The notes below the pieces were generated by a model. That model was not told the DNA's origin. It ran no database searches and worked only from the letters and a program-made list of their open reading frames with translations. From Clostridia bacterium (GTDB lineage Bacteria; Bacillota; Clostridia; Christensenellales; UBA1242), in assembly GCA_050872805.1 (NCBI GenBank), contig JBNMHN010000001.1, positions 1 to 58,371 on the forward strand: a DNA stretch of 58,371 nucleotides, given 5' to 3'. This document shows positions 1-58,371 of this stretch, in pieces. The translations under genes were made by a program, and so were the position numbers. Every line of letters starts with the position of its first letter. Within the stretch, counting starts at the first letter, position 1.

Positions 1-2
1 AG

Positions 3-419
3 GCGGCAGACTATTTCCCGTACTGCGAAGAAGTCAGTTGTGACGTTTGGGGTATTCTTATGAGTATGAAGTCGCTCTGCGGAGAACCGGTTTCCATGTG
101 GCTACCCGAAAAATACAAAAAGCCGAATACATCCACCTATGTGCAAGGTGTCGAGGTCGAAACCGACTATGCGGGAATCATTCCGGAAGGACTTGAAACC
201 ATTCATCTGCCCGAAGCAGAATTTCTTATGTTTCAAGGACCGTCTTTCCGCGAAGAAGATTATTGCGAAGCTATCCGCATGGTACAAACGGCAATAGATA
301 GTTACGATCCGTCCGTCATAGGCTACCGCTGGGACGATGAAAATCCGCGCATTCAATTAGAACCTCGCGGACAGCGCGGATACATTGAGCTGAGAGCCGT
401 GCGGAGGATTCAAAAATGA
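3..419 (+). CDS. GyrI-like / effector-binding-domain protein, 5' end cut by the window edge
   Basis: The frame is open from position 3 to the TGA at 417-419. The C-terminal part has small-molecule-binding (GyrI/AraC effector domain) character. Its stop overlaps the next start (ATGA). Confidence 0.45.
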   Translation, partial: AADYFPYCEEVSCDVWGILMSMKSLCGEPVSMWLPEKYKKPNTSTYVQGVEVETDYAGIIPEGLETIHLPEAEFLMFQGPSFREEDYCEAIRMVQTAIDSYDPSVIGYRWDDENPRIQLEPRGQRGYIELRAVRRIQK

Positions 420-670
420 GTGAAGCGATTTTTGTCGAAGGATTAACGAAAAAAGTTATTGAAAAAGTAGACTCGCTTCTTAATAACGCAGGAAAATTCT
501 GCTTATCAATTGATAAAAACCAAAGCGAATATATTGATATGGGCGTCAGAAAACTTCGGGTTTACCCTGATACGGTAGACAATATTACTTCTTTGATCTC
601 AAAAACACAAATGAAAATAGACATGATTCATGAAATTGAGTTTGCTTTCCTGATTTCGTGTCGGAAGTAA
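416..670 (+). CDS. hypothetical small protein (84 aa)
   Basis: The ATG overlaps the upstream stop (ATGA coupling). No family recognised. Confidence 0.4.
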   Translation: MSEAIFVEGLTKKVIEKVDSLLNNAGKFCLSIDKNQSEYIDMGVRKLRVYPDTVDNITSLISKTQMKIDMIHEIEFAFLISCRK

Positions 671-792
671 ATAATATACGAATCAAAGAATTCTTGTCAT
701 CTACCACAATCTCAGTAATGCCCCCAAAATACTTATCGTCCGACACACTCCCGAAAACAGCCCGAAAAACGAGATTTTGTCGTACATACACA

Positions 793-960
793 AAACAACC
801 CGAAAGTCTAGTACTTTCGGGCTTTTTGCTTCTATTCACTTGTTTTGTCCTGCAACTGCGTTTGCGCGACTCGAGATAGGCACGCATTGCGTGAATAATC
901 CTACTCGAGGAGCCAAAACAACCCAGTATCATTTCGGTACTGGGATTTTTGCTTCTATTC
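793..960 (+). repeat. two copies of an approx 47-nt terminator-like element (AAAACAACCC-hairpin-TTTTTGCTTCTATTCA)
   Basis: Segments 793-838 and 914-960 share the flanks AAAACAACCC and TTTTTGCTTCTATTCA. These surround different 7-9 bp hairpins (CCCGAAAGT/ACTTTCGGG and CCCAGTA/TACTGGG). Confidence 0.7.
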
Positions 961-970
961 ATCAGATTGC

Positions 971-999
971 TTTACATCTCAATATTTTTATGCTATACT
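971..999 (+). promoter_or_regulatory. sigma-A type promoter TTTACA-17-TATACT with extended -10 (TGc)
   Basis: TTTACA at 971-976, 17-nt spacer, TG at 991-992, TATACT at 994-999. No CDS follows on the plus strand. Confidence 0.5.
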
Positions 1000-1005
1000 T
1001 ACATT

Positions 1006-1132
1006 GCATCCGTTGGGGTCACAAACGACCAAAGGAACAAGTACGCCTGTAGTTCCCGAGCGGAGTAAGTTAGGGTGCTGAAATATCGGCTGTGAGGCTC
1101 CGCAAGGTGTTGATTTGTTCAGCACCTTTTTT
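1006..1132 (+). ncRNA. candidate orphan small RNA (approx 125 nt) with its own promoter and intrinsic terminator
   Basis: Terminator stem GGTGCTGAA (1074-1082) / TTCAGCACC (1118-1126) plus a T-run at 1127-1132. GCGGAG (1060-1065) can pair with CTCCGC (1098-1103) inside the terminator loop. No ORF is present. Family not recognised. Confidence 0.35.
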
Positions 1133-1139
1133 ATATAAA

Positions 1140-1172
1140 AACCTGCTATTGAATTTTATCAATAACAGGTTT
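1140..1172. terminator. bidirectional hairpin AACCTGCTATTG / CAATAACAGGTT flanked by A and T runs
   Basis: Inverted repeat with flanking AAAA and TTTTT, located between convergent units. Confidence 0.5.
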
Positions 1173-1253
1173 TTCATTTTTTAATCATTGCAATTCGCGG
1201 CGCGCGAACTGTGATACTTCCTAAATAAAAAATGGTTTTCATCTTAAAAATCA

Positions 1254-1856
1254 TTACAATCCGCGGTTGTTTATGTTTGCGCTTTTCACAATTTTTTGCG
1301 CTAGGGCGTCGAGGTCAATTTCAGCGACGCGGACGATAAAGTCCGCAAGTTGCTGCTCACTATAGAGCCACGGCGCGTCTTTGATTGCGCATTTACCGTA
1401 CTTTTCTTCAAGCGCGGAAACTTCGCGATGTTTATTTTTATAGTTTACCTTAAATGCTTTTGTCACAAACTCAAGCGTACAGTCGTAATCGTGGTAAAAA
1501 CACCCTTTGATTTTTCTATCGTGCGTGTCATAATATTTTTGCAGCACGTCAAAATTAATGAAATCATTATAATACAAGAAGTCGGTTACTAAATGCAAAA
1601 AATAGCCCTTATCGTAGTCGGTATTTATCGTATTGCAGGCAAGATATTTCTCAAGATGCGTTTTGTTGCCTAAGTTATCTTTTAGCGGCGTATTTTCGTC
1701 GACTCTGTCGCCATAATGCGTGACGTAACTATTATTCTTTTCCCAACTCAAAACATCGGGCGCGACAGCACCCCAAATAAAGTCGTCCAAATCTTGCACT
1801 TTGTGGCGCTTTGCCCACTCTTGCGCAACCGCGATATGAACTGTCAAATTTGCCAT
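1254..1856 (-). CDS. hypothetical protein, possible metal-dependent hydrolase (phospholipase C-like His/Asp pattern)
   Basis: The internal ATG at 1856 is preceded by AAGGA. The longer ORF-track start (1949) would overlap the amidase gene. The N-terminal H..W..G..PD pattern is only suggestive of function. Confidence 0.6.
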   Translation of the reverse strand: MANLTVHIAVAQEWAKRHKVQDLDDFIWGAVAPDVLSWEKNNSYVTHYGDRVDENTPLKDNLGNKTHLEKYLACNTINTDYDKGYFLHLVTDFLYYNDFINFDVLQKYYDTHDRKIKGCFYHDYDCTLEFVTKAFKVNYKNKHREVSALEEKYGKCAIKDAPWLYSEQQLADFIVRVAEIDLDALAQKIVKSANINNRGL

Positions 1857-1906
1857 TTCTTTCGTCCTTTTCTCATTAGAATTATACAACTTTTCACTAA
1901 GTTTTG

Positions 1907-2590
1907 TCAAGCGACAACTGCAAGTAGCGCCGACGCGATGCAAAGGCAAATCTTTTTTTGATACTCCGTCGTTGTCAAAAGTCGTTCTTCCTCAGGGTTG
2001 GACAAAAACCCGCACTCGACCAAGATTGACGGCTTGTCGATGCACTTGAGCATATACAAGTCACCCGCCTGCGCTTCGGCGCGCGCCGAATCAAGTTGTT
2101 TTTTGAAAATTTCTTGCAGCGTCTCGGCAAAAACTTTCCCTGTGCCCTTTTCGTCGTCATAGAACACTTGCGCGCCGTGAGACGAACTTGCTGAGTACTT
2201 GTTCATATGAATGCTAATCACAGCGTCGGGATTTGTCGCCACAATGATTTCCTTGCGCTTTTTCATATCCTCGCGCTTGAACCCGTTTTTGAACTCACTG
2301 TACAGCCCGTCCTTTGTGCTGCGCGTCATCACGACATTGACGCCGTATTCTTCAAGCACACCCTTTAGCATCTGGCAGTACTTCAAATTAAGGTCGCTCT
2401 CAATTGTTCCGTTCGCGCCAACCGCCCCAACATCAATTCCGCCGTGCCCCGCGTCTAGCACAACCGTCAGCGCCCGCTGCGGAATCGCATTAGATGCCGC
2501 AGTTCCGCCGCGCGCAAAAGCACAGATGCACGCAACAAAAACAAGCACCACCGCACACAAAAAAATAATGTTCCTTTTCATATTCGTCAT
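1907..2590 (-). CDS. cwlD: N-acetylmuramoyl-L-alanine amidase (Amidase_3), CwlD-like germination-specific type
   Basis: Motifs LDAGHGGxDxGA, ISIHMN, GAQVFY and VECGFLSNPEE, plus an N-terminal signal/anchor. Size and layout resemble B. subtilis CwlD. The start at 2590 or 2581 is uncertain. Confidence 0.75.
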   Translation of the reverse strand: MTNMKRNIIFLCAVVLVFVACICAFARGGTAASNAIPQRALTVVLDAGHGGIDVGAVGANGTIESDLNLKYCQMLKGVLEEYGVNVVMTRSTKDGLYSEFKNGFKREDMKKRKEIIVATNPDAVISIHMNKYSASSSHGAQVFYDDEKGTGKVFAETLQEIFKKQLDSARAEAQAGDLYMLKCIDKPSILVECGFLSNPEEERLLTTTEYQKKICLCIASALLAVVA

Positions 2591-2753
2591 ATAGCACCAC
2601 ACCAAAAATTTATGAGTTAACCGCAAATTTTTGCACGATTTATCAATCTATTATATTGCAAAACGCGCCACAATATGAGCCACAAACAGTTTAGAAAATA
2701 TGTTTTATTAAATAAAAATTTTTAGTTAAGCACTTTACGAAAACCCTTGTATT

Positions 2754-2856
2754 TTATGCACAAAACTACACTATTTACACGCAAAATAGCCAAGTTATGC
2801 ACAAAGTTATCCACATTTGTGCAAAAAATGTGGATAACTCGCCTTTTTTACCCACA
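2754..2856. promoter_or_regulatory. DnaA-box cluster (2 perfect and 3 one-mismatch TTATCCACA boxes)
   Basis: TTATGCACA at 2754-2762 and 2795-2803. TTATCCACA at 2807-2815. TGTGGATAA at 2829-2837. TTACCCACA at 2848-2856. All lie in an AT-rich 390-bp intergenic region. Confidence 0.6.
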
Positions 2857-2971
2857 TTTTTTAGAACATATTATCAAACGATTAAAACTAATTTTCAAAG
2901 AAAATTCCACATCTTAAAGTAACAGCCCAACAAATCCAAATATCAAAAATGTTTTGTGCAATCGAACTACA

Positions 2972-3006
2972 TAAAAACCACATAGTGACAATTCTATGTG
3001 TTTTTT
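2972..3006 (-). terminator. intrinsic terminator of the 3017-3316 gene
   Basis: Stem CCACATAG/CTATGTG with flanking T/A runs, immediately downstream of the stop. Confidence 0.6.
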
Positions 3007-3016
3007 ATGTAGCATA

Positions 3017-3316
3017 TCAATTGACAGCAAAAATGATTTCTTTGCCAAGCGATTTTGCATACTCTATCTCTTTTTGAGTCGACGCTCCAATGTATCCGCC
3101 AACATTGACAACAAAAATCGCGTCACAAATGTCAATTTTCTTCCAGTGCGCGTTGACAACTCTATCTAGTTCTTCCACACCAAGTTCCGCTGGATTTAGT
3201 CCGTAAACACATTGAATAACACACCAACCGTGTTTGGTCTCAAGTTCTTTTGTATACTCAATCATTTCTTTTGCAAACTTCATACTGCCGCAAATTGTAA
3301 CTACCTTTGTATCCAT
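3017..3316 (-). CDS. small nucleoside 2-deoxyribosyltransferase-like / DUF4406-like protein
   Basis: ATG at 3316 with GGGAG 8 nt upstream. The ICGSMKF ... GYIGxSTxxEIxYA pattern is typical of this fold. Function tentative. Confidence 0.55.
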   Translation of the reverse strand: MDTKVVTICGSMKFAKEMIEYTKELETKHGWCVIQCVYGLNPAELGVEELDRVVNAHWKKIDICDAIFVVNVGGYIGASTQKEIEYAKSLGKEIIFAVN

Positions 3317-3339
3317 TACACAAACTCCCATTTTTTATA

Positions 3340-3706
3340 AAACAACCTTTCCGCTGCCGCATAGAATGCCCACAAGCGCACCGTCCACAAAAATCACTTA
3401 AAGTAGGAACAATACTCACAGCGGCGGGGCTATCCCCGCAAAAGGTACATAACCAATTAACTATGTACCCAAACCTGTTTAATGCCACTCACCAAACCTG
3501 TAGCGGCGGGGCTATCGCACCCGAGAATAAAAGTGCATAGAACGCACAAAAATGCGCCGTCCTCAAAAATCACTTGCATGTAGGGACAGTACCCACAGTG
3601 GCGGGGCTTTCCCTACTCACCAAGCACATAGAATGCATTCAAGTTTGCCGCCCACGCATGTCACTGACACGTAGGGACAGTACCTGTGGCTGCGCGCCAT
3701 CGCGCC
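3340..3706 (+). repeat. intergenic mosaic repeat locus R1 (three tandem L units plus P and C modules)
   Basis: Three copies of CATAGAAnGC...GCnCCGTCCnC...GTAGGnACAnTAC...GC-hairpin, at approx 3351-3439, 3526-3615 and 3620-3706. Palindrome GGTACATAACCAATTAACTATGTACC at approx 3444-3470. CACTCACCAAACCTGTAGC at 3487-3505. Confidence 0.85.
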
Positions 3707-4425
3707 TAGAAGAGGAGAATTGAACTGATAAGACCGCCAATGAAAGTAATGCCAAAACACATATACGCAAAGCAGCCGCACGGATGAGGCGCTTTCTTGC
3801 AGCACGGCTTCATAAACGCACACTTACCCCAGTCAATGCACCCAAAATCAAGCCCGTTACCCGCCTTTAACTCATTGCACGGGTCGCAGCGGTTCGCCTC
3901 CGCCTCCGCCTTTGCTTCCTCCTCAGAGTTCTTTTGTAGTTTGAACTTGAACTTGTTAAGGTACGCCTTTTTCATATCATACTTGCCGCCATTGTCCTGC
4001 GTCTTTGCGTCCTGCGAACTCCCGCTCACCGACCCGCCGTTTGAGGAAACGCCGCTCACACTTCCGCCACTCGCACCACTTGCGCCAGCAGCGCCACCAG
4101 CCGCATTTGCCTTTCCACCAGCAGCACCCTTTGCACCGCCCGTGCGGCTGCGCGATGCATTGTCGCGCTTCATCTTGTTGACTTCAGCCTTACCATTGCC
4201 CTTGCCGCCACCTTTGCCAAGCGACTTGCCCGCCTCAGACTTGCCGCTGCCCTGCGCCGTACCGCGCAAAGCATCGCGCGCACTCGACGCCGCGTTCATA
4301 GCCGAACCCGCCGATTCTTTCATTTGCTCAGCAGCGCCCCCCACGCTTCCAGCGCTAGGAGAATCGTCGTCTTCCGCATCATATCGCAATGTATCAAAAT
4401 TGTTATACTTATAATCCATTTTCAA
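3706..4425 (-). CDS. Gly/Ala/Ser-rich low-complexity protein with a Cys-rich hydrophobic C-terminus
   Basis: 239-aa ORF, 5 nt downstream of the 4431-5267 gene. Long GGxG/SGxS tracts. The last approx 60 aa contain 11 Cys and a TM-like tail. Confidence 0.6.
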   Translation of the reverse strand: MKMDYKYNNFDTLRYDAEDDDSPSAGSVGGAAEQMKESAGSAMNAASSARDALRGTAQGSGKSEAGKSLGKGGGKGNGKAEVNKMKRDNASRSRTGGAKGAAGGKANAAGGAAGASGASGGSVSGVSSNGGSVSGSSQDAKTQDNGGKYDMKKAYLNKFKFKLQKNSEEEAKAEAEANRCDPCNELKAGNGLDFGCIDWGKCAFMKPCCKKAPHPCGCFAYMCFGITFIGGLISSILLF

Positions 4426-4430
4426 TTCTC

Positions 4431-5267
4431 CTAAGCAGTAACGCTAATAGCGTCGTGAGCAAACATTGTCGTAGCACTTGTGGCAGCGTCAAACGCGTTT
4501 GTCAGCGAAATAAAAATTTTCGCAAACTCAGCAGCAGCATCTTGCGCGCTGAACACCTTGTTCAAAAATGTGTTGCACTTAGCGTTGTATGTTTCATTCA
4601 GTTGGTTCACTTGCATTGACGCGCTCGCAATCTTGTATTGCGCCCTCGCGGTTTCCATCGCAGCAGTTACTGAAATTGAATAATCAATCTTCAAAAACAA
4701 ACTGCTTGGCAACGCCGAACCATATGATTTCATCGACTTTTTCATTGTGGCAGTTGATAATTTCATCACAAGTGTGTGCGTTCCGTCCTCATTCACAACA
4801 AGTGAAATGATTTGAAAGTTGTCAAGCGCCGCGTTTTCTTCTTCATTTGAGTGATAGATAGAGGCAAGCAACAACTGCGCAAAATAAGAATATTCCTTGT
4901 CCGTGAACTCAAGTGCAGATGTCACGCGCGCGTTGTCGTCCTTTTCTAGTGCGTCAATATCAAAGTATCCGTTTTCCAAAAACAATGCCGAACCGTCCGC
5001 AAACGTGATTGCGCCACTGAGTTTGTCCTTAACGGACGCCTTGTCAACATCCGCGTACGTATGCTGATAGAAAGTAGTTTCGTCAAACGATTCATTGAGT
5101 TTCGCCGTGAATTCATCATACTCCGCCTGCGACGAAAAGCCGAGTTCCTGCAAAACTGATGTTTTGAACGAATCGCGTATCAAATTGAACCCCGCAATGC
5201 CGCCCACAACGACAACCACAAGAATTAAAATGAGCGAACCCGCGCAAGTCAAAAAACTTTTTTTCAT
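4431..5267 (-). CDS. membrane-anchored hypothetical protein (N-terminal TM)
   Basis: N-terminus MKKSFLTCAGSLILILVVVVVGGIAG. Tightly packed with its neighbours. No family recognised. Confidence 0.65.
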   Translation of the reverse strand: MKKSFLTCAGSLILILVVVVVGGIAGFNLIRDSFKTSVLQELGFSSQAEYDEFTAKLNESFDETTFYQHTYADVDKASVKDKLSGAITFADGSALFLENGYFDIDALEKDDNARVTSALEFTDKEYSYFAQLLLASIYHSNEEENAALDNFQIISLVVNEDGTHTLVMKLSTATMKKSMKSYGSALPSSLFLKIDYSISVTAAMETARAQYKIASASMQVNQLNETYNAKCNTFLNKVFSAQDAAAEFAKIFISLTNAFDAATSATTMFAHDAISVTA

Positions 5268-5270
5268 CCG

Positions 5271-5363
5271 CTATCTCCAGTACTTGAGAATGATGAACAC
5301 AATCACTCCCACGAAAAGAATTGTCGGTATTAATTTAAACAAACATCCACCTTTGAAAAACAT
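5271..5363 (-). CDS. candidate 30-aa hydrophobic micro-protein (MFFKGGCLFKLIPTILFVGVIVFIILKYWR)
   Basis: Too short for the ORF track. ATG at 5363 with GGAG 5 nt upstream. The stop TAG at 5271-5273 lies 3 nt before the next gene's ATG. Single TM-like segment. Confidence 0.4.
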   Translation of the reverse strand: MFFKGGCLFKLIPTILFVGVIVFIILKYWR

Positions 5364-5381
5364 ACGCACTCCATTAACTTT

Positions 5382-5410
5382 ATTGTACTTGATTTTGAAC
5401 TTTTTGTCAA
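5382..5410 (-). promoter_or_regulatory. sigma-A type promoter TTGACA-17-TACAAT
   Basis: Minus strand: TTGACA (5410-5405), 17-nt spacer, TACAAT (5387-5382). It sits just upstream of the micro-ORF. Confidence 0.5.
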
Positions 5411-5474
5411 GTATCCTACCACAATATCAAAAAGAAGCCGCTTTCGCGACCTCTAAATGCTTAACAATTATTCA

Positions 5475-6263
5475 TTATGCAGTTTTACCTATATTTGCAA
5501 TTGTAGTACCCCAAGCGGCTGTGTAACTTACTTTCACAGTGTTATTTTGATATTTATTCAAAAGCCCTGCAGATGTTGCGCTAGATGCATTGAACCCATT
5601 TGTTGCGTCACTCGCTTCGCCAGTAATTTGCATATTAATTGATACTATTTTGTCATCAGTTGCATTTTTACCTGTAAAAGCAAGTGTTGCTTTATTGCTG
5701 TCAGAAAGCTCTGTTCCAATAGCTGCACTTGAAAGATAAACTGCCTTTTCAGAAGCAACTGCTCTCCAATAAAGAGCCTTATTTGCAGTTTCAGCCCCGT
5801 TCGCTCCAGCGGATTGCTGTAGCGCTATCGTCATCAAACTTGACGAGTTGCCTGAACCGATTTTTGCGACTATTTCAATCGTTTTGTTAGTCGAGTTTTC
5901 AGTAATACTATCCACACTATAATCAGTTCCCTCAATGTTAACTGTTGTAAAAGTCAATTTTACATACACTCCCCCCATTCCTGCAGTAGCGCCTGTAGTA
6001 CCATCGTCCCTAGTCTTGTATGTATTTTTCAATGCGACAGTATTTGTATTTGCAGAATGCCCCGGATAAATTTTTTCGGTTGTTGCTGAACCCATATCGA
6101 CTTGAAAATCGTAATCGGCAAGGTCAAAAGTGATTGTACCTGTAGCGGTCTTTTTTGCGCTGAGGTCGCCAAGGGTTGTGGCAAGTACAAGCGCGATGCA
6201 CAAAACAAAAACTACGGCAAGGGTTATGATACCCTTTATTCCTTTATTAGACTTAGTTTCCAT
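5475..6263 (-). CDS. secreted/anchored hypothetical protein, possibly TasA/camelysin-like
   Basis: N-terminal signal-anchor, then Thr/Ser/Asn/Gly-rich beta-type sequence. RBS GGGGAG. Resemblance to SipW-type matrix proteins is weak. Confidence 0.65.
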   Translation of the reverse strand: METKSNKGIKGIITLAVVFVLCIALVLATTLGDLSAKKTATGTITFDLADYDFQVDMGSATTEKIYPGHSANTNTVALKNTYKTRDDGTTGATAGMGGVYVKLTFTTVNIEGTDYSVDSITENSTNKTIEIVAKIGSGNSSSLMTIALQQSAGANGAETANKALYWRAVASEKAVYLSSAAIGTELSDSNKATLAFTGKNATDDKIVSINMQITGEASDATNGFNASSATSAGLLNKYQNNTVKVSYTAAWGTTIANIGKTA

Positions 6264-6300
6264 AACTACACTCCCCTAACTTTCGTTATTCTTTAACAAT

Positions 6301-6329
6301 ATTTTACACAAATTGACAAAATAAGTCAA
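6301..6329 (-). promoter_or_regulatory. sigma-A type promoter TTGACT-17-TAAAAT
   Basis: Minus strand: TTGACT (6329-6324), 17-nt spacer, TAAAAT (6306-6301). It lies upstream of the 5475-6263 gene. Confidence 0.45.
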
Positions 6330-6401
6330 ACAAAATTCACACCTTTTTTATTATTTGTAGTTTTTGGGCAAATATTCCTCTTTATATGGAATACTTTTCC
6401 C

Positions 6402-7430
6402 TTATTTTATGGCGGCGAGGATGCGGAGTTTCAAATCAAGGAGTTTTGTTTCAAAGGCGGATGTATAAGCGGTTTCGATTGACAGGCAGCGGCTTTCGTA
6501 GTCGTCGATTAATGCGTTTAGCGCGACAACGCCGTTTGCGTCAAATGTCAAGTCCTTTAATATATTGTCGTAGCGGACGTTTGCGAGCGCGACGTATTTT
6601 TCAAGCACGGAGCGCAGTTCGTCCGTTTGTCCGTTGTTGTAGACCAAGAGGTTATATTTGATTGAGCGCAGCAAGTCGAGTACCTTTTCGCAATCCGCCA
6701 AATTTTGGTCACTTTTCAAGTTTAAATCGAGTTCGGCGCGGTAGCCGTTGATTTGCGCGGCAATTGTTTTGCTGAAGTTCATTAGTTCGGCTTCGTCGTA
6801 ATTTGCGTACATTGCAATCAGTTTATCGACGCTTTTGTTTTCGACTTTACCTTTCGCGACGTCGCATTTATTTGCGACGGCTTTGACTAGGTCGTTTTTG
6901 TTTGAAAAACTTGTTGTCAGTTGAAAATCTTTGCCGAGCGTATCTATGACTGACGATTCGTGAATATTTTTTGCTTTGCCGCCGATTTGCGTTGTATCCA
7001 CCATTGATATACAGACGGGGTCGCCTTTAGAAATTAGCCCCAGTGCTTCGGCGTCGCGGACGACTGCTTTAATGGCGGTTGCGACGGAGTCGCCACAATA
7101 GTCGATTCCGAGCAGCAAAACTTGCGCTTCTTTATTGAGTGCGCGCTGCTTGATGACGGTGTCATTTTTTGCGACAAATTCGACTTTGGGGTTCATTTCG
7201 ACAAGCACGTACGCTTCTTGCCCTTTTGGCAGTGCGAACACTATACTTGAGCACACGACTGCAAGCAAGAGGCACGCAAACACGGGCAGCGCAAACATAC
7301 GAAGCGTTTTGCGTGGTTTTGGTTGCTGCGCTGCGGTTTCGATGCCGCATTCTTTACGGATGTTGTTCAAGACAACTTGATTGGGCGCAATGCTGTTGAT
7401 TCCCTTTTTTAGTCTACGCTTAAAGCTCAT
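6402..7430 (-). CDS. putative anti-sigma factor / single-pass membrane protein
   Basis: Overlaps the upstream ECF sigma gene by 11 nt. Short cytoplasmic N-terminus, one TM (FALPVFACLLLAVVCSSIVFAL) and a large extracytoplasmic domain. Confidence 0.6.
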   Translation of the reverse strand: MSFKRRLKKGINSIAPNQVVLNNIRKECGIETAAQQPKPRKTLRMFALPVFACLLLAVVCSSIVFALPKGQEAYVLVEMNPKVEFVAKNDTVIKQRALNKEAQVLLLGIDYCGDSVATAIKAVVRDAEALGLISKGDPVCISMVDTTQIGGKAKNIHESSVIDTLGKDFQLTTSFSNKNDLVKAVANKCDVAKGKVENKSVDKLIAMYANYDEAELMNFSKTIAAQINGYRAELDLNLKSDQNLADCEKVLDLLRSIKYNLLVYNNGQTDELRSVLEKYVALANVRYDNILKDLTFDANGVVALNALIDDYESRCLSIETAYTSAFETKLLDLKLRILAAIK

Positions 7431-7959
7431 AATCTCCCTCCTTGATGACTTTTTTTAGTTTTTTGAGCGCTTGTTGGTAGCGCCACGTGATTGTATTGAT
7501 GTTGCTGCCGAGCATTTCGGCGATTTCTCTTCTTTTGAAACCTTTGATTTGTGACAGGACAACGACTTCATATTCATCGGCGGACAAAATTTTCCTACAG
7601 TCGTCCAAGAGGCTTGCGCACGGGCGTGGGGTGGCGTTTTTGTCGCTGAGCGTGTTGATTAAGATTTCATCGTCGATGTCGGCGTGTGTCTTTTGCTTTT
7701 TCAGTATGTTGAGCGCTTTATTTTTCGCGATTGTGTATACATAATTGATGATGTTATAGTTGTCGACGTCGATATTATGCATACCTTTATATATTGCGAC
7801 GAACGCTTCTTGCACGGCGTCTTCCGCGAGGTCTTTTCGGCGCAGGACGCCGTATGCGACTGAGTACAGCAGTCGGTAGGTGCTGTTATAGAAGTCCTCG
7901 AATGCGGCGGCGCTGCCGTTTTGCATTGATTTCACTAGTGTGTTTAGTTTCTTTAGCAT
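7420..7959 (-). CDS. RNA polymerase sigma-70 family ECF-type sigma factor
   Basis: Region 2 (AEDAVQEAFVAIY) and region 4 HTH (REIAEMLGSNINTITWRYQQALKKLK). 179 aa. Confidence 0.85.
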   Translation of the reverse strand: MLKKLNTLVKSMQNGSAAAFEDFYNSTYRLLYSVAYGVLRRKDLAEDAVQEAFVAIYKGMHNIDVDNYNIINYVYTIAKNKALNILKKQKTHADIDDEILINTLSDKNATPRPCASLLDDCRKILSADEYEVVVLSQIKGFKRREIAEMLGSNINTITWRYQQALKKLKKVIKEGDYEL

Positions 7960-8035
7960 ATTTCATTGTTTCCAAAGTTTTCCTATATTGTACCACCTTT
8001 TCATTCAATATACAACCCTTTCCCCCTATTTTGTT

Positions 8036-8395
8036 GGTGGCGTACGCCACTGGTGCAGGTTTGGTGAGTGGCACAATACAAACGGGAGTACATAGTCAAC
8101 TAACTATGTACCTTCGTTTAAAGTAAGCCCCGCGGCTGCAAGTACTGTCACTACAAGCAAGTTGCTTTTGTTGACGGCGCATTTTTCTACTTTCTATTCA
8201 GTCTGTCTCTCGGTGCGACGGCGCACGGCTGCAGGTTTGGCGAGAGACACTATACGATGTTTGGGTACATAGTTAATAAACTTGGTGACTTCTTTCGCGG
8301 CGTATCACTGCCGCAGGTTTGGGCGGCATAGGCCGCGACTGCAGGTTTTGTTATGGGCGAAATTGCAATTTGACCGCGCCAGCACAAACAATCAC
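8036..8395 (-). repeat. intergenic mosaic repeat locus R2 (mostly inverted orientation)
   Basis: Hairpins GTGGCGTACGCCAC, GTGCGACGGCGCAC and GCGGCATAGGCCGC, each next to GCAGGTTTGG (the reverse of CCAAACCTGC). Palindrome GTACATAGTCAACTAACTATGTAC. One L unit at approx 8125-8215. TTTGACCGCGCCAGC at approx 8369-8383. Confidence 0.85.
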
Positions 8396-8425
8396 TGTTT
8401 TACCATAAAATACGTCCATATTCAC

Positions 8426-8463
8426 AAAAAGCGTACGGCAAAAAATGCTGTGCGCTTTTTGTT
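8426..8463. terminator. hairpin with flanking A/T runs downstream of the collagen-like gene
   Basis: AAAAAGCGTAC...GTGCGCTTTTT, an imperfect stem. Confidence 0.45.
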
Positions 8464-8508
8464 TTAATTATTAACACCTTTCATTTGTAGCGTAATTGCG
8501 CGCGGCAA

Positions 8509-9834
<1,326 letters not shown>

Positions 9835-9961
9835 ATCGTCTCCTATCACATATAATGTATCTATTTCATTTTATTACACCCGCCCGCGCTTTGTTACTGT
9901 TCCACCATTTTCCCGTACCTCCCATCATAAACTCAATATTTAGTACCTACACTATAAACCA

Positions 9962-9991
9962 CAAAAAAAAACTAGATTTTTGCATCTAGTC
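9962..9991 (-). terminator. intrinsic terminator overlapping the rsmA stop codon
   Basis: Minus strand reads ACTAGATGCAAAAATCTAGT followed by a T9 run. Confidence 0.65.
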
Positions 9992-10807
9992 TTTTTCATT
10001 TAAGTGGTTTTCGACGGCGACGGAAAGTTTAATATAGTCGTCGACGGACAATTTTTCGCCGCGCACTTGGTTTTTCAGCCCTGCCGCGGCAATGATTTGT
10101 TCCACTTCCGCTTTTTCAAGGTCAAAACCCATTTGCAGGCAGTTGTTTAGCGTTTTTCGGCGCCACATAAAGGCCGCTTTAACAACTTTTGCAAACATTT
10201 CACGATTTGGGATGTCGTATTTATTGAGGTTAATTTTCAAATTGACAACTGCGCTATCGACATTTGGTTGCGGGAAAAACATATTGCGGTTGACAATTCT
10301 TGTGACTGATATGTCGCACAAACTTTGCAGCATAACACTGACTGCACCATATTCTTTACTGCTTTCGCTTGCAGCAAAGCGTTCCGCAACTTCTTTTTGA
10401 ACCATTAATGTCATTGAAGAAATGTTGAATTTTTCTTCAAGCAAACGAAAAATGATTGGCGTAGTTATATAGTATGGCAAATTTGCGACTACTGCAAAAG
10501 TTTTGTCGAAGTGCGACTCAATTTCCGCCCTATCAATGCGCATAAAGTCACCAAAGATAAATTCGACGTTTGGATGATTGGCGCGCACAAGTTCGAGATA
10601 CGGTTTCAAGTCCTTGTCAATTTCTATTGAAACAACCTTTTCGGCTTTCTCCGCCAAAACTTCGGTGAGTGTTCCTGCCCCTGCGCCGATTTCCAAAACC
10701 TGCGTTTGCGCGTCGACGCCTGCGTCGTCCGCGATAGCGTTCAGCAAATTCTTGTCACTGATAAAGTTTTGCCCAAATTTTTTCTTGAAATCAAAATTAG
10801 TAATCAT
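9986..10807 (-). CDS. rsmA: 16S rRNA (adenine1518/1519-N6)-dimethyltransferase
   Basis: FGQNFxxD and EIGxGxGxLT motifs. The ATG at 10807 overlaps the upstream stop (ATGA). Confidence 0.9.
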   Translation of the reverse strand: MITNFDFKKKFGQNFISDKNLLNAIADDAGVDAQTQVLEIGAGAGTLTEVLAEKAEKVVSIEIDKDLKPYLELVRANHPNVEFIFGDFMRIDRAEIESHFDKTFAVVANLPYYITTPIIFRLLEEKFNISSMTLMVQKEVAERFAASESSKEYGAVSVMLQSLCDISVTRIVNRNMFFPQPNVDSAVVNLKINLNKYDIPNREMFAKVVKAAFMWRRKTLNNCLQMGFDLEKAEVEQIIAAAGLKNQVRGEKLSVDDYIKLSVAVENHLNEKD

Positions 10808-11421
10808 AGTTTTCCCTTTTCTTTGACTGCTTTGCAAATGACGTAACCTTTGTGTTTGTCCAAAACTTCGCAATTTCCGTATATGCTAGCAATCTTTTTC
10901 ATATATGTTTCAGCGCCCTGTTTTTTACGCAATACTGCATAAAATGCACCATTATCCCGCAATTTTTGGTAACTTTCCTCAAAAAATTGAAACAATATTG
11001 CGTTGCCGACGCGAATTGGCGGGTTTGTGATGACAAAGTCATAGTCGCATTTTTCAATCGCTTTTGCAACATCTGAAACTACCACATTTGCACTAATCCC
11101 GTTTTGCTCACAATTTTCTTTTGTGAGTGCGACGGCTCTTTCGTTAACGTCGCACGCGGTCATTTGCACGTCGCAATTTTTTGACAAAATGACGGTGATT
11201 GTGCCGTATCCGCAACCGAGGTCGAGCCCTGCGCCTGTGGGGTGTTCCATTTCGATGACTGTTTTCAGCAAAAACAAAGTTCCGTCGTCAAGTTTGCTTT
11301 TGGAAAACACGCCGTCTTGAGACTTAAATTTGTAAGTTTGTCCAAAAAAATCTTCCGTTATCAAATGCTCTTTATGTTCGCGATTATCATTTGTGAAATA
11401 GTGATTGAATTGTTTTTCCAT
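10804..11421 (-). CDS. class I SAM-dependent methyltransferase, RsmC/YbxB-like (MTS small domain)
   Basis: DLGCGYGxI and the NPP(I/F) motif (ITNPPIRVG). Translationally coupled on both sides. Confidence 0.8.
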   Translation of the reverse strand: MEKQFNHYFTNDNREHKEHLITEDFFGQTYKFKSQDGVFSKSKLDDGTLFLLKTVIEMEHPTGAGLDLGCGYGTITVILSKNCDVQMTACDVNERAVALTKENCEQNGISANVVVSDVAKAIEKCDYDFVITNPPIRVGNAILFQFFEESYQKLRDNGAFYAVLRKKQGAETYMKKIASIYGNCEVLDKHKGYVICKAVKEKGKL

Positions 11422-12104
11422 TATTTGTCCTTTATATTCTCTATTTGCCAGTCAATTGGCGCTTTGCCGAGTTGTTTCAAGATTTCGTTTGTTTTTGAAA
11501 AGTGTTTGCATCCAAAAAATCCGCTGCTTGCTGAAAGTGGGCTTGGGTGCGCGGCGGTCAAAACAAAGTGTTTTGATGTGTCGATGTTTTTCGCAAGCGC
11601 TTTTGCGTTGTTGCCCCACAAAAGGAATATGACGGGGTCGTCGCGCTGGTTTAATAATTCCAAAACCTTGCCAACGATATTTTCCCACCCCATTCCTTGG
11701 TGAGAGTTCGCTTGCCCTTGGCGGACGGTCAACACGCTGTTTAGCAGCAGCACGCCTTGCTTTGCCCACTTTGTTAAGTCGCCGTTGTCGGGTATATAGC
11801 ACCCGCAATCGTCGCGCAACTCTTTGTATATGTTTTGCAGACTTCGCGGAATTTCCACATCGGGCTGAACCGAAAAGCAAAGCCCGTTTGCTTGATTTGG
11901 CTGGTGGTAAGGGTCTTGCCCGATTATGACAACTTTGACGTCGTTATATGGCACACAATTTAGCGCGTTGAACACGTTTTCGGGCTTTGGGTAAATGATG
12001 TGGCTTTGGTACTCCATTGTCAAGAAGCGCGTCAATTTTTTGTAGTAATCTTTGTTAAACTCGTCTTTTAAAAGTTCAAACCACGATTGTCTTATTGGAA
12101 ACAT
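11421..12104 (-). CDS. ung: uracil-DNA glycosylase
   Basis: GQDPYH and HPSPLSA motifs. ATG at 12104 preceded by GGAG. The longer ORF-track start is unsupported. Confidence 0.9.
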   Translation of the reverse strand: MFPIRQSWFELLKDEFNKDYYKKLTRFLTMEYQSHIIYPKPENVFNALNCVPYNDVKVVIIGQDPYHQPNQANGLCFSVQPDVEIPRSLQNIYKELRDDCGCYIPDNGDLTKWAKQGVLLLNSVLTVRQGQANSHQGMGWENIVGKVLELLNQRDDPVIFLLWGNNAKALAKNIDTSKHFVLTAAHPSPLSASSGFFGCKHFSKTNEILKQLGKAPIDWQIENIKDK

Positions 12105-12126
12105 TCTTTCTCCTTTGTAATAATTT

Positions 12127-14412
12127 TTAAGTGCCTTGCGGGTCGGCGGCAACGATTGTCAAAGTGCCGCTAACACACGTAATATCATAATTGGCGCTAT
12201 TTTTTGTGATTGTAATTGTTATTTTGTGCGTGCCGACTGAAGTTTCGCTGCAAGCAAGTTTAAACTGAATATCGTCATTCAAAATACTGTCGCCTGAAAT
12301 TTCATATTTAAAATCTGGCGTTTTCCCCTCAACAATTTCAAGGTCTGTTGCCGTAATTGTAAGCACGCGTTTTGTGATTACAAGCGTTCCTTTTGAAAAC
12401 TCAATTTCGTAGTTTGGGACTTCGGCTTTCAATGCTGCGGTTATGTTGTATTCGCCTACGTCGTTTTCCCACGGTATGTTGAATGTAACATTGCTCAAAA
12501 TGTCGATATTTTCAATGTTCGGGTCGCTTTTTTTCTCGTTCAAAACACACGATATGCTTGACGTGTCGGGACTTTGGTAATATATCATAGATAATGAACC
12601 TATATCATAGTATAAATACCTTTTTCTAATTGTCAAAACGCCTGTTTCGGTCGAAATAGTGTAGTTTTTGTCCTCGGTGGTGACTTCAAGCGAAACCGTG
12701 TAATTGCCAACATCGGTACCCTCAGGGCGTGTGAAATTGAACTTTAATTTGTGGTCGTCCTTTAATCCATCGCCCGCGGAATCAATAGTATAAGTATAAT
12801 TTGGCTCAGGGTCTGCATACGGAATTGTCACATCATCTACTTTGAGCGTAACAAGCGCGGGAGTAATTTTAAATTCCGCATTTTCTGTTTTTACATTGTA
12901 GTTGTTTTTTTCTTGAGAAAAGTGAGGAGTAATTGCATATATCCCAACATCCTCGCCCTCTCCACGTGTAAGTGTTACCTGTATTTCGCTTGTGAAAGGA
13001 ACGTCATAGTATTCCAAATCAAATAAGTACGTAAATTCTGGGTCTGCTTGTCCATAGCGCTTTGCTGCATTCTCCGCAAGCAAACAAATGTCACGTTGTT
13101 TAATTGTGAGAGTCCCTTTGACAACATTCAAGCGGTAATTCTTGAGGTCGACATCACACACCGCATTGATTGCGTACTTGCCCGCGTCCTCGCCCTCCTC
13201 GCGAACTAGATTAATCCCAATCGTGTCGTCGTAAAACAATTTAGTGTGGTCAGCAGTGTTTTGCGAATTGTACAATGAGTATGAATACTCAGGTTCGTCA
13301 TACTTATACTTCTTTTCAGCATTTGCGACAGTAACTGTTAGCGTTGCTTGCCAAACATTAACTCTTGCGTTGTTGTATGTCAGTTCATAATCATTAGTTG
13401 TTGCGGTGCAATCCAAGTTGTATAGCCCCGCATCGTGCATATCCTCAGGATATGTAATGCTAATACCCAAATCTTCCATAGTATCGTCGTTTTTCAGCCC
13501 GACAACACTATAACTAATTGCGCTCGGCGTGCATCCATAATAGAATGACGAAACACTAACATTGACTTGCACGCTTGCTTTGCGAATATAAAAGTTACCC
13601 TCAATAAACTTTACATCATAATTTGTGGCATTTTCGCCACTTGCGACAAACTTTTGAGATTCGATTATTTTATAATTGCCCGCGCTTTCGCCAACCTCGC
13701 GCGCAAGGTCGCCCGTGATTACGACGCCTTCGTCATAGATTTGCCCTTCAATTCGCTTTGTGAGTGCGACATCACTTGCGCCGTAAATTTTTTCTTTGTT
13801 ATCCGCTTTGACTTCAATCGTTTGTGGTTGGACGACAAGCGTAACTATACTTTCGCCGACATAATTTGCCGTGTTCACGGACGCTTTGACCGTATAAGTG
13901 CCAGCGTCAGTTGGCGGCGTGGTTGTTGCGACGCTTTCGCCTTGTTTTAGATACTCATAGACGACATTATCGTAGTCGTTTGTGACCTCGACCGCTTGCG
14001 GCGCGGCGTTGTATGTGCGCGTTATGACACCATTGATTGCTTCGCCAAAGCGCAGGTTGAGTGACCCCGTTGTGATTTCAAATGTCACGGACTTTGTTAT
14101 GTTGCCGTCAAGTGCACGCGCAAAAATTGTTATGCGCCCAGCGCCTAACGTTTCGACAGAAATAAGCGTATCACTGATTTCCTCGATTTTTATTAAGTCG
14201 TTTCGCGGCGTCCACCACTCGACGCGCTTGTCGGAAGCCGTTTCAGGCTTGAAAATAACCTGCAATTCAAACGTTTCGCCAACAACGACCGTTTGCGACG
14301 GCAGTCCCTCAATTTCAATGTCGTCGAGCGAAACTTCGTTGCAACCGACAAACATCAAACTTGCAAAGAATACTGCTAGACTCAATCCAAAGTATTTAAC
14401 AAAATTTTTCAT
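12127..14412 (-). CDS. surface lipoprotein with a Big_2-like domain and multiple MBG (YDG/YGX-type) repeats
   Basis: Lipobox LMFVGC. Repeated KxYGxxDP...LxRxxGExxGxYxI units. Confidence 0.75.
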   Translation of the reverse strand: MKNFVKYFGLSLAVFFASLMFVGCNEVSLDDIEIEGLPSQTVVVGETFELQVIFKPETASDKRVEWWTPRNDLIKIEEISDTLISVETLGAGRITIFARALDGNITKSVTFEITTGSLNLRFGEAINGVITRTYNAAPQAVEVTNDYDNVVYEYLKQGESVATTTPPTDAGTYTVKASVNTANYVGESIVTLVVQPQTIEVKADNKEKIYGASDVALTKRIEGQIYDEGVVITGDLAREVGESAGNYKIIESQKFVASGENATNYDVKFIEGNFYIRKASVQVNVSVSSFYYGCTPSAISYSVVGLKNDDTMEDLGISITYPEDMHDAGLYNLDCTATTNDYELTYNNARVNVWQATLTVTVANAEKKYKYDEPEYSYSLYNSQNTADHTKLFYDDTIGINLVREEGEDAGKYAINAVCDVDLKNYRLNVVKGTLTIKQRDICLLAENAAKRYGQADPEFTYLFDLEYYDVPFTSEIQVTLTRGEGEDVGIYAITPHFSQEKNNYNVKTENAEFKITPALVTLKVDDVTIPYADPEPNYTYTIDSAGDGLKDDHKLKFNFTRPEGTDVGNYTVSLEVTTEDKNYTISTETGVLTIRKRYLYYDIGSLSMIYYQSPDTSSISCVLNEKKSDPNIENIDILSNVTFNIPWENDVGEYNITAALKAEVPNYEIEFSKGTLVITKRVLTITATDLEIVEGKTPDFKYEISGDSILNDDIQFKLACSETSVGTHKITITITKNSANYDITCVSGTLTIVAADPQGT

Positions 14413-14647
14413 TTGCGTCCACCCAAAATTTATTTACTTTAGTATACCACAAAAATGACTTTATTTGCAAACATTTTGTATGTTTTTACCTCTATATTCA
14501 TTTGACATTTTTTTGTTAAAATGATAAAATTTACAATTAAAATCACCCAGCAATTTACAATTTTTTTTACTTTTCTTTGACAAGTTAAAAACTTAGTGAT
14601 TTTAATACTATTATTCATTTTGCAAATAATATCACAAAGGAGAAATT

Positions 14648-16720
14648 ATGAGAATAAGAAACATTGCTCTGTTAATTGCTAGTTGCTTTGCAATTGCGCT
14701 GTTTTGCGTGGGCGGACAAACTTTGAACTTTAGCGTGTCGGCCGACGATCAGCCAACTTACACAAAAGTTGCAACTCTTGACGAACTCAACACCTCTATC
14801 ACAAATGGTCAATACAACATTGAAATTACAAATACAATAACGGTAAATGCAAACTTAAATCTCTCAAATATAAATTTTTATCTTAATCCTGACAACACAA
14901 AAACGTGTTTTACACTTGATAATTCGACTCTCAATCTTGAAAACTGCACTATCAAAGCAAATTTGACGCCAGAGTTTACCTACGACGATAGAGAGCGTCC
15001 AACAGCGGTTGATACGACAAGTGTCAAGTACTCATTTGTCAACGGCAAAGGCAACTTGACAACAACTAATTGCGAATTTAGCAACATTATCTTCAATAGT
15101 TCGTCGCAATTGATTAATATTTCAGGCACAACTGATGCGCCATATGAAATCAATTTCTTGAACACGCGCTTTGCAAACCTTTCTAGCAACGGCAACTTGA
15201 TTCGCGCGGTTTACACGGCTGTCAACTTTGGCACAAGTGAAAAGACTCAAAAATGCACTGTTGAAAACATCTTTTGCCAAGGCAATGGCGCATTTGTTCT
15301 TGAACAAAACAGCAACATCAACCTTTATGCGATTGACGTGCTGAATTGCAAGTTTAGAGGAAACGGTTTTTTCTCAGTAAACTACAAAGGAATTATCAAC
15401 TTTTATAGCGGTCTTATGCAAAACAACACTGGCTACCCACGAAGTGGCGGCTCGTGGGGTACACTCATTCACCTTTATGACGGAACAAAGTTCAATATGT
15501 ACAATGGCGAAATCTCCAGCAATGTCGGCTACTGGGCAATCATCGGCACGGGCCGCACGGGACTTGACATTCGTATTGTCGCTGGAAGAATTGCAGACAA
15601 CACGGGGCTTGACGGCACATTTGAAACGGTCGAAGGCACTTTGGAAATTGAAAAGGATGCCACAATCATCGGTGATGTTTACAACTCAGGCAGTTCGATG
15701 AAAAATTCGGGAACAATCAAAGGAAACATCACAATTGAGGACGGCTCAGATACAAGCCCAACTATTGTTGAAAACGATGGTAACATTGAAGGTAACGTCA
15801 CAATCAAAAATGGTACTTTCAACAACAAAGGTACAATGAAAGGAAAAATTGACTTTGAAATTTCTACTAACAGTAAAGATGAACCTATTGAAACAAATGG
15901 TTCACTCACAAACAGTGGCACAATGGATGCTGAAATCAATATGAAGCACGGCACAATCGTCAATGACGGGGAATTGCGCGGCAATGTCACTGTTGATAAT
16001 GGCAACATCACAAACAACAAAGACTTTTATGCTGACACAACATTAAATGACGGCACAATGACAAACGACGGCACGGCTTACGGCAAAACAACTGTAAACG
16101 GCGGCGAAGTTGTCAACAACAATAACTATAAAGGCGACATTACTGTTAGTGGGGGCACATTCACAAACAATGAAGAATGCAACTCAAATGTGACGGTTGA
16201 TAGCGGCACATTTAACAACAACAAAAACGTCACAGGCGAAGTTACAAGCAATGGTGGAACTTTCTCAAATGGTAAAGACGCGACTATCACGGGCAAAGTC
16301 ACGCTTGATGGCGGAAATATTACTAACAACGGCAAGGTTGACGGCGACATTGACGCAAAGAATGGCTTGTTTGACAACATCAACCAAATTTTTGGTAAAA
16401 TCACCGCGTCGGGCGGAACATTCATTAACGGCGGAAAAATTGCAGGCGATGTCACCTCCAAAGGCGGTGCAGCAGTTACAAACAACGGCACTATCAATGG
16501 TAAGATTTCGGGCAAAATCACAAACAATGGAACGGTCAATGAACCGACTGATTTCACGTGGGTGTATTTTGCTGGTAGCGCGATACTAATTTTGATTATC
16601 GCAATTATTGTAGCAATGGTAGTTGTATCAAATAGAAAGCACAAAAAGCCTGCGTCTATTCAAATAGACAAGTCAGTTTTAGAAAAGACTTTGCGCGACA
16701 AGCAAAAAAATGACGACTAA
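14648..16720 (+). CDS. surface protein with beta-helix-like N-terminal region, Gly/Asn/Thr-rich short repeats and a C-terminal TM anchor
   Basis: Signal peptide. Many NGGTFxNxGxxxGxV-type repeats. C-terminal hydrophobic segment followed by RKHKK. RBS AGGAG. Confidence 0.75.
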   Translation: MRIRNIALLIASCFAIALFCVGGQTLNFSVSADDQPTYTKVATLDELNTSITNGQYNIEITNTITVNANLNLSNINFYLNPDNTKTCFTLDNSTLNLENCTIKANLTPEFTYDDRERPTAVDTTSVKYSFVNGKGNLTTTNCEFSNIIFNSSSQLINISGTTDAPYEINFLNTRFANLSSNGNLIRAVYTAVNFGTSEKTQKCTVENIFCQGNGAFVLEQNSNINLYAIDVLNCKFRGNGFFSVNYKGIINFYSGLMQNNTGYPRSGGSWGTLIHLYDGTKFNMYNGEISSNVGYWAIIGTGRTGLDIRIVAGRIADNTGLDGTFETVEGTLEIEKDATIIGDVYNSGSSMKNSGTIKGNITIEDGSDTSPTIVENDGNIEGNVTIKNGTFNNKGTMKGKIDFEISTNSKDEPIETNGSLTNSGTMDAEINMKHGTIVNDGELRGNVTVDNGNITNNKDFYADTTLNDGTMTNDGTAYGKTTVNGGEVVNNNNYKGDITVSGGTFTNNEECNSNVTVDSGTFNNNKNVTGEVTSNGGTFSNGKDATITGKVTLDGGNITNNGKVDGDIDAKNGLFDNINQIFGKITASGGTFINGGKIAGDVTSKGGAAVTNNGTINGKISGKITNNGTVNEPTDFTWVYFAGSAILILIIAIIVAMVVVSNRKHKKPASIQIDKSVLEKTLRDKQKNDD

Positions 16721-16807
16721 AGTCGAATTAGGTTTATAATTTGTAAATTTAAATTAATAAATTTTACTCAATAAACATAATTTCAATGAAAATAATCTAT
16801 TGATAAT

Positions 16808-16855
16808 AAAAACAGTTATCCACAAAAGTTTAGTTTTTGTGGATAACTGTTTTTT
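16808..16855. terminator. bidirectional terminator whose arms are perfect DnaA boxes
   Basis: AAAAACAGTTATCCACAAAAG / TTTTTGTGGATAACTGTTTTT. TTATCCACA at 16816-16824 and TGTGGATAA at 16838-16846. Lies between convergent genes. Confidence 0.7.
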
Positions 16856-17597
16856 AAAATGCACCATACATTCCCCCGTCGATGCGGATGACTTCATTAT
16901 TGATAAAGTCGGCCTTATTTGAGGCGAGGAACAAGACAAGGTTTGCGACGTCCTGTTCCGTGCCTGCTCTATGCAAGAATATTTTTTCTTCTTCCGATTT
17001 TATAAATTCTTCGCTCATATCTTTGACTTCGCTTTGCGTGGCAATAAATCCGGGCGCAATAGCGTTTACATTTACATAGGGCGCAAACTGCATTGCGAGG
17101 TTGTGCGTCAGCGAAATTATTCCCGCTTTGGATGCGTCGTAGTCAAAGCACATTGGGTAATAAGTGTTAATGCCGTTTGTGCTTGCAATATTGATAATTT
17201 TTCCGCATTTTTTCTCAAGCATAAACTCCCCAACTGTTTTGCTGACGATAAATGTGCCGACCAAGTTCACATCCAGCACACGCTTGAAGTCGTCTATGCT
17301 TTTGTCGCGGAACAGTGTGTCGATTGCGATGCTTGCATTGTTCACTAAGACGTCGATTTGCCCAAATTGTTTGATTGTTTGGTAGACGGAGTCTTTGACT
17401 TGCTGTTCGCACGCAATGTCGCATTGAAAGGTCAAACATTTGTGACCTAATTTTTCGATTTCGGCTTTGACTTCGTTTGCGAGCGCTTCATTTTCATAGT
17501 ATGTGAGCGCGACGTCAAATCCGTTTTTGGCAAACTCTATGGCGGTTGTTTTCCCTATTCCGCGGCTTGCCCCTGTTATAAACACTACTTTATTCAT
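16854..17597 (-). CDS. SDR family oxidoreductase (3-oxoacyl-ACP reductase FabG-like)
   Basis: TGASRGIG, NNAS and YxASK motifs. Confidence 0.85.
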   Translation of the reverse strand: MNKVVFITGASRGIGKTTAIEFAKNGFDVALTYYENEALANEVKAEIEKLGHKCLTFQCDIACEQQVKDSVYQTIKQFGQIDVLVNNASIAIDTLFRDKSIDDFKRVLDVNLVGTFIVSKTVGEFMLEKKCGKIINIASTNGINTYYPMCFDYDASKAGIISLTHNLAMQFAPYVNVNAIAPGFIATQSEVKDMSEEFIKSEEEKIFLHRAGTEQDVANLVLFLASNKADFINNEVIRIDGGMYGAF

Positions 17598-17606
17598 TCA
17601 TTCTCC

Positions 17607-17760
17607 CTGCGGGGATAGCCCCGCGGCTGGTGCGATAGCGCACGGCTGTGATTGCTGTCTGTACGCGTCATCTACTTTCGTGGACGGCGTACTTTCCCTT
17701 TTTTTATATACTTTAATCCTCGGTGCGAAAGCGCACTGCTGTGGTTACTATCATTACGCT
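17607..17760 (-). repeat. intergenic mosaic repeat locus R3
   Basis: GCGGGGATAGCCCCGC, then GTGCGATAGCGCAC, then a degenerate L unit (GGACGGCG...), then GTGCGAAAGCGCAC. The first hairpin abuts the SD of the SDR gene. Confidence 0.8.
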
Positions 17761-17864
17761 TGATTAAATTATTCTTTTAATTAAAGGCAAATACCTTGCA
17801 ATTTTATAATGTCGTCTTATAAATAACGCTTTTGCAGAAATGCAAAAGCGTTGTGAATGGTACA

Positions 17865-18419
17865 CTATGCGCGTGAAAAATATTTTCCGTCGCAAGTTGT
17901 GACGATAATTTTTTCGCCCTCTTTGATAAAGTCAGGAACTCTCAATTTGAGCCCTGTTTCGACAACTGCTTCTTTTGTAGGTTTTGTTGCAGTTGATGAA
18001 AGCGTTGATGGGTCGACGCTGACGATTGTCATTTCCAATTTCTCAGGAATGATGATGCCAAGCAATTCGCCATTGAATGTGACGATGTCGACACTATTGT
18101 TTTCAATCAAGAAATCCTTGTTGTCTGCAATTCTTTCAGCAGGGATTTCAGACTGCTCAAATGTTTCGTTGTCCATAAAATAGTATGTTTCGCCGTCGTT
18201 GTAAAGATATTGTGCGTTGCGGCGTGAAATGTGCGCTTCCTCACATTTGTAGTTTGTGTTAAAGTTGCGGTCGATTGTGACGCCTGTTTTAACCTTTTTA
18301 ATTCTTGTGCTCATAAATGCAGCACCTTTGCCGGGTTTTACGTGCAAAAAGTCGATGACTTGATAAAGGTCGCCATCAATCAAAACGTGCATACCCTTTT
18401 TTACTTCTGATATTTCCAT
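17865..18419 (-). CDS. efp: elongation factor P
   Basis: Full-length EF-P pattern including the KPGKG loop. Confidence 0.92.
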   Translation of the reverse strand: MEISEVKKGMHVLIDGDLYQVIDFLHVKPGKGAAFMSTRIKKVKTGVTIDRNFNTNYKCEEAHISRRNAQYLYNDGETYYFMDNETFEQSEIPAERIADNKDFLIENNSVDIVTFNGELLGIIIPEKLEMTIVSVDPSTLSSTATKPTKEAVVETGLKLRVPDFIKEGEKIIVTTCDGKYFSRA

Positions 18420-18499
18420 TTGTTATCATTCTCCTAAAATTTATATTCTATTTTACCCGAAAATGCCCTCATTTGTCAAGAGTTTCGCTCAAAAAAGCG

Positions 18500-19489
18500 C
18501 TATTTACTCTCATTATTTTGAAGATTTTGTGCATTTGCACCATTTGGCGCGGGGTGCTTTTTAATATATTGTTGCCATTTTATTAGCCCATAAAGGGAGT
18601 TCATTAGATACCCGAGCGAAAGCACAAGCATTATGTATTGCCCAGACAATATCCACATAATCGCTTCGACAATTGCGACGCCAATCCACGGCAGCCATTG
18701 TTCCCTGAACCTAAAGACCAAAAATAGTCCGTTGCACACGCTGAATGTGTTTGCGAGCGCGTCGAGATACCACCAATCAGGCATACTTTCGGCAAGCGCG
18801 CCGATTGTTGTGAAAAGTAGTCCTGTGACGACCGAAACAACTAACACGCCGACAAAAATCGCTAGGTCACGCGCGTAGTTTACCTTTTTTACAACTGTGA
18901 GCGAATGGTTTTTGGAATCCGCTTGTTTTGTCCACTGATAGAACGAAACCCATAAAATAGGAATCCAGAAAATGAGTTCAAACAGCGCGCTGATGTACAG
19001 CCCGTTTGCAAAGTACACGATTGTTTGCGTTGTGTCGTATAAAAAGAACGAAACGACAAATGCCCAGCGTGATTGTTTGCTCAAAAGTAGTTCGCACGAA
19101 CATCCGCCGACAATGACGATGATTTCGACGACGCGCAGCCAACTTGGCTGGCTTGCGTCCTCAGGAAAGAAAATGCCGAGCAAAATTCCTATGGTGCAAA
19201 TCGAAATCAACCATATTTTTTCATACGGCGAATAGTATTTCCAAAGCCTGACAAGCCAGTTGGCACGCTTTTGCTCAGTTGCTTTACCTTTTTCTTTTCT
19301 CTCATTTTTTGACTGACTATTTGTTTTTGCGTCTTCACAAGACGACGTTTGCGCTACACTTTCCGCCTGCGTCAATTCATTTTGTTGCAAAGTTCGCGTT
19401 TCAGGTTCTTCGACATCGCCTGCTCTGCCCTCTGCATTTGATAAATTACTGTTGTTTTCCTTGTTTTCTAATTTTTCATTTGTTTTCAT
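18500..19489 (-). CDS. pnuC: nicotinamide riboside transporter PnuC with an approx 75-aa low-complexity N-terminal extension
   Basis: The C-terminal approx 250 aa are multi-TM with a PnuC-like DALANTFSVxxxxLxxxRxxEQWxxWI segment. RBS AAGGGAG. Confidence 0.7.
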   Translation of the reverse strand: MKTNEKLENKENNSNLSNAEGRAGDVEEPETRTLQQNELTQAESVAQTSSCEDAKTNSQSKNERKEKGKATEQKRANWLVRLWKYYSPYEKIWLISICTIGILLGIFFPEDASQPSWLRVVEIIVIVGGCSCELLLSKQSRWAFVVSFFLYDTTQTIVYFANGLYISALFELIFWIPILWVSFYQWTKQADSKNHSLTVVKKVNYARDLAIFVGVLVVSVVTGLLFTTIGALAESMPDWWYLDALANTFSVCNGLFLVFRFREQWLPWIGVAIVEAIMWILSGQYIMLVLSLGYLMNSLYGLIKWQQYIKKHPAPNGANAQNLQNNESK

Positions 19490-19580
19490 AATTAATTCTC
19501 CCTTTATGTAATTAGATATAAAAAAATAGAGCCGTTGTAATAATATATCACAATGCCCCCATTCCTATCGTAACAATGGT

Positions 19581-19609
19581 ATTATACCACTTGTATCAAA
19601 TTAAGTCAA
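19581..19609 (-). promoter_or_regulatory. consensus sigma-A promoter TTGACT-17-TATAAT for pnuC
   Basis: Minus strand: TTGACT (19609-19604), 17-nt spacer, TATAAT (19586-19581). It leaves an approx 85-90-nt structured leader. Confidence 0.6.
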
Positions 19610-19794
19610 CCGCCAATTTATTTATTAATTTTAAATGCAAATTATATGATAAATTTAATGATTAGTTTGCTTTAAGGAAAAACATCCCCCGCTATTTAAT
19701 GCACATTTTTTGTAAATGACAAAAAGTTATTTACTTATTTTAAAAAATATGGTATCATTATTTATAGATTTTCAAAAAACAACTTTGTTGTCAC

Positions 19795-19822
19795 TTATAA
19801 AAATTGCTAGCAATTTTTATAA
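19795..19822. promoter_or_regulatory. perfect 28-bp palindrome TTATAAAAATTGCT|AGCAATTTTTATAA upstream of ynbB-like gene
   Basis: 14-bp arms, no spacer, 28 nt upstream of the ATG at 19850. Confidence 0.6.
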
Positions 19823-19849
19823 CAGTGCAACAATTCTTAAGAGGTAAAT

Positions 19850-21100
19850 ATGTATAACGGATTAGAAATTTCGGAAGAACTTTTGAAACTTTGTGCGCAA
19901 GCGGAACAAGAATTGCAGCCAACATTCAAAAAATTTGACGACATTTGTCTATATAACAGCGCAAAAGTTCTAAAAGCGTTTGGGGATGTCAAACTCACTT
20001 GCACGGACTTTTGCGAAAACACAGGTTATGGCTACTACGACGTCGGGCGCGACAAACTTGAACGCGTATATTCGCAAATCTTTCACACTGAGGACGCACT
20101 TGTTCGCCCGCAAATTATGTCGGGGACACACGCGCTCTCACTCACATTCTTTGGGCTGCTCAAGCACGACGACACACTCATTTCAATCTCTGGCGAGCCT
20201 TATGACTCCCTAAAGAGTATCATCGGCTTGACGGGAGAAAGCCGCAACTCTCTTATGGCGCACGGCGTCAAGTATGAACAAATTGAATTAGTCGACAATG
20301 ACTTCGATATTGAAAAAATCGTTGCACGACTAAAACAAAGTCCAGTCAAAATGGTCGAAATTCAACGTTCGCGCGGGTACAGCGCTAGACTTAGTTTGAG
20401 CGTCGAAAAAATCGAACGCGTATGCAAAGCAATTCGCGAGGTTGACAAAAATGTTATTATTATGGTCGACAACTGTTATGGTGACTTTGTCGAAACGCGA
20501 GAACCTACTGAGGTTGGTGCGGACATTTTAGTCGGCTCACTTATGAAAAACCTTGGCGCTGGGCAAGCAAAAACGGGCGGCTACGTTGTCGGCAAAGCCG
20601 AATATGTGCACGACGTGGCGGAACGCTTTTCCGCACCGTGTGTTGCAAAGGACGTCGGCGCAAACCTCAATCAACTGATGTCGTTTTTCAAAGGAATTTA
20701 CCACGCGCCAAGCGTTGTAAATTCTAGCCTCAAAACAATGGCGCTTGCAAGCAACTTGCTTGAAAAATTAGGCTACAAAGTCAGCCCGAAATTTAACGAC
20801 CAACGCTGCGACATAGTGCAAACCATTGAATTGCATTCAGCGGACGAACTCATTGAGTTTTGCCGCGGCATTCAAAAGGGCGTCGCACTAGAAAACTACG
20901 TCACGCTAATGCCTAGCCCTATGCCGGGGTATCCGCACGAAGAAATTATGGCAAGCGGCAGTTTTATTTCGGGTTCGACAATCGAACTGAGTTGCGACGG
21001 GCCTATTTGTCCACCTTACACTGCTTATATGCAAGGCGGTCTAACTTACGAATACGGCAAACTTGGACTACTGATTGCGCTCACGAACTTGAAGAAATGA
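19850..21100 (+). CDS. ynbB: PLP-dependent Met_gamma_lyase-family protein (aluminium-resistance / YnbB-like)
   Basis: The N-terminal region and overall length match the YnbB/aluminium-resistance family. RBS AGAGG. Confidence 0.75.
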   Translation: MYNGLEISEELLKLCAQAEQELQPTFKKFDDICLYNSAKVLKAFGDVKLTCTDFCENTGYGYYDVGRDKLERVYSQIFHTEDALVRPQIMSGTHALSLTFFGLLKHDDTLISISGEPYDSLKSIIGLTGESRNSLMAHGVKYEQIELVDNDFDIEKIVARLKQSPVKMVEIQRSRGYSARLSLSVEKIERVCKAIREVDKNVIIMVDNCYGDFVETREPTEVGADILVGSLMKNLGAGQAKTGGYVVGKAEYVHDVAERFSAPCVAKDVGANLNQLMSFFKGIYHAPSVVNSSLKTMALASNLLEKLGYKVSPKFNDQRCDIVQTIELHSADELIEFCRGIQKGVALENYVTLMPSPMPGYPHEEIMASGSFISGSTIELSCDGPICPPYTAYMQGGLTYEYGKLGLLIALTNLKK

Positions 21101-21102
21101 CA

Positions 21103-21282
21103 TATATGTACCTAATTTAATATAGTGTCACTCACTAAACCCACAGCAGTGGGGCTATCCCTAACGAAAATTGGAGCAAGTAGAAAGTACATAGGTACGC
21201 CGTCCACAATCGCTACTTGAGCGTAGGAACAGTACCTGCACCAGTGGCGTTTGCCACCAGCAGCGGGGCTATACCCGCCCAC
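21103..21282 (+). repeat. intergenic mosaic repeat locus R4
   Basis: CACTCACTAAACCCACAGC + GTGGGGCTATCCC. One L unit with GTAGGAACAGTACCTGCACC. Hairpins GTGGCGTTTGCCAC and GCGGGGCTATACCCGC, ending 9 nt before the SD of the next gene. Confidence 0.85.
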
Positions 21283-21294
21283 AAAGGAGAAATT

Positions 21295-21768
21295 ATGATT
21301 GAAATAACAACAGTTTTGACAAAAGAAGTTCAAAAGTCGATGACAAAAAAGATTTGGATTGGCTCGTGGATTGCCCTTGCAATCGGCGCGGTTGGAATGC
21401 TACTCTATGTCTTTTCCGAACCCATTTGGGGCACACAAAAATGGACTGAATTCCTTTTGATATTCGCATTGCCATTCGGCTTTGGACTTGTCTACATTAT
21501 TATGCTAAATAAAATCTATAAAAAACCGTTTGACGAACGCAATGTCAACATCTATCAATTTGAACCCGACGGCTTTAGTGTCGTCACATTTAGAGGAGAC
21601 GCAAACACAGGCTCAATGCGTGTTTCCTACGACCAAATTGCGAAAGTGAAGGAAACTGCCGACTATCTATTCTTGTTTGTCAACAAATTTTCTGCATTCG
21701 CCGTCAAGAAAACCGAAACTTCCCCATCCGACATCGAAACTATCAAATCGTACCTCGGTGTCAAATGA
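21295..21768 (+). CDS. YcxB-like membrane protein
   Basis: ATG at 21295 preceded by AAGGAG. Two TM segments, then a YcxB-like C-terminal domain. The ORF-track N-terminal extension runs through the repeat. Confidence 0.65.
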   Translation: MIEITTVLTKEVQKSMTKKIWIGSWIALAIGAVGMLLYVFSEPIWGTQKWTEFLLIFALPFGFGLVYIIMLNKIYKKPFDERNVNIYQFEPDGFSVVTFRGDANTGSMRVSYDQIAKVKETADYLFLFVNKFSAFAVKKTETSPSDIETIKSYLGVK

Positions 21769-21844
21769 GAGGTTGTGATGCTGTCAAGAAAAGAATGCTT
21801 GACATAGATGACATATTTAAAGATTTAGAAACTGAATACTAAAC

Positions 21845-21888
21845 AAAAAAAGGCTGCAAAGCACCAAATGGTGCTAGCAGCCTTTTTG
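21845..21888. terminator. bidirectional terminator between convergent genes
   Basis: AAAAAGGCTGC...GCAGCCTTTTT with an inner AGCACC/GGTGCT stem. Confidence 0.7.
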
Positions 21889-22014
21889 TTATCAATTAAT
21901 TAATAAATTAATTTAGGTATATTGCGCTTTTGAGTTTCAAAACAATTTTTTAATGTAATTGAAACCCGATTTTTCAAAATCAATCTTTTGCACAAAGAGA
22001 TTCCATTCAGGTAA

Positions 22015-25000
22015 TTACCTGCCATTTGTGTCAATAAGTTCTTTGATTTTGTCGCGACTACTACGCTTCTCATTTATTTTGACAATCATAATGATAAAGA
22101 ATACTATCAATAGAAGTGCTAATATTCCACCAGCGATGACAAGCGGCCAGAAGATGTAGTTTTGCACTTCAATGTGCACAACTAGATTGCTCGTAATGTT
22201 GGAGAGATCTTGGTCATAAACTACTTTGTCGCCAAACTTTGTTTTAATCTTTGGCAAATCGGTCAAAGTTTTCCCGTACTCAACTTCTTTATACAAATGC
22301 GAGCCGTCTGGCATAATAATCGTGACAGTGTATTTATTGATTGTATACACAGCGTTGATTGTGAGTGGACTTGTGATGTTTGTCAAGTCAGCGTCTTCCC
22401 AATATGGTGCAACTTTATCGTATCCGATACGTGCAGGTATTACAGGAATTTCGCTTGGAGCAAGCGAGTCGCCGTACTTAACATATCTCAAAATCTTTTG
22501 TTCGTTTGCCACAAATGTTATGACAATGTCGTCTTTTTCAATTTTACCAAACAACACGAGGTCACTTGTGATAGATTTTCCAAAGTCAAAAAGTTGTGTC
22601 AAATCGACATCGGTATACCAGTTTGCAATGTGGTGTCCAACTTCGACAATAATGCCTGTTGGAATTTTCGCCCAGTGGTTGTAACCAACCTGCTGCGTTG
22701 CTTGCAATTCCCCATTGACATAGAAGTCGACCTTGAACTGTTGCAAAACATATTTACCGTAAATGTTTGTGTCACTTGTGATTATTTGGTCAAAGTCAAA
22801 TAGTGTCGTGAATGCAGCATCCGCATACCACCCCTCTAGGTCATAACCTGTGATGCCGACAGGGAAATTGACTTTCACCGTTTCGCCGTACTTGATTTCA
22901 ACGGTATCAAGCAATCTATCGCCATTGTAGAATCTAACTGTGTACGTATTTTTGTCAAACTCAGCATACAGGTTCAATTCGCCAGTGACTTGCGAACTAA
23001 ATGAATACATTGCGCCGTTCACCAAACGCCAACCAACAAAGTTGTATCCCTCTTTGATTGGGTCATTAGGTTTTGTAACAACACTTTCGTATTGGACTGA
23101 GTCTGTCCAGAATACTTCATCATCGACATAGAATGTGATTTTGTAGTTTGCTTTTTCATATTTTGCGTACAATGTGAGATCAGCATAGACTTCGTATGTC
23201 GCAAAATCAAATTCAGCAAGCGAGGAAATTGAGGCAAACCAGCCAATGAAGTCATAGTGCAAACGTGTTGGTCGCGTAGGTCTAGTTATCTTCCCGCCCC
23301 ACTCAACAGTGACTGTTGTGTATTGCGAATTTCCAAACAAACCTTCGCGCGCGTCAAACACTACTTTGTAAGTGTTTTTGTTCAAGTTTTCAACTGAGAT
23401 AACCATATCATCAGCAATTTGCGTGAGCATATATGCGCCGTTGATTGGCAATATCTCTTTCTTGACTTGAGTTGTTTTGATTGTTGCGTAAACGCGAATA
23501 TTGCTTTGTGAGTATGCTTCCAAGATAGTGATTTCAAACGCAAAGTCGTGATTGTAGAGAATCGTTGCCTTGCTGCCGTCCTCACTCAATGTGCCTTTGT
23601 ATGTATCCAAAACATTCAATGTCATAGAATCTTGTGGATACCCACTTGGCAAAGTAATTTCGTAACTTGCAATTGTCCAGAATGCAACAAATGTGCGTGA
23701 CTCTGTGTACTTGCAAATTGTCGTTGCTTCAATCGGCTCTCCTTGCGGAACATCGTTTACAATGCTCTCATACCAACCGCCAAAGTTGTAACCCTTTCTC
23801 TCGACGCGTGGCAAAGCGCCAAATGGCTTGCCGTGCTCAACTTTCATTCCGACAGGGTCAGCCGTACCGTTGTTAGCGTCAAAATACATTGTAATCCACG
23901 CGCTATTCCAAATTGCGTAGAGTGTGATTTCGTCACCTTCAACATCGGTTTCATTCAAAACCATTCCCATATTGGCAAAAATTTCGCCTGTGCCGTCCGC
24001 CGCAGTGTTCCACTCTTTGAATGTGTAACCAGCGTACGTGAACTTGTTCTCATTCAAAACATCTGAGATGTCGTACGTGAACTCTTGAGCATCCATTGTG
24101 CCAGTACCACCGTTTGCGTCAAACTTGATAGTGTACTTGATTGGCTCATATTCCGCTACAAGCGTGTATGTTCCTGCACCAAATGTGAACGCTCCCAAAG
24201 TATTATCAAATGTGCCGACACCCGAACCTGTCCAGCCAGTGAACTTGTACCCAGTTTTGCTTGGGTTAGCAACATTGTAGATTGTTCCGTATACTTTACT
24301 AATATTGAACACTCCAACCTTGTTGTTATATTCGTCGTCACTGTATGTCCCGCCGTTTGTGTTGATGACAAGCAAGTAGTTGTTCATTGCAAAGCTTGCC
24401 GTTAGTGTTGTGTTTACCAGCCATTCAATTGGCGAAGTTTCAGAATATTGCGTTTCGTCCACAAACCAACCAGTGAACTTGCTGCCCTCAAGTGAAACTT
24501 GCGGCAAAGCGCCGATTGAGGTTGTTCCGTCTGAATTTTCAATTTTTCCGAGCAAATCTTTGTAGTTGAATGTCTTTGTTGCAGAGTTTTTGTCCGCAGC
24601 CAAAGTCCAGCCATTCAAAGAACTTTCGTCAAATTGCGCGCCGTTTGCATCAAGCGTGATGACAATTTCAATTGGCGTCCATATTGCAGTGATTGTGGCG
24701 TTGCCAGAACCAAATGTAAATTTCCAAGTGTTTCCAGTCTTTTCAAATCTACCTTGCCCTTCAACAGCGTACTCAATTTCAAATCTTTCGAATTTATAAC
24801 CAGTCTTTGTTGGCGTAGATGTAATGTCATAACTTTGTCCGTTACTAGCCGTAAAGGTTATAACACTGCTATCTTGATCTAACAATTTACCGCCATCAAG
24901 ATCAATAGTCAAAGCAAATTTGTCAGCTGACCACGTAGCGTTCAAAGTCAAGTCTTGAGCGAACTCAACGCGTGTGAGCGGAGTATAAACATCTTTGTCG

Positions 25001-28000
25001 CCCTCAGTTCCGCTAATTGTCCAGCCAATAAATGTGTATCCATCGCGTATAGGTGTTGGCATTGCATTAATTCTATCGCCAAATGTAACAATTTTTGTCG
25101 CGAAATTGCTGCCTTCACCCACAATCCATTCTGTCGAGGTTGGAATTGAGGCAGGGTTTTCAGCGGTTCCGTTTGCATTGAAAGTTAGTGTGTAGGTATT
25201 TGCCGTATAGTTAGCAAGTATTATTGCGTCACTCTCTTTGAAAGTGAATGTAAGTTTTTCAGCGAGAGTTTCGCCACCACTTTGAGTGATATCCCCCGAA
25301 ACAATCGTGAACCCAGCAAAAGTATAACCTATTTTTGTCGGAGCAATGACATTAATAACATCTTTTGCGTGCCCAATAATTGTGAGTTGTTGCCCCTCAG
25401 CCGTACCGCCGTTGAGGTCAATCTTCAAAGTGAATTCATACTGTTCAAAGTAAGCGTACAAGGTGTGGTCTTCAGGATTTGTAACAATAGACGTGTCAAT
25501 AATCCTCTCGCCCTGTCCGTTCTCCTCCGTGAACCAGCCATTGAACTCCCAACCATAGCGGCTAACCTTTGGCAATGTGCCATACTTTTCACCATATGTG
25601 ACTTTCATTACATCGTCACTATGTGTAAGATCCGTCCAGTCAATTTCAACACCGTCCTCGATTGCATCGCTAGAGAGTTTGAATGTGACGTCGACCGACT
25701 GAGCCGCCCATTCTGCCGAAACAACCGCATTGCTTAACCCAAACGTGTACGTCCACGTACCGTCGCCATTGTTCTTTAGCGCGCCGTCGACCGTTGAAGT
25801 ATAACCAGTAAAGTCGTACCCCGTCTTAGTTGGCTCGCCAAATGTGAATGTTTCGCCGAATTTTTTGTTGATAGGATTTTCTTCAAGCACCAAATCGCCG
25901 CCGTTTAGAACAATCGTGAGTGATGTCGTGATTTCTTCAAACACAGCAAACAATGTGTGCGTTTCCGCATTCTTTACAAGAACTGATGGAATGATTTGCA
26001 CGCGGTTTTCATCGTCTCTGCTGTCAAACCAGCCGACAAAGTTATAGCCCGCCTTTGCTGGCGTTGGCAATTCGCCATACGCCTCATCAAACTTGACAGT
26101 CTTGCTTGCAATTTCGTTGCCGCTTGTCGCATTGTCATAGTCAAAGTTGACAATGATTTCTTTGTTTTCCCAAATTGCTACCAACTTGCAGTTGTCGTCA
26201 CCGAATGTAAAGTAAACTTTCCCTTCGCCCTCGCGAATATCAAGCGTACCCTTGTCGCCGACTTTTTCAAACTCTTTGAAAAGGTAACCGTAGCGTGTTG
26301 GAATACTGAAGTCGACAATTTCATTGAAATATGCCTCAAACTCTACATCCGTACTTGCCGCGCCGTCAATCGAACCGCCTGAAAGAATTACTTGCAACTT
26401 GTACTTGTGCAACTCCCAGTGTGCGTAAAGCGTGTGATTACGCGCAATCTTGACAGTCGTCGTATTGTCGATTTTCATTCCCTCATCGTCCGCAGTCGTG
26501 AACCAACCCACAAAATCGTAACCAGTCTTTGTTGGAACAGGTAGCGCGTCATACATTTGATCATATGTAACCTCAAGCGTCTCCGTCGTGTCTCCACCGT
26601 CAGCGCCGTTGTAGTCGAATGTTACAATGTACTTCTCGTTTTCCCAAACTGCCGTGAGCGTTGCATTACCCGCACCAAACACGAACTTGTAACTCGAAAG
26701 TTGTTCGTCTTGCGCCGTCAAAGTGCCCTCGCCCGTCATAATAAATCTAAGGAAACGGTACCCTTCACGCGTTGGCGTGTTGAATGTGACTTCATCTCCA
26801 CGTTTTTTGTCCTTAAAATCATATGTGTGTTGCGAATTGTTGAACACCCCGCCCTGAGGGTCAATCGTGAGAATGTACAAAATAGGTTCATATTGAGCAT
26901 AAAGGTCAAAGTTTGTAGGAATAGTTATTTCCATCTCATCAGTCATTTGGAATCCGCCATCAGGTTCCGTGAACCAACCAAGGAATCTATACCCCTCAAG
27001 TCTAGCGTTTGGCATTGCGCTGACAACATTGAATTTGTCGCCAAACTTATATTGGCGCATACCAGTCTTTTTGTCGTTTGAAATTGCCGTGTTCGACCCA
27101 AACAATTCGCCATCTTGCGCGTGGAAAGTAACTCTAATGTCCATTGCTTTCCAAATTGCATACAATGTGCTGTTGTCTGCACCAAACGTGAAGTGGTAAA
27201 TATCGCCGACTTTTTCAACCGAACCAATGCCGAGTCTGTTTTCGTAGCTTGCGAAATTGTAACCCGTCTTAGTTGGCGCCAAAATTTCAATTGTTTGCTC
27301 ATAAATACCCGTAAACGATTGAACTTGCTCTAAGTCGCCATATTTTCCGCCATCTAATTCTATAGTCAAAGTGTACAAAATATTTTCATATTTCGCCTTG
27401 ACAGTAATATCTTCAAGAATCTTAACAAGTTTGCTCTCGTCAATCAACTTGTCATCCGCATCAAACCAACCAAGGAATCTCATACCCGTCTTTGCCGCCA
27501 TTGGCAACACGCCGAATGTTTGGTCGTATGTGACGCCTTTCTTCGTGCCGTCGCCCTCGTATCCCTCAGTTTCGACATACTCGCCCCCGTCGTAGTCAAA
27601 CGAAACCGTGAACTTTAGCGCCGTCCAGTGAGCGCACAAAGTGTGGTCGCCCTTGTAGTTTACTATGCTTGAATCTGCAATTTGTATGTTCTTTTCTTCA
27701 AAGAACCAACCGTCAAAGTGATATCCCGTTTTTGTTGGAACAGGCAATACCCCATAAGGTTCGCCGTGGCTAACCGTGCGCGAATGTTCGCTTACCGTTC
27801 CGCCATTTGGGTCAAACGAAACAGTGTATTGATCTTCAACCCAATGAGCATACAATGTTTGATTGTTAGCAACAGTCACAATAGTTGTTTTTTCAATTTG
27901 CAAACTATCTGCACGCTCCGAAACGAACCACCCAGCAAAGACTTTCGTGTCGTGAACCGCAATCGGCATTTTTTCATAATATCCGCCAAATGTGACAGTG

Positions 28001-31000
28001 ATTTCGCCCTCGACACCACCAACAGCACCCGTGTATCCATCATCGCCAGCCGCAATGCGCCCACTGCCAGCATTGAACGTGATTGTGTAGGTGTTTGCAG
28101 TCCAGTGCGCATACAAAGTGATTGCGCCCGTGACAACGTCGTCAGCGTTAATCTTCTTGCCACCGTCTGCTAGAGTGTACCACCCCGCAAGAGTATACCC
28201 CTCACGAATTGCTTCAGGAATATCCCCATACGCTTCTCCATACGATCTAGTTATGGATGATTGAGTGAGTGTCCCTTTGTTTGCATCAAGAACGATTATA
28301 TAATCCGTAACTTTCCATTGCGCATACAACTTAACAGTATTACCATTTTCAGTTGTCAAGTTTTGGAAATACGCTCCGTCGCCATATCCATTACCATTTC
28401 CAGCCGCATCAAGCGTCCATTGAGTAAAAGTATAGCCTGTTTTAGTAAATCCAACACTTGGCAAACGCTTTCCTGAGTCATACTCGCATTGAATGTCATT
28501 CATACTCCCCTCAGCATCCGTGTCATTCTTTACAAATGTAACAGTATACTTAATAGGAGCCCATTGTGCCTCTATTCTACAGTTATCAGCCGCGAACTTG
28601 AACTTGAATTTCCCGTTCTCCTCCGTCAACTCTCCATCCCCAGTACGTTTCCATTCAGTAAGAAGATAACCAGTCTTTGTAGGAGCATCAAATGTTACTT
28701 CATCGTTAATTTGTCCATTGTAGTTTTGCGTTGCAGTCGAACCATCAATTTTTCCGTCGTTAAGAACAATAGTGAAAACATATATATTGTCGCCATAATT
28801 TGCTACCAAAGTAATGTCGTCTTCATAATTTACAATACTTGTTGAGTCAATACGAACGTTTCCATCGTACATAAATCCACTAAAGTCATGCCCAGCGTAA
28901 ACAATGTCGTCAGCAACTGGAATATTTTTATACATTTCACCAAACGTCGCAGTGATATGCCCGTTGTTGTCGGCACCAACATTATACTTAGTTTTTGCCG
29001 CATCCGTCCAAGTTGCGCCCATAGGGATGACAAGCGTAACATTTATTACGCGCACTTCCCATATTGCAGTAATTGTGTCGTTGTACGCATTAAATGTGTA
29101 TGTGTACCCGTCTGCAACATTACCAGTCAAATTGTCATTTTCTTCAAGCCCAACAAAATTGTATCCTCTGCGCTCAAAACTACTTGCGTAAATCTTAGTA
29201 GTTTTGCCATATTCTTCCGAAATTTTTGCCGCAGAATTTTTTCCATTGTAAGAACCGCCGTTAGGGTCAATCGTCAATTCATAGGTCTTGACGCTCCATT
29301 GAGCCACGAATGTCAAAACTTTGTTTGCAGTCGACGTCAAGTTTTTAACTGTCTCAGTGTTACCAAACTCAGTTCCCAACTCGTCGCATCTCCAGTTCTT
29401 GAAATCGTAACCCGCTTTAGTAAACGTGTTCATTGTGAGTGCAACAGAAGTATCATAGAAAATCGTTTGATTTTCCATTGTGCCAACACTACCAACTCCG
29501 CCCTCAAACTTGATTTGATATGAAATCGCGTTCCAGTTTGCAGTCAATGTGCCGTTACCCTCGCCAAACTTGTATGACGCGCCGCTCAAGCCTCTATAAC
29601 TCGTCGAACCATCTTTACCGACAAAAGTTTCCGTCCAACTAGCGAATGTGTAACCTTCACGTGTTGGAGTCGCAATTGGAATAGTATTGTTAAGCGCTTT
29701 CCCTTCAATTATTGTCGTCGTTGAACTTTCGCTATAAACTCCGCCATTAGGGTTGATTACCAAAGAATACCCATTTTGCGTCCAGTGTGCCGTCAAAGTG
29801 AAATCGCTCGTCTCTTTGACAATAGCAGAGCCACTGACAATCGTTCCGTCCGCACGCTTCCAGCCCGCAAATGTCTTACCACTTGTTTGCGGAATAGGGA
29901 GCGAACCATATTCTTTATCGTATGTAACAGTACGCGTTCTCTCCAAATCTCCGCCACCAACATTGGTAACGCCCTCTTGAACATAATCAAATGTCAAAGT
30001 GTAGGTATTTGGCGTCCACTGAGCAGAAAGTTCGGCATTTCCAAGCCCGAAAGTGAACATCCACTTGCCCGTCGAATCACTTGCAACGCCGTCATCATTA
30101 GACATATGTTTGAACGCCGTAAACGTGTAACCCGTTCGTGTCGGAATTGGTATTTCGTACGCTTTCCCAAAGTCGCCCTGAAGAGTTGCCGTTGTAGTTG
30201 TCGGTGAACCAAAGTACCCGCCGTTTGCAGAAATTGTGGCAATATACTTGCTTGTACTCCAGCCCGCATAAAGCGTGATGTTTTTAGTGAATTCAAACGG
30301 AGTATTTGTTTCAATTTTTGTCCCTTTCATATTTTGTTCGGTATACCAGCCCGCGAAAGTGAACCCTCTCAAAGTAGCCGACGGCAAAGTTCCGTATGGC
30401 TCATTGAAGTGCGCTGTAATGTTTGTTGTAGAACTTCCGCCCTCATAGTCTCCAAACTTGTCAATCGTACCTTTGCCCGCATCAAATGTGACCACATAGT
30501 CAATGATGTCCCAAAGCGCAATGACCCTGATATCTACTTCGGAATTGAAAGTGCTACCCGCAAAAACTGGAGCATTGCTGCCGTCATCTTTGACATAGTA
30601 TACAAAATCATACCCAATGCGTTCAACCGTTGGCAACAAGCCAATGGTACTATCATAAGAGCCTCTAATCTTGACATATCCGTTCTCATACGTGCCACTA
30701 CCACTGTCCTTGAAAACACCACCATTTGCATCAAACGTATATGTTACTTGAATCGCACTAAATTGCGGATAAAGTCTCATATCGTCCAAAACTTGAGTAT
30801 CGACAGTGACATTGTTGCCTTTTTCATCTCTAAAGCCAGTGAGGTTGTACCCACGCTTCGTGAGTGTCGGGAACGCGCCTATCTTTTCGCCGTAACTAAA
30901 TGTTTTTTTGAGCGCATATGACCCAGAATTTTGATAATTGTTTGACGAAACAACGTTTGTGTTCAATATGTCTATCGTGACAGTATATGTGTTGCCTACC

Positions 31001-34000
31001 CATTTAGCATACAATCTAAATTCGCCCGCATCTACTGTAGTGAGGTTATAAACAATTTGCTCATCGGTATAAATATCGCCTGTTCCATTACTATTTGGTG
31101 TCCAACCCCTAAAGTCGAAACCACTTCTTTGGTAAGTATTTTTCGAGAGTTTTACACTCTGCCCATATTTTACTGTCATTTTAGACATTTCAGTACCAGT
31201 AGCGTCCGCACTGTTCTTGTCAAAAACTATGTAGTAGGTGTTTGCTTGATATTGTGCATACAAAGTGTGCGTATTTGTCACAGTCCAAGTCTTTTCGATG
31301 TATAATGAACTATCTTCATCTTTCGCCCAGCCAAGGAACTTGAAGCCCACCTTGCTTGCCGTTGGCAAATCGTCATATTGCTCCCCATATTCATATTCTT
31401 TGCTAGCAACTTTGCTAGACCCGCCATTTGCGTTGAAAATTACAAGATATGTTTCATTTTCATAATGTGCATAAATGGTAACATCCTTGGTAAATCTAAC
31501 AATTGTGGATGGCACATACTGCGCGCCAGTCCCTTCTTTGCTTTCAAACCATCCAACTAGGCGTGCTCCCGACTTTGTGACGTTCGGGAAATCTCCAATT
31601 GGTTCATTGTAAGTGACGTCCTTGGTATAAGTGTCACCCGCGTTAAAAATTCCACCATTTGCGTTGAAAGTCAATCTGTACTTATTTGCCGTCCATTTTG
31701 CGGTCAAGGTAACTGTTTCCGTGATAATATCACTCGCAGAAGCCTGTTTGTCTGAAGCATAGAACCACCCAGCAAGCGTATAACCAGCAAATGTAGCAGT
31801 AGGTAAAGCGCCTATTTGGCTGTTGTACGGAATTATTCTTTGTGATGTTTGAGCCTTGCCCCCCATTGCATCAAAGAATACCATAACACTTTCGACTTCA
31901 AAACGCGCATATAGCGTTTTTGCGCCCGAAAACTTGTATACACTTGATTCAGCATATGAAGTCGAGTTTTCACCCGTCCCGTCGTACCACCCTCTAAAGT
32001 TGTAACCATCAAGGGAAGCCGTTGGCAACACGCCGAAAGGAGCATCGTATGTCATAGTCTTTGTAGCAGAATGTTTGTCAGCCGAAATATTCCAGCCGTT
32101 TGCAGCATTAATAGTTGCGTTGCTAGCGCTAAGTGTCAAAGTATACGTATTTGCCGTAAACTTTGCATACAACGTGCGAGACTCGGTCACCTTATCGCTT
32201 GTTTTTACAAGCGTGTTGTACGTGTTTTGGTAGTACCAGCCGTCAAAGCGATACCCAGTTTGCGTCGCGTTTGGCAAGACGCCCAAAGTTTGGCCGTAGT
32301 TGTACGTAACGATTGAAATACTCTCATTCACTCTGCCAGTAAACCCAGCCGTCGTCACAATCGTACCCGCGCCAGCACTAAATGTGACTGTGTACGTGAT
32401 TGCTTTCCATTGCGCGTAGAGCGTAAGTGTTTCGCCGTTCTTTGAAGTCAAATTGTAAACATCAGCACCGTCAACAAACCCCGATCCTTTGCCGTCTGCC
32501 TTAGTGTTCCAGCCGTTGAAAGTCCAGCCCGTCCTAGTAAATGCGTTGAGCGTCAATGTTCCGTGAGAACCGTATGTGTATGACGAAGCACCCATACTCC
32601 CAACGCCGCCGTTTGCATTGTACGCAACAGTATATCCGTTTGCATTCCACCTTGCCACAACCGTAGCATCACTATCACCAAACGTAAATGTAAAGCCTGA
32701 TAGTGTACCCGCCGCTCCTGTAGTCTTTTCCCAATTGACAAATGAGTAACCCTCTTTTGTCAAACCACTCGGCAAGGCAAGTTTCTCGCCAGTAGTTCCA
32801 GGTACCGTGTAGGCGCCCTGACCATTGTCACGGTCGACTGTCAAGACAAACGGAGTCGCCGAAAATTTTGCGTAAAGCGTTTTGCTGTTGTCTTCATCGT
32901 ATTTTGTGGACGTTTGCCAAACCTTTTCACTTGACGCACTTTCATACCACCCCAAAAATCTATATCCTGTCTTTGTAGCGGACGGCATATCGCCGATTTT
33001 AGCATCGTACGTGACAGTTTTTACGTAATTGCCCCCACTCGCCGTGACGCCCGACGGAATCACTCCCCAAGATTCACTAGAGTCGTTTAATACAAATGTC
33101 ATAGTGTAACGCTTTGGCGTGAATTTTGCTGTAATTGTCGCACTCCCCGCCCCGAAAGTAAACTGCGTTTTTGTCACAGAGCCCGAGCCAGATATTTCCC
33201 AGCCGGTATGATCATATCCAGTGCGAGTCACAGTCCCAAGGTCAATAGTCCGCCCATATATACCAGTGATCAAAGTCTTATCGCCGCTATAGGTACCGCC
33301 CATAGGGTCAATTCTCAACGTATATTCATTGCTCGTCCACCTAGCATATAAAGTTATATCCACATCAAAGTCGACAACATTATCTTTAGTGTATTGTTTT
33401 GCCGAATTCTCAATAAACCAGCCCTGAAATGTAGATCCCGTTTTTGTTGGCGTCGGCATTGTGCCAATCAATGTACCATAGGTAACAGTTTTGTCTGCAA
33501 TACGACCATTTTTATTCCAACCATTTATATTAGCCCAATTTTTTGAATTGCTATCTGCATCCGATGCACTTAATGTCAGTTTCAATGACTTTACATTCCA
33601 CTGAGCATAAATAATCGTCTCGTATGAGCCATTACCTTGGGAATAGAGAGAAAATGTGCTTGAATTTACTGAAGTTGTAAGCGAAATTTTATTTCCATCT
33701 TGTGTATTATTTACTTTGCTCCAATGCGAAAATGTGTATCCAGTTCTTATCGGCGTTGGTAATCTGACCGCATTTCCATATGCCGCACTTAATGAAGATG
33801 GCTCTCCGCTCGGCAAATAACCGCCGTTGAGTTCATAGTTGATTGTAACAGTAGCCGGCCCATAATGCGCATACAAAGTCCCGTTACCTGCTGTTTGCCA
33901 CGTGTTTTCAGTCGATATTAAATTATTGGCGTAATACTGTGTGCCTTTACCATTAATTTCAGTAAAGTATCCTTGGAAAACATAATATTCTTTTTGGGGC

Positions 34001-36381
34001 TTCATACTACTAGACAAATCAGGTAGCGGTCTATCGTATGTTGCAGTCACTTCACTTGGCCCATCAGTCCCGCCTTGTTGGTCGAAGCTTACTGTATATG
34101 TATTCGCCGTCCAATGCGCATAAAGTGTCATTGAAGAGTTAATTGGAGTTTCTCGATCGATTTGGCTCCCGCCACTCAACGCATCCCACCAACCATTGAA
34201 TGCATAGCCAGTTCTCTTGACAACCGGAAAATTATCTATCGTTTTGCCATACGTGATTTCTTTATCATCACCACCAGTAATACTGCCCCCGTTAGGGTCA
34301 AATTTTATTGTTGCTACCTTCCGCGTCAAGCCCGCATATAGGTTGATTTCAGTTCTTGTGTCTGTTATAATCGTGTCTTTGCCTATCTCTGCGCCTTGCC
34401 CTTTTGTCACAGTAACGTCATTTATTGTTTCGGTCGATTTATCATTATAAAACTTTCCATCCCAATCATAATATTGTGGCACGTGATTTGCTATTTGCTC
34501 TGTTGTCGGCCAACTTTTATCCCCCTCAACGACTTCACTATATTTTTTTGCAAACTTTGAATAGTATGTTGAGACTACTCCATCATTGACATAGAAGTTT
34601 ATTTTGACTTTTTGCGCTTCCCAGTGCGCATATAGGGTTATGTCCGATGTTATTGGTACAAGTCCATTACCATTCGAATCAATATATTGCGTTCCATCAC
34701 TGCTTCCTGTATAATAACCTAAAAATATATACCCACCTCTTGTAGGGATGTCAATTTTCCCAACCTTTTGGTCTTGTATCACAGTTAACGAACTAGTTCC
34801 ACCATTTGTATAATTTTTATCTAATGTAACAGTGTACTTTGCTAATGTTGTCTTTTCTTCATAATAGTTGTAAGGTGCAGCCGATTTCTCAGTCCACGCA
34901 GTTGTCCCTTTGGGGGTAATATACAAAGTTGTAGTTGTACGAATTTCCCCTTCATCACTACTTTTGCTTGTGCCGTCAGTCCAATTTGAAGAATATATGT
35001 TTACTTGCCCCGGTTTAAATGTGTCTTTCGAAGTACAAAAATCCTTATCATTTTCAATAGAGTTACATACAAGTCCATTATGGTTACCAAAAAGATAAGG
35101 CCCTGTTTCAGTACTACGATAAGCACATGGCCTATTTTGGCTTTCTTCATTCAAGCCGATATAAATGCATGCCGTAGATTTATGATCCTCTCTATATCCA
35201 TACCCTAAAATTGAGCCTTTACTTGTAGCGGTCATTGTACCTCGTGCATAAGACTCATAAATGTGGATGTGCGCATCTCTATCATCAAGCCACGCATTTC
35301 CCGCATTTGCAAATGCATAACCTACAATACCACCAGCAGCTACACCATTAGTCGCTTTTATATCTGCTACACTCGCGCATTGTGAAACATATGTGTTACC
35401 TGAAGTATTCCTACTCCCCGTACTATATGTATCAGCAAGAGCGTAACCGGCAATTCCACCTACATTTTTATTACCTGTAATGTTGCCCGTATTCCAGCAA
35501 TATGTCAAACTTGCACTCTTAGAACCCCTGCCTTTGATCTCCCCTACAATTCCACCTACATTGTCACTAGTATTAGAAACATCATTGCTATTTGAATGTT
35601 TTTTAGTTTCACCATTCCCCACACTATCTGTCACACCCCCCTTCGTCATCACGCCACGCTTTTGCGCTTGAGAGAACCATGTGTCGATGCTTGAGAGTGT
35701 GCTCATTGAGACATCGGTCAATTCGTTGGTTGGGAAGCCGATTTTTTCAATGTCGTTTGAGCCGTTTGTTGAGTATGAAATGTTTGTGTTTTCGGCATAG
35801 CCGACGATACCGCCGACTGCACCTTCGCCACTACGAGAAGAAACATTGACATACGAGTTGCGCATATCAACTTTAGTGATAAGAGATTCCTTTACAACAC
35901 CAAAAAGGCCATAGTAGTCGTATCTATCGCCTGTCATTGTCATAAAGTATATTGCTTTTTGAGCGCCGTCAAACGTACCCATAAACGGGTGCGCCATTGT
36001 ACCGATTGGCGTCCACTCGCGCCCTGCGAGATTGAGTTCGCTTGTCAGCGTGAAGTACATTCCCTCATAGGTTGTACCCGCATTGACGTTGCACGCGAGT
36101 TGCGCCAAGTCGGTTGCCGTCGCGATTTTGAACGCGTCCGTCTCCGTACCACTGCCCGCCCACGTCTCCGTGCCGAACACTTGCGGTGTGAGTCCGTCCG
36201 TCCATTCGGCGACCGCCGCGACTTTTTTGCTGACAAACGATTGCACAATCGGTGCCGCGATAATGGCTGTCATTGCCAAAATTGCGAAGAAAAGAGCAAG
36301 CAAAAAGTTAAATCTTCTCTTTTGTCTCCTCTCTCCAACCTCAACCAGCACCGACCCTGTCAGCGTTCTCAAATTATCCAT
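22015..36381 (-). CDS. giant (4,788 aa) tail-anchored surface protein: N-terminal TM, GLUG-motif region, approx 50 Listeria-Bacteroides (Flg_new) repeats, C-terminal TM
   Basis: Uninterrupted 14.4-kb frame. ATG at 36381 preceded by AGAGGAGAAAG. VGGIVGY / VGGIAGY GLUG-like motifs. Repeats follow the pattern YTVTFDANGG...GYTFxGW...LYAxW. C-terminus WPLVIAGGILALLLIVFFIIMIV + KINEKRSSRDK. Confidence 0.9.
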   Translation of the reverse strand: MDNLRTLTGSVLVEVGERRQKRRFNFLLALFFAILAMTAIIAAPIVQSFVSKKVAAVAEWTDGLTPQVFGTETWAGSGTETDAFKIATATDLAQLACNVNAGTTYEGMYFTLTSELNLAGREWTPIGTMAHPFMGTFDGAQKAIYFMTMTGDRYDYYGLFGVVKESLITKVDMRNSYVNVSSRSGEGAVGGIVGYAENTNISYSTNGSNDIEKIGFPTNELTDVSMSTLSSIDTWFSQAQKRGVMTKGGVTDSVGNGETKKHSNSNDVSNTSDNVGGIVGEIKGRGSKSASLTYCWNTGNITGNKNVGGIAGYALADTYSTGSRNTSGNTYVSQCASVADIKATNGVAAGGIVGYAFANAGNAWLDDRDAHIHIYESYARGTMTATSKGSILGYGYREDHKSTACIYIGLNEESQNRPCAYRSTETGPYLFGNHNGLVCNSIENDKDFCTSKDTFKPGQVNIYSSNWTDGTSKSSDEGEIRTTTTLYITPKGTTAWTEKSAAPYNYYEEKTTLAKYTVTLDKNYTNGGTSSLTVIQDQKVGKIDIPTRGGYIFLGYYTGSSDGTQYIDSNGNGLVPITSDITLYAHWEAQKVKINFYVNDGVVSTYYSKFAKKYSEVVEGDKSWPTTEQIANHVPQYYDWDGKFYNDKSTETINDVTVTKGQGAEIGKDTIITDTRTEINLYAGLTRKVATIKFDPNGGSITGGDDKEITYGKTIDNFPVVKRTGYAFNGWWDALSGGSQIDRETPINSSMTLYAHWTANTYTVSFDQQGGTDGPSEVTATYDRPLPDLSSSMKPQKEYYVFQGYFTEINGKGTQYYANNLISTENTWQTAGNGTLYAHYGPATVTINYELNGGYLPSGEPSSLSAAYGNAVRLPTPIRTGYTFSHWSKVNNTQDGNKISLTTSVNSSTFSLYSQGNGSYETIIYAQWNVKSLKLTLSASDADSNSKNWANINGWNKNGRIADKTVTYGTLIGTMPTPTKTGSTFQGWFIENSAKQYTKDNVVDFDVDITLYARWTSNEYTLRIDPMGGTYSGDKTLITGIYGRTIDLGTVTRTGYDHTGWEISGSGSVTKTQFTFGAGSATITAKFTPKRYTMTFVLNDSSESWGVIPSGVTASGGNYVKTVTYDAKIGDMPSATKTGYRFLGWYESASSEKVWQTSTKYDEDNSKTLYAKFSATPFVLTVDRDNGQGAYTVPGTTGEKLALPSGLTKEGYSFVNWEKTTGAAGTLSGFTFTFGDSDATVVARWNANGYTVAYNANGGVGSMGASSYTYGSHGTLTLNAFTRTGWTFNGWNTKADGKGSGFVDGADVYNLTSKNGETLTLYAQWKAITYTVTFSAGAGTIVTTAGFTGRVNESISIVTYNYGQTLGVLPNATQTGYRFDGWYYQNTYNTLVKTSDKVTESRTLYAKFTANTYTLTLSASNATINAANGWNISADKHSATKTMTYDAPFGVLPTASLDGYNFRGWYDGTGENSTSYAESSVYKFSGAKTLYARFEVESVMVFFDAMGGKAQTSQRIIPYNSQIGALPTATFAGYTLAGWFYASDKQASASDIITETVTLTAKWTANKYRLTFNANGGIFNAGDTYTKDVTYNEPIGDFPNVTKSGARLVGWFESKEGTGAQYVPSTIVRFTKDVTIYAHYENETYLVIFNANGGSSKVASKEYEYGEQYDDLPTASKVGFKFLGWAKDEDSSLYIEKTWTVTNTHTLYAQYQANTYYIVFDKNSADATGTEMSKMTVKYGQSVKLSKNTYQRSGFDFRGWTPNSNGTGDIYTDEQIVYNLTTVDAGEFRLYAKWVGNTYTVTIDILNTNVVSSNNYQNSGSYALKKTFSYGEKIGAFPTLTKRGYNLTGFRDEKGNNVTVDTQVLDDMRLYPQFSAIQVTYTFDANGGVFKDSGSGTYENGYVKIRGSYDSTIGLLPTVERIGYDFVYYVKDDGSNAPVFAGSTFNSEVDIRVIALWDIIDYVVTFDAGKGTIDKFGDYEGGSSTTNITAHFNEPYGTLPSATLRGFTFAGWYTEQNMKGTKIETNTPFEFTKNITLYAGWSTSKYIATISANGGYFGSPTTTTATLQGDFGKAYEIPIPTRTGYTFTAFKHMSNDDGVASDSTGKWMFTFGLGNAELSAQWTPNTYTLTFDYVQEGVTNVGGGDLERTRTVTYDKEYGSLPIPQTSGKTFAGWKRADGTIVSGSAIVKETSDFTLTAHWTQNGYSLVINPNGGVYSESSTTTIIEGKALNNTIPIATPTREGYTFASWTETFVGKDGSTSYRGLSGASYKFGEGNGTLTANWNAISYQIKFEGGVGSVGTMENQTIFYDTSVALTMNTFTKAGYDFKNWRCDELGTEFGNTETVKNLTSTANKVLTFVAQWSVKTYELTIDPNGGSYNGKNSAAKISEEYGKTTKIYASSFERRGYNFVGLEENDNLTGNVADGYTYTFNAYNDTITAIWEVRVINVTLVIPMGATWTDAAKTKYNVGADNNGHITATFGEMYKNIPVADDIVYAGHDFSGFMYDGNVRIDSTSIVNYEDDITLVANYGDNIYVFTIVLNDGKIDGSTATQNYNGQINDEVTFDAPTKTGYLLTEWKRTGDGELTEENGKFKFKFAADNCRIEAQWAPIKYTVTFVKNDTDAEGSMNDIQCEYDSGKRLPSVGFTKTGYTFTQWTLDAAGNGNGYGDGAYFQNLTTENGNTVKLYAQWKVTDYIIVLDANKGTLTQSSITRSYGEAYGDIPEAIREGYTLAGWYTLADGGKKINADDVVTGAITLYAHWTANTYTITFNAGSGRIAAGDDGYTGAVGGVEGEITVTFGGYYEKMPIAVHDTKVFAGWFVSERADSLQIEKTTIVTVANNQTLYAHWVEDQYTVSFDPNGGTVSEHSRTVSHGEPYGVLPVPTKTGYHFDGWFFEEKNIQIADSSIVNYKGDHTLCAHWTALKFTVSFDYDGGEYVETEGYEGDGTKKGVTYDQTFGVLPMAAKTGMRFLGWFDADDKLIDESKLVKILEDITVKAKYENILYTLTIELDGGKYGDLEQVQSFTGIYEQTIEILAPTKTGYNFASYENRLGIGSVEKVGDIYHFTFGADNSTLYAIWKAMDIRVTFHAQDGELFGSNTAISNDKKTGMRQYKFGDKFNVVSAMPNARLEGYRFLGWFTEPDGGFQMTDEMEITIPTNFDLYAQYEPILYILTIDPQGGVFNNSQHTYDFKDKKRGDEVTFNTPTREGYRFLRFIMTGEGTLTAQDEQLSSYKFVFGAGNATLTAVWENEKYIVTFDYNGADGGDTTETLEVTYDQMYDALPVPTKTGYDFVGWFTTADDEGMKIDNTTTVKIARNHTLYAHWELHKYKLQVILSGGSIDGAASTDVEFEAYFNEIVDFSIPTRYGYLFKEFEKVGDKGTLDIREGEGKVYFTFGDDNCKLVAIWENKEIIVNFDYDNATSGNEIASKTVKFDEAYGELPTPAKAGYNFVGWFDSRDDENRVQIIPSVLVKNAETHTLFAVFEEITTSLTIVLNGGDLVLEENPINKKFGETFTFGEPTKTGYDFTGYTSTVDGALKNNGDGTWTYTFGLSNAVVSAEWAAQSVDVTFKLSSDAIEDGVEIDWTDLTHSDDVMKVTYGEKYGTLPKVSRYGWEFNGWFTEENGQGERIIDTSIVTNPEDHTLYAYFEQYEFTLKIDLNGGTAEGQQLTIIGHAKDVINVIAPTKIGYTFAGFTIVSGDITQSGGETLAEKLTFTFKESDAIILANYTANTYTLTFNANGTAENPASIPTSTEWIVGEGSNFATKIVTFGDRINAMPTPIRDGYTFIGWTISGTEGDKDVYTPLTRVEFAQDLTLNATWSADKFALTIDLDGGKLLDQDSSVITFTASNGQSYDITSTPTKTGYKFERFEIEYAVEGQGRFEKTGNTWKFTFGSGNATITAIWTPIEIVITLDANGAQFDESSLNGWTLAADKNSATKTFNYKDLLGKIENSDGTTSIGALPQVSLEGSKFTGWFVDETQYSETSPIEWLVNTTLTASFAMNNYLLVINTNGGTYSDDEYNNKVGVFNISKVYGTIYNVANPSKTGYKFTGWTGSGVGTFDNTLGAFTFGAGTYTLVAEYEPIKYTIKFDANGGTGTMDAQEFTYDISDVLNENKFTYAGYTFKEWNTAADGTGEIFANMGMVLNETDVEGDEITLYAIWNSAWITMYFDANNGTADPVGMKVEHGKPFGALPRVERKGYNFGGWYESIVNDVPQGEPIEATTICKYTESRTFVAFWTIASYEITLPSGYPQDSMTLNVLDTYKGTLSEDGSKATILYNHDFAFEITILEAYSQSNIRVYATIKTTQVKKEILPINGAYMLTQIADDMVISVENLNKNTYKVVFDAREGLFGNSQYTTVTVEWGGKITRPTRPTRLHYDFIGWFASISSLAEFDFATYEVYADLTLYAKYEKANYKITFYVDDEVFWTDSVQYESVVTKPNDPIKEGYNFVGWRLVNGAMYSFSSQVTGELNLYAEFDKNTYTVRFYNGDRLLDTVEIKYGETVKVNFPVGITGYDLEGWYADAAFTTLFDFDQIITSDTNIYGKYVLQQFKVDFYVNGELQATQQVGYNHWAKIPTGIIVEVGHHIANWYTDVDLTQLFDFGKSITSDLVLFGKIEKDDIVITFVANEQKILRYVKYGDSLAPSEIPVIPARIGYDKVAPYWEDADLTNITSPLTINAVYTINKYTVTIIMPDGSHLYKEVEYGKTLTDLPKIKTKFGDKVVYDQDLSNITSNLVVHIEVQNYIFWPLVIAGGILALLLIVFFIIMIVKINEKRSSRDKIKELIDTNGR

Positions 36382-36431
36382 ATCTCTTTCTCCTCTAGTA
36401 GTCAATTTTATGTTTTGTTTTTTACTCTTTA

Positions 36432-36461
36432 ATTGTACTAAAATTCGACAAATAAAGTCAA
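36432..36461 (-). promoter_or_regulatory. candidate promoter TTGACT-18-TACAAT for the giant gene
   Basis: Minus strand: TTGACT (36461-36456), TACAAT (36437-36432). Lies between the repeat array and the RBS. Confidence 0.4.
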
Positions 36462-36469
36462 ACACTTTT

Positions 36470-36985
36470 GCCCCATTTTTACAAAATATTTTTGCGGCGG
36501 GGATAGCCCCGCGGCTGCAGATACTGGCGGGGATAGCCCCGCTGCTGCAGGTACTGTCCCTACGCGCCATTTGCTTTCGTGGACGGCATAGTGCATTCCA
36601 TTCTTTTCACTTTTTGTTCTCGTGTGGGAATATCCCCGCCGCTGGTGCGATAGCGCACTGCTACTGGTACTGTCCCTACACACCAGCCACTTTCATAGAC
36701 GGCGAACGCGACTGCTTTCTATGCCGTACAGTTCTCGAGTGGGGATAGCCCCGCGGCTGCAAATACTGTCCCTACTCTCAACCGACTTTCGCGGACGGCA
36801 AACGCAACTGCTTTCTATGCCGTACAGTTCTCGGGTGGGGATAGCCCCGCCGCTGGTGCGATAGCGCACTGCTACAGATGCTTTCCCTACGCGTCATTTG
36901 CTTTCGTGGACGGCGTAGCACATTTCATCCTATCCGCTTCAGTTCTCGGGTGCTTTCGCACCCGCGCCAGCAATCAAGCAAAAAA
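36470..36985 (-). repeat. intergenic mosaic repeat locus R5: tandem array of L units (alternating approx 96 and approx 114 bp)
   Basis: GGGGATAGCCCCGC-type hairpins start at approx 36497, 36527, 36624, 36739, 36835 and 36948. Each full unit carries GTACTGTCCCTAC, GGACGGC and GCTTTCTATG. Every second unit has an extra GTGCGATAGCGCAC. Confidence 0.9.
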
Positions 36986-37017
36986 ACACCTTTTCAAAAA
37001 AAATACCCCCAAAATGC

Positions 37018-37065
37018 TTGATTTTCTCCAGTAACTCGACTATAATAAGAGTTAGTGGAGAAAAT
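37018..37065 (+). promoter_or_regulatory. abiE promoter TTGATT-17-TATAAT bracketed by inverted repeat ATTTTCTCCA / TGGAGAAAAT
   Basis: TTGATT at 37018-37023 and TATAAT at 37041-37046. Inverted-repeat arms at 37021-37030 and 37056-37065 (25-bp spacer). The distal arm contains the SD. Confidence 0.65.
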
Positions 37066-37647
37066 ATGATAAAAACAACAAAGATTTTGTTGGGCGAACT
37101 GTCCAATTATGCTCGTCCATATGACAAGATAAGGCGACTTGTAGCAGAAAAAAAACTTATTCCAATTATCAAGGGGTTGTACGAAACGGATGCAACCGTT
37201 TCGGGGCATTATCTTGCAGCGAGCATTTGTGGCCCCTCCTATTTGTCCTTTGAGTTCGCTTTGTCTTACTATGGACTGATTCCAGAAGCGGTTTACACAA
37301 TCACGTCTGCGACATTCAAAAAACATAAACGCAAAGAATACGATACACCATTTGGCTTTTTTACCTATCAAGATGTGCCAAAAAGTGCGTACCCTTGGGG
37401 GATTAAAATCGTCGATGAAAATGGTTACGCCTTTCAAATAGCGTCCCCTGAAAAAGCGCTTTGCGACAAACTTTATGCTTTGCACCCATTGCAAAATTTA
37501 GGCCAGTTGCAAACGCTGCTTTTTGACGATTTGCGAATTGACGAAAACGGATTTTGTAAACTAAACAAGGACGACATTGATTTTCTTGCCGATAAGTACA
37601 AAAGCAAGAATGTCACACTGCTTGCAAAATTTATGAGGAGAACTTGA
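37066..37647 (+). CDS. abiEi: type IV toxin-antitoxin / abortive infection AbiEi-family antitoxin (transcriptional regulator)
   Basis: Position immediately upstream of an AbiEii gene (1-nt gap). N-terminal wHTH-like region and a SFEFALSYYGLIPE-type segment. ATG at 37066 after GGAG. Confidence 0.7.
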   Translation: MIKTTKILLGELSNYARPYDKIRRLVAEKKLIPIIKGLYETDATVSGHYLAASICGPSYLSFEFALSYYGLIPEAVYTITSATFKKHKRKEYDTPFGFFTYQDVPKSAYPWGIKIVDENGYAFQIASPEKALCDKLYALHPLQNLGQLQTLLFDDLRIDENGFCKLNKDDIDFLADKYKSKNVTLLAKFMRRT

Positions 37648-37648
37648 T

Positions 37649-38515
37649 ATGAATCCTATTATTGATGAAATGCTGAAAAATTATAATGCGAACAATCTTA
37701 ATGACAAAAAAAATGCAATCAAAGAGATAATGCAGGAAATCGTTTTGTGCGGACTTAGCCGCGCGGGCTTTTTTGACAAGGCAGTTTTTTATGGCGGCAC
37801 GGCTTTGCGCATATTCTATGGGCTGGATAGATTTTCTGAAGATTTAGATTTTTCTCTCAGGACTCAAGACCCTAGTTTTAATCTTGAAAAGTTTTTCCCC
37901 ATTTTGGAGAGAGAGGTAAATTCGCTAGGCTTGAATGTTAAAATTGAAAACAAAGAAAAAACTTTTGATTCAGCAATCAAGTCCGCCTTTTTAAAAGGCA
38001 ATACAAAGGAACACCTTTTGATGTTTTACTCAGATAATTCGCTTGTCAAGGGGATAAATCCTGAGGAAGTCATAAAAATTAAATTTGAGATAGACACCAA
38101 TCCGCCCCCTTTTGCAACGTTTGAAACTATGTATAGGTTGCAGCCAAGCCCCTACGAAATTAGTTTGTACGATTTACCTTCGTTGTTTGCTGGCAAAATT
38201 AGCGCCGTGCTTTGCAGAGCGTGGAAAAATCGTATCAAGGGGAGAGATTTGTATGATTACATTTTTTACCTTCAAAAAAATGCGGCTTTCAATTTAAAGC
38301 ACCTGCAAGCAAGGTTGGTTCAAGCAGGATTTATCGAAGATGGGCAAACGATAACACTTGACGATGTAAAAGCGCTTTTAAACAAAAGGTTTGACAGCAT
38401 TGATTATGAGGACGCAAAAAAAGATGTAATTCCATTTATCAAAGACCCCCTCGCTTTAAATGTATGGAGTAAAGATTTTTTCAAGGCAATTACACAAAAC
38501 CTAAAAGCGGAATAA
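37649..38515 (+). CDS. abiEii: AbiEii/AbiGii-family nucleotidyltransferase toxin (DUF1814)
   Basis: FYGGTALRIFYGLDRFSEDLDFS NTase motif. 288 aa. Confidence 0.85.
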   Translation: MNPIIDEMLKNYNANNLNDKKNAIKEIMQEIVLCGLSRAGFFDKAVFYGGTALRIFYGLDRFSEDLDFSLRTQDPSFNLEKFFPILEREVNSLGLNVKIENKEKTFDSAIKSAFLKGNTKEHLLMFYSDNSLVKGINPEEVIKIKFEIDTNPPPFATFETMYRLQPSPYEISLYDLPSLFAGKISAVLCRAWKNRIKGRDLYDYIFYLQKNAAFNLKHLQARLVQAGFIEDGQTITLDDVKALLNKRFDSIDYEDAKKDVIPFIKDPLALNVWSKDFFKAITQNLKAE

Positions 38516-38518
38516 TCA

Positions 38519-38578
38519 TCCCAAAAATGCCCGATTTTCTCCAGTAACTCTTGTTTTAGTCGTGTTAGTGGAGAAAAT
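38519..38578 (+). repeat. second copy of the abiE operator region, with decayed promoter hexamers
   Basis: CCAAAAATGCCCGATTTTCTCCAGTAACTC...GTTAGTGGAGAAAAT matches 37008-37065. The inverted-repeat arms and the 25-bp spacing are identical. The -35/-10 positions read CCGATT / TTTTAG. Confidence 0.8.
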
Positions 38579-38873
38579 CGAGTATTTTTTTTGTAATTTT
38601 ACTCCGTTTTTTGCGTTTTTTGTGATTGTTTTCTTTTTGTAATTGTGGTAGTTTTTAACGATTTGCTTTATCATTATTATTTGCCATTTTTATGCTACTA
38701 AATACTTATCATTTTTATGCTACTAAAAATATTCCTTTGTTGGCGTTTTGCGCTTGGCGTTTATGTTGGACGTTCTCATATTGTCGTCATTTTTGCATTG
38801 TGCAAATTTTCCGCTTGCTTTTTGCGCAAAAAATGATATAATATGCACATAATTATTTATAAGGAGAGTTATT

Positions 38874-39299
38874 ATGTTATTAGACGAAATCAAAAAAGCA
38901 AGTATGCAAGCACTAAAGGAGCGCGACAAGGTTGCGCGCGCGATTTATGACGTTGTCATCAACAAGTGCCAACTTGCGCTTGTCGAAAAGCGCGCTAAGG
39001 GCGAAGAACTTGTCGACACAGATATTTTGCAGATTATGCAAAAGGCTGCAAAGGAACTTGCGGAAGAAAAGGAAAACTATTTGAAAGTTGGAAACGCGGA
39101 CGAGGTTGCCAACATCGAAAGACAGCAAGCGATTGTTGCTTCATACTTGCCACAAATGATGAGCGAAGACGAAATTGCGGCGGAAATTGAAAAACTAGAC
39201 GACAAGTCGATTGGCTCGGTTATGCGCCACTTCAAGCAAAACTTTGCGGGCAAGTGCGATATGTCACTTGTTCAGCGCCTCGCCAACCCACGCAAATAA
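38874..39299 (+). CDS. yqeY: GatB/YqeY domain-containing protein
   Basis: Typical YqeY length and sequence pattern. Extended -10 TGATATAAT approx 35 nt upstream. Confidence 0.8.
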   Translation: MLLDEIKKASMQALKERDKVARAIYDVVINKCQLALVEKRAKGEELVDTDILQIMQKAAKELAEEKENYLKVGNADEVANIERQQAIVASYLPQMMSEDEIAAEIEKLDDKSIGSVMRHFKQNFAGKCDMSLVQRLANPRK

Positions 39300-39324
39300 C
39301 ACAAAAGATAAAGGATAAATATAT

Positions 39325-40371
39325 ATGGATTTTGCATCACTATTCAACAACTTTTGGTCGACCACTGGTGTGACCTTGATAAAAACATTTGCGATAATCG
39401 TTTTGGGGCTACTGCTCATCAAAATTATTATGCGCTATGTGAGAAAAGTGTTTATGGCGTCGCAAATGGAGGCGGGCTTGAGTTCTTTTCTCTTGTCCGT
39501 CATTCGCGCGGTGCTATATGTTTTGCTGATTTTCCTCATTTTTTCGACGCTTGGCGTGTCGATGGGCGCGTTCATTGCCGCACTGTCGGCTGCGGGCTTG
39601 GCGGTTGCTCTTGCACTGCAAGACAGTTTGAGCAACCTTGCTTCGGGCATTCTCATTTTGGTGAACAAGCCGTTTGTTGAGGGCGACTACATTCGCGTTG
39701 GAACGGACGAAGGGACAGTTAAGTCTGTGCGCATTTTCACGACGCAAATCGAAAGTTATGACAAAAAAGTCATCACAATTCCAAACAAGTCAGTCATCAA
39801 CAGCAATGTTGTCAACTACACATCAAGCCCGACGCGCCGCGTCACGATTTTGTTTTGCGTACCATATAATGCGGATATTGACTACATCAAAAAAGTCCTT
39901 TTTGAGGAATTTAAGACTTGCAAGTATGCAATCAAATCCCCTGCTATGTTTGTGGGTATTGAAAATTACGACGACCACGGCGTTCAAATGGTTTTGAAGA
40001 TTTGGAGCAAGTCGGAAGATTACTGGGGGCTATATTATCTTGCGTACGAAAAACTTACGCGCGCGCTTAATGAGGCTGGCATCACAATCACAAACGACCA
40101 TTCTATTATTAACATTTCGGACGCTGAGCGCAAATTGAAAGAAAACGAAACGCGCAAGGCGATTTATGAAAGCAAATTGAAAGCACAAAAAGAGAACGAC
40201 GAAAAAGCCGCAAAAGCAAAGCAAATTGAGAAAAAAGTTGAAAAAGAAGAAAAAACACAAAATTTTGAAACAAAAATTACTACAATAGAGGAAAATGCTG
40301 ACCTTTTGGAAGAAAAACCAAAGAAAAAACGCAAATTTTTGTGGGGGCGTAAAAATGATGAAGAAAATTAA
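39325..40371 (+). CDS. mechanosensitive ion channel family protein (MscS-like) with Lys/Glu-rich C-terminal tail
   Basis: Three TM segments, then the MscS beta-domain pattern LASGILILVNKPFxxGDYI...GTVxxVxIxxTxI...IPN. Confidence 0.85.
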   Translation: MDFASLFNNFWSTTGVTLIKTFAIIVLGLLLIKIIMRYVRKVFMASQMEAGLSSFLLSVIRAVLYVLLIFLIFSTLGVSMGAFIAALSAAGLAVALALQDSLSNLASGILILVNKPFVEGDYIRVGTDEGTVKSVRIFTTQIESYDKKVITIPNKSVINSNVVNYTSSPTRRVTILFCVPYNADIDYIKKVLFEEFKTCKYAIKSPAMFVGIENYDDHGVQMVLKIWSKSEDYWGLYYLAYEKLTRALNEAGITITNDHSIINISDAERKLKENETRKAIYESKLKAQKENDEKAAKAKQIEKKVEKEEKTQNFETKITTIEENADLLEEKPKKKRKFLWGRKNDEEN

Positions 40372-42100
40372 TCAAAAAAATGCTACACCCCGCAATTTTG
40401 CTGCACTTTTTGCAAAAAACGCAAAAATATGGTTAAATCTCGTTTTAGCGCTAGCCGTTTTGACTCTATTGTTGCCGATTTGCACACTATCCTGCACAAA
40501 ATCGCTACCTAAGCCGCAAATTTTGAGCGCTTACGCGCAAGATTCGGCAGTTACGTCTGAAGAATTTCCAGCGGAGAACTTTACGGCATTCTCTACACAG
40601 ACAATAAATTTCAAAATATACTCGCAATACGACATTGAATGCACAAACAGTGACGGACTTACATTAACTAAAACTACTCTATACACTGATTTTTATCTTG
40701 TTTCCGTCACAAGCAGCGAACCTATTGCGTCACAAATAATTGTCAAAAACAAGTTTGGGGGCGTTGCGTTTGCAAACTTCAGTTTTATTCCGTATGAGAT
40801 AAACACAATAAAACTTATTCCTTATCAAGCAAAGTTCAATGCGACGGGCGACAACTATTTGCAAGTTTGCTATAATGATAATCCGCAACTTATCTACAGC
40901 GGCATAATTGTTAGCGAACTTGAAAAAGGCAGTGCGACGATAGAAGATTTGAACCCAAGCAATATCACAAAATCAATCAATCCGCATATGGTTGTTTTGA
41001 ACTTTGAAGGTGTCGATTACACTCAATACGTCGGTGCGAAATTTGTTGTTGCTTCAAAAAAAGACAGGGCAAGCATTGATTTGAAAATTGAAAATTTGCC
41101 ATTTACAAACACATTCACATTGCAAGAGTCTACGCTTGACTACTTTGCAAGCAGCAAACTGATTACTGCAAATGTTTTGGTGGACGCAAACGCTTTCGCG
41201 ACATTCTCGCTACCATCAAACTCATTTGCTCAATTTGCAAACATTGAGAAAGTGGCGTCGGGCGAAAGTTTTGACGCCTATGCCCTAAAAATTGACATAT
41301 CAAAACTTAGCACGCCGACCGAAATTATGATTTCCGCACAAACCGCAAGCGGAAGCATTGAGCGCGCATTGAGACTCAATCCCATTAGTTCGATTTCAAA
41401 AATTACCATTTCAGCAAGCAAAACCTCGCTAAAATCGGGCGAAAAAGTCACTTTTACGGCGATTTTAAACGATGACGCCACTCTTTCAAGCGAAATCGAC
41501 TGGTACGTCAACGACCAAAAAGTCGAAACCGGCGCACAATTTGAATACGCTCGCACGCAAGGTGGTGCATTCACTGTGTACGCTAAAGTGGGCGAAACTC
41601 AAAGCAACAGTGTTTCCGTCAATGTCTCTTACAACAACTCGGAACTCGTCATTTGGTACATTGTTTTTGCAATCGCGCTAGTTATTCTAATCGGGCTAAT
41701 CATTTTCAAAAGAAAAAAGAAAACCTTTATTTCGTCAATGTCACTGACTGACCGCGCGCGCAAATTTGTTCCGCGCTACAAAACGTACATCAATAAATAC
41801 ACGCGTCACCAGTTCTTTGACCTCGTGTATGATATTGCCAACCTGCGCGACGACGTCTTGTTCAACTTCGACGAAACAAAAGATTTGTGCTTTGAAAAAA
41901 TTGGGCGCGAACTCGCGGACGCGCACAAGATTGTGAGAACAATCTACAAAGCGCCAAAAGAGGAAAAGAAAGCACTACTTGAGAGCAATCTATCTTCCTT
42001 TGAATCAATTATGAACTCAGTAATTGCTGACCTAGACGACTATGCACAAAAACACCCCGACCAAGCAATTTTCAAGCGAAAAAACAAAACAAAAAAATAA
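40355..42100 (+). CDS. membrane protein with large extracytoplasmic Ig-like region, one internal TM and a cytoplasmic tail
   Basis: ATGATG at 40355 preceded by GGGGG, overlapping the MscS-like gene by 17 nt. Signal/lipobox-like LSC. TM segment LVIWYIVFAIALVILIGLIIF. Confidence 0.65.
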   Translation: MMKKINQKNATPRNFAALFAKNAKIWLNLVLALAVLTLLLPICTLSCTKSLPKPQILSAYAQDSAVTSEEFPAENFTAFSTQTINFKIYSQYDIECTNSDGLTLTKTTLYTDFYLVSVTSSEPIASQIIVKNKFGGVAFANFSFIPYEINTIKLIPYQAKFNATGDNYLQVCYNDNPQLIYSGIIVSELEKGSATIEDLNPSNITKSINPHMVVLNFEGVDYTQYVGAKFVVASKKDRASIDLKIENLPFTNTFTLQESTLDYFASSKLITANVLVDANAFATFSLPSNSFAQFANIEKVASGESFDAYALKIDISKLSTPTEIMISAQTASGSIERALRLNPISSISKITISASKTSLKSGEKVTFTAILNDDATLSSEIDWYVNDQKVETGAQFEYARTQGGAFTVYAKVGETQSNSVSVNVSYNNSELVIWYIVFAIALVILIGLIIFKRKKKTFISSMSLTDRARKFVPRYKTYINKYTRHQFFDLVYDIANLRDDVLFNFDETKDLCFEKIGRELADAHKIVRTIYKAPKEEKKALLESNLSSFESIMNSVIADLDDYAQKHPDQAIFKRKNKTKK

Positions 42101-42240
42101 TGAGCAATTTAATAGTGAAATTAAACATTTTTTAATTGCATTAATTCATTTATTACATTAAAATAAAATTGTGCCATTATATAAAAATAAAGTTTTATTT
42201 ACTAATTGTAAGTATATTGTTTTTAATATAAACAAATACA

Positions 42241-42290
42241 AAAAAAATAGGGAAAACCGAGGATTTTCGCGGTTTTCCCTATTTTTTTTA
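42241..42290. terminator. bidirectional terminator
   Basis: A7-ATAGGGAAAACCG...CGGTTTTCCCTAT-T8. Confidence 0.75.
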
Positions 42291-42308
42291 AATATTTCTA
42301 TTAAATAT

Positions 42309-42731
42309 TCAACGCTTAAATATTCCAATAAGCAATGCAAGAATTCCCCAAACTCCAATCAATGCATAAAGCGCGGTAAGGACAATTCCCCAGATATTCA
42401 TCATTTTCATTTCGACAACACCAGTGTTCAAACTGATTGTGAAAAAGTTGTCAATTTTGAATAACGCAGCGCCCGCATCGACATCAAAATCTTTGGTTGC
42501 GCCAACGTAAATTTTTTGGTCTTTTATTTTGTAGTACCAATCTCCAGTATCGTACCCTGCTAAGTTCGTTTTGATTTTACCATCAAACGTCATACTGACT
42601 TCATATTTTACTTCCGTTCCGGCAACGGTTGACGACCCATTATAACTCCCAAATGGATAAATATAAAACGGGAAAGCAAATGTTATTGTCAACAATGCTG
42701 CACTCAACAAAATCCTAATCAAACCTTTCAT
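42309..42731 (-). CDS. small hypothetical protein with N-terminal signal and C-terminal TM
   Basis: 140-aa ORF with hydrophobic ends. No family recognised. Confidence 0.55.
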   Translation of the reverse strand: MKGLIRILLSAALLTITFAFPFYIYPFGSYNGSSTVAGTEVKYEVSMTFDGKIKTNLAGYDTGDWYYKIKDQKIYVGATKDFDVDAGAALFKIDNFFTISLNTGVVEMKMMNIWGIVLTALYALIGVWGILALLIGIFKR

Positions 42732-42986
42732 ATTTGTTCACCTCTTTTTATATTGTAACAATTTTCGCACAATTTGTCAATTATTCGCACCGGCTTTTTA
42801 AACAAATAATCAATCATAAAAAACGTGCAAATTTCGCCAACAAAATGCGGGCGAGAGAGGTATATTGTTTGTAGCGTTGCGTGGTATGAAAATACCACAA
42901 ATTGCACATCATAATTTGATAGCCCGACAATTTTAAAATTGTTTGCGGTCTAAGTAAAAATAACAAGTAAAAATAAGGAGAAACAA

Positions 42987-45215
42987 ATGAATAAAATCAG
43001 TTATTTTATTGCGACGATTGTTTTGTCTTTGTGCCTCATCGGTTTTAGCGCGTGCGGCGGCAGCAACAAGGGCAAAAACATTCAGGGCGCGGAGGCGGTT
43101 GGCCTCAAGACGTATTATCACGTCAGCGAAACCATTGATTTTTCGACGATTAAAATCAAAGTCACTTATGACGACAAGTCGACGACCGAACTAACAAAAG
43201 GCGAAGTCGACATTGACGTTGCAAACGCAAAGGCGGACACACAGTTCGTTTTAGGAACGAGCGGACTTTCAGCACAGCAAGGCGGAAATCTTACTGCTGG
43301 CGAATACAAAATCACGTGCCAATTCGTTGGCGACGAGACAAACACTAAACACGAACTTATGACAATAAATGTATCGACGGATATGTCACTCATTTACGAT
43401 TTACAACTTTTTGAAGCACCACAATTCATTGATACATTCAATGAAAACAACAAGGCGTCCGCAACGGACGAAAGCGCGTTTTACAAGACTACTGACTACT
43501 ATGTTGGAGACGACAACGCGTTTGTGCTTAACCCAGTTCTCAAACTAATGAGCAAAAAAGACGCAAGCATTGCGACGGTTGCCGATTTCAAGGCAAATGT
43601 GAAAGTCGAAATCAAGGGTGCGGACGCGTTTAGCGAAGTCACTGACGACACTTACTTTGAATATGCGGACTTCAAGTTTGATTTCAAGGAAAGCGCAATC
43701 GGTCACAAATTTAGAATCACGATGACTCCAGCCGAATTTGAGGCTGACTTTGCGGGCAACCCAATTCAACCTGTTGTGTTCACGGTTGTTGTTGCGGATG
43801 GCTACAACGTTTATGACGCTATCGACCTTGGTAGAATCAACATTTTCTCAGATAATGTAAAAAATCAAATTACGGCGGACGGCAATTCGTGGAGTCGCAA
43901 CGACCATTCTTGGGGACGCACATTTTACACAAATACACAAGAAAATACGCGTCAAAATATAAAATACAGCGACATTTGGTTACCTTTCCTTGCTAGCAAA
44001 GGCGAAACGGATTTGAATCCAGTCAACGGCGTTTTCCTTCACAGCAACATCAGTGTGACACCTAACGACATTCCTAGCGAATACTTCATTGGTGAAGATG
44101 AAGCAAAGGCAAATGGCGCAAGCAAATCGGCAGGTTCTTTGCGTGACTGCGCTGAATTTTACATCCATTATCTTGAAAATGATTTCACTTTCAACGGAAA
44201 TATGTTCAAAATTGACTTCAGTGCCATTCCTTGGTGCCGCAACAATAAAGACTACAAACCGTTCTATTTCCCTGACGAAGGTGCGGACACCCACGCAACA
44301 CCGGGTCACGCAACCGCCTTTGTTATGGCAAACAAGTCGGATGAAAGCAACAACACAAAGGCTTACTTTATCAATGTTGAGGCAATTGGCAACACGGCAA
44401 ACGCGTCACTCAGCGCAACTAAAGGTGAGGACCTTTTGGCGGCTGGCGGACTCATTATGATAAAGTCAATCACATCAACAACTGTTGCTGAAAACAATAT
44501 CGCAAAAGGTTGGATGATTGCGTGGTTTGCTGAAATGACCGACAATATCAACTCTCTTGAACTGAACTACATCAAAACATACGACTGCTTCAACAGCGGA
44601 ATTTACAACTACGGCAGCGAAAAGAACACGCTTGCTAACTCCGAGTTCAAGCGTTTCGGCGGCCCTGTAATTCTTGCGACAAGCATTGCAACAAGTTCGG
44701 GCGAAAAACGCGATGGCGTTGGTTTTGAAATCGACAAAACAACGACAAAACTTGAAAGTTTTGTTGTAGGCACGGAAGCGTGGTTCACAATCGTGGGCGC
44801 ATCCTCTATCGTAACACCGTTCTTTGGGCTCGACCAATTGTTCAACGCGTACGGCAACACGGTTTTGCAAACACAAAATGGACAAAATTATATGAATATG
44901 ATTGCAATTTGCCTTGACTCCGATACAGTTACGTCGAACGACCCAACATATTCAACACTCAAGTATGGCGACAACACATACGCGCTTGACACGGAAAAAA
45001 CCAACCCTATCAATCAAATTTGGTCAAAAGGAAAAACCGCTGTCTTTATCTCAAGCGGCGGACAAATCGCATATATGACAAGCGAAACATCTATGGCATT
45101 TGCGGACGGCGCCTCAACGTCCTTTGCAGGTGACAACCTATTCATTGCTTACCCAATGAACAGCAAAGCAACTGCAGGTGTCCTCGTCAACCTCTACCCT
45201 TTCACTGCCGCTTAA
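42987..45215 (+). CDS. large hypothetical lipoprotein
   Basis: Lipobox GFSAC. RBS AAGGAG. 742 aa. No family recognised. Confidence 0.7.
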   Translation: MNKISYFIATIVLSLCLIGFSACGGSNKGKNIQGAEAVGLKTYYHVSETIDFSTIKIKVTYDDKSTTELTKGEVDIDVANAKADTQFVLGTSGLSAQQGGNLTAGEYKITCQFVGDETNTKHELMTINVSTDMSLIYDLQLFEAPQFIDTFNENNKASATDESAFYKTTDYYVGDDNAFVLNPVLKLMSKKDASIATVADFKANVKVEIKGADAFSEVTDDTYFEYADFKFDFKESAIGHKFRITMTPAEFEADFAGNPIQPVVFTVVVADGYNVYDAIDLGRINIFSDNVKNQITADGNSWSRNDHSWGRTFYTNTQENTRQNIKYSDIWLPFLASKGETDLNPVNGVFLHSNISVTPNDIPSEYFIGEDEAKANGASKSAGSLRDCAEFYIHYLENDFTFNGNMFKIDFSAIPWCRNNKDYKPFYFPDEGADTHATPGHATAFVMANKSDESNNTKAYFINVEAIGNTANASLSATKGEDLLAAGGLIMIKSITSTTVAENNIAKGWMIAWFAEMTDNINSLELNYIKTYDCFNSGIYNYGSEKNTLANSEFKRFGGPVILATSIATSSGEKRDGVGFEIDKTTTKLESFVVGTEAWFTIVGASSIVTPFFGLDQLFNAYGNTVLQTQNGQNYMNMIAICLDSDTVTSNDPTYSTLKYGDNTYALDTEKTNPINQIWSKGKTAVFISSGGQIAYMTSETSMAFADGASTSFAGDNLFIAYPMNSKATAGVLVNLYPFTAA

Positions 45216-45282
45216 TGCAAAATCACTTGACTAAATATTGATAATCAAATTATTATGACTATACAATGAATATTTAATTATT

Positions 45283-45377
45283 AAAAAACTCTTTGATTAT
45301 CAAAAAAACTCTTTGATTATCAAAAAAACTCTTTGAGTGAAGAATAAATAAATTCTCCATTCTAAAGAGTTTTTTTA
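45283..45377 (+). repeat. 2.7 copies of a 20-bp direct repeat (CAAAAAAACTCTTTGATTAT). The last copy forms the 5' arm of a terminator hairpin.
   Basis: Copies at approx 45283-45300, 45301-45320 and 45321-45336. The 3' arm TCTAAAGAGTTTTTTT is at 45361-45376. Confidence 0.7.
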
Positions 45378-45485
45378 TGGTTATATAACAAATGTTGTGG
45401 TGATATAAAAATTTATAGGAAAAGCACTCAGTATGAAACCAAGTACCTAATCCGTTTCCAACGTGATAACTATAATAGCAACTTT

Positions 45486-45698
45486 ACAACGCACATAGTC
45501 AATTGACTATGTACCAACAACATACAGCGTCACTCACCAAACCTGCAGCAGCGGGGCTTTCCCCGCCCAAACCTGCACAAGTGGCGTTTGCCACTATCCC
45601 CACCGAGAACACGTGCTTATAGAAAGCACATAAGTGCGCCGCTCACTGACGCAACTTGCTTGTAGGGACAGTACCTGCAGCAGCGAGGCTACGCCCGC
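45486..45698 (+). repeat. intergenic mosaic repeat locus R6
   Basis: Palindrome CACATAGTCAATTGACTATGTAC. CACTCACCAAACCTGCAGC-GCGGGGCTTTCCCCGC-CCAAACCTGCAC-GTGGCGTTTGCCAC. One L unit ends in GCGAGGCTACGCCCGC, which contains the stop of the next gene. Confidence 0.85.
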
Positions 45699-46234
45699 TC
45701 GTCGTCATCGTCGTCAAAATCGTCGTCCTCGTCGTCTTCTTCATCTTCATCGTCGTCATCAAAATCGTCGTCAAAGTCCTCGTCCGTCATATCTTGCGCA
45801 AACTCGTCCTTTGCAAGTTCGTCAATTTCCGCAAAGTTCAAATCTGAATCAAGTGCAATGTCGTCAAGGTCAGTCGATATGCCTGCGTCGTACCCGTCGT
45901 CAATGCTGCCGATTGACGCCATTGGCCCCAAGTTTTCCTCTTCCTCGTTGTCGTCCTCAATGCCGTCATCATTGATATAATCGTGCCATTCAGTGAGGTC
46001 GATGTCGTCCACATCTGCGCCCTCCGCTTCTTTCTCGGCAGCACAACTAGCGCACATAATTTCGTCCTCAGTAATATAGTTCGTCTTGCAAATAGGGCAC
46101 AATTCAAGGTCAATGTCACACGCAAGGTCGTCGTGCCTTGCGTTCATTTCGTTGATGCAAACACTACAATAGTCCTCCCCTTTCTTTATGTAGTTGAGTT
46201 CACATCTTGGGCATCTTTTATATATTGTTTTCAT
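45689..46234 (-). CDS. double zinc-ribbon protein with hyper-acidic Asp/Glu C-terminal half
   Basis: CPRC...CSVC and CPIC...CASC pairs, then approx 110 aa dominated by D/E. ATG at 46234 preceded by AGGAG. Confidence 0.7.
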   Translation of the reverse strand: MKTIYKRCPRCELNYIKKGEDYCSVCINEMNARHDDLACDIDLELCPICKTNYITEDEIMCASCAAEKEAEGADVDDIDLTEWHDYINDDGIEDDNEEEENLGPMASIGSIDDGYDAGISTDLDDIALDSDLNFAEIDELAKDEFAQDMTDEDFDDDFDDDDEDEEDDEDDDFDDDDDERA

Positions 46235-46351
46235 AATTATTTTTTCTCCTAACATTTTTTTAAAATGGTTTAGTATATTTTAATGATTTTTAATACAAAA
46301 GTCTACTATTTTTGCAATGTTTTTAACAAAAAATCACGAATTTGGTAAAAA

Positions 46352-46816
46352 TTATTTTTCAACCTGTGAATGTTCACGCACATAAAGTGCGCGTTGATTG
46401 CTCAAAATGTCACAATTCTCATTCCCGATACACTTTCTATACTTGCGCAAAATTTCAATCCCGCCTTGAGTATAAAGCGGAGCCCCGTGCGCAACCAACT
46501 TTTTCGCAAAGTTCATATTGTTAATAATAACAGCGTATTCAAGCGGCTCAGCATAAAACATAGAATGCCCGTTATATGCGCGCCCTCCAACCAAAATGTT
46601 GGCATTTTTTTCAAGAAGCAAATCAAAACATTTATTTGATGAACTATTAATCGCTGCAAACACAAAATTGTCCGAACGCAAACTGAGTCCACAATCAATT
46701 AAAACCGTCAACCCCTCAATATCGTCGTTTTCAATTGCTGAATATGCAATAGAGGATGCATCCTCCCCCTTAATCAATCGTTGTATATACCCTTTTAACT
46801 TTGCATTATTTTCCAT
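46352..46816 (-). CDS. ankyrin-repeat-like protein
   Basis: Two or three ankyrin-like units (AAINSSSNKCFDLLLEKNANI, PLEYAVIINNMNFAKKLVAHGAPL). ATG at 46816 after AAGGA, 11 nt downstream of tilS. Confidence 0.5.
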   Translation of the reverse strand: MENNAKLKGYIQRLIKGEDASSIAYSAIENDDIEGLTVLIDCGLSLRSDNFVFAAINSSSNKCFDLLLEKNANILVGGRAYNGHSMFYAEPLEYAVIINNMNFAKKLVAHGAPLYTQGGIEILRKYRKCIGNENCDILSNQRALYVREHSQVEK

Positions 46817-46827
46817 TATCAATCCTT

Positions 46828-48162
46828 TTAGTCCTTTTTCAAAGTCACTTCATAAATGTTTTTGCTGTCCATATCAATGCGAACTTTGTCACTAATTTCG
46901 ACATCGGAAACAACAAACACTTCTTCATCCGTCGCAAGCAGCGGCAAATTATCTCTGAGCCTTGCAGGAACCTTTTTGTTGACAAGGAAACTCTTTAACT
47001 TCTTTGTTCCACCACCAAATTTTTCAAAAACATCGCCGTCGCGCCTAAATCTCCACACGACACCTTTTGGCAGTTTGTCGGCGTCAAACTTCAGCACGCC
47101 CTCACGCATTGTAGCGTCACTAGTGCGCTTAATAATTAGCGTTCCCAGCCCGTCGATTTTTATGCGCCCTGAGCGGAACGCCCACGTTTGCGCATTGGCT
47201 TTCGACTTCTTTTGAAAAATCGTTATATAATCATATTCACAAACTGCGAAAATCTTGTTAGGAAGCGAAATTTTTGAGCCATTTTCGCCCATTTTTGCAA
47301 GCGCCTTTATCATTTCAATATGTTTTGCCTCAATGTCGGCATAAACGTTAAGGCTAGTAAACGCGTGCCTAATCATACGATTGACAATAGGTTCGGGGTA
47401 CACAAAGTAGTTGCGTGGCAACTTGACGACACCGTTTTCAACGATAACCGCGTCAAGATTGACAAGCGAATCAATGTATTCGTCGTCCTTTTTGCAAATC
47501 GCGCCAAAGTTGGCAAGATTTTCTTGGCAGTTTGGAAACTTTGTCTCTAGCATAGGGAAAATTTCATTGCGAATGAAATTGCGCGTATATGTACTATCTG
47601 CGTTGGTTTCGTCCTCAACAAACGTTAGTGCGTTTTCAGCAATGTATTCGTCAATCTCCTTGCGTGAAACGTTGAGCATTGGACGAATGAATATTCCCTC
47701 GCTCGACATCGCCATACCGCTAGCCCCGTTCAGCCCCGCGCCACGCAAAATGTGCATAAGCACAGTTTCCGCTTGGTCGCTCATATGATGCCCCAGCGCG
47801 ATTTTGTCAACAAGCCCTTTCTTTATAAGCGCGCGAAACATTTCGTAGCGCCCCTCGCGTGCCGCCTGCTCAAGCGTCAAGTGACGCGTGCGCGCCAAAT
47901 TGTATGAATCGATGACAAACTTGTAGCACCTAATGCGATTTTCTTTGCAAAACTCCGCCACAAAACGCGTGTCACGGTCGGACGTATCGCGAATGCTGTG
48001 GTTGATGTTGACACACACAACCTCAATGTCCAATTCTTCGCGAACCAAGTTCAAATAGTTTAGCAAACTAATACTATCCCTGCCGCCACTGCACGCCACG
48101 CCGATGATGTCGCCCGCTTTTGTAATTGCTTTCATATTGTCGTAAACTTTCTTAAATGTCAT
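46828..48162 (-). CDS. tilS: tRNA(Ile)-lysidine synthetase
   Basis: PP-loop SGGRDS. TilS substrate-binding and C-terminal domains. ATG at 48162 after GGAG. The ORF-track start at 48264 is unsupported. Confidence 0.88.
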   Translation of the reverse strand: MTFKKVYDNMKAITKAGDIIGVACSGGRDSISLLNYLNLVREELDIEVVCVNINHSIRDTSDRDTRFVAEFCKENRIRCYKFVIDSYNLARTRHLTLEQAAREGRYEMFRALIKKGLVDKIALGHHMSDQAETVLMHILRGAGLNGASGMAMSSEGIFIRPMLNVSRKEIDEYIAENALTFVEDETNADSTYTRNFIRNEIFPMLETKFPNCQENLANFGAICKKDDEYIDSLVNLDAVIVENGVVKLPRNYFVYPEPIVNRMIRHAFTSLNVYADIEAKHIEMIKALAKMGENGSKISLPNKIFAVCEYDYITIFQKKSKANAQTWAFRSGRIKIDGLGTLIIKRTSDATMREGVLKFDADKLPKGVVWRFRRDGDVFEKFGGGTKKLKSFLVNKKVPARLRDNLPLLATDEEVFVVSDVEISDKVRIDMDSKNIYEVTLKKD

Positions 48163-48270
48163 ATCTTTTTTTCTCCGCGAGATATTATATAACATATTTT
48201 GCAAAATATCAAGAGTTATGTACATATTTATAATGAAAACCTCATTTTCTTCTTTCTTTCTCAAAAAAAT

Positions 48271-48344
48271 TTCCTCCTAAATGCTTGACTATTCTCCTAT
48301 TTTTGCATATAATTTAGGAGAATAATGCGAGGAATTAGGAGAAT
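48271..48344 (+). promoter_or_regulatory. fic promoter TTGACT-17-TATAAT embedded in nested inverted repeats of TTCTCCTAA
   Basis: TTGACT at 48285-48290 and TATAAT at 48308-48313. ATTCTCCTA (48291-48299) pairs with TAGGAGAAT (48315-48323). Further copies at 48271-48281 and 48335-48344. Confidence 0.6.
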
Positions 48345-49389
48345 GAAAACTTTTAATTATACAAATTTAAAGAACACTAAGTGGGACAATGAGATTGTTG
48401 CATATATTGCACAAATTCACGAACACAAGGCAAAGCAAGAATTATATTTAAAGCAAAAGCCACAAGAACTACAAAAACTTGTCGACATTGCAAAGGTGCA
48501 AAGCACGCTAAGTTCTAATGCTATTGAGGGCATCAGGACAACAAATACGCGGCTAAAACAACTTGTCAATGAAAAGACAACGCCCAAAAATAGAGATGAA
48601 GAAGAAATTGCGGGCTACCGCGATGTTTTGGAAACAATTCACGCAAGTTTTGAGTATATACCCATTACGCCAAATTATATTTTGCAACTTCATAAAATGC
48701 TATATAGCCATTCTTCAAAAACAATTGGTGGAACTTTTAAAAATGTGCAAAACTATATAAGCGGCACCGATGCAAACGGTCAAACTTATACAATTTTCAC
48801 GCCCCTACCGCCATTTGAAACGCCTATTGCTATTGAAAACATTTGCAATGAGTTTAACAAAACAATCGCGGAAAATGAAGTTGACCCGCTCATTTTGATA
48901 CCGATTTTCATACACGACTTTTTGTGTATTCACCCATTTTTAGACGGCAATGGTAGAATGAGCCGCTTACTAACAACGCTGCTGCTTTATAGGTGCGGCT
49001 ATATGGTTGGAAAATATATTTCACTTGAAGCCAAAATCGCGAAGAACAAGAGTCTATACTATGACGCGCTCAAGCAATCGCAAGAGAATTGGCACATTGG
49101 CAAAGACAACCCCGAAAGTTTTATCAAATATTTGCTAGGAACAATTATATCTGCTTATAGAGATTTTGAAGAAAGGGTTGATATTGTATCATCAAAATCT
49201 ACCGCACTCGAGATGGTTAGAAAAGCAGTAACCACAATTATCGGTAAATTTAACAAGTCATCAATTATTGACCTGTGCCCTAGTTTGAGTGTTAAATCTA
49301 TTGAAAGTTCACTCAAAAAACTTGTAGATGAAGACTTTATAGAAAAACAAGGCTCAGGCAAAAACACCTACTATATTAGAAAAAATTAA
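48325..49389 (+). CDS. Fic family protein (class II, N-terminal inhibitory helix, C-terminal wHTH)
   Basis: Active-site HPFLDGNGRMSR. Inhibitory motif SNAIEG, i.e. (S/T)xxxE(G/N). An alternative in-frame start exists at 48343. Confidence 0.88.
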   Translation: MRGIRRMKTFNYTNLKNTKWDNEIVAYIAQIHEHKAKQELYLKQKPQELQKLVDIAKVQSTLSSNAIEGIRTTNTRLKQLVNEKTTPKNRDEEEIAGYRDVLETIHASFEYIPITPNYILQLHKMLYSHSSKTIGGTFKNVQNYISGTDANGQTYTIFTPLPPFETPIAIENICNEFNKTIAENEVDPLILIPIFIHDFLCIHPFLDGNGRMSRLLTTLLLYRCGYMVGKYISLEAKIAKNKSLYYDALKQSQENWHIGKDNPESFIKYLLGTIISAYRDFEERVDIVSSKSTALEMVRKAVTTIIGKFNKSSIIDLCPSLSVKSIESSLKKLVDEDFIEKQGSGKNTYYIRKN

Positions 49390-49403
49390 TATTCATAAAA
49401 ATC

Positions 49404-49455
49404 AAAAAAAGAGACCACATTGACAACTAATTCAATGCGGTCTCTTTCTTTTTTA
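49404..49455. terminator. bidirectional terminator
   Basis: A-run, AGAGACCACATTG...CAATGCGGTCTCT, T-run. Confidence 0.7.
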
Positions 49456-49539
49456 TTTGTTTTCCCCTTTCGAGGTATTATTAAGGTTTTCATTTTTACT
49501 TTTTTAAGAGTTTCAAATTTTAAAGTTTTTCATTTTTTA

Positions 49540-52245
49540 TTATTTTTTGCTCTTTCCAATCGTATTTTTGCGCGTAATCAGTATAATTGCGGCACAAATG
49601 CCGACGACTGCCAAAATGATTACTGTTGCCAAAACAATTTCAAGCGCGGATGACTTTTTGTCATTGTCCACTACCTTTGCGACTGTTTCGTTTTGCGCAA
49701 ATTGTTCGTTTAGATTTTCAATTTTGTTTGTGCTTTCATAGTTTGCGACGCTAGTTGCGACAAAGGCAATTTTGATTTCGTTTTCGCTCTTCAATGCGTC
49801 GTATGAAAGGCTAAATATATTGTCGACAACGTCGACTTTCTTTTGGTTGAGCAAAACATAGTCGACTTGCATACCGTCGTTTGGCGTGAGCGTATACTCA
49901 ATTGTTTCGCCCGATTTTAGCATTGCGACGCCGTTTACTTCGGCTGTGCCGATTTTAGCGGACACTTTGCCGCCGACTGTTGTTTGATAGGCATAAACAT
50001 TTTTTGTTTCGCTTGTGACTTTGCTGCTGTCAACTGCCATAACCATAAATGGGCTGAACGAGTTGACGACGACCACAAGCCCATACTCAGTGACAACGCA
50101 AGGAATTTCCTCAGTTTGCGTCGGGTCAATTTTGCCGTCTGCGCCCTTTTTGAAGTGGTAAACCTTGAATGTCGTGCCTTTGTTTTCTGGTCCATACCCT
50201 TCTGGGAACCCAAACGCGAGTTTCATATACGAGCCTGCTGGTATTTCTTGCAGCACACCACAAATGTGCAAGTCGAGTTCAAACGTAGCGCTTGCCTTGA
50301 CGTCCTTTGCGTCGATGCCTGCAGCCTCAATCGAACTATCCATCATATCGCTAGCAGTTTTGCTATCAGGCTTTGTTGCGACAAGCACAAGTTGACTTCT
50401 TTGATTTTCGGCAACTTGTTTGCCGTCCTTGTCGACAAATCCCGTCATACTCAAGTCTTGGTTGTCAATCAAAGTTGGCTCGCCGTAGATGTTCATATAC
50501 AATCTGCCGTCGTTGTAAACCTTGCTGCACACTGACCACGGTTTTGCGAATGTGAAACTTGCGGCGCGTGGTGCAGCGTTGCTTGTTTTGCCGACAATGT
50601 TTGTTGGCGTGATGTAGTAGTTGAGCAAGTCGTGTTTATACATTTTGCTTGGCGTCAATGTGAAACTGATTGTTTTATTTCCGTCGAAAACAATGTTTTC
50701 GATTTTGACAAAACTTTGCAAATCACTGTCTTTTGTGCTGTAAATGCTAATTCCAACCGCCTTGCTCTCGTCCACTTTTTTGAGTTCGGCATCATATTCG
50801 ATTTTCATATCGTATGTATTGCCCGCATCCAAAATTGCGGAGTTGGACGGCATCATATTGCGTGGGAATGGTGAACGCGGAACTGCGTTGTAAAATTCAT
50901 TGTATATGATGTCACTTTTTGCCAAAACAAGGTCTTGTTTAAGCGAATTATATGTGCCAAACTGAGTGTCGTCAGGCGCTTGTGTTGTTGCGACAAAGTG
51001 CATATTTTTGACATTTGTGTTGAACGGCATTTTGTCCTCAATTCCGTATGCTTCAAGTGAGGCGAATTTTTGCCAGCCCTCGTCCGTTTCATTTGCGCAG
51101 GCAATGTATATGCCTTCTTCTTTTAATTGCTTTGCGTTTTTACCATTATAGAGAACTGTAATTGTCGAACTTTCATATTCGGTTTCACTTTTCTTTGCGC
51201 CGTATTCAATTTTGGTTGTCAATTCCTCACAACCATAACTATATGTAGCAAGTGTTGGGTACTTGAACTCAAAACCCGATTGCGAAATGACGCCATTTTC
51301 GACATATCTACTAGCGTACTCTGCGCCAAGCAACAAGTAATCTTCTTTATAACTTGCTGCGTCATTGTATGTGCAGTCGACAAGATACCATTTGCCGTCG
51401 AGTGAAACATAGTTCCACGCGTGTGGCTCAAGATTGTTAAATTCATCATAGACGTAACCGACGACTTCAACACACGGAATGCCTTGCGTATCCATTAGCA
51501 ATTTGAATGCGCGCGCATAGCCTTCACACACTGCCTTGCCGTTGATGAGCGCGCCATAAGGCGTGCGAATTGCGGAAGCAAGCGCCGCGTCATCCGCGCA
51601 AAAACCGTAGGTCACAAGCGAGCAAATGAACGTGTTTGCAAGCGCGACTTTTTCTTTTGGCGTTGCTTTCAAGTCTAGTTCCGCCTTTAGTTCCGCAACT
51701 TTAGCGTCAAACGCCGTCTTTGCGCTAGCAACATCCGTAGCGGTGCTAAAGCCGCCGTTTATATAATAACTCCCGTATCTACCCGCGTCAATGCTAGCAA
51801 GATACTTTCCGTTTTGGGCGGCGAAACTAAGCGCTAGCGCGTCGAAATCTACATAAAAGATTTCAGGGTGTTCAAGAAAATAAGCATCTCTGCCCGCGCC
51901 AAAGTCCTTGAGGACTTGGCTTGCGCCGTTTTGATACGCCTTGACATCGGCTTCGGTCAAAACCTTGTTTTCGATAAGGTTGTATTTTCCGTTGCCGCTA
52001 TCTAGTGCGCCCGACGTGTTCATTGCGTCAATCGCGGTGTAAAACTTCTTTGCGTTTGCGTTTAGTTGATTGTAATAACTAAACGCGTTTTCCACGCTTG
52101 CGTCCGCGCCCCCAACCTTTGGCGGCAAGAAGCAAAGCAGCGCGCAAAGCGCAAACACGCACATTGCAATAGCCGCAATGACGCTATATTTGTTTTTTCT
52201 GTATTTGTTTGTTGCATTTTTTGCCATAACAATATTTTCCTCCAT
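49540..52245 (-). CDS. transglutaminase-like (Cys-His-Asp core) surface protein with N- and C-terminal TM segments
   Basis: GKAVCEGYARAF...EPHAWNYV...LVDCT catalytic-core pattern. C-terminal TM + RKNTIGKSKK. The start could be 52245 or 52227. Confidence 0.8.
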   Translation of the reverse strand: MEENIVMAKNATNKYRKNKYSVIAAIAMCVFALCALLCFLPPKVGGADASVENAFSYYNQLNANAKKFYTAIDAMNTSGALDSGNGKYNLIENKVLTEADVKAYQNGASQVLKDFGAGRDAYFLEHPEIFYVDFDALALSFAAQNGKYLASIDAGRYGSYYINGGFSTATDVASAKTAFDAKVAELKAELDLKATPKEKVALANTFICSLVTYGFCADDAALASAIRTPYGALINGKAVCEGYARAFKLLMDTQGIPCVEVVGYVYDEFNNLEPHAWNYVSLDGKWYLVDCTYNDAASYKEDYLLLGAEYASRYVENGVISQSGFEFKYPTLATYSYGCEELTTKIEYGAKKSETEYESSTITVLYNGKNAKQLKEEGIYIACANETDEGWQKFASLEAYGIEDKMPFNTNVKNMHFVATTQAPDDTQFGTYNSLKQDLVLAKSDIIYNEFYNAVPRSPFPRNMMPSNSAILDAGNTYDMKIEYDAELKKVDESKAVGISIYSTKDSDLQSFVKIENIVFDGNKTISFTLTPSKMYKHDLLNYYITPTNIVGKTSNAAPRAASFTFAKPWSVCSKVYNDGRLYMNIYGEPTLIDNQDLSMTGFVDKDGKQVAENQRSQLVLVATKPDSKTASDMMDSSIEAAGIDAKDVKASATFELDLHICGVLQEIPAGSYMKLAFGFPEGYGPENKGTTFKVYHFKKGADGKIDPTQTEEIPCVVTEYGLVVVVNSFSPFMVMAVDSSKVTSETKNVYAYQTTVGGKVSAKIGTAEVNGVAMLKSGETIEYTLTPNDGMQVDYVLLNQKKVDVVDNIFSLSYDALKSENEIKIAFVATSVANYESTNKIENLNEQFAQNETVAKVVDNDKKSSALEIVLATVIILAVVGICAAIILITRKNTIGKSKK

Positions 52246-52352
52246 TTTTTCTTTTATTATTATATCAATTCTCCTCCCTCTTTGTCAATTAGTTACTTTC
52301 TATTTTTTCTCATTGTCGGTGCGATATAATAAATTGTCCTTTTTATCATTGT

Positions 52353-52651
52353 AAGCCACTCACCCTCTTGTCTTTTTGACCAAAGGCGGAGACGTCTGCC
52401 CTCGCCGCCGCGGAGAGTGCCAGACGGCACAGGTGTGGTTGTTGGTTGGTGCGTATACGTTGTTGTGTGGCGGCAACCAAACCTGCAGTCAAGGCGAGCC
52501 TTGCCGAAAGGGTAACCCGATACATTATGGGTTACATAACCGCCTTGACCGCGCTAGCATATAACTATCATACAAAAAGAACGGCAGTGCGCCGTCCTCA
52601 AAAGTAAATTAAACGTACAAACAGTACTCACAGTCGCGGGGCTTTCCCCGC
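52353..52651 (+). repeat. intergenic mosaic repeat locus R7
   Basis: GCCACTCACCC. CCAAACCTGCAGT + CAAGGCGAGCCTTG. GGTAACCCGATACATTATGGGTTAC...TTGACCGCGCTAGC. One L unit ends in GCGGGGCTTTCCCCGC, 20 nt from the next stop codon. Confidence 0.8.
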
Positions 52652-52671
52652 AAATTGTCATATTGTTAATT

Positions 52672-54003
52672 TCATTTGACAGTGCTGGCGCGCTCAGCGT
52701 CAATGCGAGCAAGGCGCGCTTTTGTTTTTTTAATTTTTTTGTTACCGAACAAAAAGTCGTAGGCAAGCACAAGCAGCCCTTGTATGAGATAAATGTAATA
52801 CTGGAATATGCGGTATATGAGCATCGCCCAAACGACCGTTCCCGACGTCAGGCTGAAGTACGCAAACATCGTGACATACGAAATTTCCGCCACGCCCGCC
52901 GCTCCCGGCCACGGAATGTACGACAGCACCGCATCAATGAGCGTGCACCATATGAACACCGCCGAGTATGTCGCCCAGTCAAAGTGCCCGTTGTTGAACA
53001 TACAAACAACGCACGCGGGTATCATAAATTTGACGACAATGTTCAAAAACGACATCACAAGCATCGTAATCATAACGAAAAAGTTTGACATAAAGTAGCG
53101 GAACGTCTTTTGATACTCCGAAACAAAACGCATAACTTTGCGGAAAAGCGCCGTGTAGTCCTTGATAATGTGCATTTTGTGCAGTAGTTTCAAAATCCAA
53201 ATCGTCAGCGTCGGCCCCACTTTTTTACTGACCGACAGCAGGAACACAAACGCCATAATCGTCGTGTTCAAAACCACGCCAACGACTGCCGCCGTGAACA
53301 CAGTCGGGTCAAGCCCGCCCGCAATTTTTTTGCTGAAAATCAGCACGCTTATCGACACCAAAACCGCGACAATTTGGTTGAAAATATAAACCGCAAACGG
53401 AATCGACGACGCCGTACTGCCCTTGATTCCGCGTTTTGCCATATAGTAAATTTGGAAAGGTTGCCCGCCCGTCGCAAGCGGCGTTATGTTGTCATAGTAG
53501 CGCCCGAGCGCCATCGTCTTGTAACTTAGAAAAGGACGCGAATGTTTTGTAGAGCGCAAAATGAGCAGCCACCAACGGAATGTGTCCGTCGCCATAAGCA
53601 GCGCAAAACACCCGAGCGCCCCAAGCAAGTACCAAAAGTTTGCCACCGCGAACATATCACCAAAGGACGCCATACTGTCGTCCTTGAGGCTCTGCGTGAT
53701 GATGATGACCGCAATAATAGCAATGTTGACAATAAAGAAAATCAGGCTGAGAATCTTTGATTTTTTGCTCTTTTGTTTTTTAGTTTTTTCTTCCGCCTCA
53801 ATGACAGCCTGTTCCGCAATCTGCTCTTGCGTAGCAATGTCTTCAGGCTCTTTGTAAACCGTCAGCATCTCATCAAGCGGTTTAGTCTTGCCCTTGCAAA
53901 CAAAAAGCGCGCCGTGCTTACACTTTAAATGCACATTTTTTTTGATGACGCCCTTTTGAACGCGCAAGGTCTCCTTTTCAATATTTTTGTCGTTTTCTGC
54001 CAT
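52672..54003 (-). CDS. lysylphosphatidylglycerol-synthase-TM / flippase-like (UPF0104) membrane protein
   Basis: Multi-TM with a GRYYDNITPLATGGQPFQIYY-type motif. ATG at 54003. The upstream ORF-track extension is unsupported. Confidence 0.65.
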   Translation of the reverse strand: MAENDKNIEKETLRVQKGVIKKNVHLKCKHGALFVCKGKTKPLDEMLTVYKEPEDIATQEQIAEQAVIEAEEKTKKQKSKKSKILSLIFFIVNIAIIAVIIITQSLKDDSMASFGDMFAVANFWYLLGALGCFALLMATDTFRWWLLILRSTKHSRPFLSYKTMALGRYYDNITPLATGGQPFQIYYMAKRGIKGSTASSIPFAVYIFNQIVAVLVSISVLIFSKKIAGGLDPTVFTAAVVGVVLNTTIMAFVFLLSVSKKVGPTLTIWILKLLHKMHIIKDYTALFRKVMRFVSEYQKTFRYFMSNFFVMITMLVMSFLNIVVKFMIPACVVCMFNNGHFDWATYSAVFIWCTLIDAVLSYIPWPGAAGVAEISYVTMFAYFSLTSGTVVWAMLIYRIFQYYIYLIQGLLVLAYDFLFGNKKIKKTKARLARIDAERASTVK

Positions 54004-54162
54004 TTGCCCATCAACCTTTTCACTTAGTACTAGTATAATAGCAAAAAAACATTTTTTTGTCAACATAAACTCAAGGTAAACGCCATTTTTGTTGTGGTTT
54101 AGAACGCTTAATATTGACAATACGTCCTATCTAGTAATTAATTTTAACATTTAATAAGACAA

Positions 54163-54570
54163 ACCTTGCGAGAGCGGCAACCTGTTACATTATGGGTTAC
54201 CCCAAAAATTTGACCGCGCCAGCCTACAAATAAAGAAAACTATTGTAAAAGTGGTAAGTCACCCACCCCCATCGTCATTGCGAGGCAGTCAATGGAATAT
54301 TGTGCCACTACTTGCGCTTATCGCTCCAACTGACACATTAGGTACGTCTGCCTATGCGAACCCGCCCATCCCTTGACAACGTGGCAATCTCCCGGAAGGG
54401 CAACCCGATACATTATGAGCGAGTTTACACATTGACCGCGCTAGCAAACATAAAAGGTACATAGCAAATTAACTATGTACCTACTTTCATATAAAGTCAC
54501 TCACCAAACCTGCAGCAGCGGCCTATGCCGCCCAAACCTGCAGCCGTGCGCTTTCGCACCACATCGTCCA
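54163..54570 (+). repeat. intergenic mosaic repeat locus R8
   Basis: Two T modules (GCAACCTGTTACATTATGGGTTAC..TTTGACCGCGCCAGC and GCAACCCGATACATTATGAG..ATTGACCGCGCTAGC). Palindrome GGTACATAGCAAATTAACTATGTACC. CACTCACCAAACCTGCAGC-GCGGCCTATGCCGC-CCAAACCTGCAGC-GTGCGCTTTCGCAC. Confidence 0.85.
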
Positions 54571-54816
54571 AAAGCCTGACACCTTTGCAAAGATTATGGT
54601 CAAAAAACCTGACACCTCCTTGACAAACCCCAGCAAAATATTGCGCAATACTCAAACAATTATGCCAAGCCCAAAATCAAAAAAATGCTACTACTCAATC
54701 CCTAAACAACTTTATCGCGGACTTCAAACCGCCATATGCCTACAAGTTTATTAGCGGTAATATCGGCGTCGACGGCGTCAAAGTTACGCTGCCACTTTAT
54801 ATGGCAATGTTTATCT

Positions 54817-54855
54817 AAAAATATCAAATGTTTTGACAAAACATTTGATATTTTT
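54817..54855. terminator. perfect 18-bp-arm hairpin terminator
   Basis: AAAAATATCAAATGTTTT-GAC-AAAACATTTGATATTTTT, immediately downstream of the 54862 stop. Confidence 0.7.
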
Positions 54856-54861
54856 ATTATG

Positions 54862-55197
54862 TTATTTTCTTATTATCACAGATTCAAACCATTGTTCTTG
54901 AAACTCTGTAAGGGCACGAATTTGTTCGTCGGTGTAATTTTTACCTTTCGCCACGACAACCAATTTATCATCGTCGTCATTAGTTCTATGTATTATTGCA
55001 ATAACTTCGCCTTCAAATTCTTCCAAAGGGCTATGCTCACCTAGCACATAGGCATCTAATTCTTCCCCGTCTCCAGAAACCGTGTTTGGAATGTATCCAT
55101 AATTAACTTCGTAAATAAACCCGTGTTTAGGGTGTTTTGTTCCAAGCGGTCTATCCATTTTTACTTTTACAGTCTGCCCTAGATAATTTTCGTTCAT
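54862..55197 (-). CDS. short inorganic pyrophosphatase-like protein
   Basis: The SGDGEELDAYVLG segment resembles the family I PPase D-x-D-x-x-D signature. ATG at 55197 after GGAGG. Confidence 0.5.
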   Translation of the reverse strand: MNENYLGQTVKVKMDRPLGTKHPKHGFIYEVNYGYIPNTVSGDGEELDAYVLGEHSPLEEFEGEVIAIIHRTNDDDDKLVVVAKGKNYTDEQIRALTEFQEQWFESVIIRK

Positions 55198-55210
55198 AAT
55201 AACCTCCAAC

Positions 55211-55253
55211 AAAAAATAAAGTGAAATTGCCAGCGTTTCAAAGCAATTTCACT
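55211..55253 (-). terminator. intrinsic terminator-like hairpin between a consensus promoter and the RBS of the PPase-like gene
   Basis: Minus strand: AGTGAAATTGC-loop-GCAATTTCACT followed by TTTATTTTTT, then GGAGG. Confidence 0.6.
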
Positions 55254-55264
55254 TGTATAAAGAT

Positions 55265-55293
55265 ATTATATACCACGACACAAAATTTGTCAA
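55265..55293 (-). promoter_or_regulatory. consensus sigma-A promoter TTGACA-17-TATAAT
   Basis: Minus strand: TTGACA (55293-55288), 17-nt spacer, TATAAT (55270-55265). Confidence 0.6.
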
Positions 55294-55330
55294 ACATTTT
55301 TATAGCCAACTAAAAATAATTTATTCAATT

Positions 55331-57388
55331 TCAGCCTTTAAGCGCAATTTTGTATGCGGCGGTGATTTTTTCAAACCATTGTCTTTCAATGGCTTCGACT
55401 TCTTCACTTGTCAATGTTTCGTCAAAACTATTGTAAGTTATTTGTATGAGTTGTGAGGTTGTGCCCTCTTTGACGCCTTTGCCTTTGTAGAGGTCTTTGG
55501 CTTCGATATTGATAATTTTATTAGACGTTTTCTCAATTTCCGTTTTATAGTCCGCAAACTTCACGTCAGTTGGAACAAGCAAATTGTACTCTCTTGTGAT
55601 GCTTGGGAATTTGCTTTGCTCCTCAAGCGCGGTCGTTCCCATAGAAAGCATATCAATGTTGATTTCAAGATAGTATACCTTTTCGCGGACAAGTTTACCA
55701 TTCTCAAAGTTCTTGACCGCGCCGTCATCCAAAATACCGATGATACCAAACTTTTTGCCGCCAACCAAAATATCCGCGCAAAGTTCAAAGGTTGGCTCTT
55801 GCTTTTCGACAAGTTCAAACGGCATACTGTATTGCGCCATAATGAGTTCTAACACTTGCTTGATATCGTAGAAATCATACGGAACATTTTTATCAATGCC
55901 AAAGCCCTTTTCAATTTTGTTCCCACACAAAACGACTGCCAAGTGCGAATTTTGCCCGTAGCCCGTGTCCGCGCTCGCGTCGCGCTTGAACACTGTGCCG
56001 ATTTCAAAAATCGGCTCGCACACGCCGTCTTTTGCGACGTTGTACACAAGCGTGTTCACCATACTATAAATGAGGTTGGGACGCATCAGTGCAAACTTGT
56101 TTGAAAGCGGATTAATCAACTTAATGTCGCCATAAAGTTCGCTTTTTTCGTCGATTTTGAGCATTTTCATTGCGTTTTCGTGGATAAACGAATACGAAAT
56201 GCACTCATTCGCCCCAACGCCGTACAACAAATTGCGCAAAATGTCGGAATTAATGATATAGTCGTTTGGCTCGTATTCGACGCTCAAATTCGGCATTGTC
56301 GGCTCAATGTTGTGGTAGCCGAAAATTTGCGCGACGTCGCCCACAACGTCAATTTTATCTTCAAAGTCAAGCCTATAATTTGGCGCGATGACCTCAATGT
56401 TTTGGTCGTCCAAAACGCTTACAGTATAGTAATAACTTTCAAGCAACTTTTTTATGTCCTGCGCTGAAAATTTTGTTCCCAAAATTTTATTGATGTACGA
56501 CACTTCAAGTTGTTTTTTGTTTTCCTTAGAATTTTCAAACTTAACAAACGCTGAATCTAATTGCCCACCGCAGTTTTCCAAAATGTACTCAGCGCACAAG
56601 CACGCGCCAAGTTTTGTGATATTCGCGTCCACGCCGCGCTCGTATCTATACGACGCAAGCGTGCTGATGTGCGTGTTTTGGCTTACAACGCGCAATTTGA
56701 TTGGATTAAAGTTTGCCGACTCAATGACGATGTTTTTCGTATTTTCGTCCACTTCAACTTTTTGCGTGCCAATAATGCCCGCAAGGCACACGGCGCCGCT
56801 GCTGTCCTTTATAATAATGCTGCCCTTTGGCGCAGTGATTTCGCTGCCGTTGATTGTCGTCAACTTTGTGTCACTTGCTAGGTTGTCAAACTCAAGTTTT
56901 GCATTGAGTTTATCTAGGTCGTACACGTGAATCGGCTGCCCAAGTTCTAGCATAACAAAGTTTGAGAAATCAACAATCGGGTTGACGCTTGCAACGCCCA
57001 AATTGTGCAACAATTTAACAATCTTTTCAGGCGTCTTTTTGGTGTTGTCAATGTTTTTGATGCAAACAAGCACCAAATTGCCGACGTCGTCGGTTTTGAT
57101 TTCCACATCAATCGGCAAATTCTTTAGCCCCGACAAATCAACTTTGCTTTCAATCTTTGGCTCCTTGTTATATTTTTTATAAACATAATATTCGCGCAAA
57201 ACGCCCAAATGCGAAAGCATATCGGGGCGGTTTGCCTTGACCTCAAGTTCGACAATGGCGTCGTCGTCCATTTCTTCTTCGCACGCGACTTCAAAGCCCT
57301 GTAGGTCTAACCAATTACGGTCGAAATCCTTATAATCAATGGATTCGCCCGCCAACTTTTCTAAAAATCTATGTGAATATTTGAACAT
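55331..57388 (-). CDS. pheT: phenylalanine--tRNA ligase beta subunit, short form lacking the N-terminal OB-fold tRNA-binding domain
   Basis: B3/4, B5 and FDX-ACB-type regions are recognisable. At 685 aa it is shorter than the approx 800 aa typical of bacteria. The sequence passes from LQGFEVA directly to IVELEVKANRPDMLSHLGVLRE. Confidence 0.88.
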   Translation of the reverse strand: MFKYSHRFLEKLAGESIDYKDFDRNWLDLQGFEVACEEEMDDDAIVELEVKANRPDMLSHLGVLREYYVYKKYNKEPKIESKVDLSGLKNLPIDVEIKTDDVGNLVLVCIKNIDNTKKTPEKIVKLLHNLGVASVNPIVDFSNFVMLELGQPIHVYDLDKLNAKLEFDNLASDTKLTTINGSEITAPKGSIIIKDSSGAVCLAGIIGTQKVEVDENTKNIVIESANFNPIKLRVVSQNTHISTLASYRYERGVDANITKLGACLCAEYILENCGGQLDSAFVKFENSKENKKQLEVSYINKILGTKFSAQDIKKLLESYYYTVSVLDDQNIEVIAPNYRLDFEDKIDVVGDVAQIFGYHNIEPTMPNLSVEYEPNDYIINSDILRNLLYGVGANECISYSFIHENAMKMLKIDEKSELYGDIKLINPLSNKFALMRPNLIYSMVNTLVYNVAKDGVCEPIFEIGTVFKRDASADTGYGQNSHLAVVLCGNKIEKGFGIDKNVPYDFYDIKQVLELIMAQYSMPFELVEKQEPTFELCADILVGGKKFGIIGILDDGAVKNFENGKLVREKVYYLEINIDMLSMGTTALEEQSKFPSITREYNLLVPTDVKFADYKTEIEKTSNKIINIEAKDLYKGKGVKEGTTSQLIQITYNSFDETLTSEEVEAIERQWFEKITAAYKIALKG

Positions 57389-57443
57389 TTTTCCTCTTCC
57401 TTATATTATTTTTCTTTTTACCGCATTAAATCGCGAACTAGCC

Positions 57444-57524
57444 TGCATAAGCAGTACAACTGCACGCCGCCCACGATAGTTTGTTGCTTGTAGGGAAAGT
57501 ACCTGCACCTGTGGCGTCTACCAC
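57444..57524 (+). repeat. intergenic mosaic repeat locus R9 (single L unit between pheS and pheT)
   Basis: GCATAAGCAG...CGCCGCCCACGATAG...GTAGGGAAAGTACCTGCACC-GTGGCGTCTACCAC. The hairpin abuts the pheS stop codon. Confidence 0.8.
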
Positions 57525-58371
57525 CTAGTGTAGTTTTTTGAATACTTTTATGTTGTTGTCGTGCAAAATGCGAAGTTCTGGCAACTTGTACTCAATCTGC
57601 GGGAACTTGCTCATCCCGTACCCAAACGCAAAGCCCTGCGTTCCCTCAGGATAACCAACATTTTTGAACACATTTGGATGCACCATTCCGCAACCGCCAA
57701 TGCGTATCCAGCCCGAGTTCTTGCACGTGCGGCACTTCTTACCGCCGCAAACAGGGCAAGTGATGTCAATGCCCGCGCTAGGCTCAGTATAAGGATAATA
57801 CGTTGGAATAAATCGCGCCGTAATCTTCTCGCCAAACACGGATTTGACGCAATTCATAATCGTGCCCTTCAAGTCCGCAAACGTGATGTCGTCGCCCACA
57901 ATCAAGCCTTCCATTTGAAAGAACATCGGCGTGTGCTGCGGGTCAAGGTCGTCCACACGATACACAATCCCCGGCGAAATAATCTTTATCGGCGGTTTGT
58001 GCTTGAGCATATAGCGAATTTGCACCGCGGACGTGTGCGAACGCAAAATTTTGTTCGGGAACTCCAAGTAAAACATATCCTGCATTCCGCGCGCAGGGTG
58101 GTGCGCAGGCATATTGAGCATTTCGCAGTTATACTTGTCAAGTTCGATTTCAGGGCCGCTCGCAACATTGAAGCCATTATTGATATAATACCTCTCAAAA
58201 CGCTTGTAAATTCTAATAAGCGGGTGCATCGCGCCGTATTTCACAATCGGCTTAGAAAGCGTAATGTCGATTTTTTCGCCCTTGCCCTTCTTTTCGCCCA
58301 ACTTTGACTTGACGGCCGCAATCTTTTCTTCCATTTGCGCGCGGAAAGCATTGACCCTTTGCCCATACTCC
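57525..58371 (-). CDS. pheS: phenylalanine--tRNA ligase alpha subunit, 5' end beyond the window
   Basis: Class II aaRS motifs (HPAR, FRxxxxDxTHxxxFHQxEG-like, GxGxGxxR-like GFAFGYGMSK) and a CPVCGGKKCRTCK zinc knuckle. The frame stays open to position 58371. Confidence 0.9.
   Translation of the reverse strand, partial: EYGQRVNAFRAQMEEKIAAVKSKLGEKKGKGEKIDITLSKPIVKYGAMHPLIRIYKRFERYYINNGFNVASGPEIELDKYNCEMLNMPAHHPARGMQDMFYLEFPNKILRSHTSAVQIRYMLKHKPPIKIISPGIVYRVDDLDPQHTPMFFQMEGLIVGDDITFADLKGTIMNCVKSVFGEKITARFIPTYYPYTEPSAGIDITCPVCGGKKCRTCKNSGWIRIGGCGMVHPNVFKNVGYPEGTQGFAFGYGMSKFPQIEYKLPELRILHDNNIKVFKKLH

Follow-up and report, generated by a model that had tools for sequence, protein, structure and literature searches.

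Short modular repeats ending in a tag and a small hairpin at nine intergenic loci of an uncultured Clostridia chromosome

Nine intergenic regions on the chromosome of an uncultured gut Clostridia bacterium appear to be put together from the same few parts, and the question they raise is what these parts are and how they came to lie between the genes. For the stretch of DNA analysed here (58,371 nt; GCA_050872805.1 JBNMHN010000001.1:1-58371; hereafter the window), the initial annotation had described a dispersed mosaic at positions 3340-3706, 8036-8395, 17607-17760, 21103-21282, 36470-36985, 45486-45698, 52353-52651, 54163-54570 and 57444-57524 (loci 1-9), and a repeat search recovered the same modules in all nine (nhmmer E-values down to 1e-22). 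A regular-expression scan of the window found the described motifs confined to these loci apart from short chance matches, and BLAST of the repeat library against the window assigned 2,630 bp (4.5%) to repeats, rather than the roughly 3 kb first estimated, with none outside the nine loci. The nine loci carry a genuine family of short modular repeats with a tag and a small hairpin at the end, a family that is apparently undescribed so far.

Common to the family is a core module of ~25 nt, in which a tag, ACCTGCAGC, is followed after 1 nt by a G+C-rich hairpin of 5-6 bp with a 4-nt loop (CTAT, CTTT or GTTT). This core closes two types of unit: L (~95 nt, 13 full copies), laid out as CGAGAAC..ATAGAAAG..CGCCGTCCAC..ACTT..CGTAGGGACAGTACCTGCAGC-N-hairpin, and PC (~84 nt, 6 copies in the window by nhmmer), in which a 9-bp palindrome precedes CACTCACCAAACCTGCAGC-N-hairpin. 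The core is also repeated alone as "tails" and occurs as an inverted pair inside a T unit of 150-235 nt, of which the window holds 4 copies or fragments. The motifs of the four modules originally proposed (L, C, P and T) were all found, but P and C together make one PC unit and T is part of the 150-235 nt unit; similarly, L units were present as proposed, but the 5' CGAGAAC motif belongs to them too. An estimate by eye had given about 14 L units; an L profile had 16-17 matches in the window, which comprised 13 full-length units (nhmmer E 1e-14 to 1e-22) and 3-4 partial ones; the same profile gave 44 matches in sequences L001-L014. The individual features are as follows.

3358-3445, plus strand: L unit, locus 1 (nhmmer E 9e-15), perfect hairpin GCGGGG-CTAT-CCCCGC
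3441-3524, plus: PC unit with P palindrome (3444-3469, by regex), C head, tag and hairpin (nhmmer E 5e-22)
3531-3614, plus: L unit (nhmmer E 9e-21)
3623-3712, plus: L unit (nhmmer), hairpin GCGCG-CCAT-CGCGC at 3692-3705 (hairpin scan)
8032-8115, minus: PC unit, P at 8087-8112 (nhmmer E 5e-23)
8122-8202, minus: L unit, hairpin decayed (nhmmer E 2e-20)
8208-8291, minus: PC unit, half of P left (nhmmer E 3e-18)
8296-8351, minus: two tail units, tag plus hairpin (motif scan)
8345-8387, plus: fragment of T 3' module, TTGACCGCGCCAGC at 8370-8383, inverted relative to the other units of locus 2
17607-17628, minus: additional tail hairpin GCGGGGCTATCCCCGC, adjoining the ribosome-binding site of gene 16854-17597 on its upstream side
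17629-17713, minus: L unit (nhmmer E 7e-14), orthologous copy in L029
17718-17770, minus: partial L, 3' half, absent from L029
21105-21161, plus: PC unit, 5' end truncated, adjoining the stop codon of gene 19850-21100; L029 retains a full PC and T unit here
21176-21264, plus: L unit (nhmmer E 8e-22), orthologue L029:11755-11841
21254-21281, plus: additional tail unit closely preceding the ribosome-binding site of gene 21286-21768; indel of 25-26 nt in comparison with L029
36489-36526, minus: tail unit (nhmmer; motif scan)
36527-36612, minus: L unit, in the array of four at locus 5 (nhmmer E 2e-21)
36639-36725, minus: L unit, locus 5 array (nhmmer E 4e-19)
36735-36821, minus: L unit, locus 5 array (nhmmer E 1e-20)
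36850-36938, minus: L unit, locus 5 array (nhmmer E 3e-18)
36948-36985, plus: hairpin GGTGCTTTCGCACC, then a CGCGCCAGC fragment like the T 3' end, bounding the locus 5 array
45489-45566, plus: PC unit (nhmmer E 7e-20)
45567-45595, plus: tail unit, AAACCTGCACA and GTGGCGTTTGCCAC
45615-45702, plus: L unit (nhmmer), hairpin 45682-45697 (hairpin scan)
52329-52563, plus: T unit, long form, with an inverted pair of tail units inside (nhmmer E 5e-67; alignment)
52569-52656, plus: L unit (nhmmer E 3e-17)
54156-54223, plus: T 3' module alone (nhmmer E 4e-9)
54230-54448, plus: T unit variant with another middle segment (nhmmer E 3e-40; 84% identity to L013:4849-5003)
54453-54533, plus: PC unit, P at 54456-54481 (nhmmer E 3e-22)
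54536-54563, plus: tail unit (nhmmer; motif scan)
57430-57525, plus: single L unit in the pheS-pheT spacer, site empty in relatives

The family is more than a local duplication, since it lies on many contigs of other genomes, namely three other uncultured Clostridia metagenome-assembled genomes (MAGs); all modules are common to MAGs CALDMJ01 and CAKVOD01, on at least 13 contigs, and also to L029. Strict tag-plus-hairpin units numbered 43 in 168 kb of repeat-bearing DNA, all of them intergenic or at gene ends, as against 0 in ~197 kb from thirteen close relatives, where the family as a whole was not found. The elements are richer in G+C than the genome (52% versus 43%), and neither coding capacity within them nor a recurrent neighbouring gene was detected. 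The initial annotation had recognised no described family, and our searches bear this out: the whole window gave no Rfam match at the gathering score, Rfam in E-value mode on loci 5, 7 and 8 returned chance-level matches only, and searches of the literature and of plasmids and phages with the repeats produced no match.

As had been proposed, elements run both with and against the genes beside them, with no strand bias among the L units of the window (7 plus, 6 minus). Within a locus, units stack head-to-tail and mostly in one orientation (the T fragment in locus 2 is an exception), and neighbours abut via a conserved hairpin-CGAGAAC junction; apart from one in L003, inverted pairs were confined to the interior of long T units. 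At locus 5 the elements lie between divergent promoters. Hairpins are found immediately before ribosome-binding sites at loci 3 and 4 and at stop codons at loci 1, 6 and 9. The last base of the locus 1 element, C3706, forms with the adjoining TA the TAG stop of minus-strand gene 3706-4425, and the last base of the locus 9 element likewise completes the stop codon of pheS (57525-57527). The report of a hairpin holding a stop codon also proved correct, as the loop of the L hairpin (45682-45697) contains 45689-45691, the stop of minus-strand gene 45689-46255.

Hairpin pairing and conserved blocks are both maintained. In 31 of 41 L copies the stem pairs perfectly and begins exactly 1 nt beyond the tag, compared with 0.8 of 41 for shuffled tails; the perfect stems represent at least six different complementary sequences, and mutual information in the L alignment peaks inside the hairpin only. 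Neither another covarying helix nor a fold consistent across the L copies was found, and a 5' hairpin around ATAGAA forms in some copies only, without a covariation signal. Spacing is nearly free of indels (6 gaps in 4,018 alignment cells for 41 L copies), and between orthologous copies the conserved blocks are 83% identical as against 63% for the variable segments (p = 0.003, three pairs). Copies at different loci have a mean identity of 60% with no pair above 80%; therefore, the 57 copies compared give no sign of recent transposition. Intrinsic terminators were considered and rejected, as the unit hairpins lack a downstream T-run on both strands. Within the units, nothing resembling a sigma-70 promoter or an intrinsic terminator occurs at a conserved position, and a terminator scan gave nothing at locus 5 and a single match at locus 1, at the level expected from shuffles, which falls at the 5' end of one L unit and not on the terminal hairpin.

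Comparison with related genomes showed that a unit was inserted at a gene end. The pheS-pheT spacer measures 136 nt with its one L unit in the window and 10-32 nt in seven relatives, in which the unit is absent and the site empty, and when empty and filled sites are aligned, the insert comes out as ~95 nt, with AATCGCGAACT at one end and the hairpin at the other. This is the one clean insertion documented, with a possible but ambiguous TA target duplication; at a second junction (L011/L022) the boundary is ambiguous by 3 nt. The 3' flanks at ~25 array ends read C|TAG in 7 cases and C|AAA in at least 9. From one species to another, whole units have been gained or lost in the arrays and hairpins have been replaced: one site (L005/L008) has 1 versus 5 units with the hairpin swapped, and locus 4, which is 185 nt long in the window, extends to 597 nt in L029, with a duplicated unit pair and a tail indel of 25-26 nt among the differences. 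Over 15 kb the repeats keep the same positions in the window and in L029, and orthologous copies sometimes have a decayed core, for example at locus 3.

The explanation of the whole that we prefer, at roughly an even chance, is that these are lineage-restricted, non-coding, non-autonomous mosaic repeats moved by an enzyme encoded elsewhere. Tag and hairpin would form the recognition site of that enzyme, which would act on folded single strands and might be either HUH/Y1-like, resembling the enzymes of REP and IS200/IS605 ends, or of a different type; it would insert units beside existing ones in a fixed orientation, after which recombination at conserved blocks may shuffle the modules, and hairpins that land in transcripts at gene ends or upstream of ribosome-binding sites may secondarily affect mRNA. 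IS200/IS605 elements transpose as single strands by "peel and paste" (PMC6006769, PMC5027513), and their ends and gene-less derivatives resemble the present units in lacking terminal inverted repeats and a clear long target duplication and in having a terminal hairpin; insertions of this kind that abut in a fixed orientation would explain the head-to-tail arrays. Non-autonomous derivatives of IS200/IS605 would be expected to have subterminal hairpins at both ends and to insert 3' of a fixed tetra- or pentanucleotide with no duplication of the target. They differ in that neither TnpA nor TnpB was found here, that the hairpin at the 5' end is weak and does not form consistently, that the target motif is undefined and that the window shows no strand bias. 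Block conservation together with gap-poor spacing makes a function kept by the host fit at least as well as selfish mobility. Host-maintained cis-acting modules, in which each copy, whatever its origin, is useful as protein-binding blocks or as mRNA hairpins (3'-end stabilisers, processing sites or intercistronic punctuation), are possible though doubtful: the almost gapless alignment despite low mean identity, the perfect hairpins, the positions shared with L029 and the placement at ribosome-binding sites and stop codons all point that way, whereas the use of both orientations relative to transcription, even between divergent promoters, the decayed orthologous cores, the freely varying array size, the hairpins without T-run and the existence of close relatives entirely without the elements speak against it. 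That the units are independent small-RNA genes in tandem, each transcribed separately, is very improbable; fixed unit length, conserved blocks and a terminal hairpin would suit such genes, but the units hold no sigma-70-like promoters, their terminal hairpin lacks a T-run and is the sole covarying helix, and they have neither a fold shared among copies nor an Rfam match.

The repeats resemble the REP/BIME and BOX kinds, yet they are no canonical GTAG REP. REP, BIME and REPIN elements of Proteobacteria, mobilised by RAYT (TnpA_REP), are like them in being extragenic, abundant and clustered in mosaics, in having a conserved unpaired tag 5' of a short G+C-rich hairpin, and in persisting at the same positions across species with most copies unlinked to a transposase; the ~25-nt module agrees with REPs also in being a short (21-65 nt) imperfect palindrome of many copies. 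REP stem sub-families are kept by compensatory changes (PMC3733652), as are the stems here, and the inverted tag-plus-hairpin pair of the T unit is REPIN-like. Mobilisation of a canonical REP/BIME by a single-copy RAYT elsewhere in the genome is nonetheless quite unlikely. The defining mark of a REP is GT[AG]G at the foot of its hairpin (PMC6006769, PMC3733652), and the reading of the element as a GTAG-initiated palindrome fails because the foot here has AGC+N, the tag being (A)CCTGCAGC plus 1 nt; GTAG stands 17 nt 5' of the hairpin (beginning 20 nt before it), in L units only, and is absent from PC, tail and T units. CTGCAGC, by comparison, is followed after 1 nt by the hairpin start in 38 of 41 L copies. 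The BIME-like architecture first suggested found no support either, as the units, unlike the inverted pairs typical of BIME/REPIN, are mostly head-to-tail, and such dimers are rare in REP families; moreover, the module here is embedded in units of 84-235 nt with further conserved blocks, and the host belongs to a Clostridia lineage, REPs being unreported in Firmicutes in surveys. A RAYT-associated family would have a tnpA_REP gene in the genome with the same repeats on its flanks (a REPtron). The window lacks a RAYT gene, as originally noted, and no transposase or recombinase was found in it or in ~110 kb of other repeat-bearing loci; a six-frame search of the 168 kb with a Y1 transposase profile gave nothing below E = 1. 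A third "tagged palindrome" superfamily, with the tag CTGCAGC in place of GTAG or CGTC, ~90-nt units of fixed geometry written head-to-tail by a dedicated putative hairpin-recognising enzyme unrelated to RAYT, and copies then kept by host selection as, for instance, sites of protein binding or mRNA punctuation, is rather unlikely.

DDE-type MITEs, including BOX and RUP, need terminal inverted repeats and a target-site duplication and were set aside, as the ends of the singleton L unit (AATCGCGAACT... and ...GTGGCGTCTACCACC) are not inverted repeats. BOX elements of Streptococcus are built as boxA-boxB(n)-boxC (PMC3049150). They share no sequence similarity with the present repeats, which differ further in having no terminal inverted repeats, in their elevated G+C content relative to the genome and in a shared module consisting of a 3' tag and hairpin rather than the A and C ends. 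Both are modular composites of few module types with tandem reiteration of an internal module, occur in Firmicutes hosts, vary in array length between strains or species, and have different repeat types clustered adjacently.

Repeat finding recovered interlocking families at exactly the nine intergenic loci named in the initial annotation (numbered here 1-9 by position), and its motifs were located there by regular-expression scans. Profile searches of the window likewise bore out the observation, detecting 13 full-length and 3-4 partial copies of a ~95-nt unit, L, with E-values of 1e-14 to 1e-22, as well as 6 copies of a ~84-nt unit, PC, which combines the P and C modules of that annotation, and 4 copies or fragments of a unit of 150-235 nt, T. 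BLAST comparison of the nine loci with the window marked 2,630 bp (4.5%) and nothing beyond these loci; the G+C content of the repeats was 52% vs 43% for the window.

The anatomy of L was determined from an alignment of 41 full-length copies from the window and two metagenome-assembled genomes (MAGs), which was almost gapless (6 gap characters in 4,018 cells) and gave the consensus (N2-4)CGAGAAC-N-AAAG...ATAGAAAG-N10-CGCCGTCCAC-N14-CGTAGGGACAGTACCTGCAGC-N-hairpin, with top-base frequencies of 0.82-0.88 in block columns and 0.56-0.63 in the variable stretches. The hairpin, with a 5-6 bp stem and a 4-nt loop that was mostly CTAT, CTTT or GTTT, started exactly 1 nt past the CTGCAGC tag in 38 of the 41 copies. 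Stem pairing was scored by a custom count, a MAFFT alignment of the tails having placed 5-bp and 6-bp stems in different registers; the stem was perfect in 31 of 41 copies, compared with 0.8 of 41 for shuffled tails. At least six distinct complementary stems were present (GCGGGG/CCCCGC, GCGGG/CCCGC, GTGCG/CGCAC, GTGGC/GCCAC, GCGGC/GCCGC, GCGCG/CGCGC, ACGGGG/CCCCGT), and the strong mutual-information pairs in the alignment all fell within this terminal hairpin. No other covarying helix was detected in the units by RNAalifold, diagonal scan or mutual information, and single-sequence folds of the units were mutually inconsistent. Stem mismatches comprised 7 C·A vs 2 G·T, numbers too small for strand asymmetry to separate folding as RNA from folding as DNA.

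The tag plus hairpin also terminates PC, which reads AAAAGGTACATAG-N8-CTATGTACC, 16 nt, (G)TCACTCACCAAACCTGCAGC-N-hairpin (~84 nt in total). The same module is repeated alone as 25-30 nt tails and lies as an inverted pair mid-way in long T units, so that the universal core of the family is ACCTGCAGC, 1 nt and a hairpin. T occurs in short (~150 nt) and long (~235 nt) forms, and its conserved modules are AAAGTGGTAAGCCACTCACC..TTGTCATTTCGACC on the 5' side and CCGGAAGGG.AACCCG.TACATTATGGGTTAC..CATTGACCGCGCYAGC on the 3' side; a small ORF in T was rejected, as reading frames differ between copies. Small-RNA genes were also rejected, as neither promoters nor terminators were found at any conserved position within the units, and a tRNA or tmRNA origin was discarded, none having been found.

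Within a locus the units abut in one shared orientation, as they do in the MAG loci, and junctions inside arrays are formed by a conserved hairpin-CGAGAAC join. Representative arrangements in the window were as follows:

Locus 1: L-PC-L-L
Locus 2: PC-L-PC
Locus 5: four L units
Locus 8: T-PC-tail

The genes flanking a locus may be tandem, convergent or divergent, with the repeats on either strand with respect to transcription, and the array at locus 5 is placed exactly between two divergent promoter-like sites. Three elements in the window touch stop codons: the TAG stops of pheS and of the gene at 3706-4425 each combine TA with the final C of an L unit, and an L-unit hairpin at 45682-45697 has the stop of the gene at 45689-46255 in its loop. 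At MAG loci L005 and L008 a gene likewise terminates within an L unit. Three T units in mixed orientation (L014:2266-2728 and 2738-3052) were observed directly upstream of a gene for a 104-aa stand-alone GIY-YIG nuclease, followed by recX. The idea of a composite transposon with inverted T units as its ends, in MAG locus L013 or L014, was rejected, the enclosed ORFs having no Pfam match or being GIY-YIG/RecX, with no transposase.

Among 185,579 species-representative genomes, an exact 20-mer of the L core, a probe that would miss diverged versions in other lineages, was present in only two, the uncultured Clostridia MAGs CALDMJ01 and CAKVOD01 (13 contigs). All module types are common to these MAGs and the window at 70-90% identity, and in the MAGs they are flanked by ordinary housekeeping genes (dnaN, those for a class I and a threonyl-type class II aminoacyl-tRNA synthetase, gerAC, and genes resembling thioredoxin reductase and HtrA). 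A fourth repeat-bearing genome is represented by a stretch of ERZ808299 (NODE_2550, L029), which is syntenic with window positions 10731-24854 at 86-90% nucleotide identity; over its 15.5 kb, repeats are confined to two intergenic sites, both of which hold repeats in the window too. The family is thus not merely a local duplication. In 13 pheS-anchored loci of relatives (72-96% PheS identity, 197 kb), on the other hand, neither nhmmer nor BLAST found any module, and a strict scan for tag plus hairpin gave 0 units in 197 kb vs 43 in 168 kb of repeat-bearing DNA; nor did the 13 relatives have a comparable repeat family of their own. Repeat-free relatives include GCA_964489405.1, GCA_944332315.1, GCA_050178795.1 and GCA_964531865.1. 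One of the 13, L017, has an A+T-rich motif (TTGTATCAATAGTGATAT...) that fills its 279-nt pheS-pheT spacer (L017:10982-11260) and recurs 3.7 kb away at L017:7324-7379. A metagenome scan with the L core returned one short contig only, the core sequences had no match in the literature searched, and neither plasmid nor phage matches to the repeats were obtained. Rfam matched no family, in gathering mode for the whole window or in E-value mode for loci 5, 7 and 8.

Orthologous sites were compared for insertion and for changes in arrays. The pheS-pheT spacer is 136 nt long in the window, where it holds one L unit, vs 32 nt in L015 (GCA_964489405.1), 13 nt in L019, 15 nt in L020, 10 nt in L021, 20 nt in L023/L024 and 18 nt in L025/L026; longer, A+T-rich spacers of 66-303 nt in L016, L017, L018, L027 and L028 are module-free. 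The empty site (L015, reverse complement) reads ACACGCAATTAGTGCAATTTTTTG, and the filled site, with the insert in brackets, ACCGCATTA[AATCGCGAACT...GTGGCGTCTACCACC]TAGTGTAGTTTTTTG. The ~95-nt insert is one L unit, from CGAGAAC to hairpin, inside the pheS stop codon, and the sequences allow a possible duplication of TA. At a second junction (L011 empty, L022 filled) the boundary was again at the hairpin end, with an ambiguity of 3 nt. One orthologous site carries 1 L unit in L005 and 5 in L008; the hairpins of the orthologous unit differ yet are equally perfect (GTGCG... vs GCGGG...), which indicates module replacement rather than point mutation. Locus 4 consists of a 5'-truncated PC, L and a tail in the window (185 nt) and of T, PC, tail, L(a), L(b) and L(a') in L029 (597 nt), where the near identity of a and a' shows local duplication; a further difference is a tail unit ahead of the ribosome-binding site, a clean indel of 25-26 nt. 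Compared with L029, locus 3 of the window holds an additional partial L.

L copies averaged 60% pairwise identity, within as between genomes; the closest pair from separate loci reached 80%, and 90% was attained only by adjacent units of one array. The copies examined thus give no indication of a recent burst. In three orthologous pairs from different species, block columns were 83% and variable columns 63% identical (Fisher p = 0.003), and hairpin columns were 84% identical; the core of one orthologous copy, at locus 3, is decayed in both species. Block conservation and the near absence of indels argue for constraint on many copies after insertion, which could stem from selection or from conversion between copies.

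The best-supported reading is that the elements are a lineage-restricted family of non-autonomous mosaic repeats, with the 3' tag plus hairpin as their functional module. The comparisons document one insertion, head-to-tail co-oriented stacking, gain and loss of whole units, swapping of hairpins, and retention of stem pairing. An enzyme acting in trans may recognise the folded tag plus hairpin, which would account for orientation-specific, abutting insertion without terminal inverted repeats, and mosaicism would arise by recombination at the conserved blocks. The main rival explanation, not exclusive with mobility, is that copies are kept as host-useful protein-binding sites or mRNA hairpins. 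Such a role would fit the block conservation and positional stability of the copies, but it sits poorly with their occurrence in both orientations, with array sizes that vary freely and with close relatives wholly without elements.

As to a mobilising enzyme, a six-frame search of all DNA analysed with a profile derived from IS608, ISDra2 and two archaeal TnpA sequences found no Y1 transposase of IS200/IS605 or RAYT type, and no recurrent protein family lies beside the repeats. The initial annotation had noted no RAYT gene in the window, which contains no transposase or recombinase gene at all. The stretch L015 carries a 935-aa ORF (L015:17171-19978, contig CAZAYL010000010.1) with an Exo_endo_phos (AP-endonuclease-like) domain and RVT_N, RVT_1, GIIM and DUF7662; this fusion of an endonuclease with a group-II-intron-like reverse transcriptase gives it, on a bacterial contig, the architecture of a LINE-like element. 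As mobiliser it was rejected, that stretch being repeat-free.

The REP/BIME-like interpretation of the initial annotation held for a mosaic, extragenic family and did not for a GTAG-initiated palindrome, since GTAG is confined to L units and lies 17 nt from the hairpin. The repeats resemble REP/BIME elements in being tagged G+C-rich hairpins that are extragenic, mosaic and persistent, but they lack the defining GT[AG]G at the foot and the inverted-pair habit (PMC6006769, PMC3733652). With BOX elements they share a modular grammar and variation in array length (PMC3049150), but not terminal inverted repeats or sequence similarity. Like IS200/IS605 ends they have no inverted repeats and a hairpin at the end, although a 5' hairpin and a target rule are only putative here. 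We therefore file the family, apparently undescribed and with an unusual tag and grammar, as a variant of the small-interspersed-mosaic-repeat kind outside any named family; there is no evidence that its mechanism lies outside what is generally known of repeats of REP-like type.

Almost all characterised REP-like tagged hairpin repeats, and their enzymes, are from Proteobacteria, and Firmicutes are absent from the surveys consulted; the present family is well delimited, belongs to an uncultured gut Clostridia lineage and has a different tag and a head-to-tail grammar. Genomes with and without it at close phylogenetic distance give a clean comparative handle on the responsible enzyme, which may be sought among genes that co-occur with the repeats. 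The family also permits a test of whether such repeats are maintained as selfish DNA or for their use to the host. In practical terms, the repeats fragment MAG assemblies, and several repeat-bearing contigs terminate within arrays.

The window itself is chromosomal DNA of a Firmicutes/Clostridia-type bacterium (42.6% G+C), without tRNA or tmRNA genes; the closest public proteins come from gut MAGs, and the labels Clostridiales or Christensenellales are carried by more distant ones. Efp, pheS-pheT and tilS are present in it, along with genes for methyltransferases (ksgA-type and others), an ECF sigma factor accompanied by an RsgI-like anti-sigma factor, an AbiEii toxin, a Fic protein, a protein of 4,851 aa, and collagen-like and MBG-domain proteins. 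The 4,851-aa protein is encoded by a single ORF (22015-36570, minus strand) with many diverged internal repeats (families D6, D9, D12, D13, D18 and D19), and MBG-domain proteins are encoded near it at 12127-14412. The collagen triple-helix repeat protein (8509-9849, minus strand), with 9-nt periodic DNA repeats at 9024-9723, has a homologue in MAG locus L007. Directly adjoining the largest repeat array is a gene pair (37018-38515) made up of a 209-aa ORF without Pfam match, likely the antitoxin, and, following it, the gene for the AbiEii toxin (37649-38515). An A+T-rich spacer just upstream of locus 6 contains a perfect 20-nt tandem repeat, AAAAAACTCTTTGATTATCA (45283-45336, 2.7 copies), unrelated to the mosaic family. 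The 188-aa ORF at 45689-46255 (minus strand) is extremely acidic towards its C terminus, a region rich in Asp/Glu (GAC/GAT/GAA repeats at 45690-45796); an L element supplies the last codons of the ORF and its stop. Immediately downstream of pheT in L019 lies a type II-A CRISPR-Cas9 locus (L019:10664-18152; cas9, cas1, cas2, csn2) with ~20 repeats of 36 nt at a period of 66 nt. Throughout the clade PheT is only 684-687 aa long (window 55331-57388 and all pheT of L015-L028) and by Pfam comprises B3_4, B5, the core domain and FDX-ACB, with no N-terminal tRNA-binding domain.

Follow-up and report, generated by a model that had tools for sequence, protein, structure and literature searches.

Fibrillar adhesins, as described by Monzon et al. 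(10.1101/2021.12.07.471604 = PMC9210967), include Flg_new among their listed stalk domains and β-solenoids among their N-terminal adhesive domains. Ebh of S. aureus is a giant, membrane-anchored protein that lacks LPXTG and takes up ~1% of the genome (PMC3868527, PMC5031765). Shielding has been demonstrated for Ebh, SraP and SasG, three giant proteins of S. aureus; Ebh and SasG are anti-adhesive, and the shielding by Ebh is length-dependent (PMC6548404). The periscope proteins (SasG, Aap, Sgo_0707 and Rib), in turn, are encoded by near-identical DNA repeats whose copy number varies among strains (PMC8201768). The uncultured gut Clostridia with genomes of 0.8–1.3 Mb are poorly understood. In this study we analyzed a window of 58,371 nucleotides, meaning the whole stretch of DNA examined, from one such small-genome bacterium, and compared the giant gene in it with these systems. 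Judged from its sequence, the gene product is probably a fibrillar surface protein that is exported by Sec and anchored by its tail, most likely with the role of an adhesin.

Domain Architecture of the Giant Protein

The giant gene is a complete coding sequence of 14.4 kb, which amounts to 1.1% of the genome of its host, an uncultured gut Clostridia bacterium, and it encodes a 528-kDa protein with a pI of 4.8 and 12% Thr (table 1). The exact protein sequence was found on one MAG contig only.

Table 1. Features of the giant gene and of the protein it encodes, in window coordinates.
Feature	Residues	Coordinates	Strand	Basis
Complete coding sequence, stop included (4,788 aa)	1–4788	22015..36381	−	ORF listing and translation
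Promoter-like site TTGACT-18-TACAAT, ~50 nt upstream of ATG		36432..36461	−	Consensus match only
N-terminal region (Sec signal peptide or signal anchor): conserved basic n-region (ERRQKRRF), 23-residue hydrophobic segment, conserved AVA before E59	1–58	36208..36381	−	Hydropathy and ortholog alignment
N-terminal hydrophobic segment	25–47	36241–36309	−	Kyte-Doolittle
Head, predicted GLUG-type right-handed β-helix with long variable loops	59–513	34843..36207	−	GLUG score, AF2, Foldseek
Hypervariable distal part (second head half and ~30 distal modules)	~201–2800	27982..35781	−	Ortholog comparison
Stalk: 45 clear Flg_new modules and one degenerate (590–681)	514–4235	23677..34842	−	Pfam and self-built profile
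All-β module of ~100 aa, non-Flg_new, conserved in orthologs	4236–4335	23377..23676	−	Low-confidence AF2 model, pLDDT 63
Membrane-proximal part: three clear and ~three degenerate Flg_new modules	4336–4740	22162..23376	−	Pfam and self-built profile
C-terminal transmembrane helix IFWPLVIAGGILALLLIVFFIIMIV	4743–4767	22081..22155	−	Kyte-Doolittle 3.21
Basic tail, predicted cytoplasmic	4768–4788	22018..22080	−	Ortholog alignment and motif scan

The repeats belong to the Flg_new family: PF09479 was matched in 33 stretches (E 7.6e-301; 971 bits against a cut-off of 27) and PF18998 (Flg_new_2) in 3 stretches (143 bits), and TIGR02543 scored 319 bits (cut-off 21). A self-built profile recovered 48 units at E<1e-9, joined by 2-residue linkers, together with ~4 degenerate units (one at residues 590–681 and three between 4545 and 4740); the total of ~52 agrees with the about 50 repeats that an earlier, sequence-only reading had counted by eye. 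Two subtypes of unit, A (canonical) and B (Flg_new_2-like), follow each other in strict alternation over units 18–25 and again over units 30–43. The stalk repeats are mutually 26% identical on average, with a maximum of 45%. At the DNA level, Tandem Repeats Finder reported no tandem repeats within the gene, and the longest internal direct repeats extend over at most 60 nt at 60–90% identity. The sequence-only reading was therefore right that the repeats are strongly diverged at the DNA level and that a recent expansion or an assembly artifact is unlikely, since the repeats are old and diverged and no long internal DNA repeats exist. The rod-like fiber it had envisaged is likewise the probable form of the protein. 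Toward the C-terminus, the last 561 aa match the InlB B-repeat 2Y5P (phmmer, E 0.0018). The ~100-aa β module that interrupts the Flg_new units had escaped the sequence-only reading; it has no Pfam match, and a Foldseek search with its model found nothing at E<0.03.

These features can be combined into a model of export and display. The N-terminal basic and hydrophobic segment would bring the nascent polypeptide to the Sec translocon and would probably be removed after A58, and ~4,690 residues would then be threaded outwards. The C-terminal helix would serve as a stop-transfer anchor, with the basic tail in the cytoplasm as the positive-inside rule predicts. The ~52 Flg_new β modules with their 2-residue linkers would form a stiff stalk, ~150–200 nm long assuming 3–4 nm per module, which would cross the peptidoglycan and present the GLUG-type β-helix head at its far end. 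There, the conserved first head coils would carry the variable second half, the likely ligand-binding or antigenic surface.

Conserved Length and Divergent Distal Part

Orthologs of 4,739–4,826 aa are found in congeneric species, open frames of 4,770–4,784 aa are present in four congeneric genomes, and the locus is syntenic in L001. Four orthologs have 48 modules each; moreover, 47 of the 48 modules are most similar to the module at the corresponding position of the ortholog P0004, with 65% identity compared with 38% for the next best. Because of its near-constant length, its presence at the same place across the genus and its share of 1.1% of the genome, the giant protein is a prime candidate for holding onto mucus, particles or other microbes.

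Conservation is uneven along the protein. When compared with the sister-species orthologs P0004 and P0006, the first 200 residues are 84–92% identical and residues ~3000–4788 are 75–92% identical, and identity is 36–57% over residues 200–2800 (35–57% when further sister-species orthologs are included). The flanking genes are mostly 86–98% identical, with two neighbors at 69–79%. Differences at four-fold degenerate sites amount to 54–69% in the distal part (mostly near saturation), 26–45% in the proximal part and 20–42% in the flanking genes. The relationships among orthologs also change along the protein: P0007 is the nearest ortholog of P0004 over head residues 201–520 (58%), whereas over the proximal stalk P0002 and P0006 are nearest (82%) and the identity to P0007 is only 50%. 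This conflict between the distal relationships and those of the proximal half suggests that the tip has been exchanged by recombination. As far as can be read from the ortholog alignments, the module number is kept fixed, and the distal half appears to be replaced or diversified between species.

A more far-reaching version of this scenario, which we put forward tentatively and hold to be unlikely, is that the fiber is a fixed-length attachment organelle of small-genome, possibly partner-dependent Clostridia. The first coils of the head and a membrane-proximal stretch of ~2,000 residues would be a vertically inherited scaffold, and the second head half together with the distal ~30 modules would be a cassette swapped between species by homologous recombination, like the tips of phage tail fibers; if so, partner or host specificity would be re-assorted and the reach of the fiber would stay unchanged. 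In a further variant of the attachment-organelle reading, the conserved N-terminal segment and the K(I/L)KELI tail would both remain membrane-embedded, linking the fiber to a cytoplasmic partner.

The strict conservation of length and module number is also what would be expected of a non-adhesive spacer or shield that works mainly by being long: a steric "bumper" or coat covering other surface molecules or holding off phages, antibodies and neighbors. The dependence of Ebh shielding on length (PMC6548404) and the acidic, Thr-rich composition of the giant protein point in the same direction. However, the fiber has a dedicated β-helix head conserved at its tip, whose second half is hypervariable and seems to have been swapped between lineages. 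Binding or antigenic modules show this pattern more typically than a passive spacer does, and we regard the spacer or shield as a rather unlikely explanation of the fiber. The roles of adhesin and of spacer or shield are not exclusive.

Anchoring and Topology

Hydropathy and motif inspection, rather than a trained predictor, were the basis of all transmembrane and signal calls. Only two regions of the whole protein contain 19-residue Kyte-Doolittle windows above 1.6, residues ~25–47 (2.61) and ~4743–4767 (3.21). The second of these is followed by the basic tail KINEKRSSRDKIKELIDTNGR, and no LPxTG or NPxTG motif occurs anywhere in the 4,788 aa; five loose matches to [LI]Px[TSA][GANSD] exist, all far from the C-terminus. 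A C-terminal transmembrane segment with a short basic tail and no LPXTG, as had been noticed from the sequence, is thus borne out. The tail motif K(I/L)KELI is kept even in the most distant ortholog, and K[ILV]KEL[IL] as a tail occurs a single time in the genome, in the giant protein. A phmmer search for an N- or C-terminal sorting motif common to other proteins of the genome gave hydrophobic-segment noise only.

Sortase (PF04203) was not found in the host genome, which is 94.6% complete, nor in 24 sampled genomes of the same family (0/25 with the host genome), and it was found in 10 of the 16 other families of the order. A PBP transpeptidase is encoded in the host genome, so that the cell is walled. 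The small genomes (0.8–1.3 Mb) and the undetectable sortase in the lineage together suggest that membrane anchoring replaces LPXTG wall anchoring, and that this family, apparently without sortase, keeps its surface proteins in the membrane. In agreement with this, a signal peptide goes together with a C-terminal transmembrane segment and a basic tail in six or more further ORFs of the host genome.

The sequence-only reading had also placed a transmembrane segment at the N-terminus and had regarded hydrophobic segments at both ends as an unusual topology. The N-terminal hydrophobic segment does exist, but it is laid out like a Sec signal: the n-region carries positive charge, the h-region spans 23 residues, and a conserved A-V-A follows 9–11 residues beyond it. 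A small-residue motif (AVA/AVA/QVA) is conserved across the orthologs directly before the start of the β-helix. Given this layout, the six or more similar ORFs, the family without detected sortase and the precedent of Ebh, the topology is not supported as unusual. Ebh itself is said, in the 2002 account of Clarke et al., to be built of an N-terminal export signal, a repeat rod and, at the C-terminus, a membrane segment accompanied by charged residues.

The long h-region, the position of AVA 9–11 residues past it and the unusually conserved N-terminal 58 residues also fit an uncleaved anchor. With an uncleaved type II signal anchor, the ectodomain of ~4,690 residues would be a giant hairpin, a loop with both of its ends held in the membrane, and this arrangement is favored by the 23 residues of the h-region, by the two lysines after it and by the 80–90% conservation of the n- and h-regions among close orthologs, which is above that of most of the head. 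Yet such a loop would hold the head at the membrane beneath the wall and defeat the purpose of a 52-module stalk. The conserved AVA/AVA/QVA motif just before the β-helix speaks for cleavage rather than for a loop, as do the other tail-anchored proteins of the genome, which have ordinary signal peptides with c-regions of ~9–11 residues; in addition, conservation covers the whole first 200 residues and not the anchor alone. A loop anchored at both ends therefore seems fairly improbable to us, and a cleaved Sec signal with a single C-terminal anchor is the reading that we prefer.

The Probable GLUG-Type Head

The GLUG family (PF07581) scores 21.0 bits when residues 57–520 are searched and 19.9 bits when residues 1–515 are searched, on either side of the gathering score of 20.5, and it was not listed for the whole protein in a Pfam search at E≤0.01. 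Among 24 aligned homologous heads, 15 match GLUG (best E 5e-15), and the head is homologous to GLUG-annotated proteins; at E≤1e-10, modules related to the head occur in 3,160 representative proteins, most of which are very large. The head sequence has no significant match in the PDB (best E 0.28), and the fold search alone was informative. The AF2 model of the head (pLDDT 72, pTM 0.76) has a quarter of its residues at pLDDT<50, with low-confidence long insertions at model residues 154–215 and 379–408. The top three Foldseek matches are 3N6Z (E 1.7e-6, probability 1.00), followed by the IgA1 proteases 7JGJ and 7UVK, with modest TM-scores of 0.35–0.47 against solved structures. The homology to GLUG-annotated proteins and the predicted fold thus back the borderline score, and the GLUG-type head proposed in the sequence-only reading probably holds. 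Its distal N-terminal position, predicted β-solenoid fold and hypervariability make the head a candidate for an adhesive role.

The right-handed β-helix is a frequent fold of pectate lyases and tailspikes. Both are among the weak Foldseek matches of the head, and the best fold matches include annotated IgA1 proteases, so the head might be conceived as a tethered enzyme (a glycan lyase or hydrolase, or IgA-protease-like) held off the cell by the stalk. The lyase and tailspike matches, however, have E>0.1 and TM<0.2, and the GLUG helix of IgA1 proteases is their non-catalytic N-terminal domain. No HExxH motif occurs anywhere in the giant protein, and Peptidase_M26_C, the catalytic domain, has no Pfam match in it. 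A catalytic head is accordingly very unlikely. The IgA-protease or enzyme reading of the head was rejected because HExxH is absent.

Gene Start and Integrity of the Locus

A Shine-Dalgarno sequence (AGAGGAG) lies immediately 5′ of ATG 36381. A longer ORF of 4,851 aa, from an in-frame ATG at 36570, was considered and rejected because its start lies inside a cluster of REP-like repeats and upstream of the promoter-like site. This position of ATG 36570, together with orthologs that begin at the same MD.LR..., supports ATG 36381 and the length of 4,788 aa. The gene had been described as preceded by the largest repeat array; an array is indeed present upstream, but it consists of clustered copies of a hairpin repeat found throughout the genome, whose core GGGGATAGCCCCGC occurs in 50 copies there, and it is not specific to the gene. 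An Rfam search of the upstream region returned only a sub-threshold chance match to a miRNA, and a regulatory RNA for the gene is not evidenced.

The single uninterrupted frame of 14.4 kb, another claim of the sequence-only reading, is corroborated by colinear orthologs of the same length from several independent assemblies and species. That an assembly artifact or a decaying pseudogene explains the giant gene, as the origin of its exact sequence from a single MAG contig might lead one to think, is hardly credible in view of these orthologs, the lack of interruptions in the frame, the absence of long internal DNA repeats able to mislead an assembler, and an alignment with P0004 that has 87 gap columns only over 4,788 residues.

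Comparison with Known Systems

The giant protein is probably an addition to the well-known class of fibrillar adhesins. Giant Flg_new proteins and tail-anchored fibers of Gram-positive bacteria are already known, and current concepts are not overturned; what the analysis adds is the fixed-length stalk of positionally orthologous modules, the strict alternation of A and B subtypes, and the distal divergence with its conflicting relationships. Like the fibrillar adhesins of Monzon et al., the giant protein is very long, has a putative N-terminal β-solenoid adhesive domain (the type of their clusters 1, 10 and 12) far from the anchor, and combines a long tandem Flg_new stalk with a C-terminal anchor. 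It differs from them in that the anchor is a predicted transmembrane helix with a basic tail, not LPXTG or a wall-binding domain, and in the exceptional length of its stalk (~52 modules).

The stalk modules are in the same Flg_new family as the Listeria InlB B-repeat (2Y5P) of the internalins. NCBIfam internalin_A reaches 362 bits against a cut-off of 1600, with the match confined to the B-repeat part of the model; unlike internalins, the giant protein has no LRR domain (no Pfam match), and it has ~52 copies of the repeat compared with one or few. For the head model, the best structural matches are BACOVA_03286 (3N6Z) and the N-terminal domains of the IgA1 proteases of S. pneumoniae and G. haemolysans (7JGJ and 7UVK), and the head probably shares the GLUG motif, borderline in its score, with GLUG and Peptidase_M26_N β-helix domains. 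In contrast to the IgA1 proteases, the giant protein has neither a metalloprotease domain nor HExxH, and its head has long low-confidence insertions.

With Ebh and Embp the giant protein shares the general architecture of a giant, LPXTG-less, membrane-anchored fiber. The Ebh repeats, however, are α-helical FIVAR/GA whereas those of the giant protein are β Flg_new modules, and a GLUG head is missing from Ebh; Pfam and NCBIfam profile searches of the giant protein detected no homology to Ebh. Similarly, in the periscope proteins a rod of tandem β domains holds an N-terminal functional domain away from the surface of a Gram-positive cell. Their near-identical DNA repeats and strain-variable copy numbers stand in contrast to the giant protein, whose repeats are 26% identical (maximum 45%) with no detectable DNA repeats, and whose modules are orthologous position for position, with an unvarying count of 48 clear units across four orthologs. 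A fixed-length stalk with a mosaic, hypervariable tip, in a family that apparently lacks sortase and anchors its surface proteins in the membrane, would contrast with the variable-length "periscope" model, and could serve as a marker for tracking at the strain level.

An ancient stalk of individually conserved modules

The ORF listing shows a single open frame on the minus strand (22015..36570) around the giant gene, within which ATG 36381 is the biologically sensible start, because AGAGGAG lies directly ahead of it, a promoter-like site is found upstream (table), and the aligned orthologues share the start MD.LR... with the protein read from this codon. The product (the window protein) has 4,788 aa, 528 kDa and a pI of 4.8, with 12% Thr and only 13 Cys. 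A hydropathy scan of the whole chain gives exactly two hydrophobic segments (residues ~25-47 and ~4743-4767), the final 21 residues are basic, and a motif search found no LPxTG-type motif anywhere in the protein, in line with the sequence-only reading.

Pfam Flg_new matches the window protein with 971 bits across 33 stretches and Flg_new_2 with 143 bits, and NCBIfam adds TIGR02543 matches. An internalin identity was rejected, since the NCBIfam internalin models align solely via their B-repeat part, with scores far under the cut-offs. A self-iterated profile delimits 48 units at E<1e-9 (residues 514-4544), spaced by exactly two residues in nearly all cases; with degenerate units at residues 590-681 and 4545-4740 the total is ~52 modules, close to the approximately 50 repeats counted earlier. 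We assume a stalk length of 150-200 nm. Residues 4236-4335 form an all-beta module distinct from Flg_new, to which domain search, structure model and fold search assigned no family or fold. The units fall into subtype A, which is canonical (...GY.F.GW...LYA.W.), and subtype B, which is Flg_new_2-like (...PT.TGY.F...F.FG..N.T..A.W.), in the order AAAAABABAAAAAAAAAABABABABAAAAABABABABABABABAAAAA, with strict alternation in units 18-25 and 30-43. Pairwise identity among units averages only 26% (maximum 45%), Tandem Repeats Finder reports nothing inside the giant gene, and no DNA repeat within it is longer than 60 nt, the longest ones having 60-90% identity. The divergence of the units and the absence of tandem DNA repeats argue against recent expansion or assembly collapse, and the earlier case against both thus holds.

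Full-length orthologues have 4,739, 4,753, 4,783, 4,783 and 4,826 aa; 48 clear units are found in four of the five and 50 in the most distant. Four congeneric genomes also contain open frames of 4,770-4,784 aa, and two further genomes hold contig-truncated copies. When compared with the congeneric orthologue P0004, 47 of the 48 units have their best match in the unit of equal ordinal number (65% identity vs 38% for the next best). This one-to-one matching shows that the repeat array is old and that every module is individually conserved.

A GLUG-type head

The sequence-only reading had placed GLUG-like motifs in the head (residues 59-513). The head's own GLUG score is only at threshold (19.9 or 21.0 bits vs 20.5), and it is the homologous heads (GLUG clear in 15 of 24 aligned) and the fold that agree with that assignment. 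A PDB sequence search with the head returned no relative. An AlphaFold2 model built from the 24-sequence alignment (pLDDT 72, pTM 0.76) shows the short strands typical of a beta-helix, plus two long low-confidence insertions. The top Foldseek hit is 3N6Z, a Bacteroides ovatus 'putative IgA1 protease' (E 1.7e-6), followed by the S. pneumoniae and G. haemolysans IgA1 proteases, with pectate lyases and tailspikes far lower. By this ranking, the head seems to be a beta-helix of the GLUG type that lacks the protease part. Such head modules are widespread (3,160 representative proteins at E<=1e-10), and among the matches listed most are very large proteins, often with several copies each. Other giant frames with a GLUG-type head module are present in relatives (G009:C58:20619-20996, 5,966-aa frame; G017:C7:78345-78629, 5,504-aa frame).

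A mosaic, hypervariable distal half

A mosaic and hypervariable distal half is the new point of this analysis. In 200-residue bins, identity to P0004 and to P0006, another of the related giant proteins, is 84-92% at residues 1-200, 23-57% in most bins of residues 200-2800 and 75-92% over the remainder from residue ~3000 onward. Most flanking housekeeping proteins, compared between the same two genomes, reach 86-98%. Lower values among the neighbours are those of the YcxB-like protein (79%) and a 601-aa PKD-like protein (table), which is another fast-evolving protein and probably surface-exposed. At four-fold degenerate sites within conserved codons, a measure that misalignment may inflate somewhat, differences amount to 54-69% at residues 400-2800 (59-69% up to residue 2400), 26-45% at residues 2800-4788 and 20-42% in flanking genes. 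Even with such inflation, the distal part seems to predate the genome background and does not just evolve faster at the protein level. The segments also disagree in their relationships: over head residues 201-520, the nearest proteins to P0004 are P0007 and P0005, two more of the related giant proteins (57-58%), and the window protein reaches only 40%, but in the proximal stalk P0004 shares 82% identity with the window protein and 50% with P0007. Taken together, low distal identity, silent-site excess and conflicting segment relationships suggest that recombination between lineages may have replaced the tip and the distal stalk while the number of modules was preserved.

Genomic neighborhood

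The giant gene is monocistronic; one flank carries a YcxB-like gene and methionine gamma-lyase, the other YqeY and MscS, and the same neighbors flank the P0004 gene at its locus (L001). Relative to L001, an AbiEii-type gene, with the ORF that precedes it, and a repeat cluster have been inserted upstream of the giant gene in the window. The gene pair, which separates the giant gene from yqeY, is missing at the syntenic L001 site and for that reason seems to be a recent insertion. The hairpin cluster is also absent from the orthologous intergenic region of L001; the hairpin's 14-nt core has 50 copies across the 1.3-Mb genome, and the hairpin is thus a REP-like dispersed repeat. The giant gene of the P0005 lineage has moved to a different neighborhood, where a convergent glycosyltransferase-2/TPR gene comes after it (L003 24482-25525, L005 14906-15949), a hint that the Thr-rich fibre may be glycosylated.

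Features in and around the giant gene
Feature	Position (nt)	Strand	Remark
Promoter-like site	36461-36432	minus	TTGACT-18-TACAAT; upstream of ATG 36381
Repeat cluster	36470-36985		~96-116-bp units, each with hairpin GCGGGGATAGCCCCGC
ORF preceding AbiEii-type gene	37018-37647		first of the pair 37018-38515
AbiEii-type nucleotidyltransferase toxin gene	37649-38515		Pfam AbiEii
601-aa PKD-like protein	40295-42100		beside mscS; 69% identity to L001 counterpart

Membrane anchoring

Sortase (PF04203) was found neither in the genome that holds the window (1.30 Mb, 159 contigs, 94.6% complete) nor in 24 further genomes of the family, whose sampled sizes range from 0.8 to 1.3 Mb; elsewhere in the order it was found in 10 of 16 families. 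The genome encodes a PBP transpeptidase, indicating walled cells. At least six other ORFs in it carry both a C-terminal TM segment with basic tail and an ordinary signal peptide (e.g., 14648-16720 and 49540-52245 in the window, and a 2,531-aa protein on contig C19). Together with the precedent of Ebh of S. aureus, these results argue against the unusual topology proposed for hydrophobic segments at both ends; the observations of the sequence-only reading are confirmed and its interpretation is only partly supported.

Charges are distributed as would be expected if both termini were inside (N-in, C-in) and the 4,690 residues separating the two segments lay outside. TM and signal calls here come from hydropathy and sequence inspection, without a trained predictor. 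Cleavage of the N-terminal segment is favored on balance. A loop anchored at both ends would suit the long h-region and the unusually conserved first 58 residues, but is rather improbable given the AVA/AVA/QVA conserved in all orthologues just ahead of the first head residue and the c-regions of ~9-11 residues usual in signal peptides of this genome. A search for tail sequences also surfaced, as hydrophobic noise, a candidate SipW-like (S26B-type) signal peptidase with two TM segments (contig C48, ORF from near 1864, 270 aa).

Function and relation to known proteins

In its position, fold and variability the head, together with stalk and anchor, fits the definition of fibrillar adhesins (Monzon et al., 10.1101/2021.12.07.471604), and the window protein is probably one of them. 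A role as steric shield or spacer, as described for Ebh and SasG (PMC6548404), is a serious alternative and is compatible with adhesion. An enzymatic head, for which the IgA1 proteases might speak, is unlikely, and no HExxH motif was found anywhere in the window protein by motif search. That the giant gene is an artefact, with open frames of similar length in congeneric genomes, is very unlikely.

The family is new, inside an already known kind of protein, and its main interest lies in three points: the apparent absence of sortase throughout the bacterial family, a stalk of fixed length with A/B alternation whose modules are orthologous by position, and the mosaic tip. Like the window protein, Ebh is described as a membrane-anchored giant fibre without LPXTG, and it takes up ~1% of its genome (PMC3868527, PMC5031765). 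In contrast, the periscope proteins (SasG, Aap, Sgo_0707 and Rib) vary in length (PMC8201768), the opposite of the individually conserved modules of the window protein.

Follow-up and report, generated by a model that had tools for sequence, protein, structure and literature searches.

The window, by which we mean the whole 58,371-nt stretch of DNA analysed here, carries a tandem array of GC-rich hairpins in the spacer between a giant surface-protein gene and a divergent abiE cassette. This position raises the question of whether the array serves either neighbour, and the initial annotation had offered three readings of it: a terminator stack or insulator, a processed structured-RNA array, or an expansion hot spot.

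Layout of the array and its flanks

The array is flanked by the following features:

22015..36381, minus strand: giant surface-protein gene (4788 aa) with Listeria-Bacteroides repeat domains; its ATG is at 36381, preceded by GGAGGAGAAAG
36432..36461, minus strand: promoter-like site of the giant gene, TTGACT-18-TACAAT, with the -35 hexamer 35 nt from the array
37003..37065, plus strand: palindromic site of ~62 nt; inside it lies the promoter-like site of abiE (37018-37046, TTGATT-17-TATAAT)
37066..38515, plus strand: abiEi-like gene (37066-37647), without a Pfam hit, followed by abiEii (37649-38515, PF08843)

As the initial annotation had it, the candidate promoter of the giant gene (36461-36432, minus strand) sits between the array and the gene. 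Both promoter-like sites face outward, so that the array is upstream of each. The giant-gene promoter-like block was also found upstream of the homologous gene in three related genomes (L020, L022 and L024), the L020 homologue encoding 4782 aa, and a metagenome scan with the N-terminus of the giant protein gave matches only at 36-39% identity. The abiE cassette is present in a further relative, L023, where the palindromic site recurs upstream of abiEi, and is absent from L020 and L001. Neither AbiEi nor AbiEii had an exact match in the protein collection consulted, which thus lacks the genome of the window. We detected no promoter-like site within the array and no terminator-like site in 36300-37100, and the heads of the units are directly followed by GCNGCTGCAGG, without a T-run. 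ARAGORN identified no tRNA or tmRNA.

The array itself spans 36496-36972 on the plus strand and comprises four full units of 96-115 nt, preceded by a 30-nt head-only unit and followed by a lone hairpin. Hairpins of the GGGGATAGCCCCGC type start at 36497, 36527, 36624, 36739 and 36835, as originally described, the one at 36624 being imperfect (GGGAATATCCCC); a sixth, which begins at 36948/9, is of a different type (GGTGCTTTCGCACC). The start-to-start distances are 30, 97, 115, 96 and 115 nt. The previously reported common polarity of the units (all plus) and the extra hairpin of the alternate, long units (GTGCGATAGCGCAC, present in both) were also confirmed. The units are:

36496..36525, plus strand: U1, head-only unit of 30 nt; hairpin at 36497-36512 (GCGGGG-ATAG-CCCCGC), then GGCTGCAGATACT
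36526..36622, plus strand: U2, short unit of 97 nt; head hairpin at 36527-36542, junction and L body; nhmmer E=1.3e-22
36623..36737, plus strand: U3, long unit of 115 nt; imperfect head at 36624-36639, extra hairpin at 36645-36658 (GTGCG-ATAG-CGCAC), L body; nhmmer E=1.1e-19
36738..36833, plus strand: U4, short unit of 96 nt; head at 36739-36754
36834..36948, plus strand: U5, long unit of 115 nt; head at 36834-36851, extra hairpin at 36856-36869
36949..36972, plus strand: U6, closing head without body (GGTGC-TTTC-GCACC) and partial junction GCGCCAGCA

Tandem Repeats Finder returned only two periods for the array, 30 (x 2.0, 93% matches), in line with U1, and 96 (x 2.0, 86% matches), in line with U4. 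A 30-nt head-only form like U1 is present in L027 (3284-3313). From ~36970 the right flank carries a short motif, caATCAAGCAAA, which by eye matches caaATCAAGCAAA in L024.

The array had been described as about 2.5 copies of a dimer of roughly 210 bp. The heads do alternate in this way (U2 and U4 are 81% identical, U3 and U5 89%), but the bodies pair otherwise, that of U4 being 86% identical to that of U3 and that of U5 80% identical to that of U2, and as dimers U2U3 and U4U5 share only 75% identity. Since heads and bodies pair differently, they form a mosaic in this array rather than a duplicated dimer. Whole units are 61-77% identical to one another; their bodies have a median identity of 0.70, with U3-U4 as the only mutual best matches, and the units are no nearer to each other than to units at other loci. 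These values thus lend no support to a recent local amplification of this array in particular.

A dispersed repeat family

Each unit consists of a GC-rich head hairpin of 14-18 nt, a junction and a body of ~70 nt. The tetraloop of the head is conserved (ATAG, AAAG or AAAC), and the junction on its 3' side is GCNGCTGCAGGT (also rendered GCTGCAGGT); its 5' side has CT[A/C]G or variable sequence, and a near-invariant CTAC (GTAG on the other strand) lies ~20 nt away. As a rule for the insertion target, CT[A/C]G or CCTC fits only ~14 of 33 array starts, and we retain it as a lead only. The body follows the pattern ACTGTCCCTAC ... GGACGGC ... TTCTAT ... TTCTCG and ends with this last block. At least two body types besides L, called M and N, sit behind the same head and junction, which generates head-body-head-body mosaics in which body length ranges from 70 to 190 nt across the family.

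At least 10 distinct, perfectly complementary head stems share one loop, CGGGG/CCCCG, GTGGC/GCCAC, GTGCG/CGCAC and GCGGC/GCCGC among them. This compensatory variation indicates that the head hairpin is under selection. The compensatory changes are limited to the head, whose loop is conserved and whose stem is not. In the bodies, conserved blocks of sequence recur at a fixed spacing, and neither strand gives a structure signal.

The family motif occurs 17 times in the window, against 0.06 expected from shuffles. An nhmmer search over 317 kb of the lineage yielded 87 hits, of which 72 were near-full units, in 48 clusters of 1 to 5 hits, none of the hits lying inside an ORF. The array analysed here had been called the largest cluster of the window, and it is also the largest of these 48. 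Every array examined, this one included, is head-to-tail; across the window the orientation of the units is mixed, and relative to flanking genes it is unbiased (15 sense, 10 antisense). An exact scan of the GTDB species-representative genomes with the core motif found 17 loci: two "uncultured Clostridia" MAGs account for 15 of them, and a Lachnospiraceae MAG and a contig binned as Akkermansia for one each. The motif was absent from the viral contigs scanned, and the string GGGGATAGCCCC had no match in the literature. The array is one local cluster within a family of small interspersed repeats that is non-coding and specific to this lineage. The other clusters of the family in the window are:

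3346..3708, minus strand: three L units, interrupted by an M module; the leading head directly adjoins the TAG stop of gene 3706-4425
8117..8212, plus strand: single L unit of the same family with M modules on its flanks
17608..17760, plus strand: one long L unit, closing head and partial body; a divergent gene has its start codon ~10 nt from the head
21100..21279, minus strand: long L unit, head and M module, antisense to both neighbouring genes
45480..45699, minus strand: L unit, two head-only units and M module; the TAG stop of a gene lies in the loop of the first head
52557..52652, minus strand: single L unit of the same family
57432..57527, minus strand: single 96-nt L unit in the pheS-pheT spacer, beginning at the TAG stop codon of pheS

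Co-oriented copies begin exactly at the stop codon of the gene, with TAG as the stop. The pheS-pheT unit is in sense orientation within its operon; its two ends are unrelated (TAGGTGG... and ...GTTCGCG) and show no target duplication.

Turnover in related genomes

As the initial annotation had recommended, we compared the same locus in relatives. The 523 nt of window 36469-36991 correspond to 69 nt in L020, which retains the giant gene and yqeY. The closest relative, L001 (87% nucleotide identity), carries three units at the same site and L004 a partial unit in the corresponding spacer; the array is also absent from L022, L023 and L024. Together with gain and loss elsewhere, these differences support the proposed expansion hot spot.

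At other loci, modules are gained or lost between genomes that are ~96-97% identical. The pheS-pheT spacer contains head-L in the window, head-L-N' in L029, head-M-head-head-L-N' in L031, and a 30-nt head followed by head-L and head-M in L027, four arrangements among genomes whose PheT is 95-97% identical to that of the window. The L029 and L031 spacers are near-identical save for one clean 102-nt insertion/deletion, which starts after ...CAGGT and ends in ...TAGGT; the AGGT that bounds it on both sides is ambiguous as a target duplication. Between yqeY and mscS, L020 carries a 3.0 x 208-nt array at 99% identity; the window has no array there, only 25 nt between the two genes. Close genomes differ through rapid change in both copy number and module content.

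Such repeats are a known source of misassembly, and the L020 array, with its 99%-identical copies, could be affected. For the window array, an artefact of collapsed or duplicated reads, the caveat raised when it was first described, has almost nothing to recommend it: its units are only 61-77% identical, differing by 23-39%, so that short reads place each one uniquely, and comparable arrays of 2-4 units recur in independent assemblies.

Structure and function of the array

We next consider what the array might do. If the units were transcribed as structured RNAs, as a small-RNA array or as a precursor cut at each hairpin, the compensatory variation of the head stems would fit, and so would the folding of the 496-nt array region, which beats shuffled sequences on the plus strand (z = -4.75), and the lower raw energy of the sense strand in 37 of 54 units. 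However, the reverse strand of the region also folds well (z = -3.65), and under composition control the z-scores of the two strands are alike (-1.11 vs -1.17), with only -0.56 and -0.39 for the bodies, so that the sense strand, considered as the acting strand on its raw energy advantage, was dropped. Mismatches in the head stem are near equal (33 G-T vs 26 A-C) and uninformative on strand. With 11 units, RNAalifold recovered, besides the head, only a 6-bp CUGUCC/GGACGG helix that showed no compensatory changes; with 54, the folding of aligned units that had been suggested at the outset, it gave no consensus structure. An all-against-all comparison of body columns revealed only trivial pairs of a purine/pyrimidine column against an invariant T, so that the bodies have no covarying pairs. 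Rfam returned no match at gathering threshold for the window and 124 kb of related loci, and permissive scans, run on the array (36380-37070) and on the N-module array of L020, yielded nothing above chance level. Taken with the unbiased gene-relative orientation and the lack of a promoter-like site within the array, these results make an RNA array, processed or not, quite improbable. Improbable to a similar degree are repeated sites for a DNA-binding protein (a nucleoid protein or regulator) tuning the giant-gene promoter or abiE. The conserved, evenly placed blocks of the bodies, which give no structure signal, are as this reading would have them, and the array begins just 35 nt upstream of the -35 hexamer, but the same units are present at 48 unrelated sites beside housekeeping genes, and the site of the AbiEi type is a separate palindrome (37003-37065). 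Moreover, abiE lacks the array in L023 and the giant gene lacks it in L020, and on these grounds a link of the array to either gene is not supported.

The terminator stack or insulator fares slightly worse still. Several GC-rich hairpins between two divergent units invite it, and hairpins followed by a T-run do occur in the family, in the M module and in unit 52557-52652 (ACGGC-GCACT-GCCGT, then TTCTTTTTG). Within 36300-37100, however, there is no terminator-like site, and since the array is upstream of both outward-pointing promoter-like sites there is no transcript for it to stop. A sense L unit inside the pheS-pheT operon spacer argues against efficient termination, the orientation of the family relative to genes is unbiased, and the closest relative bearing the giant gene has no array here. 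Finally, a tandem repeat immediately upstream of a toxin-antitoxin operon, in the same orientation, recalls the ToxI-like RNA antitoxin of type III systems. This reading is effectively refuted: the units occur genome-wide, abiEii is a nucleotidyltransferase of a type IV system with its own protein partner, the abiE promoter-like site is downstream of the array, and the same abiE cassette exists in L023 without it. Most likely, the array is untranscribed and has no locus-specific function, "untranscribed" resting on consensus promoter matches and their conservation; at most, it would set the two promoters ~450 extra bases apart.

Comparison with known repeat systems

REP/BIME elements, which in proteobacteria go with RAYT transposases, resemble the family in being high-copy, GC-rich intergenic stem-loops that form tandem clusters, are mosaic and strain-variable and often follow stop codons. 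Liang, Rudd and Deutscher reportedly observed in 2015 that REPs are frequently right after stop codons. REP clusters are reiterated in tandem along with flanking segments, and one end of the REP palindrome bears a conserved tetranucleotide, GTAG or CGTC (PMC3733652); BIMEs are mosaic in composition, with REPs in alternating orientation (PMC2817692). In contrast, the units of our array share one orientation, the hairpin measures 14-18 nt rather than the 20-40 bp of the REP palindrome and conserves its loop instead of its stem, the GTAG/CGTC tag does not adjoin the head stem, and each hairpin is fused to a conserved body of 70-190 nt. In addition, no RAYT gene was seen among the lineage genes examined (~360 kb of lineage), and the host is here labelled Clostridia; the REP survey does not mention Firmicutes or Clostridia (PMC3733652).

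The BOX (boxA-boxB(n)-boxC) and SPRITE elements of Streptococcus are modular, cluster, insert into one another and lie near gene ends (PMC3049150). Like BOX, Gram-positive small repeats with one module in variable tandem number and different end modules on shared internal ones, our family is modular: its clusters contain 1-5 units, and a common head precedes L, M and N bodies alike. But the shared module is here a short hairpin before every body, there is no sequence similarity, and boxA and boxC are pairing terminal inverted repeats, of which the family arrays have none: they begin and end with direct-orientation heads, and a search for inverted repeats gave head-against-head matches only. 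MITEs differ in the same respect, having terminal inverted repeats, which the family units lack, and target-site duplications, of which these units show no clear case.

PATEs, non-autonomous derivatives of IS200/IS605 moved by HUH single-strand transposases, likewise lack terminal inverted repeats and an obvious target duplication, carry a hairpin near the element end and have breakpoints at a fixed short sequence by the hairpin (...AGGT| in our family). A possible insertion preference after CT[A/C]G would extend the likeness and would also explain head-to-tail arrays. This comparison goes no further than analogy: genes for TnpA, TnpB or RAYT were not seen, units are of mixed orientation in the 58-kb window where a strand bias might be expected, and neither the window nor the scanned loci match any curated RNA family in Rfam. 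As for CRISPR, which also has short hairpin-forming repeats at regular spacing, the inter-hairpin segments of the array are homologous (66-86% identical to one another) and not unique spacers, the spacing varies (30, 96 or 115 nt), copies exist at dozens of loci and no cas genes are nearby.

Origin and significance

We consider it probable that the array belongs to a modular repeat of the REP/BIME or BOX kind that spreads and amplifies at the DNA level and is neutral at this site. The absence of the array from the same spacer in relatives we take to show gain or amplification of DNA there. Breakpoints at the head and junction suggest a site-specific, hairpin-dependent process acting in trans, for which an HUH/Y1-type transposase or a recombinase would be candidate drivers, and slippage or unequal exchange between heads may add to it. 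The units lack terminal inverted repeats, and a clear target-site duplication is likewise missing. Pfam on 41 proteins (38 from the window and three from L001) and the gene tables of ~100 kb of relatives turned up no transposase, integrase or HUH protein, a search that covered part of the ~360 kb of lineage and is uninformative for a single-copy gene. One candidate, a Lin1244_N gene of L001, was rejected as the mobilising enzyme although inverted arrays flank it. With its internal 21-nt repeats it looks like a replication-initiator gene of phage type, and L004 appears to carry it not at an independent site but in the SpoU-side neighbourhood too, with flanking ORFs of equal size, the 21-nt repeats and the upstream block all shared.

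A bolder interpretation, which we regard as possible but rather doubtful, is that the array is the product of an undescribed site-specific DNA insertion system with a putative enzyme of its own. Non-coding modules would integrate beside a GC hairpin, their entry point being either the ...AGGT junction or the 3' side of CT[A/C]G, would stack head-to-tail and would cap genes with a TAG stop, and the system would belong with none of REP/RAYT, MITEs and integron cassettes. The strict TAG stop capping across the family suggests a selected or mechanistic role beyond the REP/BIME- or BOX-like repeat that we favour. By analogy with REP elements, the hairpin and TAG that co-oriented copies elsewhere place at gene 3' ends could affect mRNA 3' ends or translation termination.

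Within a genome-wide family that changes fast, the array stands out as an unusually large cluster and is no control element specific to the giant gene or abiE, which removes the tempting reading of it as a regulator of an adhesin-like gene or a defence cassette. In practice, short-read assemblies will break at such arrays, which could also be used as markers for strain typing. If confirmed, the filled and empty sites would offer natural material for studying how hairpin-headed repeats move, and would raise the question of why co-oriented copies start exactly at a stop codon, replacing it with TAG. They would also add a densely repeated, fast-evolving modular element to an uncultured gut lineage labelled Clostridia, in which such repeats are little described.

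The array and its surroundings

Between the giant surface-protein gene and the abiE cassette, a head-to-tail array occupies window 36496-36972 on the + strand. Its successive units (U1-U6) are headed by a GC hairpin, which we call the head; in U2-U5 a junction and a body follow.

Features of the locus (window coordinates, strand)
22015-36381 (-): giant gene, 4788 aa, Listeria-Bacteroides repeat domains
36461-36432 (-): giant-gene promoter-like site, TTGACT-18-TACAAT, consensus match
36496-36525 (+): U1, 30 nt, nothing but the hairpin and GGCTGCAGATACT
36526-36622 (+): U2, 97 nt
36623-36737 (+): U3, 115 nt
36738-36833 (+): U4, 96 nt
36834-36948 (+): U5, 115 nt
36949-36972 (+): U6, closing hairpin GGTGC-TTTC-GCACC and half a junction
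37018-37046 (+): abiE-side promoter-like site, TTGATT-17-TATAAT, consensus match
37066-37647 (+): gene in the abiEi position, 193 aa, upstream of abiEii, without Pfam match
37649-38515 (+): abiEii, PF08843 match

The initial annotation had proposed a promoter for the giant gene at 36432-36461, and a promoter-like site was indeed found there on the - strand; the same block lies upstream of the homologous gene in the related loci L020, L022 and L024. These two promoter-like sites were the only ones found within 36300-37100, where the search for a terminator-like site found none, and from their positions the array sits between an outward-facing pair, upstream of each. Elsewhere the window carries ordinary chromosomal genes, among them pheS, pheT, efp, ksgA and tilS. 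Genes at 8509-9849, 12127-14412 and 45689-46255 encode repeat-rich surface or low-complexity proteins (collagen triple-helix repeat; MBG-domain; acidic GAC-repeat C-terminus with its stop codon in a repeat head). At 45283-45336, just 3' of a 742-aa gene, the 20-nt sequence AAAAAACTCTTTGATTATCA is repeated in perfect tandem (2.7 copies, 100% identity).

The alternation of short and long units noted initially is real, both long units (U3, U5) having an additional hairpin, GTGCG-ATAG-CGCAC (36645-36658; 36856-36869). Its reading as about 2.5 copies of a 210-bp dimer did not hold. Tandem Repeats Finder reported periods of 30 (2.0 copies, 93% matches) and 96 (2.0 copies, 86%) for the array, and none near 210. 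Head identity alternates along the array (U2 with U4, 81%; U3 with U5, 89%), the bodies pair otherwise (U3 with U4, 86%; U2 with U5, 80%), and dimer U2U3 is just 75% identical to dimer U4U5, so the array is a mosaic. Since whole units are 61-77% identical to one another, a collapsed or duplicated assembly is an implausible source.

A dispersed family with a common head

The unit consensus consists of the head hairpin, GCNGCTGCAGGT, ACTGTCCCTAC, a variable stretch of 15 nt, GTGGACGGC, a second variable stretch of about 17 nt, TTCTAT, a third of about 10 nt and GTTCTCG. The heads show at least 10 distinct, perfectly complementary stems on a common ATAG, AAAG or AAAC loop, including CGGGG/CCCCG, GTGGC/GCCAC, GTGCG/CGCAC, GCGGC/GCCGC, GTGGG/CCCAC, GCGCG/CGCGC, GTGCC/GGCAC, CGGGT/ACCCG and CGGTG/CACCG. 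With these compensatory changes, the head alone within the unit has structural support: a column-pair scan revealed no covariation in the bodies, RNAalifold over 54 units found nothing, a candidate 6-bp helix (CTGTCC/GGACGG) had no double changes, and Rfam gave no match. Composition-controlled folding z-scores were alike on both strands (units, -1.11 vs -1.17; bodies, -0.56 vs -0.39). Stem mismatches were about equally G-T (33) and A-C (26), and thus indicate neither the folding strand nor whether DNA or RNA folds.

Behind the same head and junction, two further body types, M and N, accompany the type L. M reads TTGGTGAGTGRC ... GGTACATAG-loop-CTATGTACC-TTTT, with GGTTTGGTGAGTGRC... ahead of its 9-bp AT-rich hairpin and T-run, and resembles an intrinsic terminator. 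N is about 190 nt long and includes ...TGTCATTTCGACCGAAAG...; further N-like pieces (TGTCATTTCGACCGAA...) were seen in L011, L015, L022, L029 and L031. Another repeat type, which consists of a long hairpin (GCGCGGTCAAGGCG...CGCCTTGAC) and then TGCAGGTTTGG, lies at window 52400-52570 (-) and 54228-54538; the latter shares 82-84% identity with parts of L005 and L013, loci that have no genes in common with the window.

The motif GGGGATAGCCCCGC occurs 17 times in the window (up to 2 mismatches), against 0.06 predicted by shuffles. An HMM made with 11 units of the window and run over 317 kb (the window and non-redundant related loci) gave 87 matches, 72 of them near full length, in 48 clusters: 22 singletons, 17 pairs, 6 triplets, 2 quadruplets and the array at 36496-36972, whose five matches bear out the initial view that it is the biggest cluster in the window. 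All 48 clusters fall outside ORFs.

Other copies in the window
3346-3708 (-), 8117-8212 (+), 17608-17760 (+), 21165-21279 (-), 45541-45699 (-), 52557-52652 (-), 57432-57527 (-): family copies found by the HMM
3440-3498 (-), 8058-8115 (+), 8234-8290 (+), 21100-21141 (-), 45480-45543 (-), 54440-54510 (-): M bodies with the same head and junction

An exact scan of GTDB species-representative genomes for the core motif returned 17 loci, 15 of them in two "uncultured Clostridia" MAGs, one in a Lachnospiraceae MAG and one in an Akkermansia-binned contig, possibly a binning error; the scan of viral contigs found none. L units were absent from the loci of relatives at 73-86% MscS protein identity (L022-L026).

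Gain and loss at the array locus

Contexts of the relatives were retrieved via MscS homologues; across yqeY-mscS plus the gene that follows, their nucleotide sequences match the window at 87% (L001), 82% (L023), 80% (L020), 76.5% (L022) and 73% (L024) identity. In L020 the giant gene (4782 aa) and yqeY are present, abiE and the array absent, 69 unrelated nt (6383-6451) standing in place of window 36469-36991 (523 nt). L023 carries the same abiE cassette behind AAA_21 and RloB genes but has no array; L022 and L024 also lack it. By this distribution the array is not tied to abiE or to the giant gene. The closest relative, L001, has three units at the equivalent site upstream of yqeY, 67% identical to the window units where the flanking genes are 87% identical, and L004 has one partial unit beside the same promoter-like block. 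Copy number at the site thus spans 0, about 1, 3 and 4+2. A short motif of the right edge of the array (caATCAAGCAAA) was recognized by eye in L024 (caaATCAAGCAAA), which hints that the right flank is older than the array. Taken with the lack of the array in L020, L022 and L024, this is explained most simply by a gain in the window lineage, the direction being set by parsimony across five relatives.

Other sequence at this locus varies too. Between the promoter block and the start codon of the giant-like gene, the distant relatives L022 (1090-1330) and L024 (3260-3690; C-rich) have 230-400 nt of unrelated sequence, so this 5' leader is also highly variable. The island upstream of yqeY (window 36982-38873; L001 1900-3540; L023 1-3860; L020 6383-6760) is variable: the window has abiE there, L023 has AAA_21, RloB and abiE, L001 has a Lin1244_N-domain gene, and in L020 the island is empty. 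The Lin1244_N-domain gene is flanked by inverted L arrays in L001 and contains about four tandem 21-nt repeats (CAAAATGACGTCA...; L001 2334-2414, L004 2132-2219) that resemble iterons of a replication origin lying within an initiator gene of phage type. Two imperfect palindromes of about 62 nt (GATTTTCTCCAGTAACTC...GAGTTAGTGGAGAAAATC) bracket the abiE cassette (window 37003-37065 and 38517-38590; L023 2166-2222 and 3672-3735), and relatives without abiE have a single copy (L020, 6465-6535; L001). The left copy has an inverted centre and holds the abiE -10 hexamer. From this arrangement, it looks like the cassette was gained or lost at the palindrome, which may also be an AbiEi operator.

Turnover elsewhere

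Additional loci were retrieved via PheT homologues (95-97% protein identity).

Content of the pheS-pheT spacer
Window: head-L, 136 nt
L029: head-L-N', 252 nt
L031: head-M-head-head-L-N', 354 nt
L027: a 30-nt head followed by head-L and head-M, 348 nt
Distant relatives L022 and L026: repeat-free, 16-43 nt

L029 and L031, about 96-97% identical overall, are almost identical in this spacer, where a single clean 102-nt indel (M body and heads) separates them; it starts directly after ...GCAGGT of the resident head and ends in ...GTAGGT. 3' of another gene, L029 has head-L and then M and N modules spanning about 570 nt, L031 head-L-head-L. Between yqeY and mscS, a gap of 25 nt in the window, L020 carries an N-module array (7233-7860; 3.0 x 208 nt, 99% identity) with the same head, starting 4 nt past the yqeY stop codon. 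Breakpoints fall repeatedly at the head and junction, where just 4-5 nt of sequence are shared; a site-specific process would account for this better than would general homologous recombination. About 360 kb of the lineage yielded no mobilising enzyme.

Heads cap stop codons

Where a co-oriented gene adjoins the head side, the start of the first head falls within -9 to +5 nt of the stop codon's end (17 of 21 cases); tail-side distances to the gene have medians of about 210-220 nt. Stop codons before a co-oriented head were TAG in 18/22 cases (TAA 4, TGA 0), compared with 18% in other ORFs (TAA 121, TGA 47, TAG 38; Fisher p = 3e-9), as at window 3706-3708, 45689-45691 and 57525-57527. Twelve TAG stops directly abut the head stem, 11 of them preceded by C (C-TAG), and in six capped genes TAG forms the loop of the hairpin. 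In the window, pheS ends ...CAC TAG before the head; its stop codon is TGA in relatives without the repeat (...CAC TGA in L022). Capping does not apply to the 36496-36972 array, whose head side faces a promoter.

Because units end in TTCTCG, each internal head is likewise preceded by CT-C-G. Insertion after CT[A/C]G would account for tandem stacking, for stop-codon capping and for heads abutting the complement of the ribosome-binding site (CCTC); the rule fits only about 14 of 33 array starts and is therefore kept as a lead only.

Relation to known elements

Clusters between co-directional genes lie sense in 15 and antisense in 10 cases (binomial p = 0.42); 10 others are between convergent and 9 between divergent genes. 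The single L unit between pheS and pheT is in sense orientation, which argues against efficient termination by L units. The array fails the defining tests of intrinsic terminators and of ToxI-like antitoxins. REP/BIME elements carry a GTAG or CGTC tag at the stem, absent from these heads (PMC3733652), and alternate in orientation, unlike these arrays (PMC2817692). BOX elements (PMC3049150) and MITEs have terminal inverted repeats, of which there are none here, and, unlike in CRISPR, the segments between hairpins are mutually homologous. With the defining tests of each failed, the repeats are assigned to no named family and are regarded as a variant within the REP/BIME- or BOX-like kind.

Taken together, the data support a family of small interspersed repeats, REP/BIME- or BOX-like, that is active or recently active at the DNA level, with the 36496-36972 array as the largest cluster observed for the family, dispensable at its locus.

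Follow-up and report, generated by a model that had tools for sequence, protein, structure and literature searches.

The window, the whole stretch of 58,371 nucleotides that was analysed, carries a two-gene cassette enclosed by two imperfect copies of one repeat, upstream of a yqeY-like gene. The features of the locus are listed in order of position.

36992-37006, + strand: A-tract flank (TTTCAAAAAAAATAC) 5' of copy 1 of the repeat; its mirror image follows copy 2 at 38582-38596
36998-37065, + strand: copy 1 (direct repeat family D4), predicted functional abiE promoter-operator, with an architecture conserved family-wide
37018-37046, + strand: sigma-70-type promoter, TTGATT-17-TATAAT, matching the consensus at 10/12 positions
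37021-37065, + strand: operator 1 (inverted repeat I6), half-sites 37021-37041 and 37045-37065, centre 37042-37044
37066-37647, + strand: abiEi, 193 aa, predicted antitoxin and probable autorepressor (PADLOC AbiEi, PDLC02230, 2.8e-68)
37649-38515, + strand: abiEii, 288 aa, predicted DUF1814 nucleotidyltransferase toxin (Pfam PF08843 and PADLOC)
38511-38578, + strand: copy 2 (D4), predicted promoter-dead operator copy, overlapping the abiEii stop codon
38523-38592, + strand: extended palindrome (I2), candidate abiE terminator hairpin, with 26-nt arms, an A-tract before and T8 after
38534-38578, + strand: operator 2, outer arms as in operator 1 and direct, central 15 nt inverted (minus-strand reading TAAAAC)
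38597-38797, no strand assigned: T-rich spacer of about 200 nt, with no counterpart in the relatives G006 and G008
38874-39299, + strand: yqeY-like gene (Pfam PF09424, 1.3e-15), the anchor in the comparison of empty sites

AbiE genes

By their protein matches the two genes are an AbiE type IV toxin-antitoxin cassette, of an abortive-infection (phage-defence) kind, in agreement with the first-pass annotation of this DNA, which had named them AbiEi and AbiEii. The match of AbiEi, whose family is one of wHTH antitoxins, to the PADLOC model was full length, and its matches elsewhere were weak (Pfam AbiEi_4, 0.058; NCBIfam NF047376, 7.1e-5, under its cutoff); a PDB sequence search with AbiEi returned no match. 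AbiEii matched PF08843 (7.5e-33; 114.9 bits, cutoff 22.5) and PADLOC (2.5e-110). Homologues of AbiEi (46-65% identical) adjoin AbiEii upstream in more than 70 loci. The layout here is bicistronic, with abiEii beginning 1 nt past the abiEi stop codon.

Repeat anatomy

The 68-nt repeat (D4; 76% identical between copies, 1513 bp offset) occurred in two copies only in the whole 1.3-Mb genome, a small gut Clostridia genome, and the pair encloses both abiE genes. A near-copy of the abiE promoter region after abiEii, with conserved arms and 25-bp spacing, had been described by the first-pass annotation, and both points held, with ATTTTCTCCA-N25-TGGAGAAAAT present in copy 1 and in copy 2. Exact matches to GATTTTCTCCAGTAAC-N-GTTAGTGGAGAAAAT numbered two genome-wide and zero for the reversed-pattern control. 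Exact blocks of 18 nt and 15 nt were common to both copies. For two such blocks to recur within 3 kb with their register kept, the chance expectation was about 4e-17; together with the pattern counts, this ruled out a chance repeat. The arms were identical at 33/33 positions, against 27/37 in the flank plus core (Fisher p = 0.001).

The copies had been called direct, which was true of the outer arms (15/15 and 15/15 in direct register) but not of the central 15 nt, which matched at 12/15 positions when inverted and at 6/15 when direct. The inverted relation between the copies (I1; 67 nt, 82%) was better than the direct one, and the A-tract flanks formed an inverted pair (I10; 15 nt, 93% complementary). 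The promoter hexamers of copy 2 had been described as degenerate, and CCGATT and TTTTAG were confirmed at the hexamer register; since the core matched better inverted, however, the -10 was not merely degraded but turned over, so that TAAAAC stands on the opposite strand. No open reading frame follows copy 2, as had been noted: GGAGAAAAT is succeeded there by CGA instead of a start codon.

Promoter-operator of the cassette

The promoter proposed earlier upstream of abiEi was recovered as a sigma-70-like site. Operator 1 is of the form 21+3+21, and its arms extend to 17 nt (37021-37037 and 37049-37065; 94% complementary). The left arm lies over the -35 and the right arm over the Shine-Dalgarno sequence (GGAG), 5 nt before the abiEi ATG; the -10 is likewise overlapped by the operator. 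Ahead of copy 1 no further inverted-repeat pair was found; the second one lies 1513 bp downstream.

The consensus of 71 distinct promoters was TTGATTTTC(A/T)CC..TATAAT..GG(A/T)GAAAAT-ATG, with T13-T19 (TTGATTT) and the -10 positions near-invariant. With the 21+3+21 register, 81% of cells were paired across these promoters, against 37-53% with slid controls, and the arm covariation score was 0.300, against 0.099 or less with slid controls. An A-tract followed by TGC ahead of the -35 was common in related cassettes. The 21+3+21 layout thus recurs, with strong covariation, in 71 distinct cassettes, and copy 1 is, as judged from its sequence, a promoter-operator of the type that is standard in this AbiE subfamily.

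The S. agalactiae abiE operator has the form IR1-N3-IR2, with half-sites of about 21-23 bp placed 3 bp apart, which overlap the -35 and the -10 and lie just 5' of the RBS (PMC3985639, Dy et al. 2014; PMC7319586, Beck et al. 2020), and repeats of a comparable inverted kind have been described ahead of further abiE loci (PMC3985639, PMC7319586). The bicistronic abiEi-abiEii order and the inverted half-site layout are the same at copy 1. The arm sequences differ (ATTTTCTCC... vs. TGTTGCTTTTA...), AbiEi is here too distant for any PDB sequence match, and a second operator lies here 1.5 kb downstream, past the toxin gene, none being described in PMC3985639 or PMC7319586. From the design shared across the family and from the case of S. 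agalactiae, AbiEi would be expected to repress at copy 1, with two AbiEi molecules on the two 21-nt half-sites shutting off the -35, the -10 and the Shine-Dalgarno sequence.

Copy 2 as operator and hairpin

Copy 2 retains both half-sites and is therefore probably an AbiEi site that is still bound, passively, in this genome. Its arms appear maintained (33/33), whereas the arms of the orphan operators in the AbiEi-less species described below have decayed; gene conversion is a possible cause of the arm identity instead of AbiEi binding.

The abiE operon may also terminate at copy 2. As RNA, copy 2 was predicted to fold at -29.2 kcal/mol (z = -8.6) with a U-run after the stem, and this hairpin and U-tract would plausibly end the abiE transcript ahead of the yqeY promoter. 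Intrinsic (rho-independent) terminators have a G+C-rich stem, a loop of 3-8 nt and a U-tract right after the stem. The hairpin of copy 2 departs from this strict form in its 15-nt loop and AT-rich stem, for which reason a consensus terminator scan did not call it. A search of Rfam for a known RNA family returned none (best E-values 0.24 and 0.43, far under the gathering scores).

Empty sites in the nearest relatives

Two relatives, G006 and G008, which are the two nearest species of this genome (G000), were compared with one genome per species. Neither AbiEi nor AbiEii was found in the whole genomes of G006 and G008. In each, the palindrome was present exactly once, in the corresponding intergenic region ahead of yqeY (orthologues 95% identical in G006 and 91% in G008); the orphan of G008 lies directly between the start of a giant gene and yqeY. 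Counts of the palindrome were two in G000, one in G006 and one in G008, all at the locus upstream of yqeY, and across ten genomes of the genus, G000 included, it was confined to this locus, which excluded a dispersed REP or MITE element. Comparison with genomes lacking the cassette, as proposed by the first-pass annotation, gave a single orphan per empty site and no duplication there, the outcome that it had named as refuting. Its interpretation was supported in part: it was the recombination scar or cassette border that these single orphans supported.

G000 became homologous to both relatives again around 38797-38803, where the yqeY promoter lies. For the T-rich spacer that precedes this point, a search of the rest of the genome gave no significant copies. 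A metagenome scan with YqeY for more empty or occupied sites found nothing closer than 63-67%, and an exact-protein look-up found only one 100% identical contig and none for AbiEii.

The orphans appear to descend from the lineage of copy 2. Copy 2 and both orphans had TAAAAC, against TATAAT in copy 1, and the asymmetric arm bases of copy 2 were present in the orphan of G008 and at one of two positions in that of G006. Operator 2 matched the G008 orphan, read in reverse, at 40/45 positions (core 14/15), and the G006 orphan at 36/45. The arms of the two orphans were decayed (26/30 and 24/30 at best). Compared with copy 2 and the G006 orphan, the entire G008 orphan was inverted, and the core of copy 1 was in the opposite orientation to that of copy 2 and of both orphans. 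The locus tree was ((G000,G006),G008). An origin of the orphans as hybrids, from a crossover in the right arm that kept the core of copy 1, was disfavoured by the TAAAAC of both and the asymmetric arm bases of G008, although TAAAAC is also a natural -10 in some cassettes.

Other AbiE cassettes

A full downstream operator copy was found in none (0) of about 85 other cassettes examined, and a downstream operator was ruled out as a general feature of the cassettes. The only half copy was in locus L060, where the 21-nt left half alone is repeated after abiEii; the closest cassette (84% AbiEii identity) had no downstream copy within 380 nt. Within the same bacterial family, a promoter-less second operator was present upstream in 10/12 cassettes (L137, L139-L141, L143-L147 and L149), always at an offset of 61-62 bp.

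Composition and mobility genes

The cassette had been thought more AT-rich than its neighbours, which was correct relative to its GC-rich flanks (a REP-like array and yqeY) but not relative to the genome (38.3% GC vs. a genome mean of 39.7%; 35% of 1450-nt windows as low or lower). Cassette GC and GC3 were both inside the bulk of the genome, and a foreign composition was rejected. No integrase, transposase or Xer-type gene was found from -15 kb to +11 kb around the cassette.

Origin of the repeat pair

With a probability of about 0.6, copy 2 is best explained as an old orphan operator, and the repeat pair as the borders at which the cassette was gained or lost by recombination. The relatives without the genes keep one orphan at the same spot, and the pair therefore would mainly mark a site of gain or loss. 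Copy 2 would be an operator paralogue without a promoter, older than the split from the two nearest relatives, and a 1.5-kb presence/absence polymorphism would have the two copies as its direct-repeat borders. Either the relatives would have lost the abiE genes by deletion, or this genome would have regained them by re-insertion; both ways, homologous recombination between operator copies would result in one orphan operator at the empty sites. The exact 18-nt and 15-nt blocks of the direct repeats could support a deletion, and both the lack of mobility genes nearby and the absence of a downstream copy from other cassettes agree with borders of this kind. Each direction has a cost: given the locus tree, loss would require two independent deletions, and gain would require a precise re-insertion at the orphan. 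Additional small inversions must also be assumed because of the wholly inverted orphan of G008 and the flipped core of copy 1, and the indel does not run cleanly from one repeat to the other, the T-rich spacer being specific to G000 as well.

Solo relics, such as solo LTRs, arise by recombination between flanking direct repeats. The likeness to the present locus is that one repeat is left after the internal genes are lost and that the relic decays without its binding protein; the differences are that the repeats are here operators of 45-68 bp and not the termini of an element, and that the direction may have been either loss or gain.

It is unlikely that copy 2 is instead a selected auxiliary operator, which would act through looping over 1.5 kb, titration of AbiEi or a roadblock, and would tune autorepression and insulate yqeY. 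The intact half-sites in the same 45-bp geometry, the arms kept at 33/33 while the flank and core diverged, the decay of the orphans where AbiEi is absent and the recurrent promoter-less second operator of the same bacterial family are all consistent with such a role. The promoter of Rv2827c-Rv2826c in M. tuberculosis has four inverted repeats, which are used with negative cooperativity and form two tandem pairs in the 131 bp upstream of the start codon; bending of DNA by AbiEi is also described (PMC7319586). Both systems have more than one operator pair for a repressor of the AbiEi family, with a promoter-less extra pair, and the tandem layout of M. tuberculosis is matched by the ten related cassettes with a 61-62 bp offset; here, however, the extra pair is found past the end of the operon and not in tandem upstream. 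No other examined cassette has a second operator downstream, so conservation of that position is lacking. Where there is no AbiEi at all the element still persists, as an orphan, so its presence needs no function, and the identity of the arms could be explained by gene conversion or arm recombination.

Rather improbable is a recent insertion in which an incoming cassette would have duplicated a pre-existing host sequence of 58-68 bp. Insertion with such long target duplication is documented for restriction-modification units (Nobusato et al. 2000, as cited and extended by Furuta et al. 2010, PMC2853133). The locus has the formal features given by Furuta et al. 2010 (PMC2853133): a complete gene unit, an insert of less than 20 kb, a direct repeat of more than 30 bp that is single-copy in genomes lacking the insert, and no mobility genes. 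As with those units, a small addiction or defence unit is involved, and parsimony on the locus tree needs one gain only. The repeat is here of the cassette's own promoter-operator type, however, and not neutral or ordinary host DNA, so that an abiE promoter would already have been there before the insertion. The 76% identity and the inverted core indicate old copies and therefore not a fresh duplication, and the GC and GC3 of the cassette are typical of the genome.

Little credence is given to a wider scheme in which the operator palindrome, besides being a repressor site, would itself be the substrate for duplication, inversion, excision and re-insertion of the cassette, as a minimal recombinase-less mobile unit, with AbiEi bound at copies 1 and 2 looping and insulating the whole operon. 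A transposase-less mobile cassette at 36992-38596 (MITE- or MIC-like, with terminal inverted repeats of about 67 nt) or an integron- or Xer-type module is very improbable: the better inverted match of the copies, the mirrored A- and T-tract outer flanks, the variable orientation of the palindrome core between genomes and the left half-site repeated after abiEii in L060 would fit it, but the palindrome is at one locus only in the ten genomes of the genus, a whole copy and not a clean target is kept at the empty sites, the sequence beyond the repeats gave no target-site duplication, the repeat is a promoter that the genes require, and an integron attC or Xer/dif module in particular is disfavoured by the absence of a recombinase nearby, by arms that do not fit the attC R''/R' consensus and by the locus-unique site.

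Significance

AbiE modules for phage defence and addiction are widespread. To our knowledge, the comings and goings of two-gene cassettes without mobility genes are poorly documented, and the present locus offers a natural series of one occupied site with two operators and two empty sites with orphans at different stages of decay. The finding is incremental, the operator being of a known kind and the role of its downstream copy putative. Copy 1, copy 2 and the two decayed orphans are a ready set for measuring recognition by AbiEi. The series of operator-bracketed and orphan sites, together with the tandem double operators of the same family, suggests that operator duplication is common in this AbiE subfamily, where the repeats may modulate autorepression and ease the loss or regain of the cassette by homologous recombination.

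Repeat Pair Around the Cassette

A direct repeat family of two copies (D4; 68 nt, 76% identity, 1513 bp apart) was found by repeat search at the borders of the abiE cassette, each copy being an imperfect palindrome in itself. The features at the site are:

36998-37065: copy 1, the promoter-operator before abiEi
37066-37647, + strand: abiEi
37649-38515, + strand: abiEii
38511-38578: copy 2, the promoter-less repeat after abiEii
38597-38797: spacer specific to this genome (G000)
38874-39299: yqeY, the downstream anchor gene

The first-pass annotation had described an AbiEi/AbiEii cassette bracketed by an operator repeat, and both genes and repeat were borne out. AbiEii matched Pfam PF08843 (7.5e-33) and PADLOC (2.5e-110), and AbiEi matched PADLOC (2.8e-68), with weak Pfam and NCBIfam matches and no match in a sequence search of PDB; the gap between the genes is 1 nt. 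The GATTTTCTCCAGTAAC...GTTAGTGGAGAAAAT pattern had exactly two occurrences across the 1.30-Mb genome, and its reversed control had none. The proposed abiE promoter, TTGATT-17-TATAAT, was called by a consensus promoter scan (37018-37046), and the loss of its hexamers in copy 2 (CCGATT and TTTTAG at the promoter register), with no ORF downstream, was confirmed.

The description of the copies as direct held for the outer arms and not for the core. Compared column by column, the outer 15 nt of each arm were identical in direct register, asymmetric G/G position included, whereas the central 15 nt agreed at 6/15 positions directly and 12/15 inverted; the inverted comparison (family I1; 67 nt, 82%) exceeded the direct match. 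The copies are direct in their arms and inverted in their core, so the -10-like hexamer of copy 2, TAAAAC, is on the minus strand. The palindrome arms of copy 1 (37021-37037 / 37049-37065; 17 nt) were 94% complementary, and those of copy 2 (inverted family I2) were longer (26 nt). The right side of copy 2 mirrored the promoter's upstream flank (AAAAATGCCCG / CGAGTATTTTT) and was followed by a T8 run, and the T-tract to the right of copy 2 mirrored the A-tract to the left of copy 1 (36992-37006; family I10).

The cassette, noted earlier as AT-rich, was so relative to its GC-rich neighbours but not relative to the genome (GC 38.3% vs. a mean of 39.7%; 35th percentile among 1450-nt windows). Its GC3 was at the 35th-43rd percentile of ORFs, and composition (GC, GC3 vs. 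genome) gave no sign of recent import. The window contained no integrase or transposase from 22 kb to 49 kb, and no Rfam family matched.

Operator Design Across the Cassette Family

The AbiEii query returned 80 loci from the genome collection (54-84% identity), mostly from gut Firmicutes, with some Alphaproteobacteria and Bacteroidales MAGs. Nearly all had a common layout in the 60 nt preceding the abiEi ATG: A-tract, TTGATTTTC(A/T)CC, TATAAT and GG(A/T)GAAAAT-ATG, the left arm overlapping the -35 and the right arm the SD. A 21+3+21 palindrome model was scored on 71 distinct promoters against slid controls and 500 shuffles. Complementary cells amounted to 81% (slid controls 37-53%), double-change cells to 225 (38-61), and the covariation score to 0.300 (at most 0.099), which was reached by 0/500 shuffles.

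The S. agalactiae operator has this geometry: its perfect repeat of 11 bp with N27 extends to 23 bp with N3. Dy et al. demonstrated that AbiEi binds there and autorepresses, and they remarked on inverted repeats of a similar kind at further abiE loci (PMC3985639; PMC7319586). Because its geometry is the same, copy 1 is, as judged from sequence, a member of this known AbiEi operator type.

In the operator of copy 1 (37021-37065) and across the 71 aligned promoters, the left arm is an anti-SD (TTTTCTCC) and the SD lies within the right arm. An upstream transcript reading through the site would form a hairpin hiding the abiEi SD, and a transcript from the abiE promoter would start between the arms, leaving the SD accessible. 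The 5' SD region of this mRNA also has a complement in its 3' UTR, namely the left arm of copy 2.

Empty Sites in Relatives

AbiEii was not found in 40 relatives searched, nine congeners among them, and neither was AbiEi in the two nearest species (G006, G008) or in G005 and G009. The yqeY orthologues were 95% (G006) and 91% (G008) identical. The check proposed earlier, for a single repeat copy at the site in cassette-less relatives, was positive in both nearest species: G008 had one palindrome copy in the 190-nt interval from the giant gene start to the yqeY promoter (locus L017, 8022-8115), and G006 one more decayed copy at the equivalent place (locus L016, about 7440-7510). G005 kept synteny and the palindrome was absent. 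In none of the ten genus genomes searched (G000 included) was the palindrome dispersed, and metagenome and exact-protein look-ups gave no further close strains.

In the more distant congener G009, CCCAAAATGCTTTATTT (L018:1868-1884, ~130 nt upstream of yqeY) agreed at 16/17 positions with the flank and -35 portion of the repeat. It stood where the repeat would be expected but had no palindrome after it, and may be a much older relic or conserved host sequence. A REP-like hairpin array (36470-36985) stopped 7 nt short of the A-tract that flanks copy 1; the array was shorter at this place in G006 (L016:7089-7318) and missing in G008, which makes this intergenic region a hotspot of structural change irrespective of abiE.

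Second Operators in Other Cassettes

No full downstream operator copy was present in about 85 other cassettes examined, nor any downstream copy within 380 nt in the closest cassette (84% AbiEii). The downstream placement in the window is unique among the cassettes examined. In a Clostridiaceae MAG (L060), the cassette repeated just one part of its operator exactly, the 21-nt -35/left-arm block CTTGATTTTCACCACATAAT, 53 nt after the abiEii stop (1894-1914), the sequence diverging beyond; a border derived from an operator may thus have arisen independently a second time.

Extra operators were recurrent in the bacterial family, since 10/12 of its cassettes (L137, L139-L141, L143-L147, L149) carried a tandem promoter-less second operator, placed 61-62 bp ahead of the promoter operator and about 45-110 nt ahead of abiEi (oriented coordinates 801-845 in L141). 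This arrangement recalls the Rv2827c promoter with its four inverted repeats (PMC7319586). In the L140-L149 group, the SD-like arm of the second operator was followed by ATC-GTG in frame with abiEi and free of stops over 20 codons, and an N-terminally extended AbiEi is therefore conceivable.

Ancestry of the Repeats

Copy 2 and both orphans, as the single copies at the abiE-less sites are called here, had TAAAAC where copy 1 has TATAAT, and the asymmetric arm bases of copy 2 were both present in the G008 orphan and at 1/2 positions in the G006 orphan. Copy 2 reversed matched the G008 orphan at 40/45 positions (core 14/15); copy 2 matched the G006 orphan at 36/45, and copy 1 the G008 orphan at 37/45. 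Relative to yqeY, the core was in + orientation in copy 1 and the G008 orphan and in - orientation in copy 2 and the G006 orphan, the G008 orphan being inverted as a whole relative to the latter two. From the shared bases and core orientations, the promoter-less lineage therefore appears to predate the divergence of the three species (locus identity G000-G006 88.2%, G000-G008 83.6%, G006-G008 84.1%; wider window consistent).

The reading of the repeats as a recombination scar or cassette border was thus supported by sequence comparison. In formal terms the bracketing corresponds to 'insertion with long target duplication', a pattern known from restriction-modification units (PMC2853133): direct repeats >30 bp bracket the cassette, empty sites carry a single copy, and mobility genes are lacking nearby. 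Unlike in that pattern, what is repeated here is a promoter of the cassette's own kind, so that an abiE promoter would already have been at the site.

Two histories remain. The ancestor may have had copy 1-abiE-copy 2, with copy 1 and the genes lost separately in G006 and G008 through recombination within the left portion of the repeats. Alternatively, it may have had the orphan only, from an older loss, and G000 regained the cassette by recombination with the orphan or by allelic exchange via the flanks. Small palindrome inversions are required in either case, and neither history explains the ~200-nt G000-specific spacer. This T-rich spacer, between copy 2 and the yqeY promoter, had no counterpart in G006 or G008 and no significant copies elsewhere in the genome, and contains a 25-nt direct repeat in two copies (38678-38727) as well as the motif TTTTTTGTRATT twice.

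Possible Function of Copy 2

Copy 2 may also act as a second AbiEi site, as a decoy or by looping. Both half-sites and the 45-bp geometry were intact, and its arms were identical to those of copy 1 (33/33, vs. 27/37 in flank plus inverted core; Fisher p = 0.001; at a rate of 0.73, 0.73^33 = 3e-5). In the AbiEi-less genomes, the orphan arms had decayed (26/30 and 24/30 at best orientation), and the G006 orphan no longer folds (z = -1.0). Intact arms and decayed orphans would fit AbiEi binding but also gene conversion.

The predicted RNA fold of copy 2 had -29.2 kcal/mol (z = -8.6) and was preceded by an A-tract and followed by a U-tract. Because it comes immediately behind the abiEii stop, some 200 nt ahead of the yqeY promoter, a role as a candidate terminator or insulator is plausible. 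A strict consensus terminator scan did not call copy 2, because of its 15-nt loop and AT-rich stem.

Spread of the Cassette

The cassette was present in 15/400 sampled genomes of the bacterial family. The closest AbiEii (84% identity; L136 = L040, G135:C182, a 1285-nt contig) came from another genus of that family, between whose genera the housekeeping protein YqeY was at most 59% identical. This difference indicates that the cassette is exchanged horizontally within the family.

Follow-up and report, generated by a model that had tools for sequence, protein, structure and literature searches.

Stem-loop cassettes in head-to-tail intergenic repeats of an uncultured gut Clostridia lineage: a likely REP-like family

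The DNA analysed here, a complete contig of 58,371 nucleotides that we call the window, is bacterial chromosome with a G+C content of ∼42%, and its genes include those for EF-P, PheS/PheT, TilS, an ECF sigma/anti-sigma pair and a 4851-aa repeat protein. Small hairpins, 18 of them perfect and about 10 imperfect, sit in nine intergenic clusters of mosaic repeats within this window, and any genome-wide copy number is an extrapolation from these ∼58 kb. All nine clusters lie between genes or overlap at most the final few codons of one, occupying the space from a stop codon to the following ribosome-binding site. Inside every cluster the modules run in one direction, with their units head-to-tail. 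Orthologous regions of relatives (designated L078, L086/87 and L088-90) were obtained through protein look-ups.

The clusters are assembled from a small repertoire of modules. The C unit consists of CACTCACCAAACCTGCAGC plus a hairpin and is found one or two per occurrence. The palindrome module, of 24-26 nt, reads (G)GTACATAG-N8-CTATGTAC(C). Long units of ∼95 nt (CGAGAAC..ATAGAA..GCCGTCCAC.AAAG..GTAGGGACAGTACCTGCAGC) carry one or two hairpins, and their bodies diverge, with a mean column identity of 72% (alignment A1). A further module of ∼190 nt ends in CCAAACCTGCAGT-CAAGG-CGAG-CCTTG. Its copies (52350-52545 (+) in the window, 462-641 in L073 and 13466-13568 in L086) have hairpins of their own, such as GTGCC-AGAC-GGCAC and CAAGG-CGAG-CCTTG, and share the CCAAACCTGCAG motif; a hairpin in L083 is like that of the CAAGG module, and the similarity does not extend beyond the hairpin. 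The principal features are:

3340..3707 (+): cluster 1, with three long units, a palindrome and a C-type unit; it includes a chimeric hairpin GCGGGG-CTAT-CGCAC (∼3503-3518)
3692-3705: terminal hairpin of cluster 1, GCGCG-CCAT-CGCGC; the orthologous site in L086 has GTGGC-GTTT-GCCAC
8037..8350 (-): cluster 2, upstream of the ECF sigma-factor gene, with C-type units, one long unit and a palindrome
8037-8050: hairpin of cluster 2, GTGGC-GTAC-GCCAC; GTGCG-CCGT-CGCAC in L088
17611..17736 (-): cluster 3, in the EF-P to SDR spacer, a long unit whose GTGCG/CGCAC and GCGGGG/CCCCGC stems adjoin the downstream ribosome-binding site
21104..21282 (+): cluster 4, from the Met gamma-lyase stop codon to the YcxB ribosome-binding site
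36497..36948 (-): cluster 5, four tandem long units with a period of 96-116 nt and extra hairpins, directly upstream of the 4851-aa ORF
45491..45514 (no strand assigned): palindrome module of 24 nt, GCACATAG-N8-CTATGTAC, ahead of the C-type units
3445-3468, 8088-8111 and 54457-54480: other copies of the palindrome module
45531..45566 (+): C-type unit 1, leader CACTCACCAAACCTGCAGCA and then hairpin GCGGGG-CTTT-CCCCGC (45551-45566)
45567..45594 (+): C-type unit 2, head-to-tail with unit 1, leader CCAAACCTGCACAA and hairpin GTGGC-GTTT-GCCAC (45581-45594)
45604..45697 (+): long unit of ∼95 nt, CGAGAAC..ATAGAA..GCCG.TCAC..GTAGGGACAGTACCTGCAGCA plus a degenerate hairpin GCGAGG-CTAC-GCCCGC
52350..52651 (+): cluster 7, a ∼190-nt module followed by a long unit with GCGGGG-CTTT-CCCCGC
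54498..54559 (+): doubled C-type unit, with GCGGC-CTAT-GCCGC (54518-54531) and GTGCG-CTTT-CGCAC (54546-54559)
57433..57524 (+): cluster 9, in the pheS-pheT spacer, a long unit antisense to both genes with GTGGC-GTCT-ACCAC, which has one C.A mismatch

The trinucleotide CTA across the stem-loop junction of the 45604..45697 unit is the TAG stop (- strand) of ORF 45689..46255(-). This ORF encodes 188 aa with a very acidic, Asp/Glu-rich C-terminal tail and no Pfam match, and its last codons and stop lie inside the repeat hairpin. Downstream of ORF 42987..45215, at 45290-45385 (+), AAAAACTCTTTGA occurs as three direct copies spaced 20 nt apart. The last copy doubles as the left arm of an AT-rich, terminator-like inverted repeat (AAAAACTCTTTGA...TCTAAAGAGTTTTTTT), for which the terminator scan gives no call.

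Several genes of the window have peculiarities of their own. The giant 4851-aa ORF (22015-36570 (-)) contains many internal repeats, and its L086 orthologue has Flg_new domains. Divergent from it, at 37018-38515 (+), an AbiEii toxin gene (Pfam E = 7.5e-33) follows a 209-aa ORF without Pfam match, and the two probably form a type IV toxin-antitoxin pair. A 446-aa ORF at 8509-9849 (-) encodes collagen Gly-X-Y repeats (Pfam Collagen, E = 2.4e-27), reflected in direct repeats with a 9-nt period in its DNA (9024-9723). The MBG-domain protein encoded at 12127-14412 (-) is shorter here, at 761 aa, than in any close relative (1089-1098 aa), which may reflect truncation of the protein or a deletion or frameshift in the contig. 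A Fic/DOC-domain gene at 48325-49389 (+) is missing from the otherwise syntenic L078, where a 22-bp junction marks the insertion/deletion difference.

At both loci singled out by the original prediction, and in seven other intergenic clusters, a G+C stem of 5-6 bp closed by a 4-nt loop stands at a fixed offset behind an ACCTGCA-type leader. Positions 45531-45594 read CACTCACCAAACCTGCAGC-A-GCGGGG CTTT CCCCGC and then CCAAACCTGCAC-AA-GTGGC GTTT GCCAC, while 54498-54559 read ...CTGCAGC-A-GCGGC CTAT GCCGC and then CCAAACCTGCAGC-C-GTGCG CTTT CGCAC; these are the sequences first transcribed, save for one spacer base per unit that had been dropped. All six of the stems listed earlier (GCGGGG, GCGGC, GTGGC, GTGCG, GCGCG and CAAGG) are present in the window, always with a loop of 4 nt. 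The leader CCAAACCTGCA, with at most one mismatch, occurs in 10 copies in the window where 1.29 are expected, a number reached in 0 of 100 shuffles.

The minimal unit can be described as an unpaired tag CTG-YAG-C (mostly GCAG), 2 nt, the 5-6 bp G+C stem and the 4-nt loop. In a set of 45 perfect hairpins, positions -6 to -3 read GCAG in 21, GCAC in 12, ACAG in 5, GTAG in 3 and another sequence in 4. GYAG thus fits the tag of 24 of the 45, and the GTGGC subfamily has GCAC. In the predicted fold of 45531-45594 (ViennaRNA) both hairpins form, with z = -2.4 as RNA and -3.0 as DNA. The leaders of the neighbouring units are predicted to pair together as well (45544-45577 (+)), enclosing the first hairpin between them, because CTGCAG is self-complementary. 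Known restriction enzymes recognize ACCTGC and CTGCAG.

Pairing was quantified on 54 units from the window and its relatives that were selected by leader only (CCAAACCTGCA or GGACAGTACCTGCA), with chance anchors removed. A hairpin of 5-6 bp, perfectly paired and placed at the fixed offset, was found in 36 of them (67%), as against 0.22 in composition shuffles. When the right arms were re-dealt among the 54 units, perfect hairpins averaged 8 and never exceeded 17 in 5000 trials. The units were then placed in an N-padded alignment (A2), whose structure-pair statistics were compared with 500 shuffles. Paired cells amounted to 87.3%, against 70.5% after shuffling (0/500). Both sides had changed at five of the six stem pairs, with 40 doubly changed cells against 15.6 shuffled, and the covariation score was 0.379 against 0.147 (0/500), slid controls giving 0.094 or less. 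Statistically supported covariation, on which the original prediction had staked its case, is therefore present at three stem positions: position 2 (columns 12/25; U-A 22, C-G 14), position 4 (columns 14/23; G-C 35, C-G 10) and position 5 (columns 15/22; G-C 28, C-G 13). Linking the five fully compensated haplotypes requires at least four paired replacements, with position 2 changed twice. Two of the replacement kinds are G-C to C-G flips, which pass through no wobble intermediate.

The variation is organized in blocks. The 54-unit set contains seven perfect stem types, each with its own spacers and loops. The GTGGC stem always has the spacer CC[AT] or CAA and the loop GT[TAC][TC]; the GCGGGG, GCGGC and GTGCG stems have the spacer GC[ACG] or GTC and the loop CT[AT]T or CCGT. 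GTGGC, GTGCG and GCGGGG are each found behind both CCAAACCTGCA and GGACAGTACCTGCA leaders. In addition, left and right arms of different types have been joined at the common CTAT loop into chimeras with broken pairing (window ∼3503-3518, L024 3848 and L086 22837/22743).

Two orthologous sites caught the replacement of a whole hairpin. In cluster 1, window and L086 differ at 12 of 19 cassette positions and at 13 of 134 flanking positions (p = 6e-7). At the sigma-upstream site GTGGC-GTAC-GCCAC, common to the window and L086, gives way to GTGCG-CCGT-CGCAC in L088, with mismatches at 10 of 18 cassette and 12 of 153 flanking positions (p = 3.5e-6). At both sites the flanks are ∼90-92% identical, the replacement cassettes are perfectly paired, and the boundaries fall immediately after ACCTG on the left and at the hairpin foot on the right. 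Variation therefore moves by cassette exchange and not by stepwise compensation. Since cassettes are copied or exchanged whole and also form chimeras, the many covarying cells derive from few events plus copying. The earlier statement that the stems change in a paired manner thus stands in that self-complementarity is kept across variants; what it took for compensatory variation is a few discrete cassettes exchanged as blocks. More generally, the two replacements suggest cassette exchange, rather than stepwise compensatory mutation, as the source of the paired stem variation seen in repeats of this kind.

Carriers of the family are few. A 17-mer scan of a 596-Gb genome collection returned 69 stretches, approximately the chance number, of which five were true relatives; they belong to only two MAGs and comprise four CALDMJ01 contigs (uncultured Clostridia) and one Hadza-gut MAG contig. 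A metagenome scan gave one genuine contig match, and two viral-contig scans yielded chance matches only and no family copy. In relatives at 58-74% protein identity the repeats are absent from the same spacers. With so few carriers and this absence, the family is confined to a narrow clade of uncultured gut Clostridia. Samples in which the clade occurs include ERZ27318536, ERZ28634729, ERZ808245/CALDMJ01, CAKVOD01 and SRR30769985. An exact-protein look-up for EF-P found no record, and a literature search for the motif strings returned unrelated primer matches only.

Within this clade the clusters turn over and differ between orthologous spacers. The cluster at 52270-52686 (cluster 7) is missing from L078, where the orthologous spacer measures 44 bp. 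The Met gamma-lyase/YcxB spacer is empty in L086 (23 bp), ∼195 bp long in the window and ∼600 bp in L088, where it holds three long units; module number also varies between orthologous clusters. We infer mobility solely from such presence/absence differences among relatives, and the same comparisons revealed no target-site duplication or signature. Some copies exceed neutral sites by far in conservation: the 184 nt upstream of the sigma gene are 94.6% identical between the window and L086, whereas third codon positions of the adjacent gene are 63% identical, which points to a host function there and not to selfish DNA.

The family is thus a small set of self-complementary stem-loop cassettes behind different leaders, whose clusters have been gained, lost, expanded and contracted between close relatives. 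On balance we favour, with a little better than even confidence, the view that the hairpins form the core of a REP-like family of palindromic repeats peculiar to this lineage, embedded in head-to-tail mosaic intergenic elements comparable to BIME, NIME and BOX. The units would multiply and reshuffle at the DNA level, likely by recombination, gene conversion or template switching between the common ACCTG leaders, and possibly also through a hairpin-recognizing single-strand DNA enzyme of the REP-mobilizing kind. What such a process would require is that the hairpins form in single-stranded DNA, with folding in read-through transcripts as an incidental effect, and every surviving cassette would be palindromic for that reason. 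Effects on the host would be secondary and specific to the copy; candidates are gene insulation, stem-loops placed by ribosome-binding sites and an element-borne promoter. Scanning ∼40 of the larger window ORFs with Pfam found no transposase or RAYT-like gene. A tblastn search for Y1 transposases and RAYT over 197 kb of lineage DNA gave no match either, a weak negative because the query protein sequences may be erroneous.

An alternative that we consider unlikely, and that fares best among the competing accounts, dispenses with selection. It is well established that mutation can correct quasi-palindromes in a templated manner; intrastrand template switching could create the stems and keep them perfect, whole-unit copying could spread them, and the hairpins would be neutral by-products. 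Such an origin would account for the flips from G-C to C-G, for which no single-step intermediate is viable, and it agrees with the sharp-edged replacement of whole cassettes, with the tolerance of chimeras and with the presence of only seven stem types in many copies each. It is less easily reconciled with the EF-P/SDR spacer, whose diverged orthologues in three genomes retain intact stems behind a decayed leader. This pattern argues for constraint or repeated conversion, and it also contradicts the original view that the flanking motifs stay constant while the stems vary. Furthermore, two-thirds of the units are perfect despite the divergence of the long-unit bodies, and neutral correction explains how variants originate but not why the same leader and offset precede every one of them.

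A structured RNA is a lesser possibility again. Here the units would be small RNAs or cis-acting leaders or trailers, expressed from a palindrome-borne promoter and with their stems kept by selection on the RNA fold; the original prediction had proposed selection on a folded RNA or a single-stranded-DNA hairpin. The covariation is real, the hairpins adjoin ribosome-binding sites, conservation of the sigma-upstream copy far exceeds that of synonymous sites, and a 221-nt composite element folds with z = -4.5. None of this singles out RNA. Units point either way with respect to the genes (∼5 sense, 4 antisense and 2 ambiguous contexts), and some lie outside transcription units: certain clusters are found beyond a terminator-like hairpin, and one is upstream of a promoter-like site, TTGTAT-17-TACAAT, judged by eye. 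Near-perfect units showed no wobble excess, G.T mismatches numbering 4 against 7 A.C, a count that is uninformative on which strand folds; in the frequent CCCCAC variant the mismatch on the unit strand is C.A. RNAalifold on 24 copies of the ∼95-nt long unit found no structure other than the terminal hairpin, and a scan of all its column pairs offered one extra candidate helix, GTAGG/CCTGC, which lies in mostly conserved columns and is unconvincing. Rfam gave no match over the window at gathering thresholds and only chance-level miRNA matches on two clusters in E-value mode, and a tRNA/tmRNA search found none. The persistence of chimeric hairpins with broken pairing likewise counts against selection on the fold.

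Just upstream of CACTCACC, most C-type units have a TTAACT/TTGACT box and a TATAGT-like box 14-16 nt apart, which favours transcription of the units; however, the spacing is mostly 15 nt and promoter scans of the palindrome module stayed at chance level, with a single copy called (TTAACT-16-TATAGT). Nor do the hairpins end transcripts in a recognizable way: the sequence after them is CCAAACC, CGAGAAC or a ribosome-binding site, no T run follows, and no terminator-like site was called at the hairpins in the two regions scanned (45250-45750 and 17560-17900). The notion that the hairpins are unrelated small intrinsic terminators, intergenic by chance, would suit G+C-rich stem-loops after genes, but it is contradicted by these missing T tracts and terminator calls, by the common leader at a fixed offset and by tandem units in both orientations that also occur upstream of genes, and we regard it as highly improbable.

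A specific version of the DNA-level process is, in our judgement, unlikely. A putative dedicated single-strand DNA enzyme would cleave behind ACCTG and again at the foot of the hairpin, thereby giving Firmicutes a REP-like system that exchanges hairpins in place and builds head-to-tail arrays, and its candidate substrate would be single-stranded ACCTGCAGCA plus the hairpin. The sharp cassette edges at exactly these two points are what cleavage by an IS200/IS605-like enzyme would leave. Under the same proposal the palindrome-plus-TATAGT module may be a portable promoter, which could transcribe arrays into neighbouring genes.

The favoured reading, a REP-like mosaic repeat, can be set against the systems already described. 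BIMEs of enterobacteria and NIMEs of Neisseria are mosaics of palindromic units plus other motifs, and in BIMEs the REP orientation alternates with defined linkers. The elements here are likewise made of short modules in variable number and order, are intergenic, and differ in module content between orthologous loci. Unlike BIMEs they have one orientation per cluster, and the sequences are unrelated. The BOX elements of Streptococcus pneumoniae (boxA-boxB(n)-boxC) provide a Firmicute precedent, being modular, head-to-tail and intergenic, with a variable number of internal modules and predicted stem-loops. By their description, however, BOX modules measure 45-60 nt as against 28-30 nt for the hairpin units here, and the sequences appear to differ; to our knowledge no stem cassettes have been described for BOX.

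The likeness to IS200/IS605 lies in the subterminal hairpins of those elements: a hairpin with a short 5' single-stranded motif would here too be the recognition unit in single-stranded DNA. In contrast to IS200/IS605, no adjacent transposase and no left-end/right-end pair was found, and the units are far more numerous and in tandem. A CRISPR array was rejected: units of 28-30 nt abut without spacers, and no Cas family was found in the ∼40 ORFs scanned. Integron attC sites were rejected on the impression gained from reading the sequence.

The closest resemblance is to the GTAG-1/2 REPs (Pseudomonas-type; Stenotrophomonas SMAGs), which have an unpaired 4-nt tag, an unpaired dinucleotide, a G+C stem of 5-6 bp and a short loop. 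REPs are short (20-40 bp) G+C-rich palindromic stem-loops of high copy number, and the units here consist of a stem-loop of 14-16 nt plus 6 nt of tag and spacer. Like GTAG REPs they are extragenic and clustered, fall into subfamilies distinguished by complementary changes in the stem, and differ in abundance from one close relative to the next (PMC3733652; PMC2817692). Most REP families have subfamilies with alternative complementary stem residues, and their tags may degenerate to GYAG, GTRG and others (PMC3733652, Di Nocera et al.). In the present family the tag is mostly GCAG/GCAC and not GTAG, and the conserved leader of 11-20 nt is far longer than a REP tag. Inverted dimers dominate in the described REP families and head-to-tail dimers are rare (PMC3733652). 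Here, in contrast to the HH/TT dimers and REPINs formed by REPs, all units of a cluster are head-to-tail and show no inverted pairing, and they are embedded in larger mosaic modules. REPs are mobilized by RAYT (TnpA-REP) transposases, whose cognate gene lies somewhere in the genome between flanking REPs; here no RAYT was found in the scanned window ORFs or in the 197 kb.

The host also sets the family apart, being a narrow clade of uncultured gut Clostridia. Firmicutes and Clostridia go unmentioned in two REP surveys (PMC3733652; PMC2817692, Nunvar et al.), and a literature search for RAYT in Firmicutes returned nothing relevant. What is new here are the cassette-replacement events and the Clostridia host; paired stem variation is an already known property of REPs and not evidence of a new RNA.

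REP-type repeats have been well studied in Proteobacteria, and the range over which they are known would be widened by a dense family of this type in uncultured gut Clostridia. The most useful lead is the pair of whole-hairpin replacements, which bears on covariation-based calls of structured RNAs in repeat-rich genomes. In practical terms, these repeats fragment MAG assemblies and could be used as strain markers.
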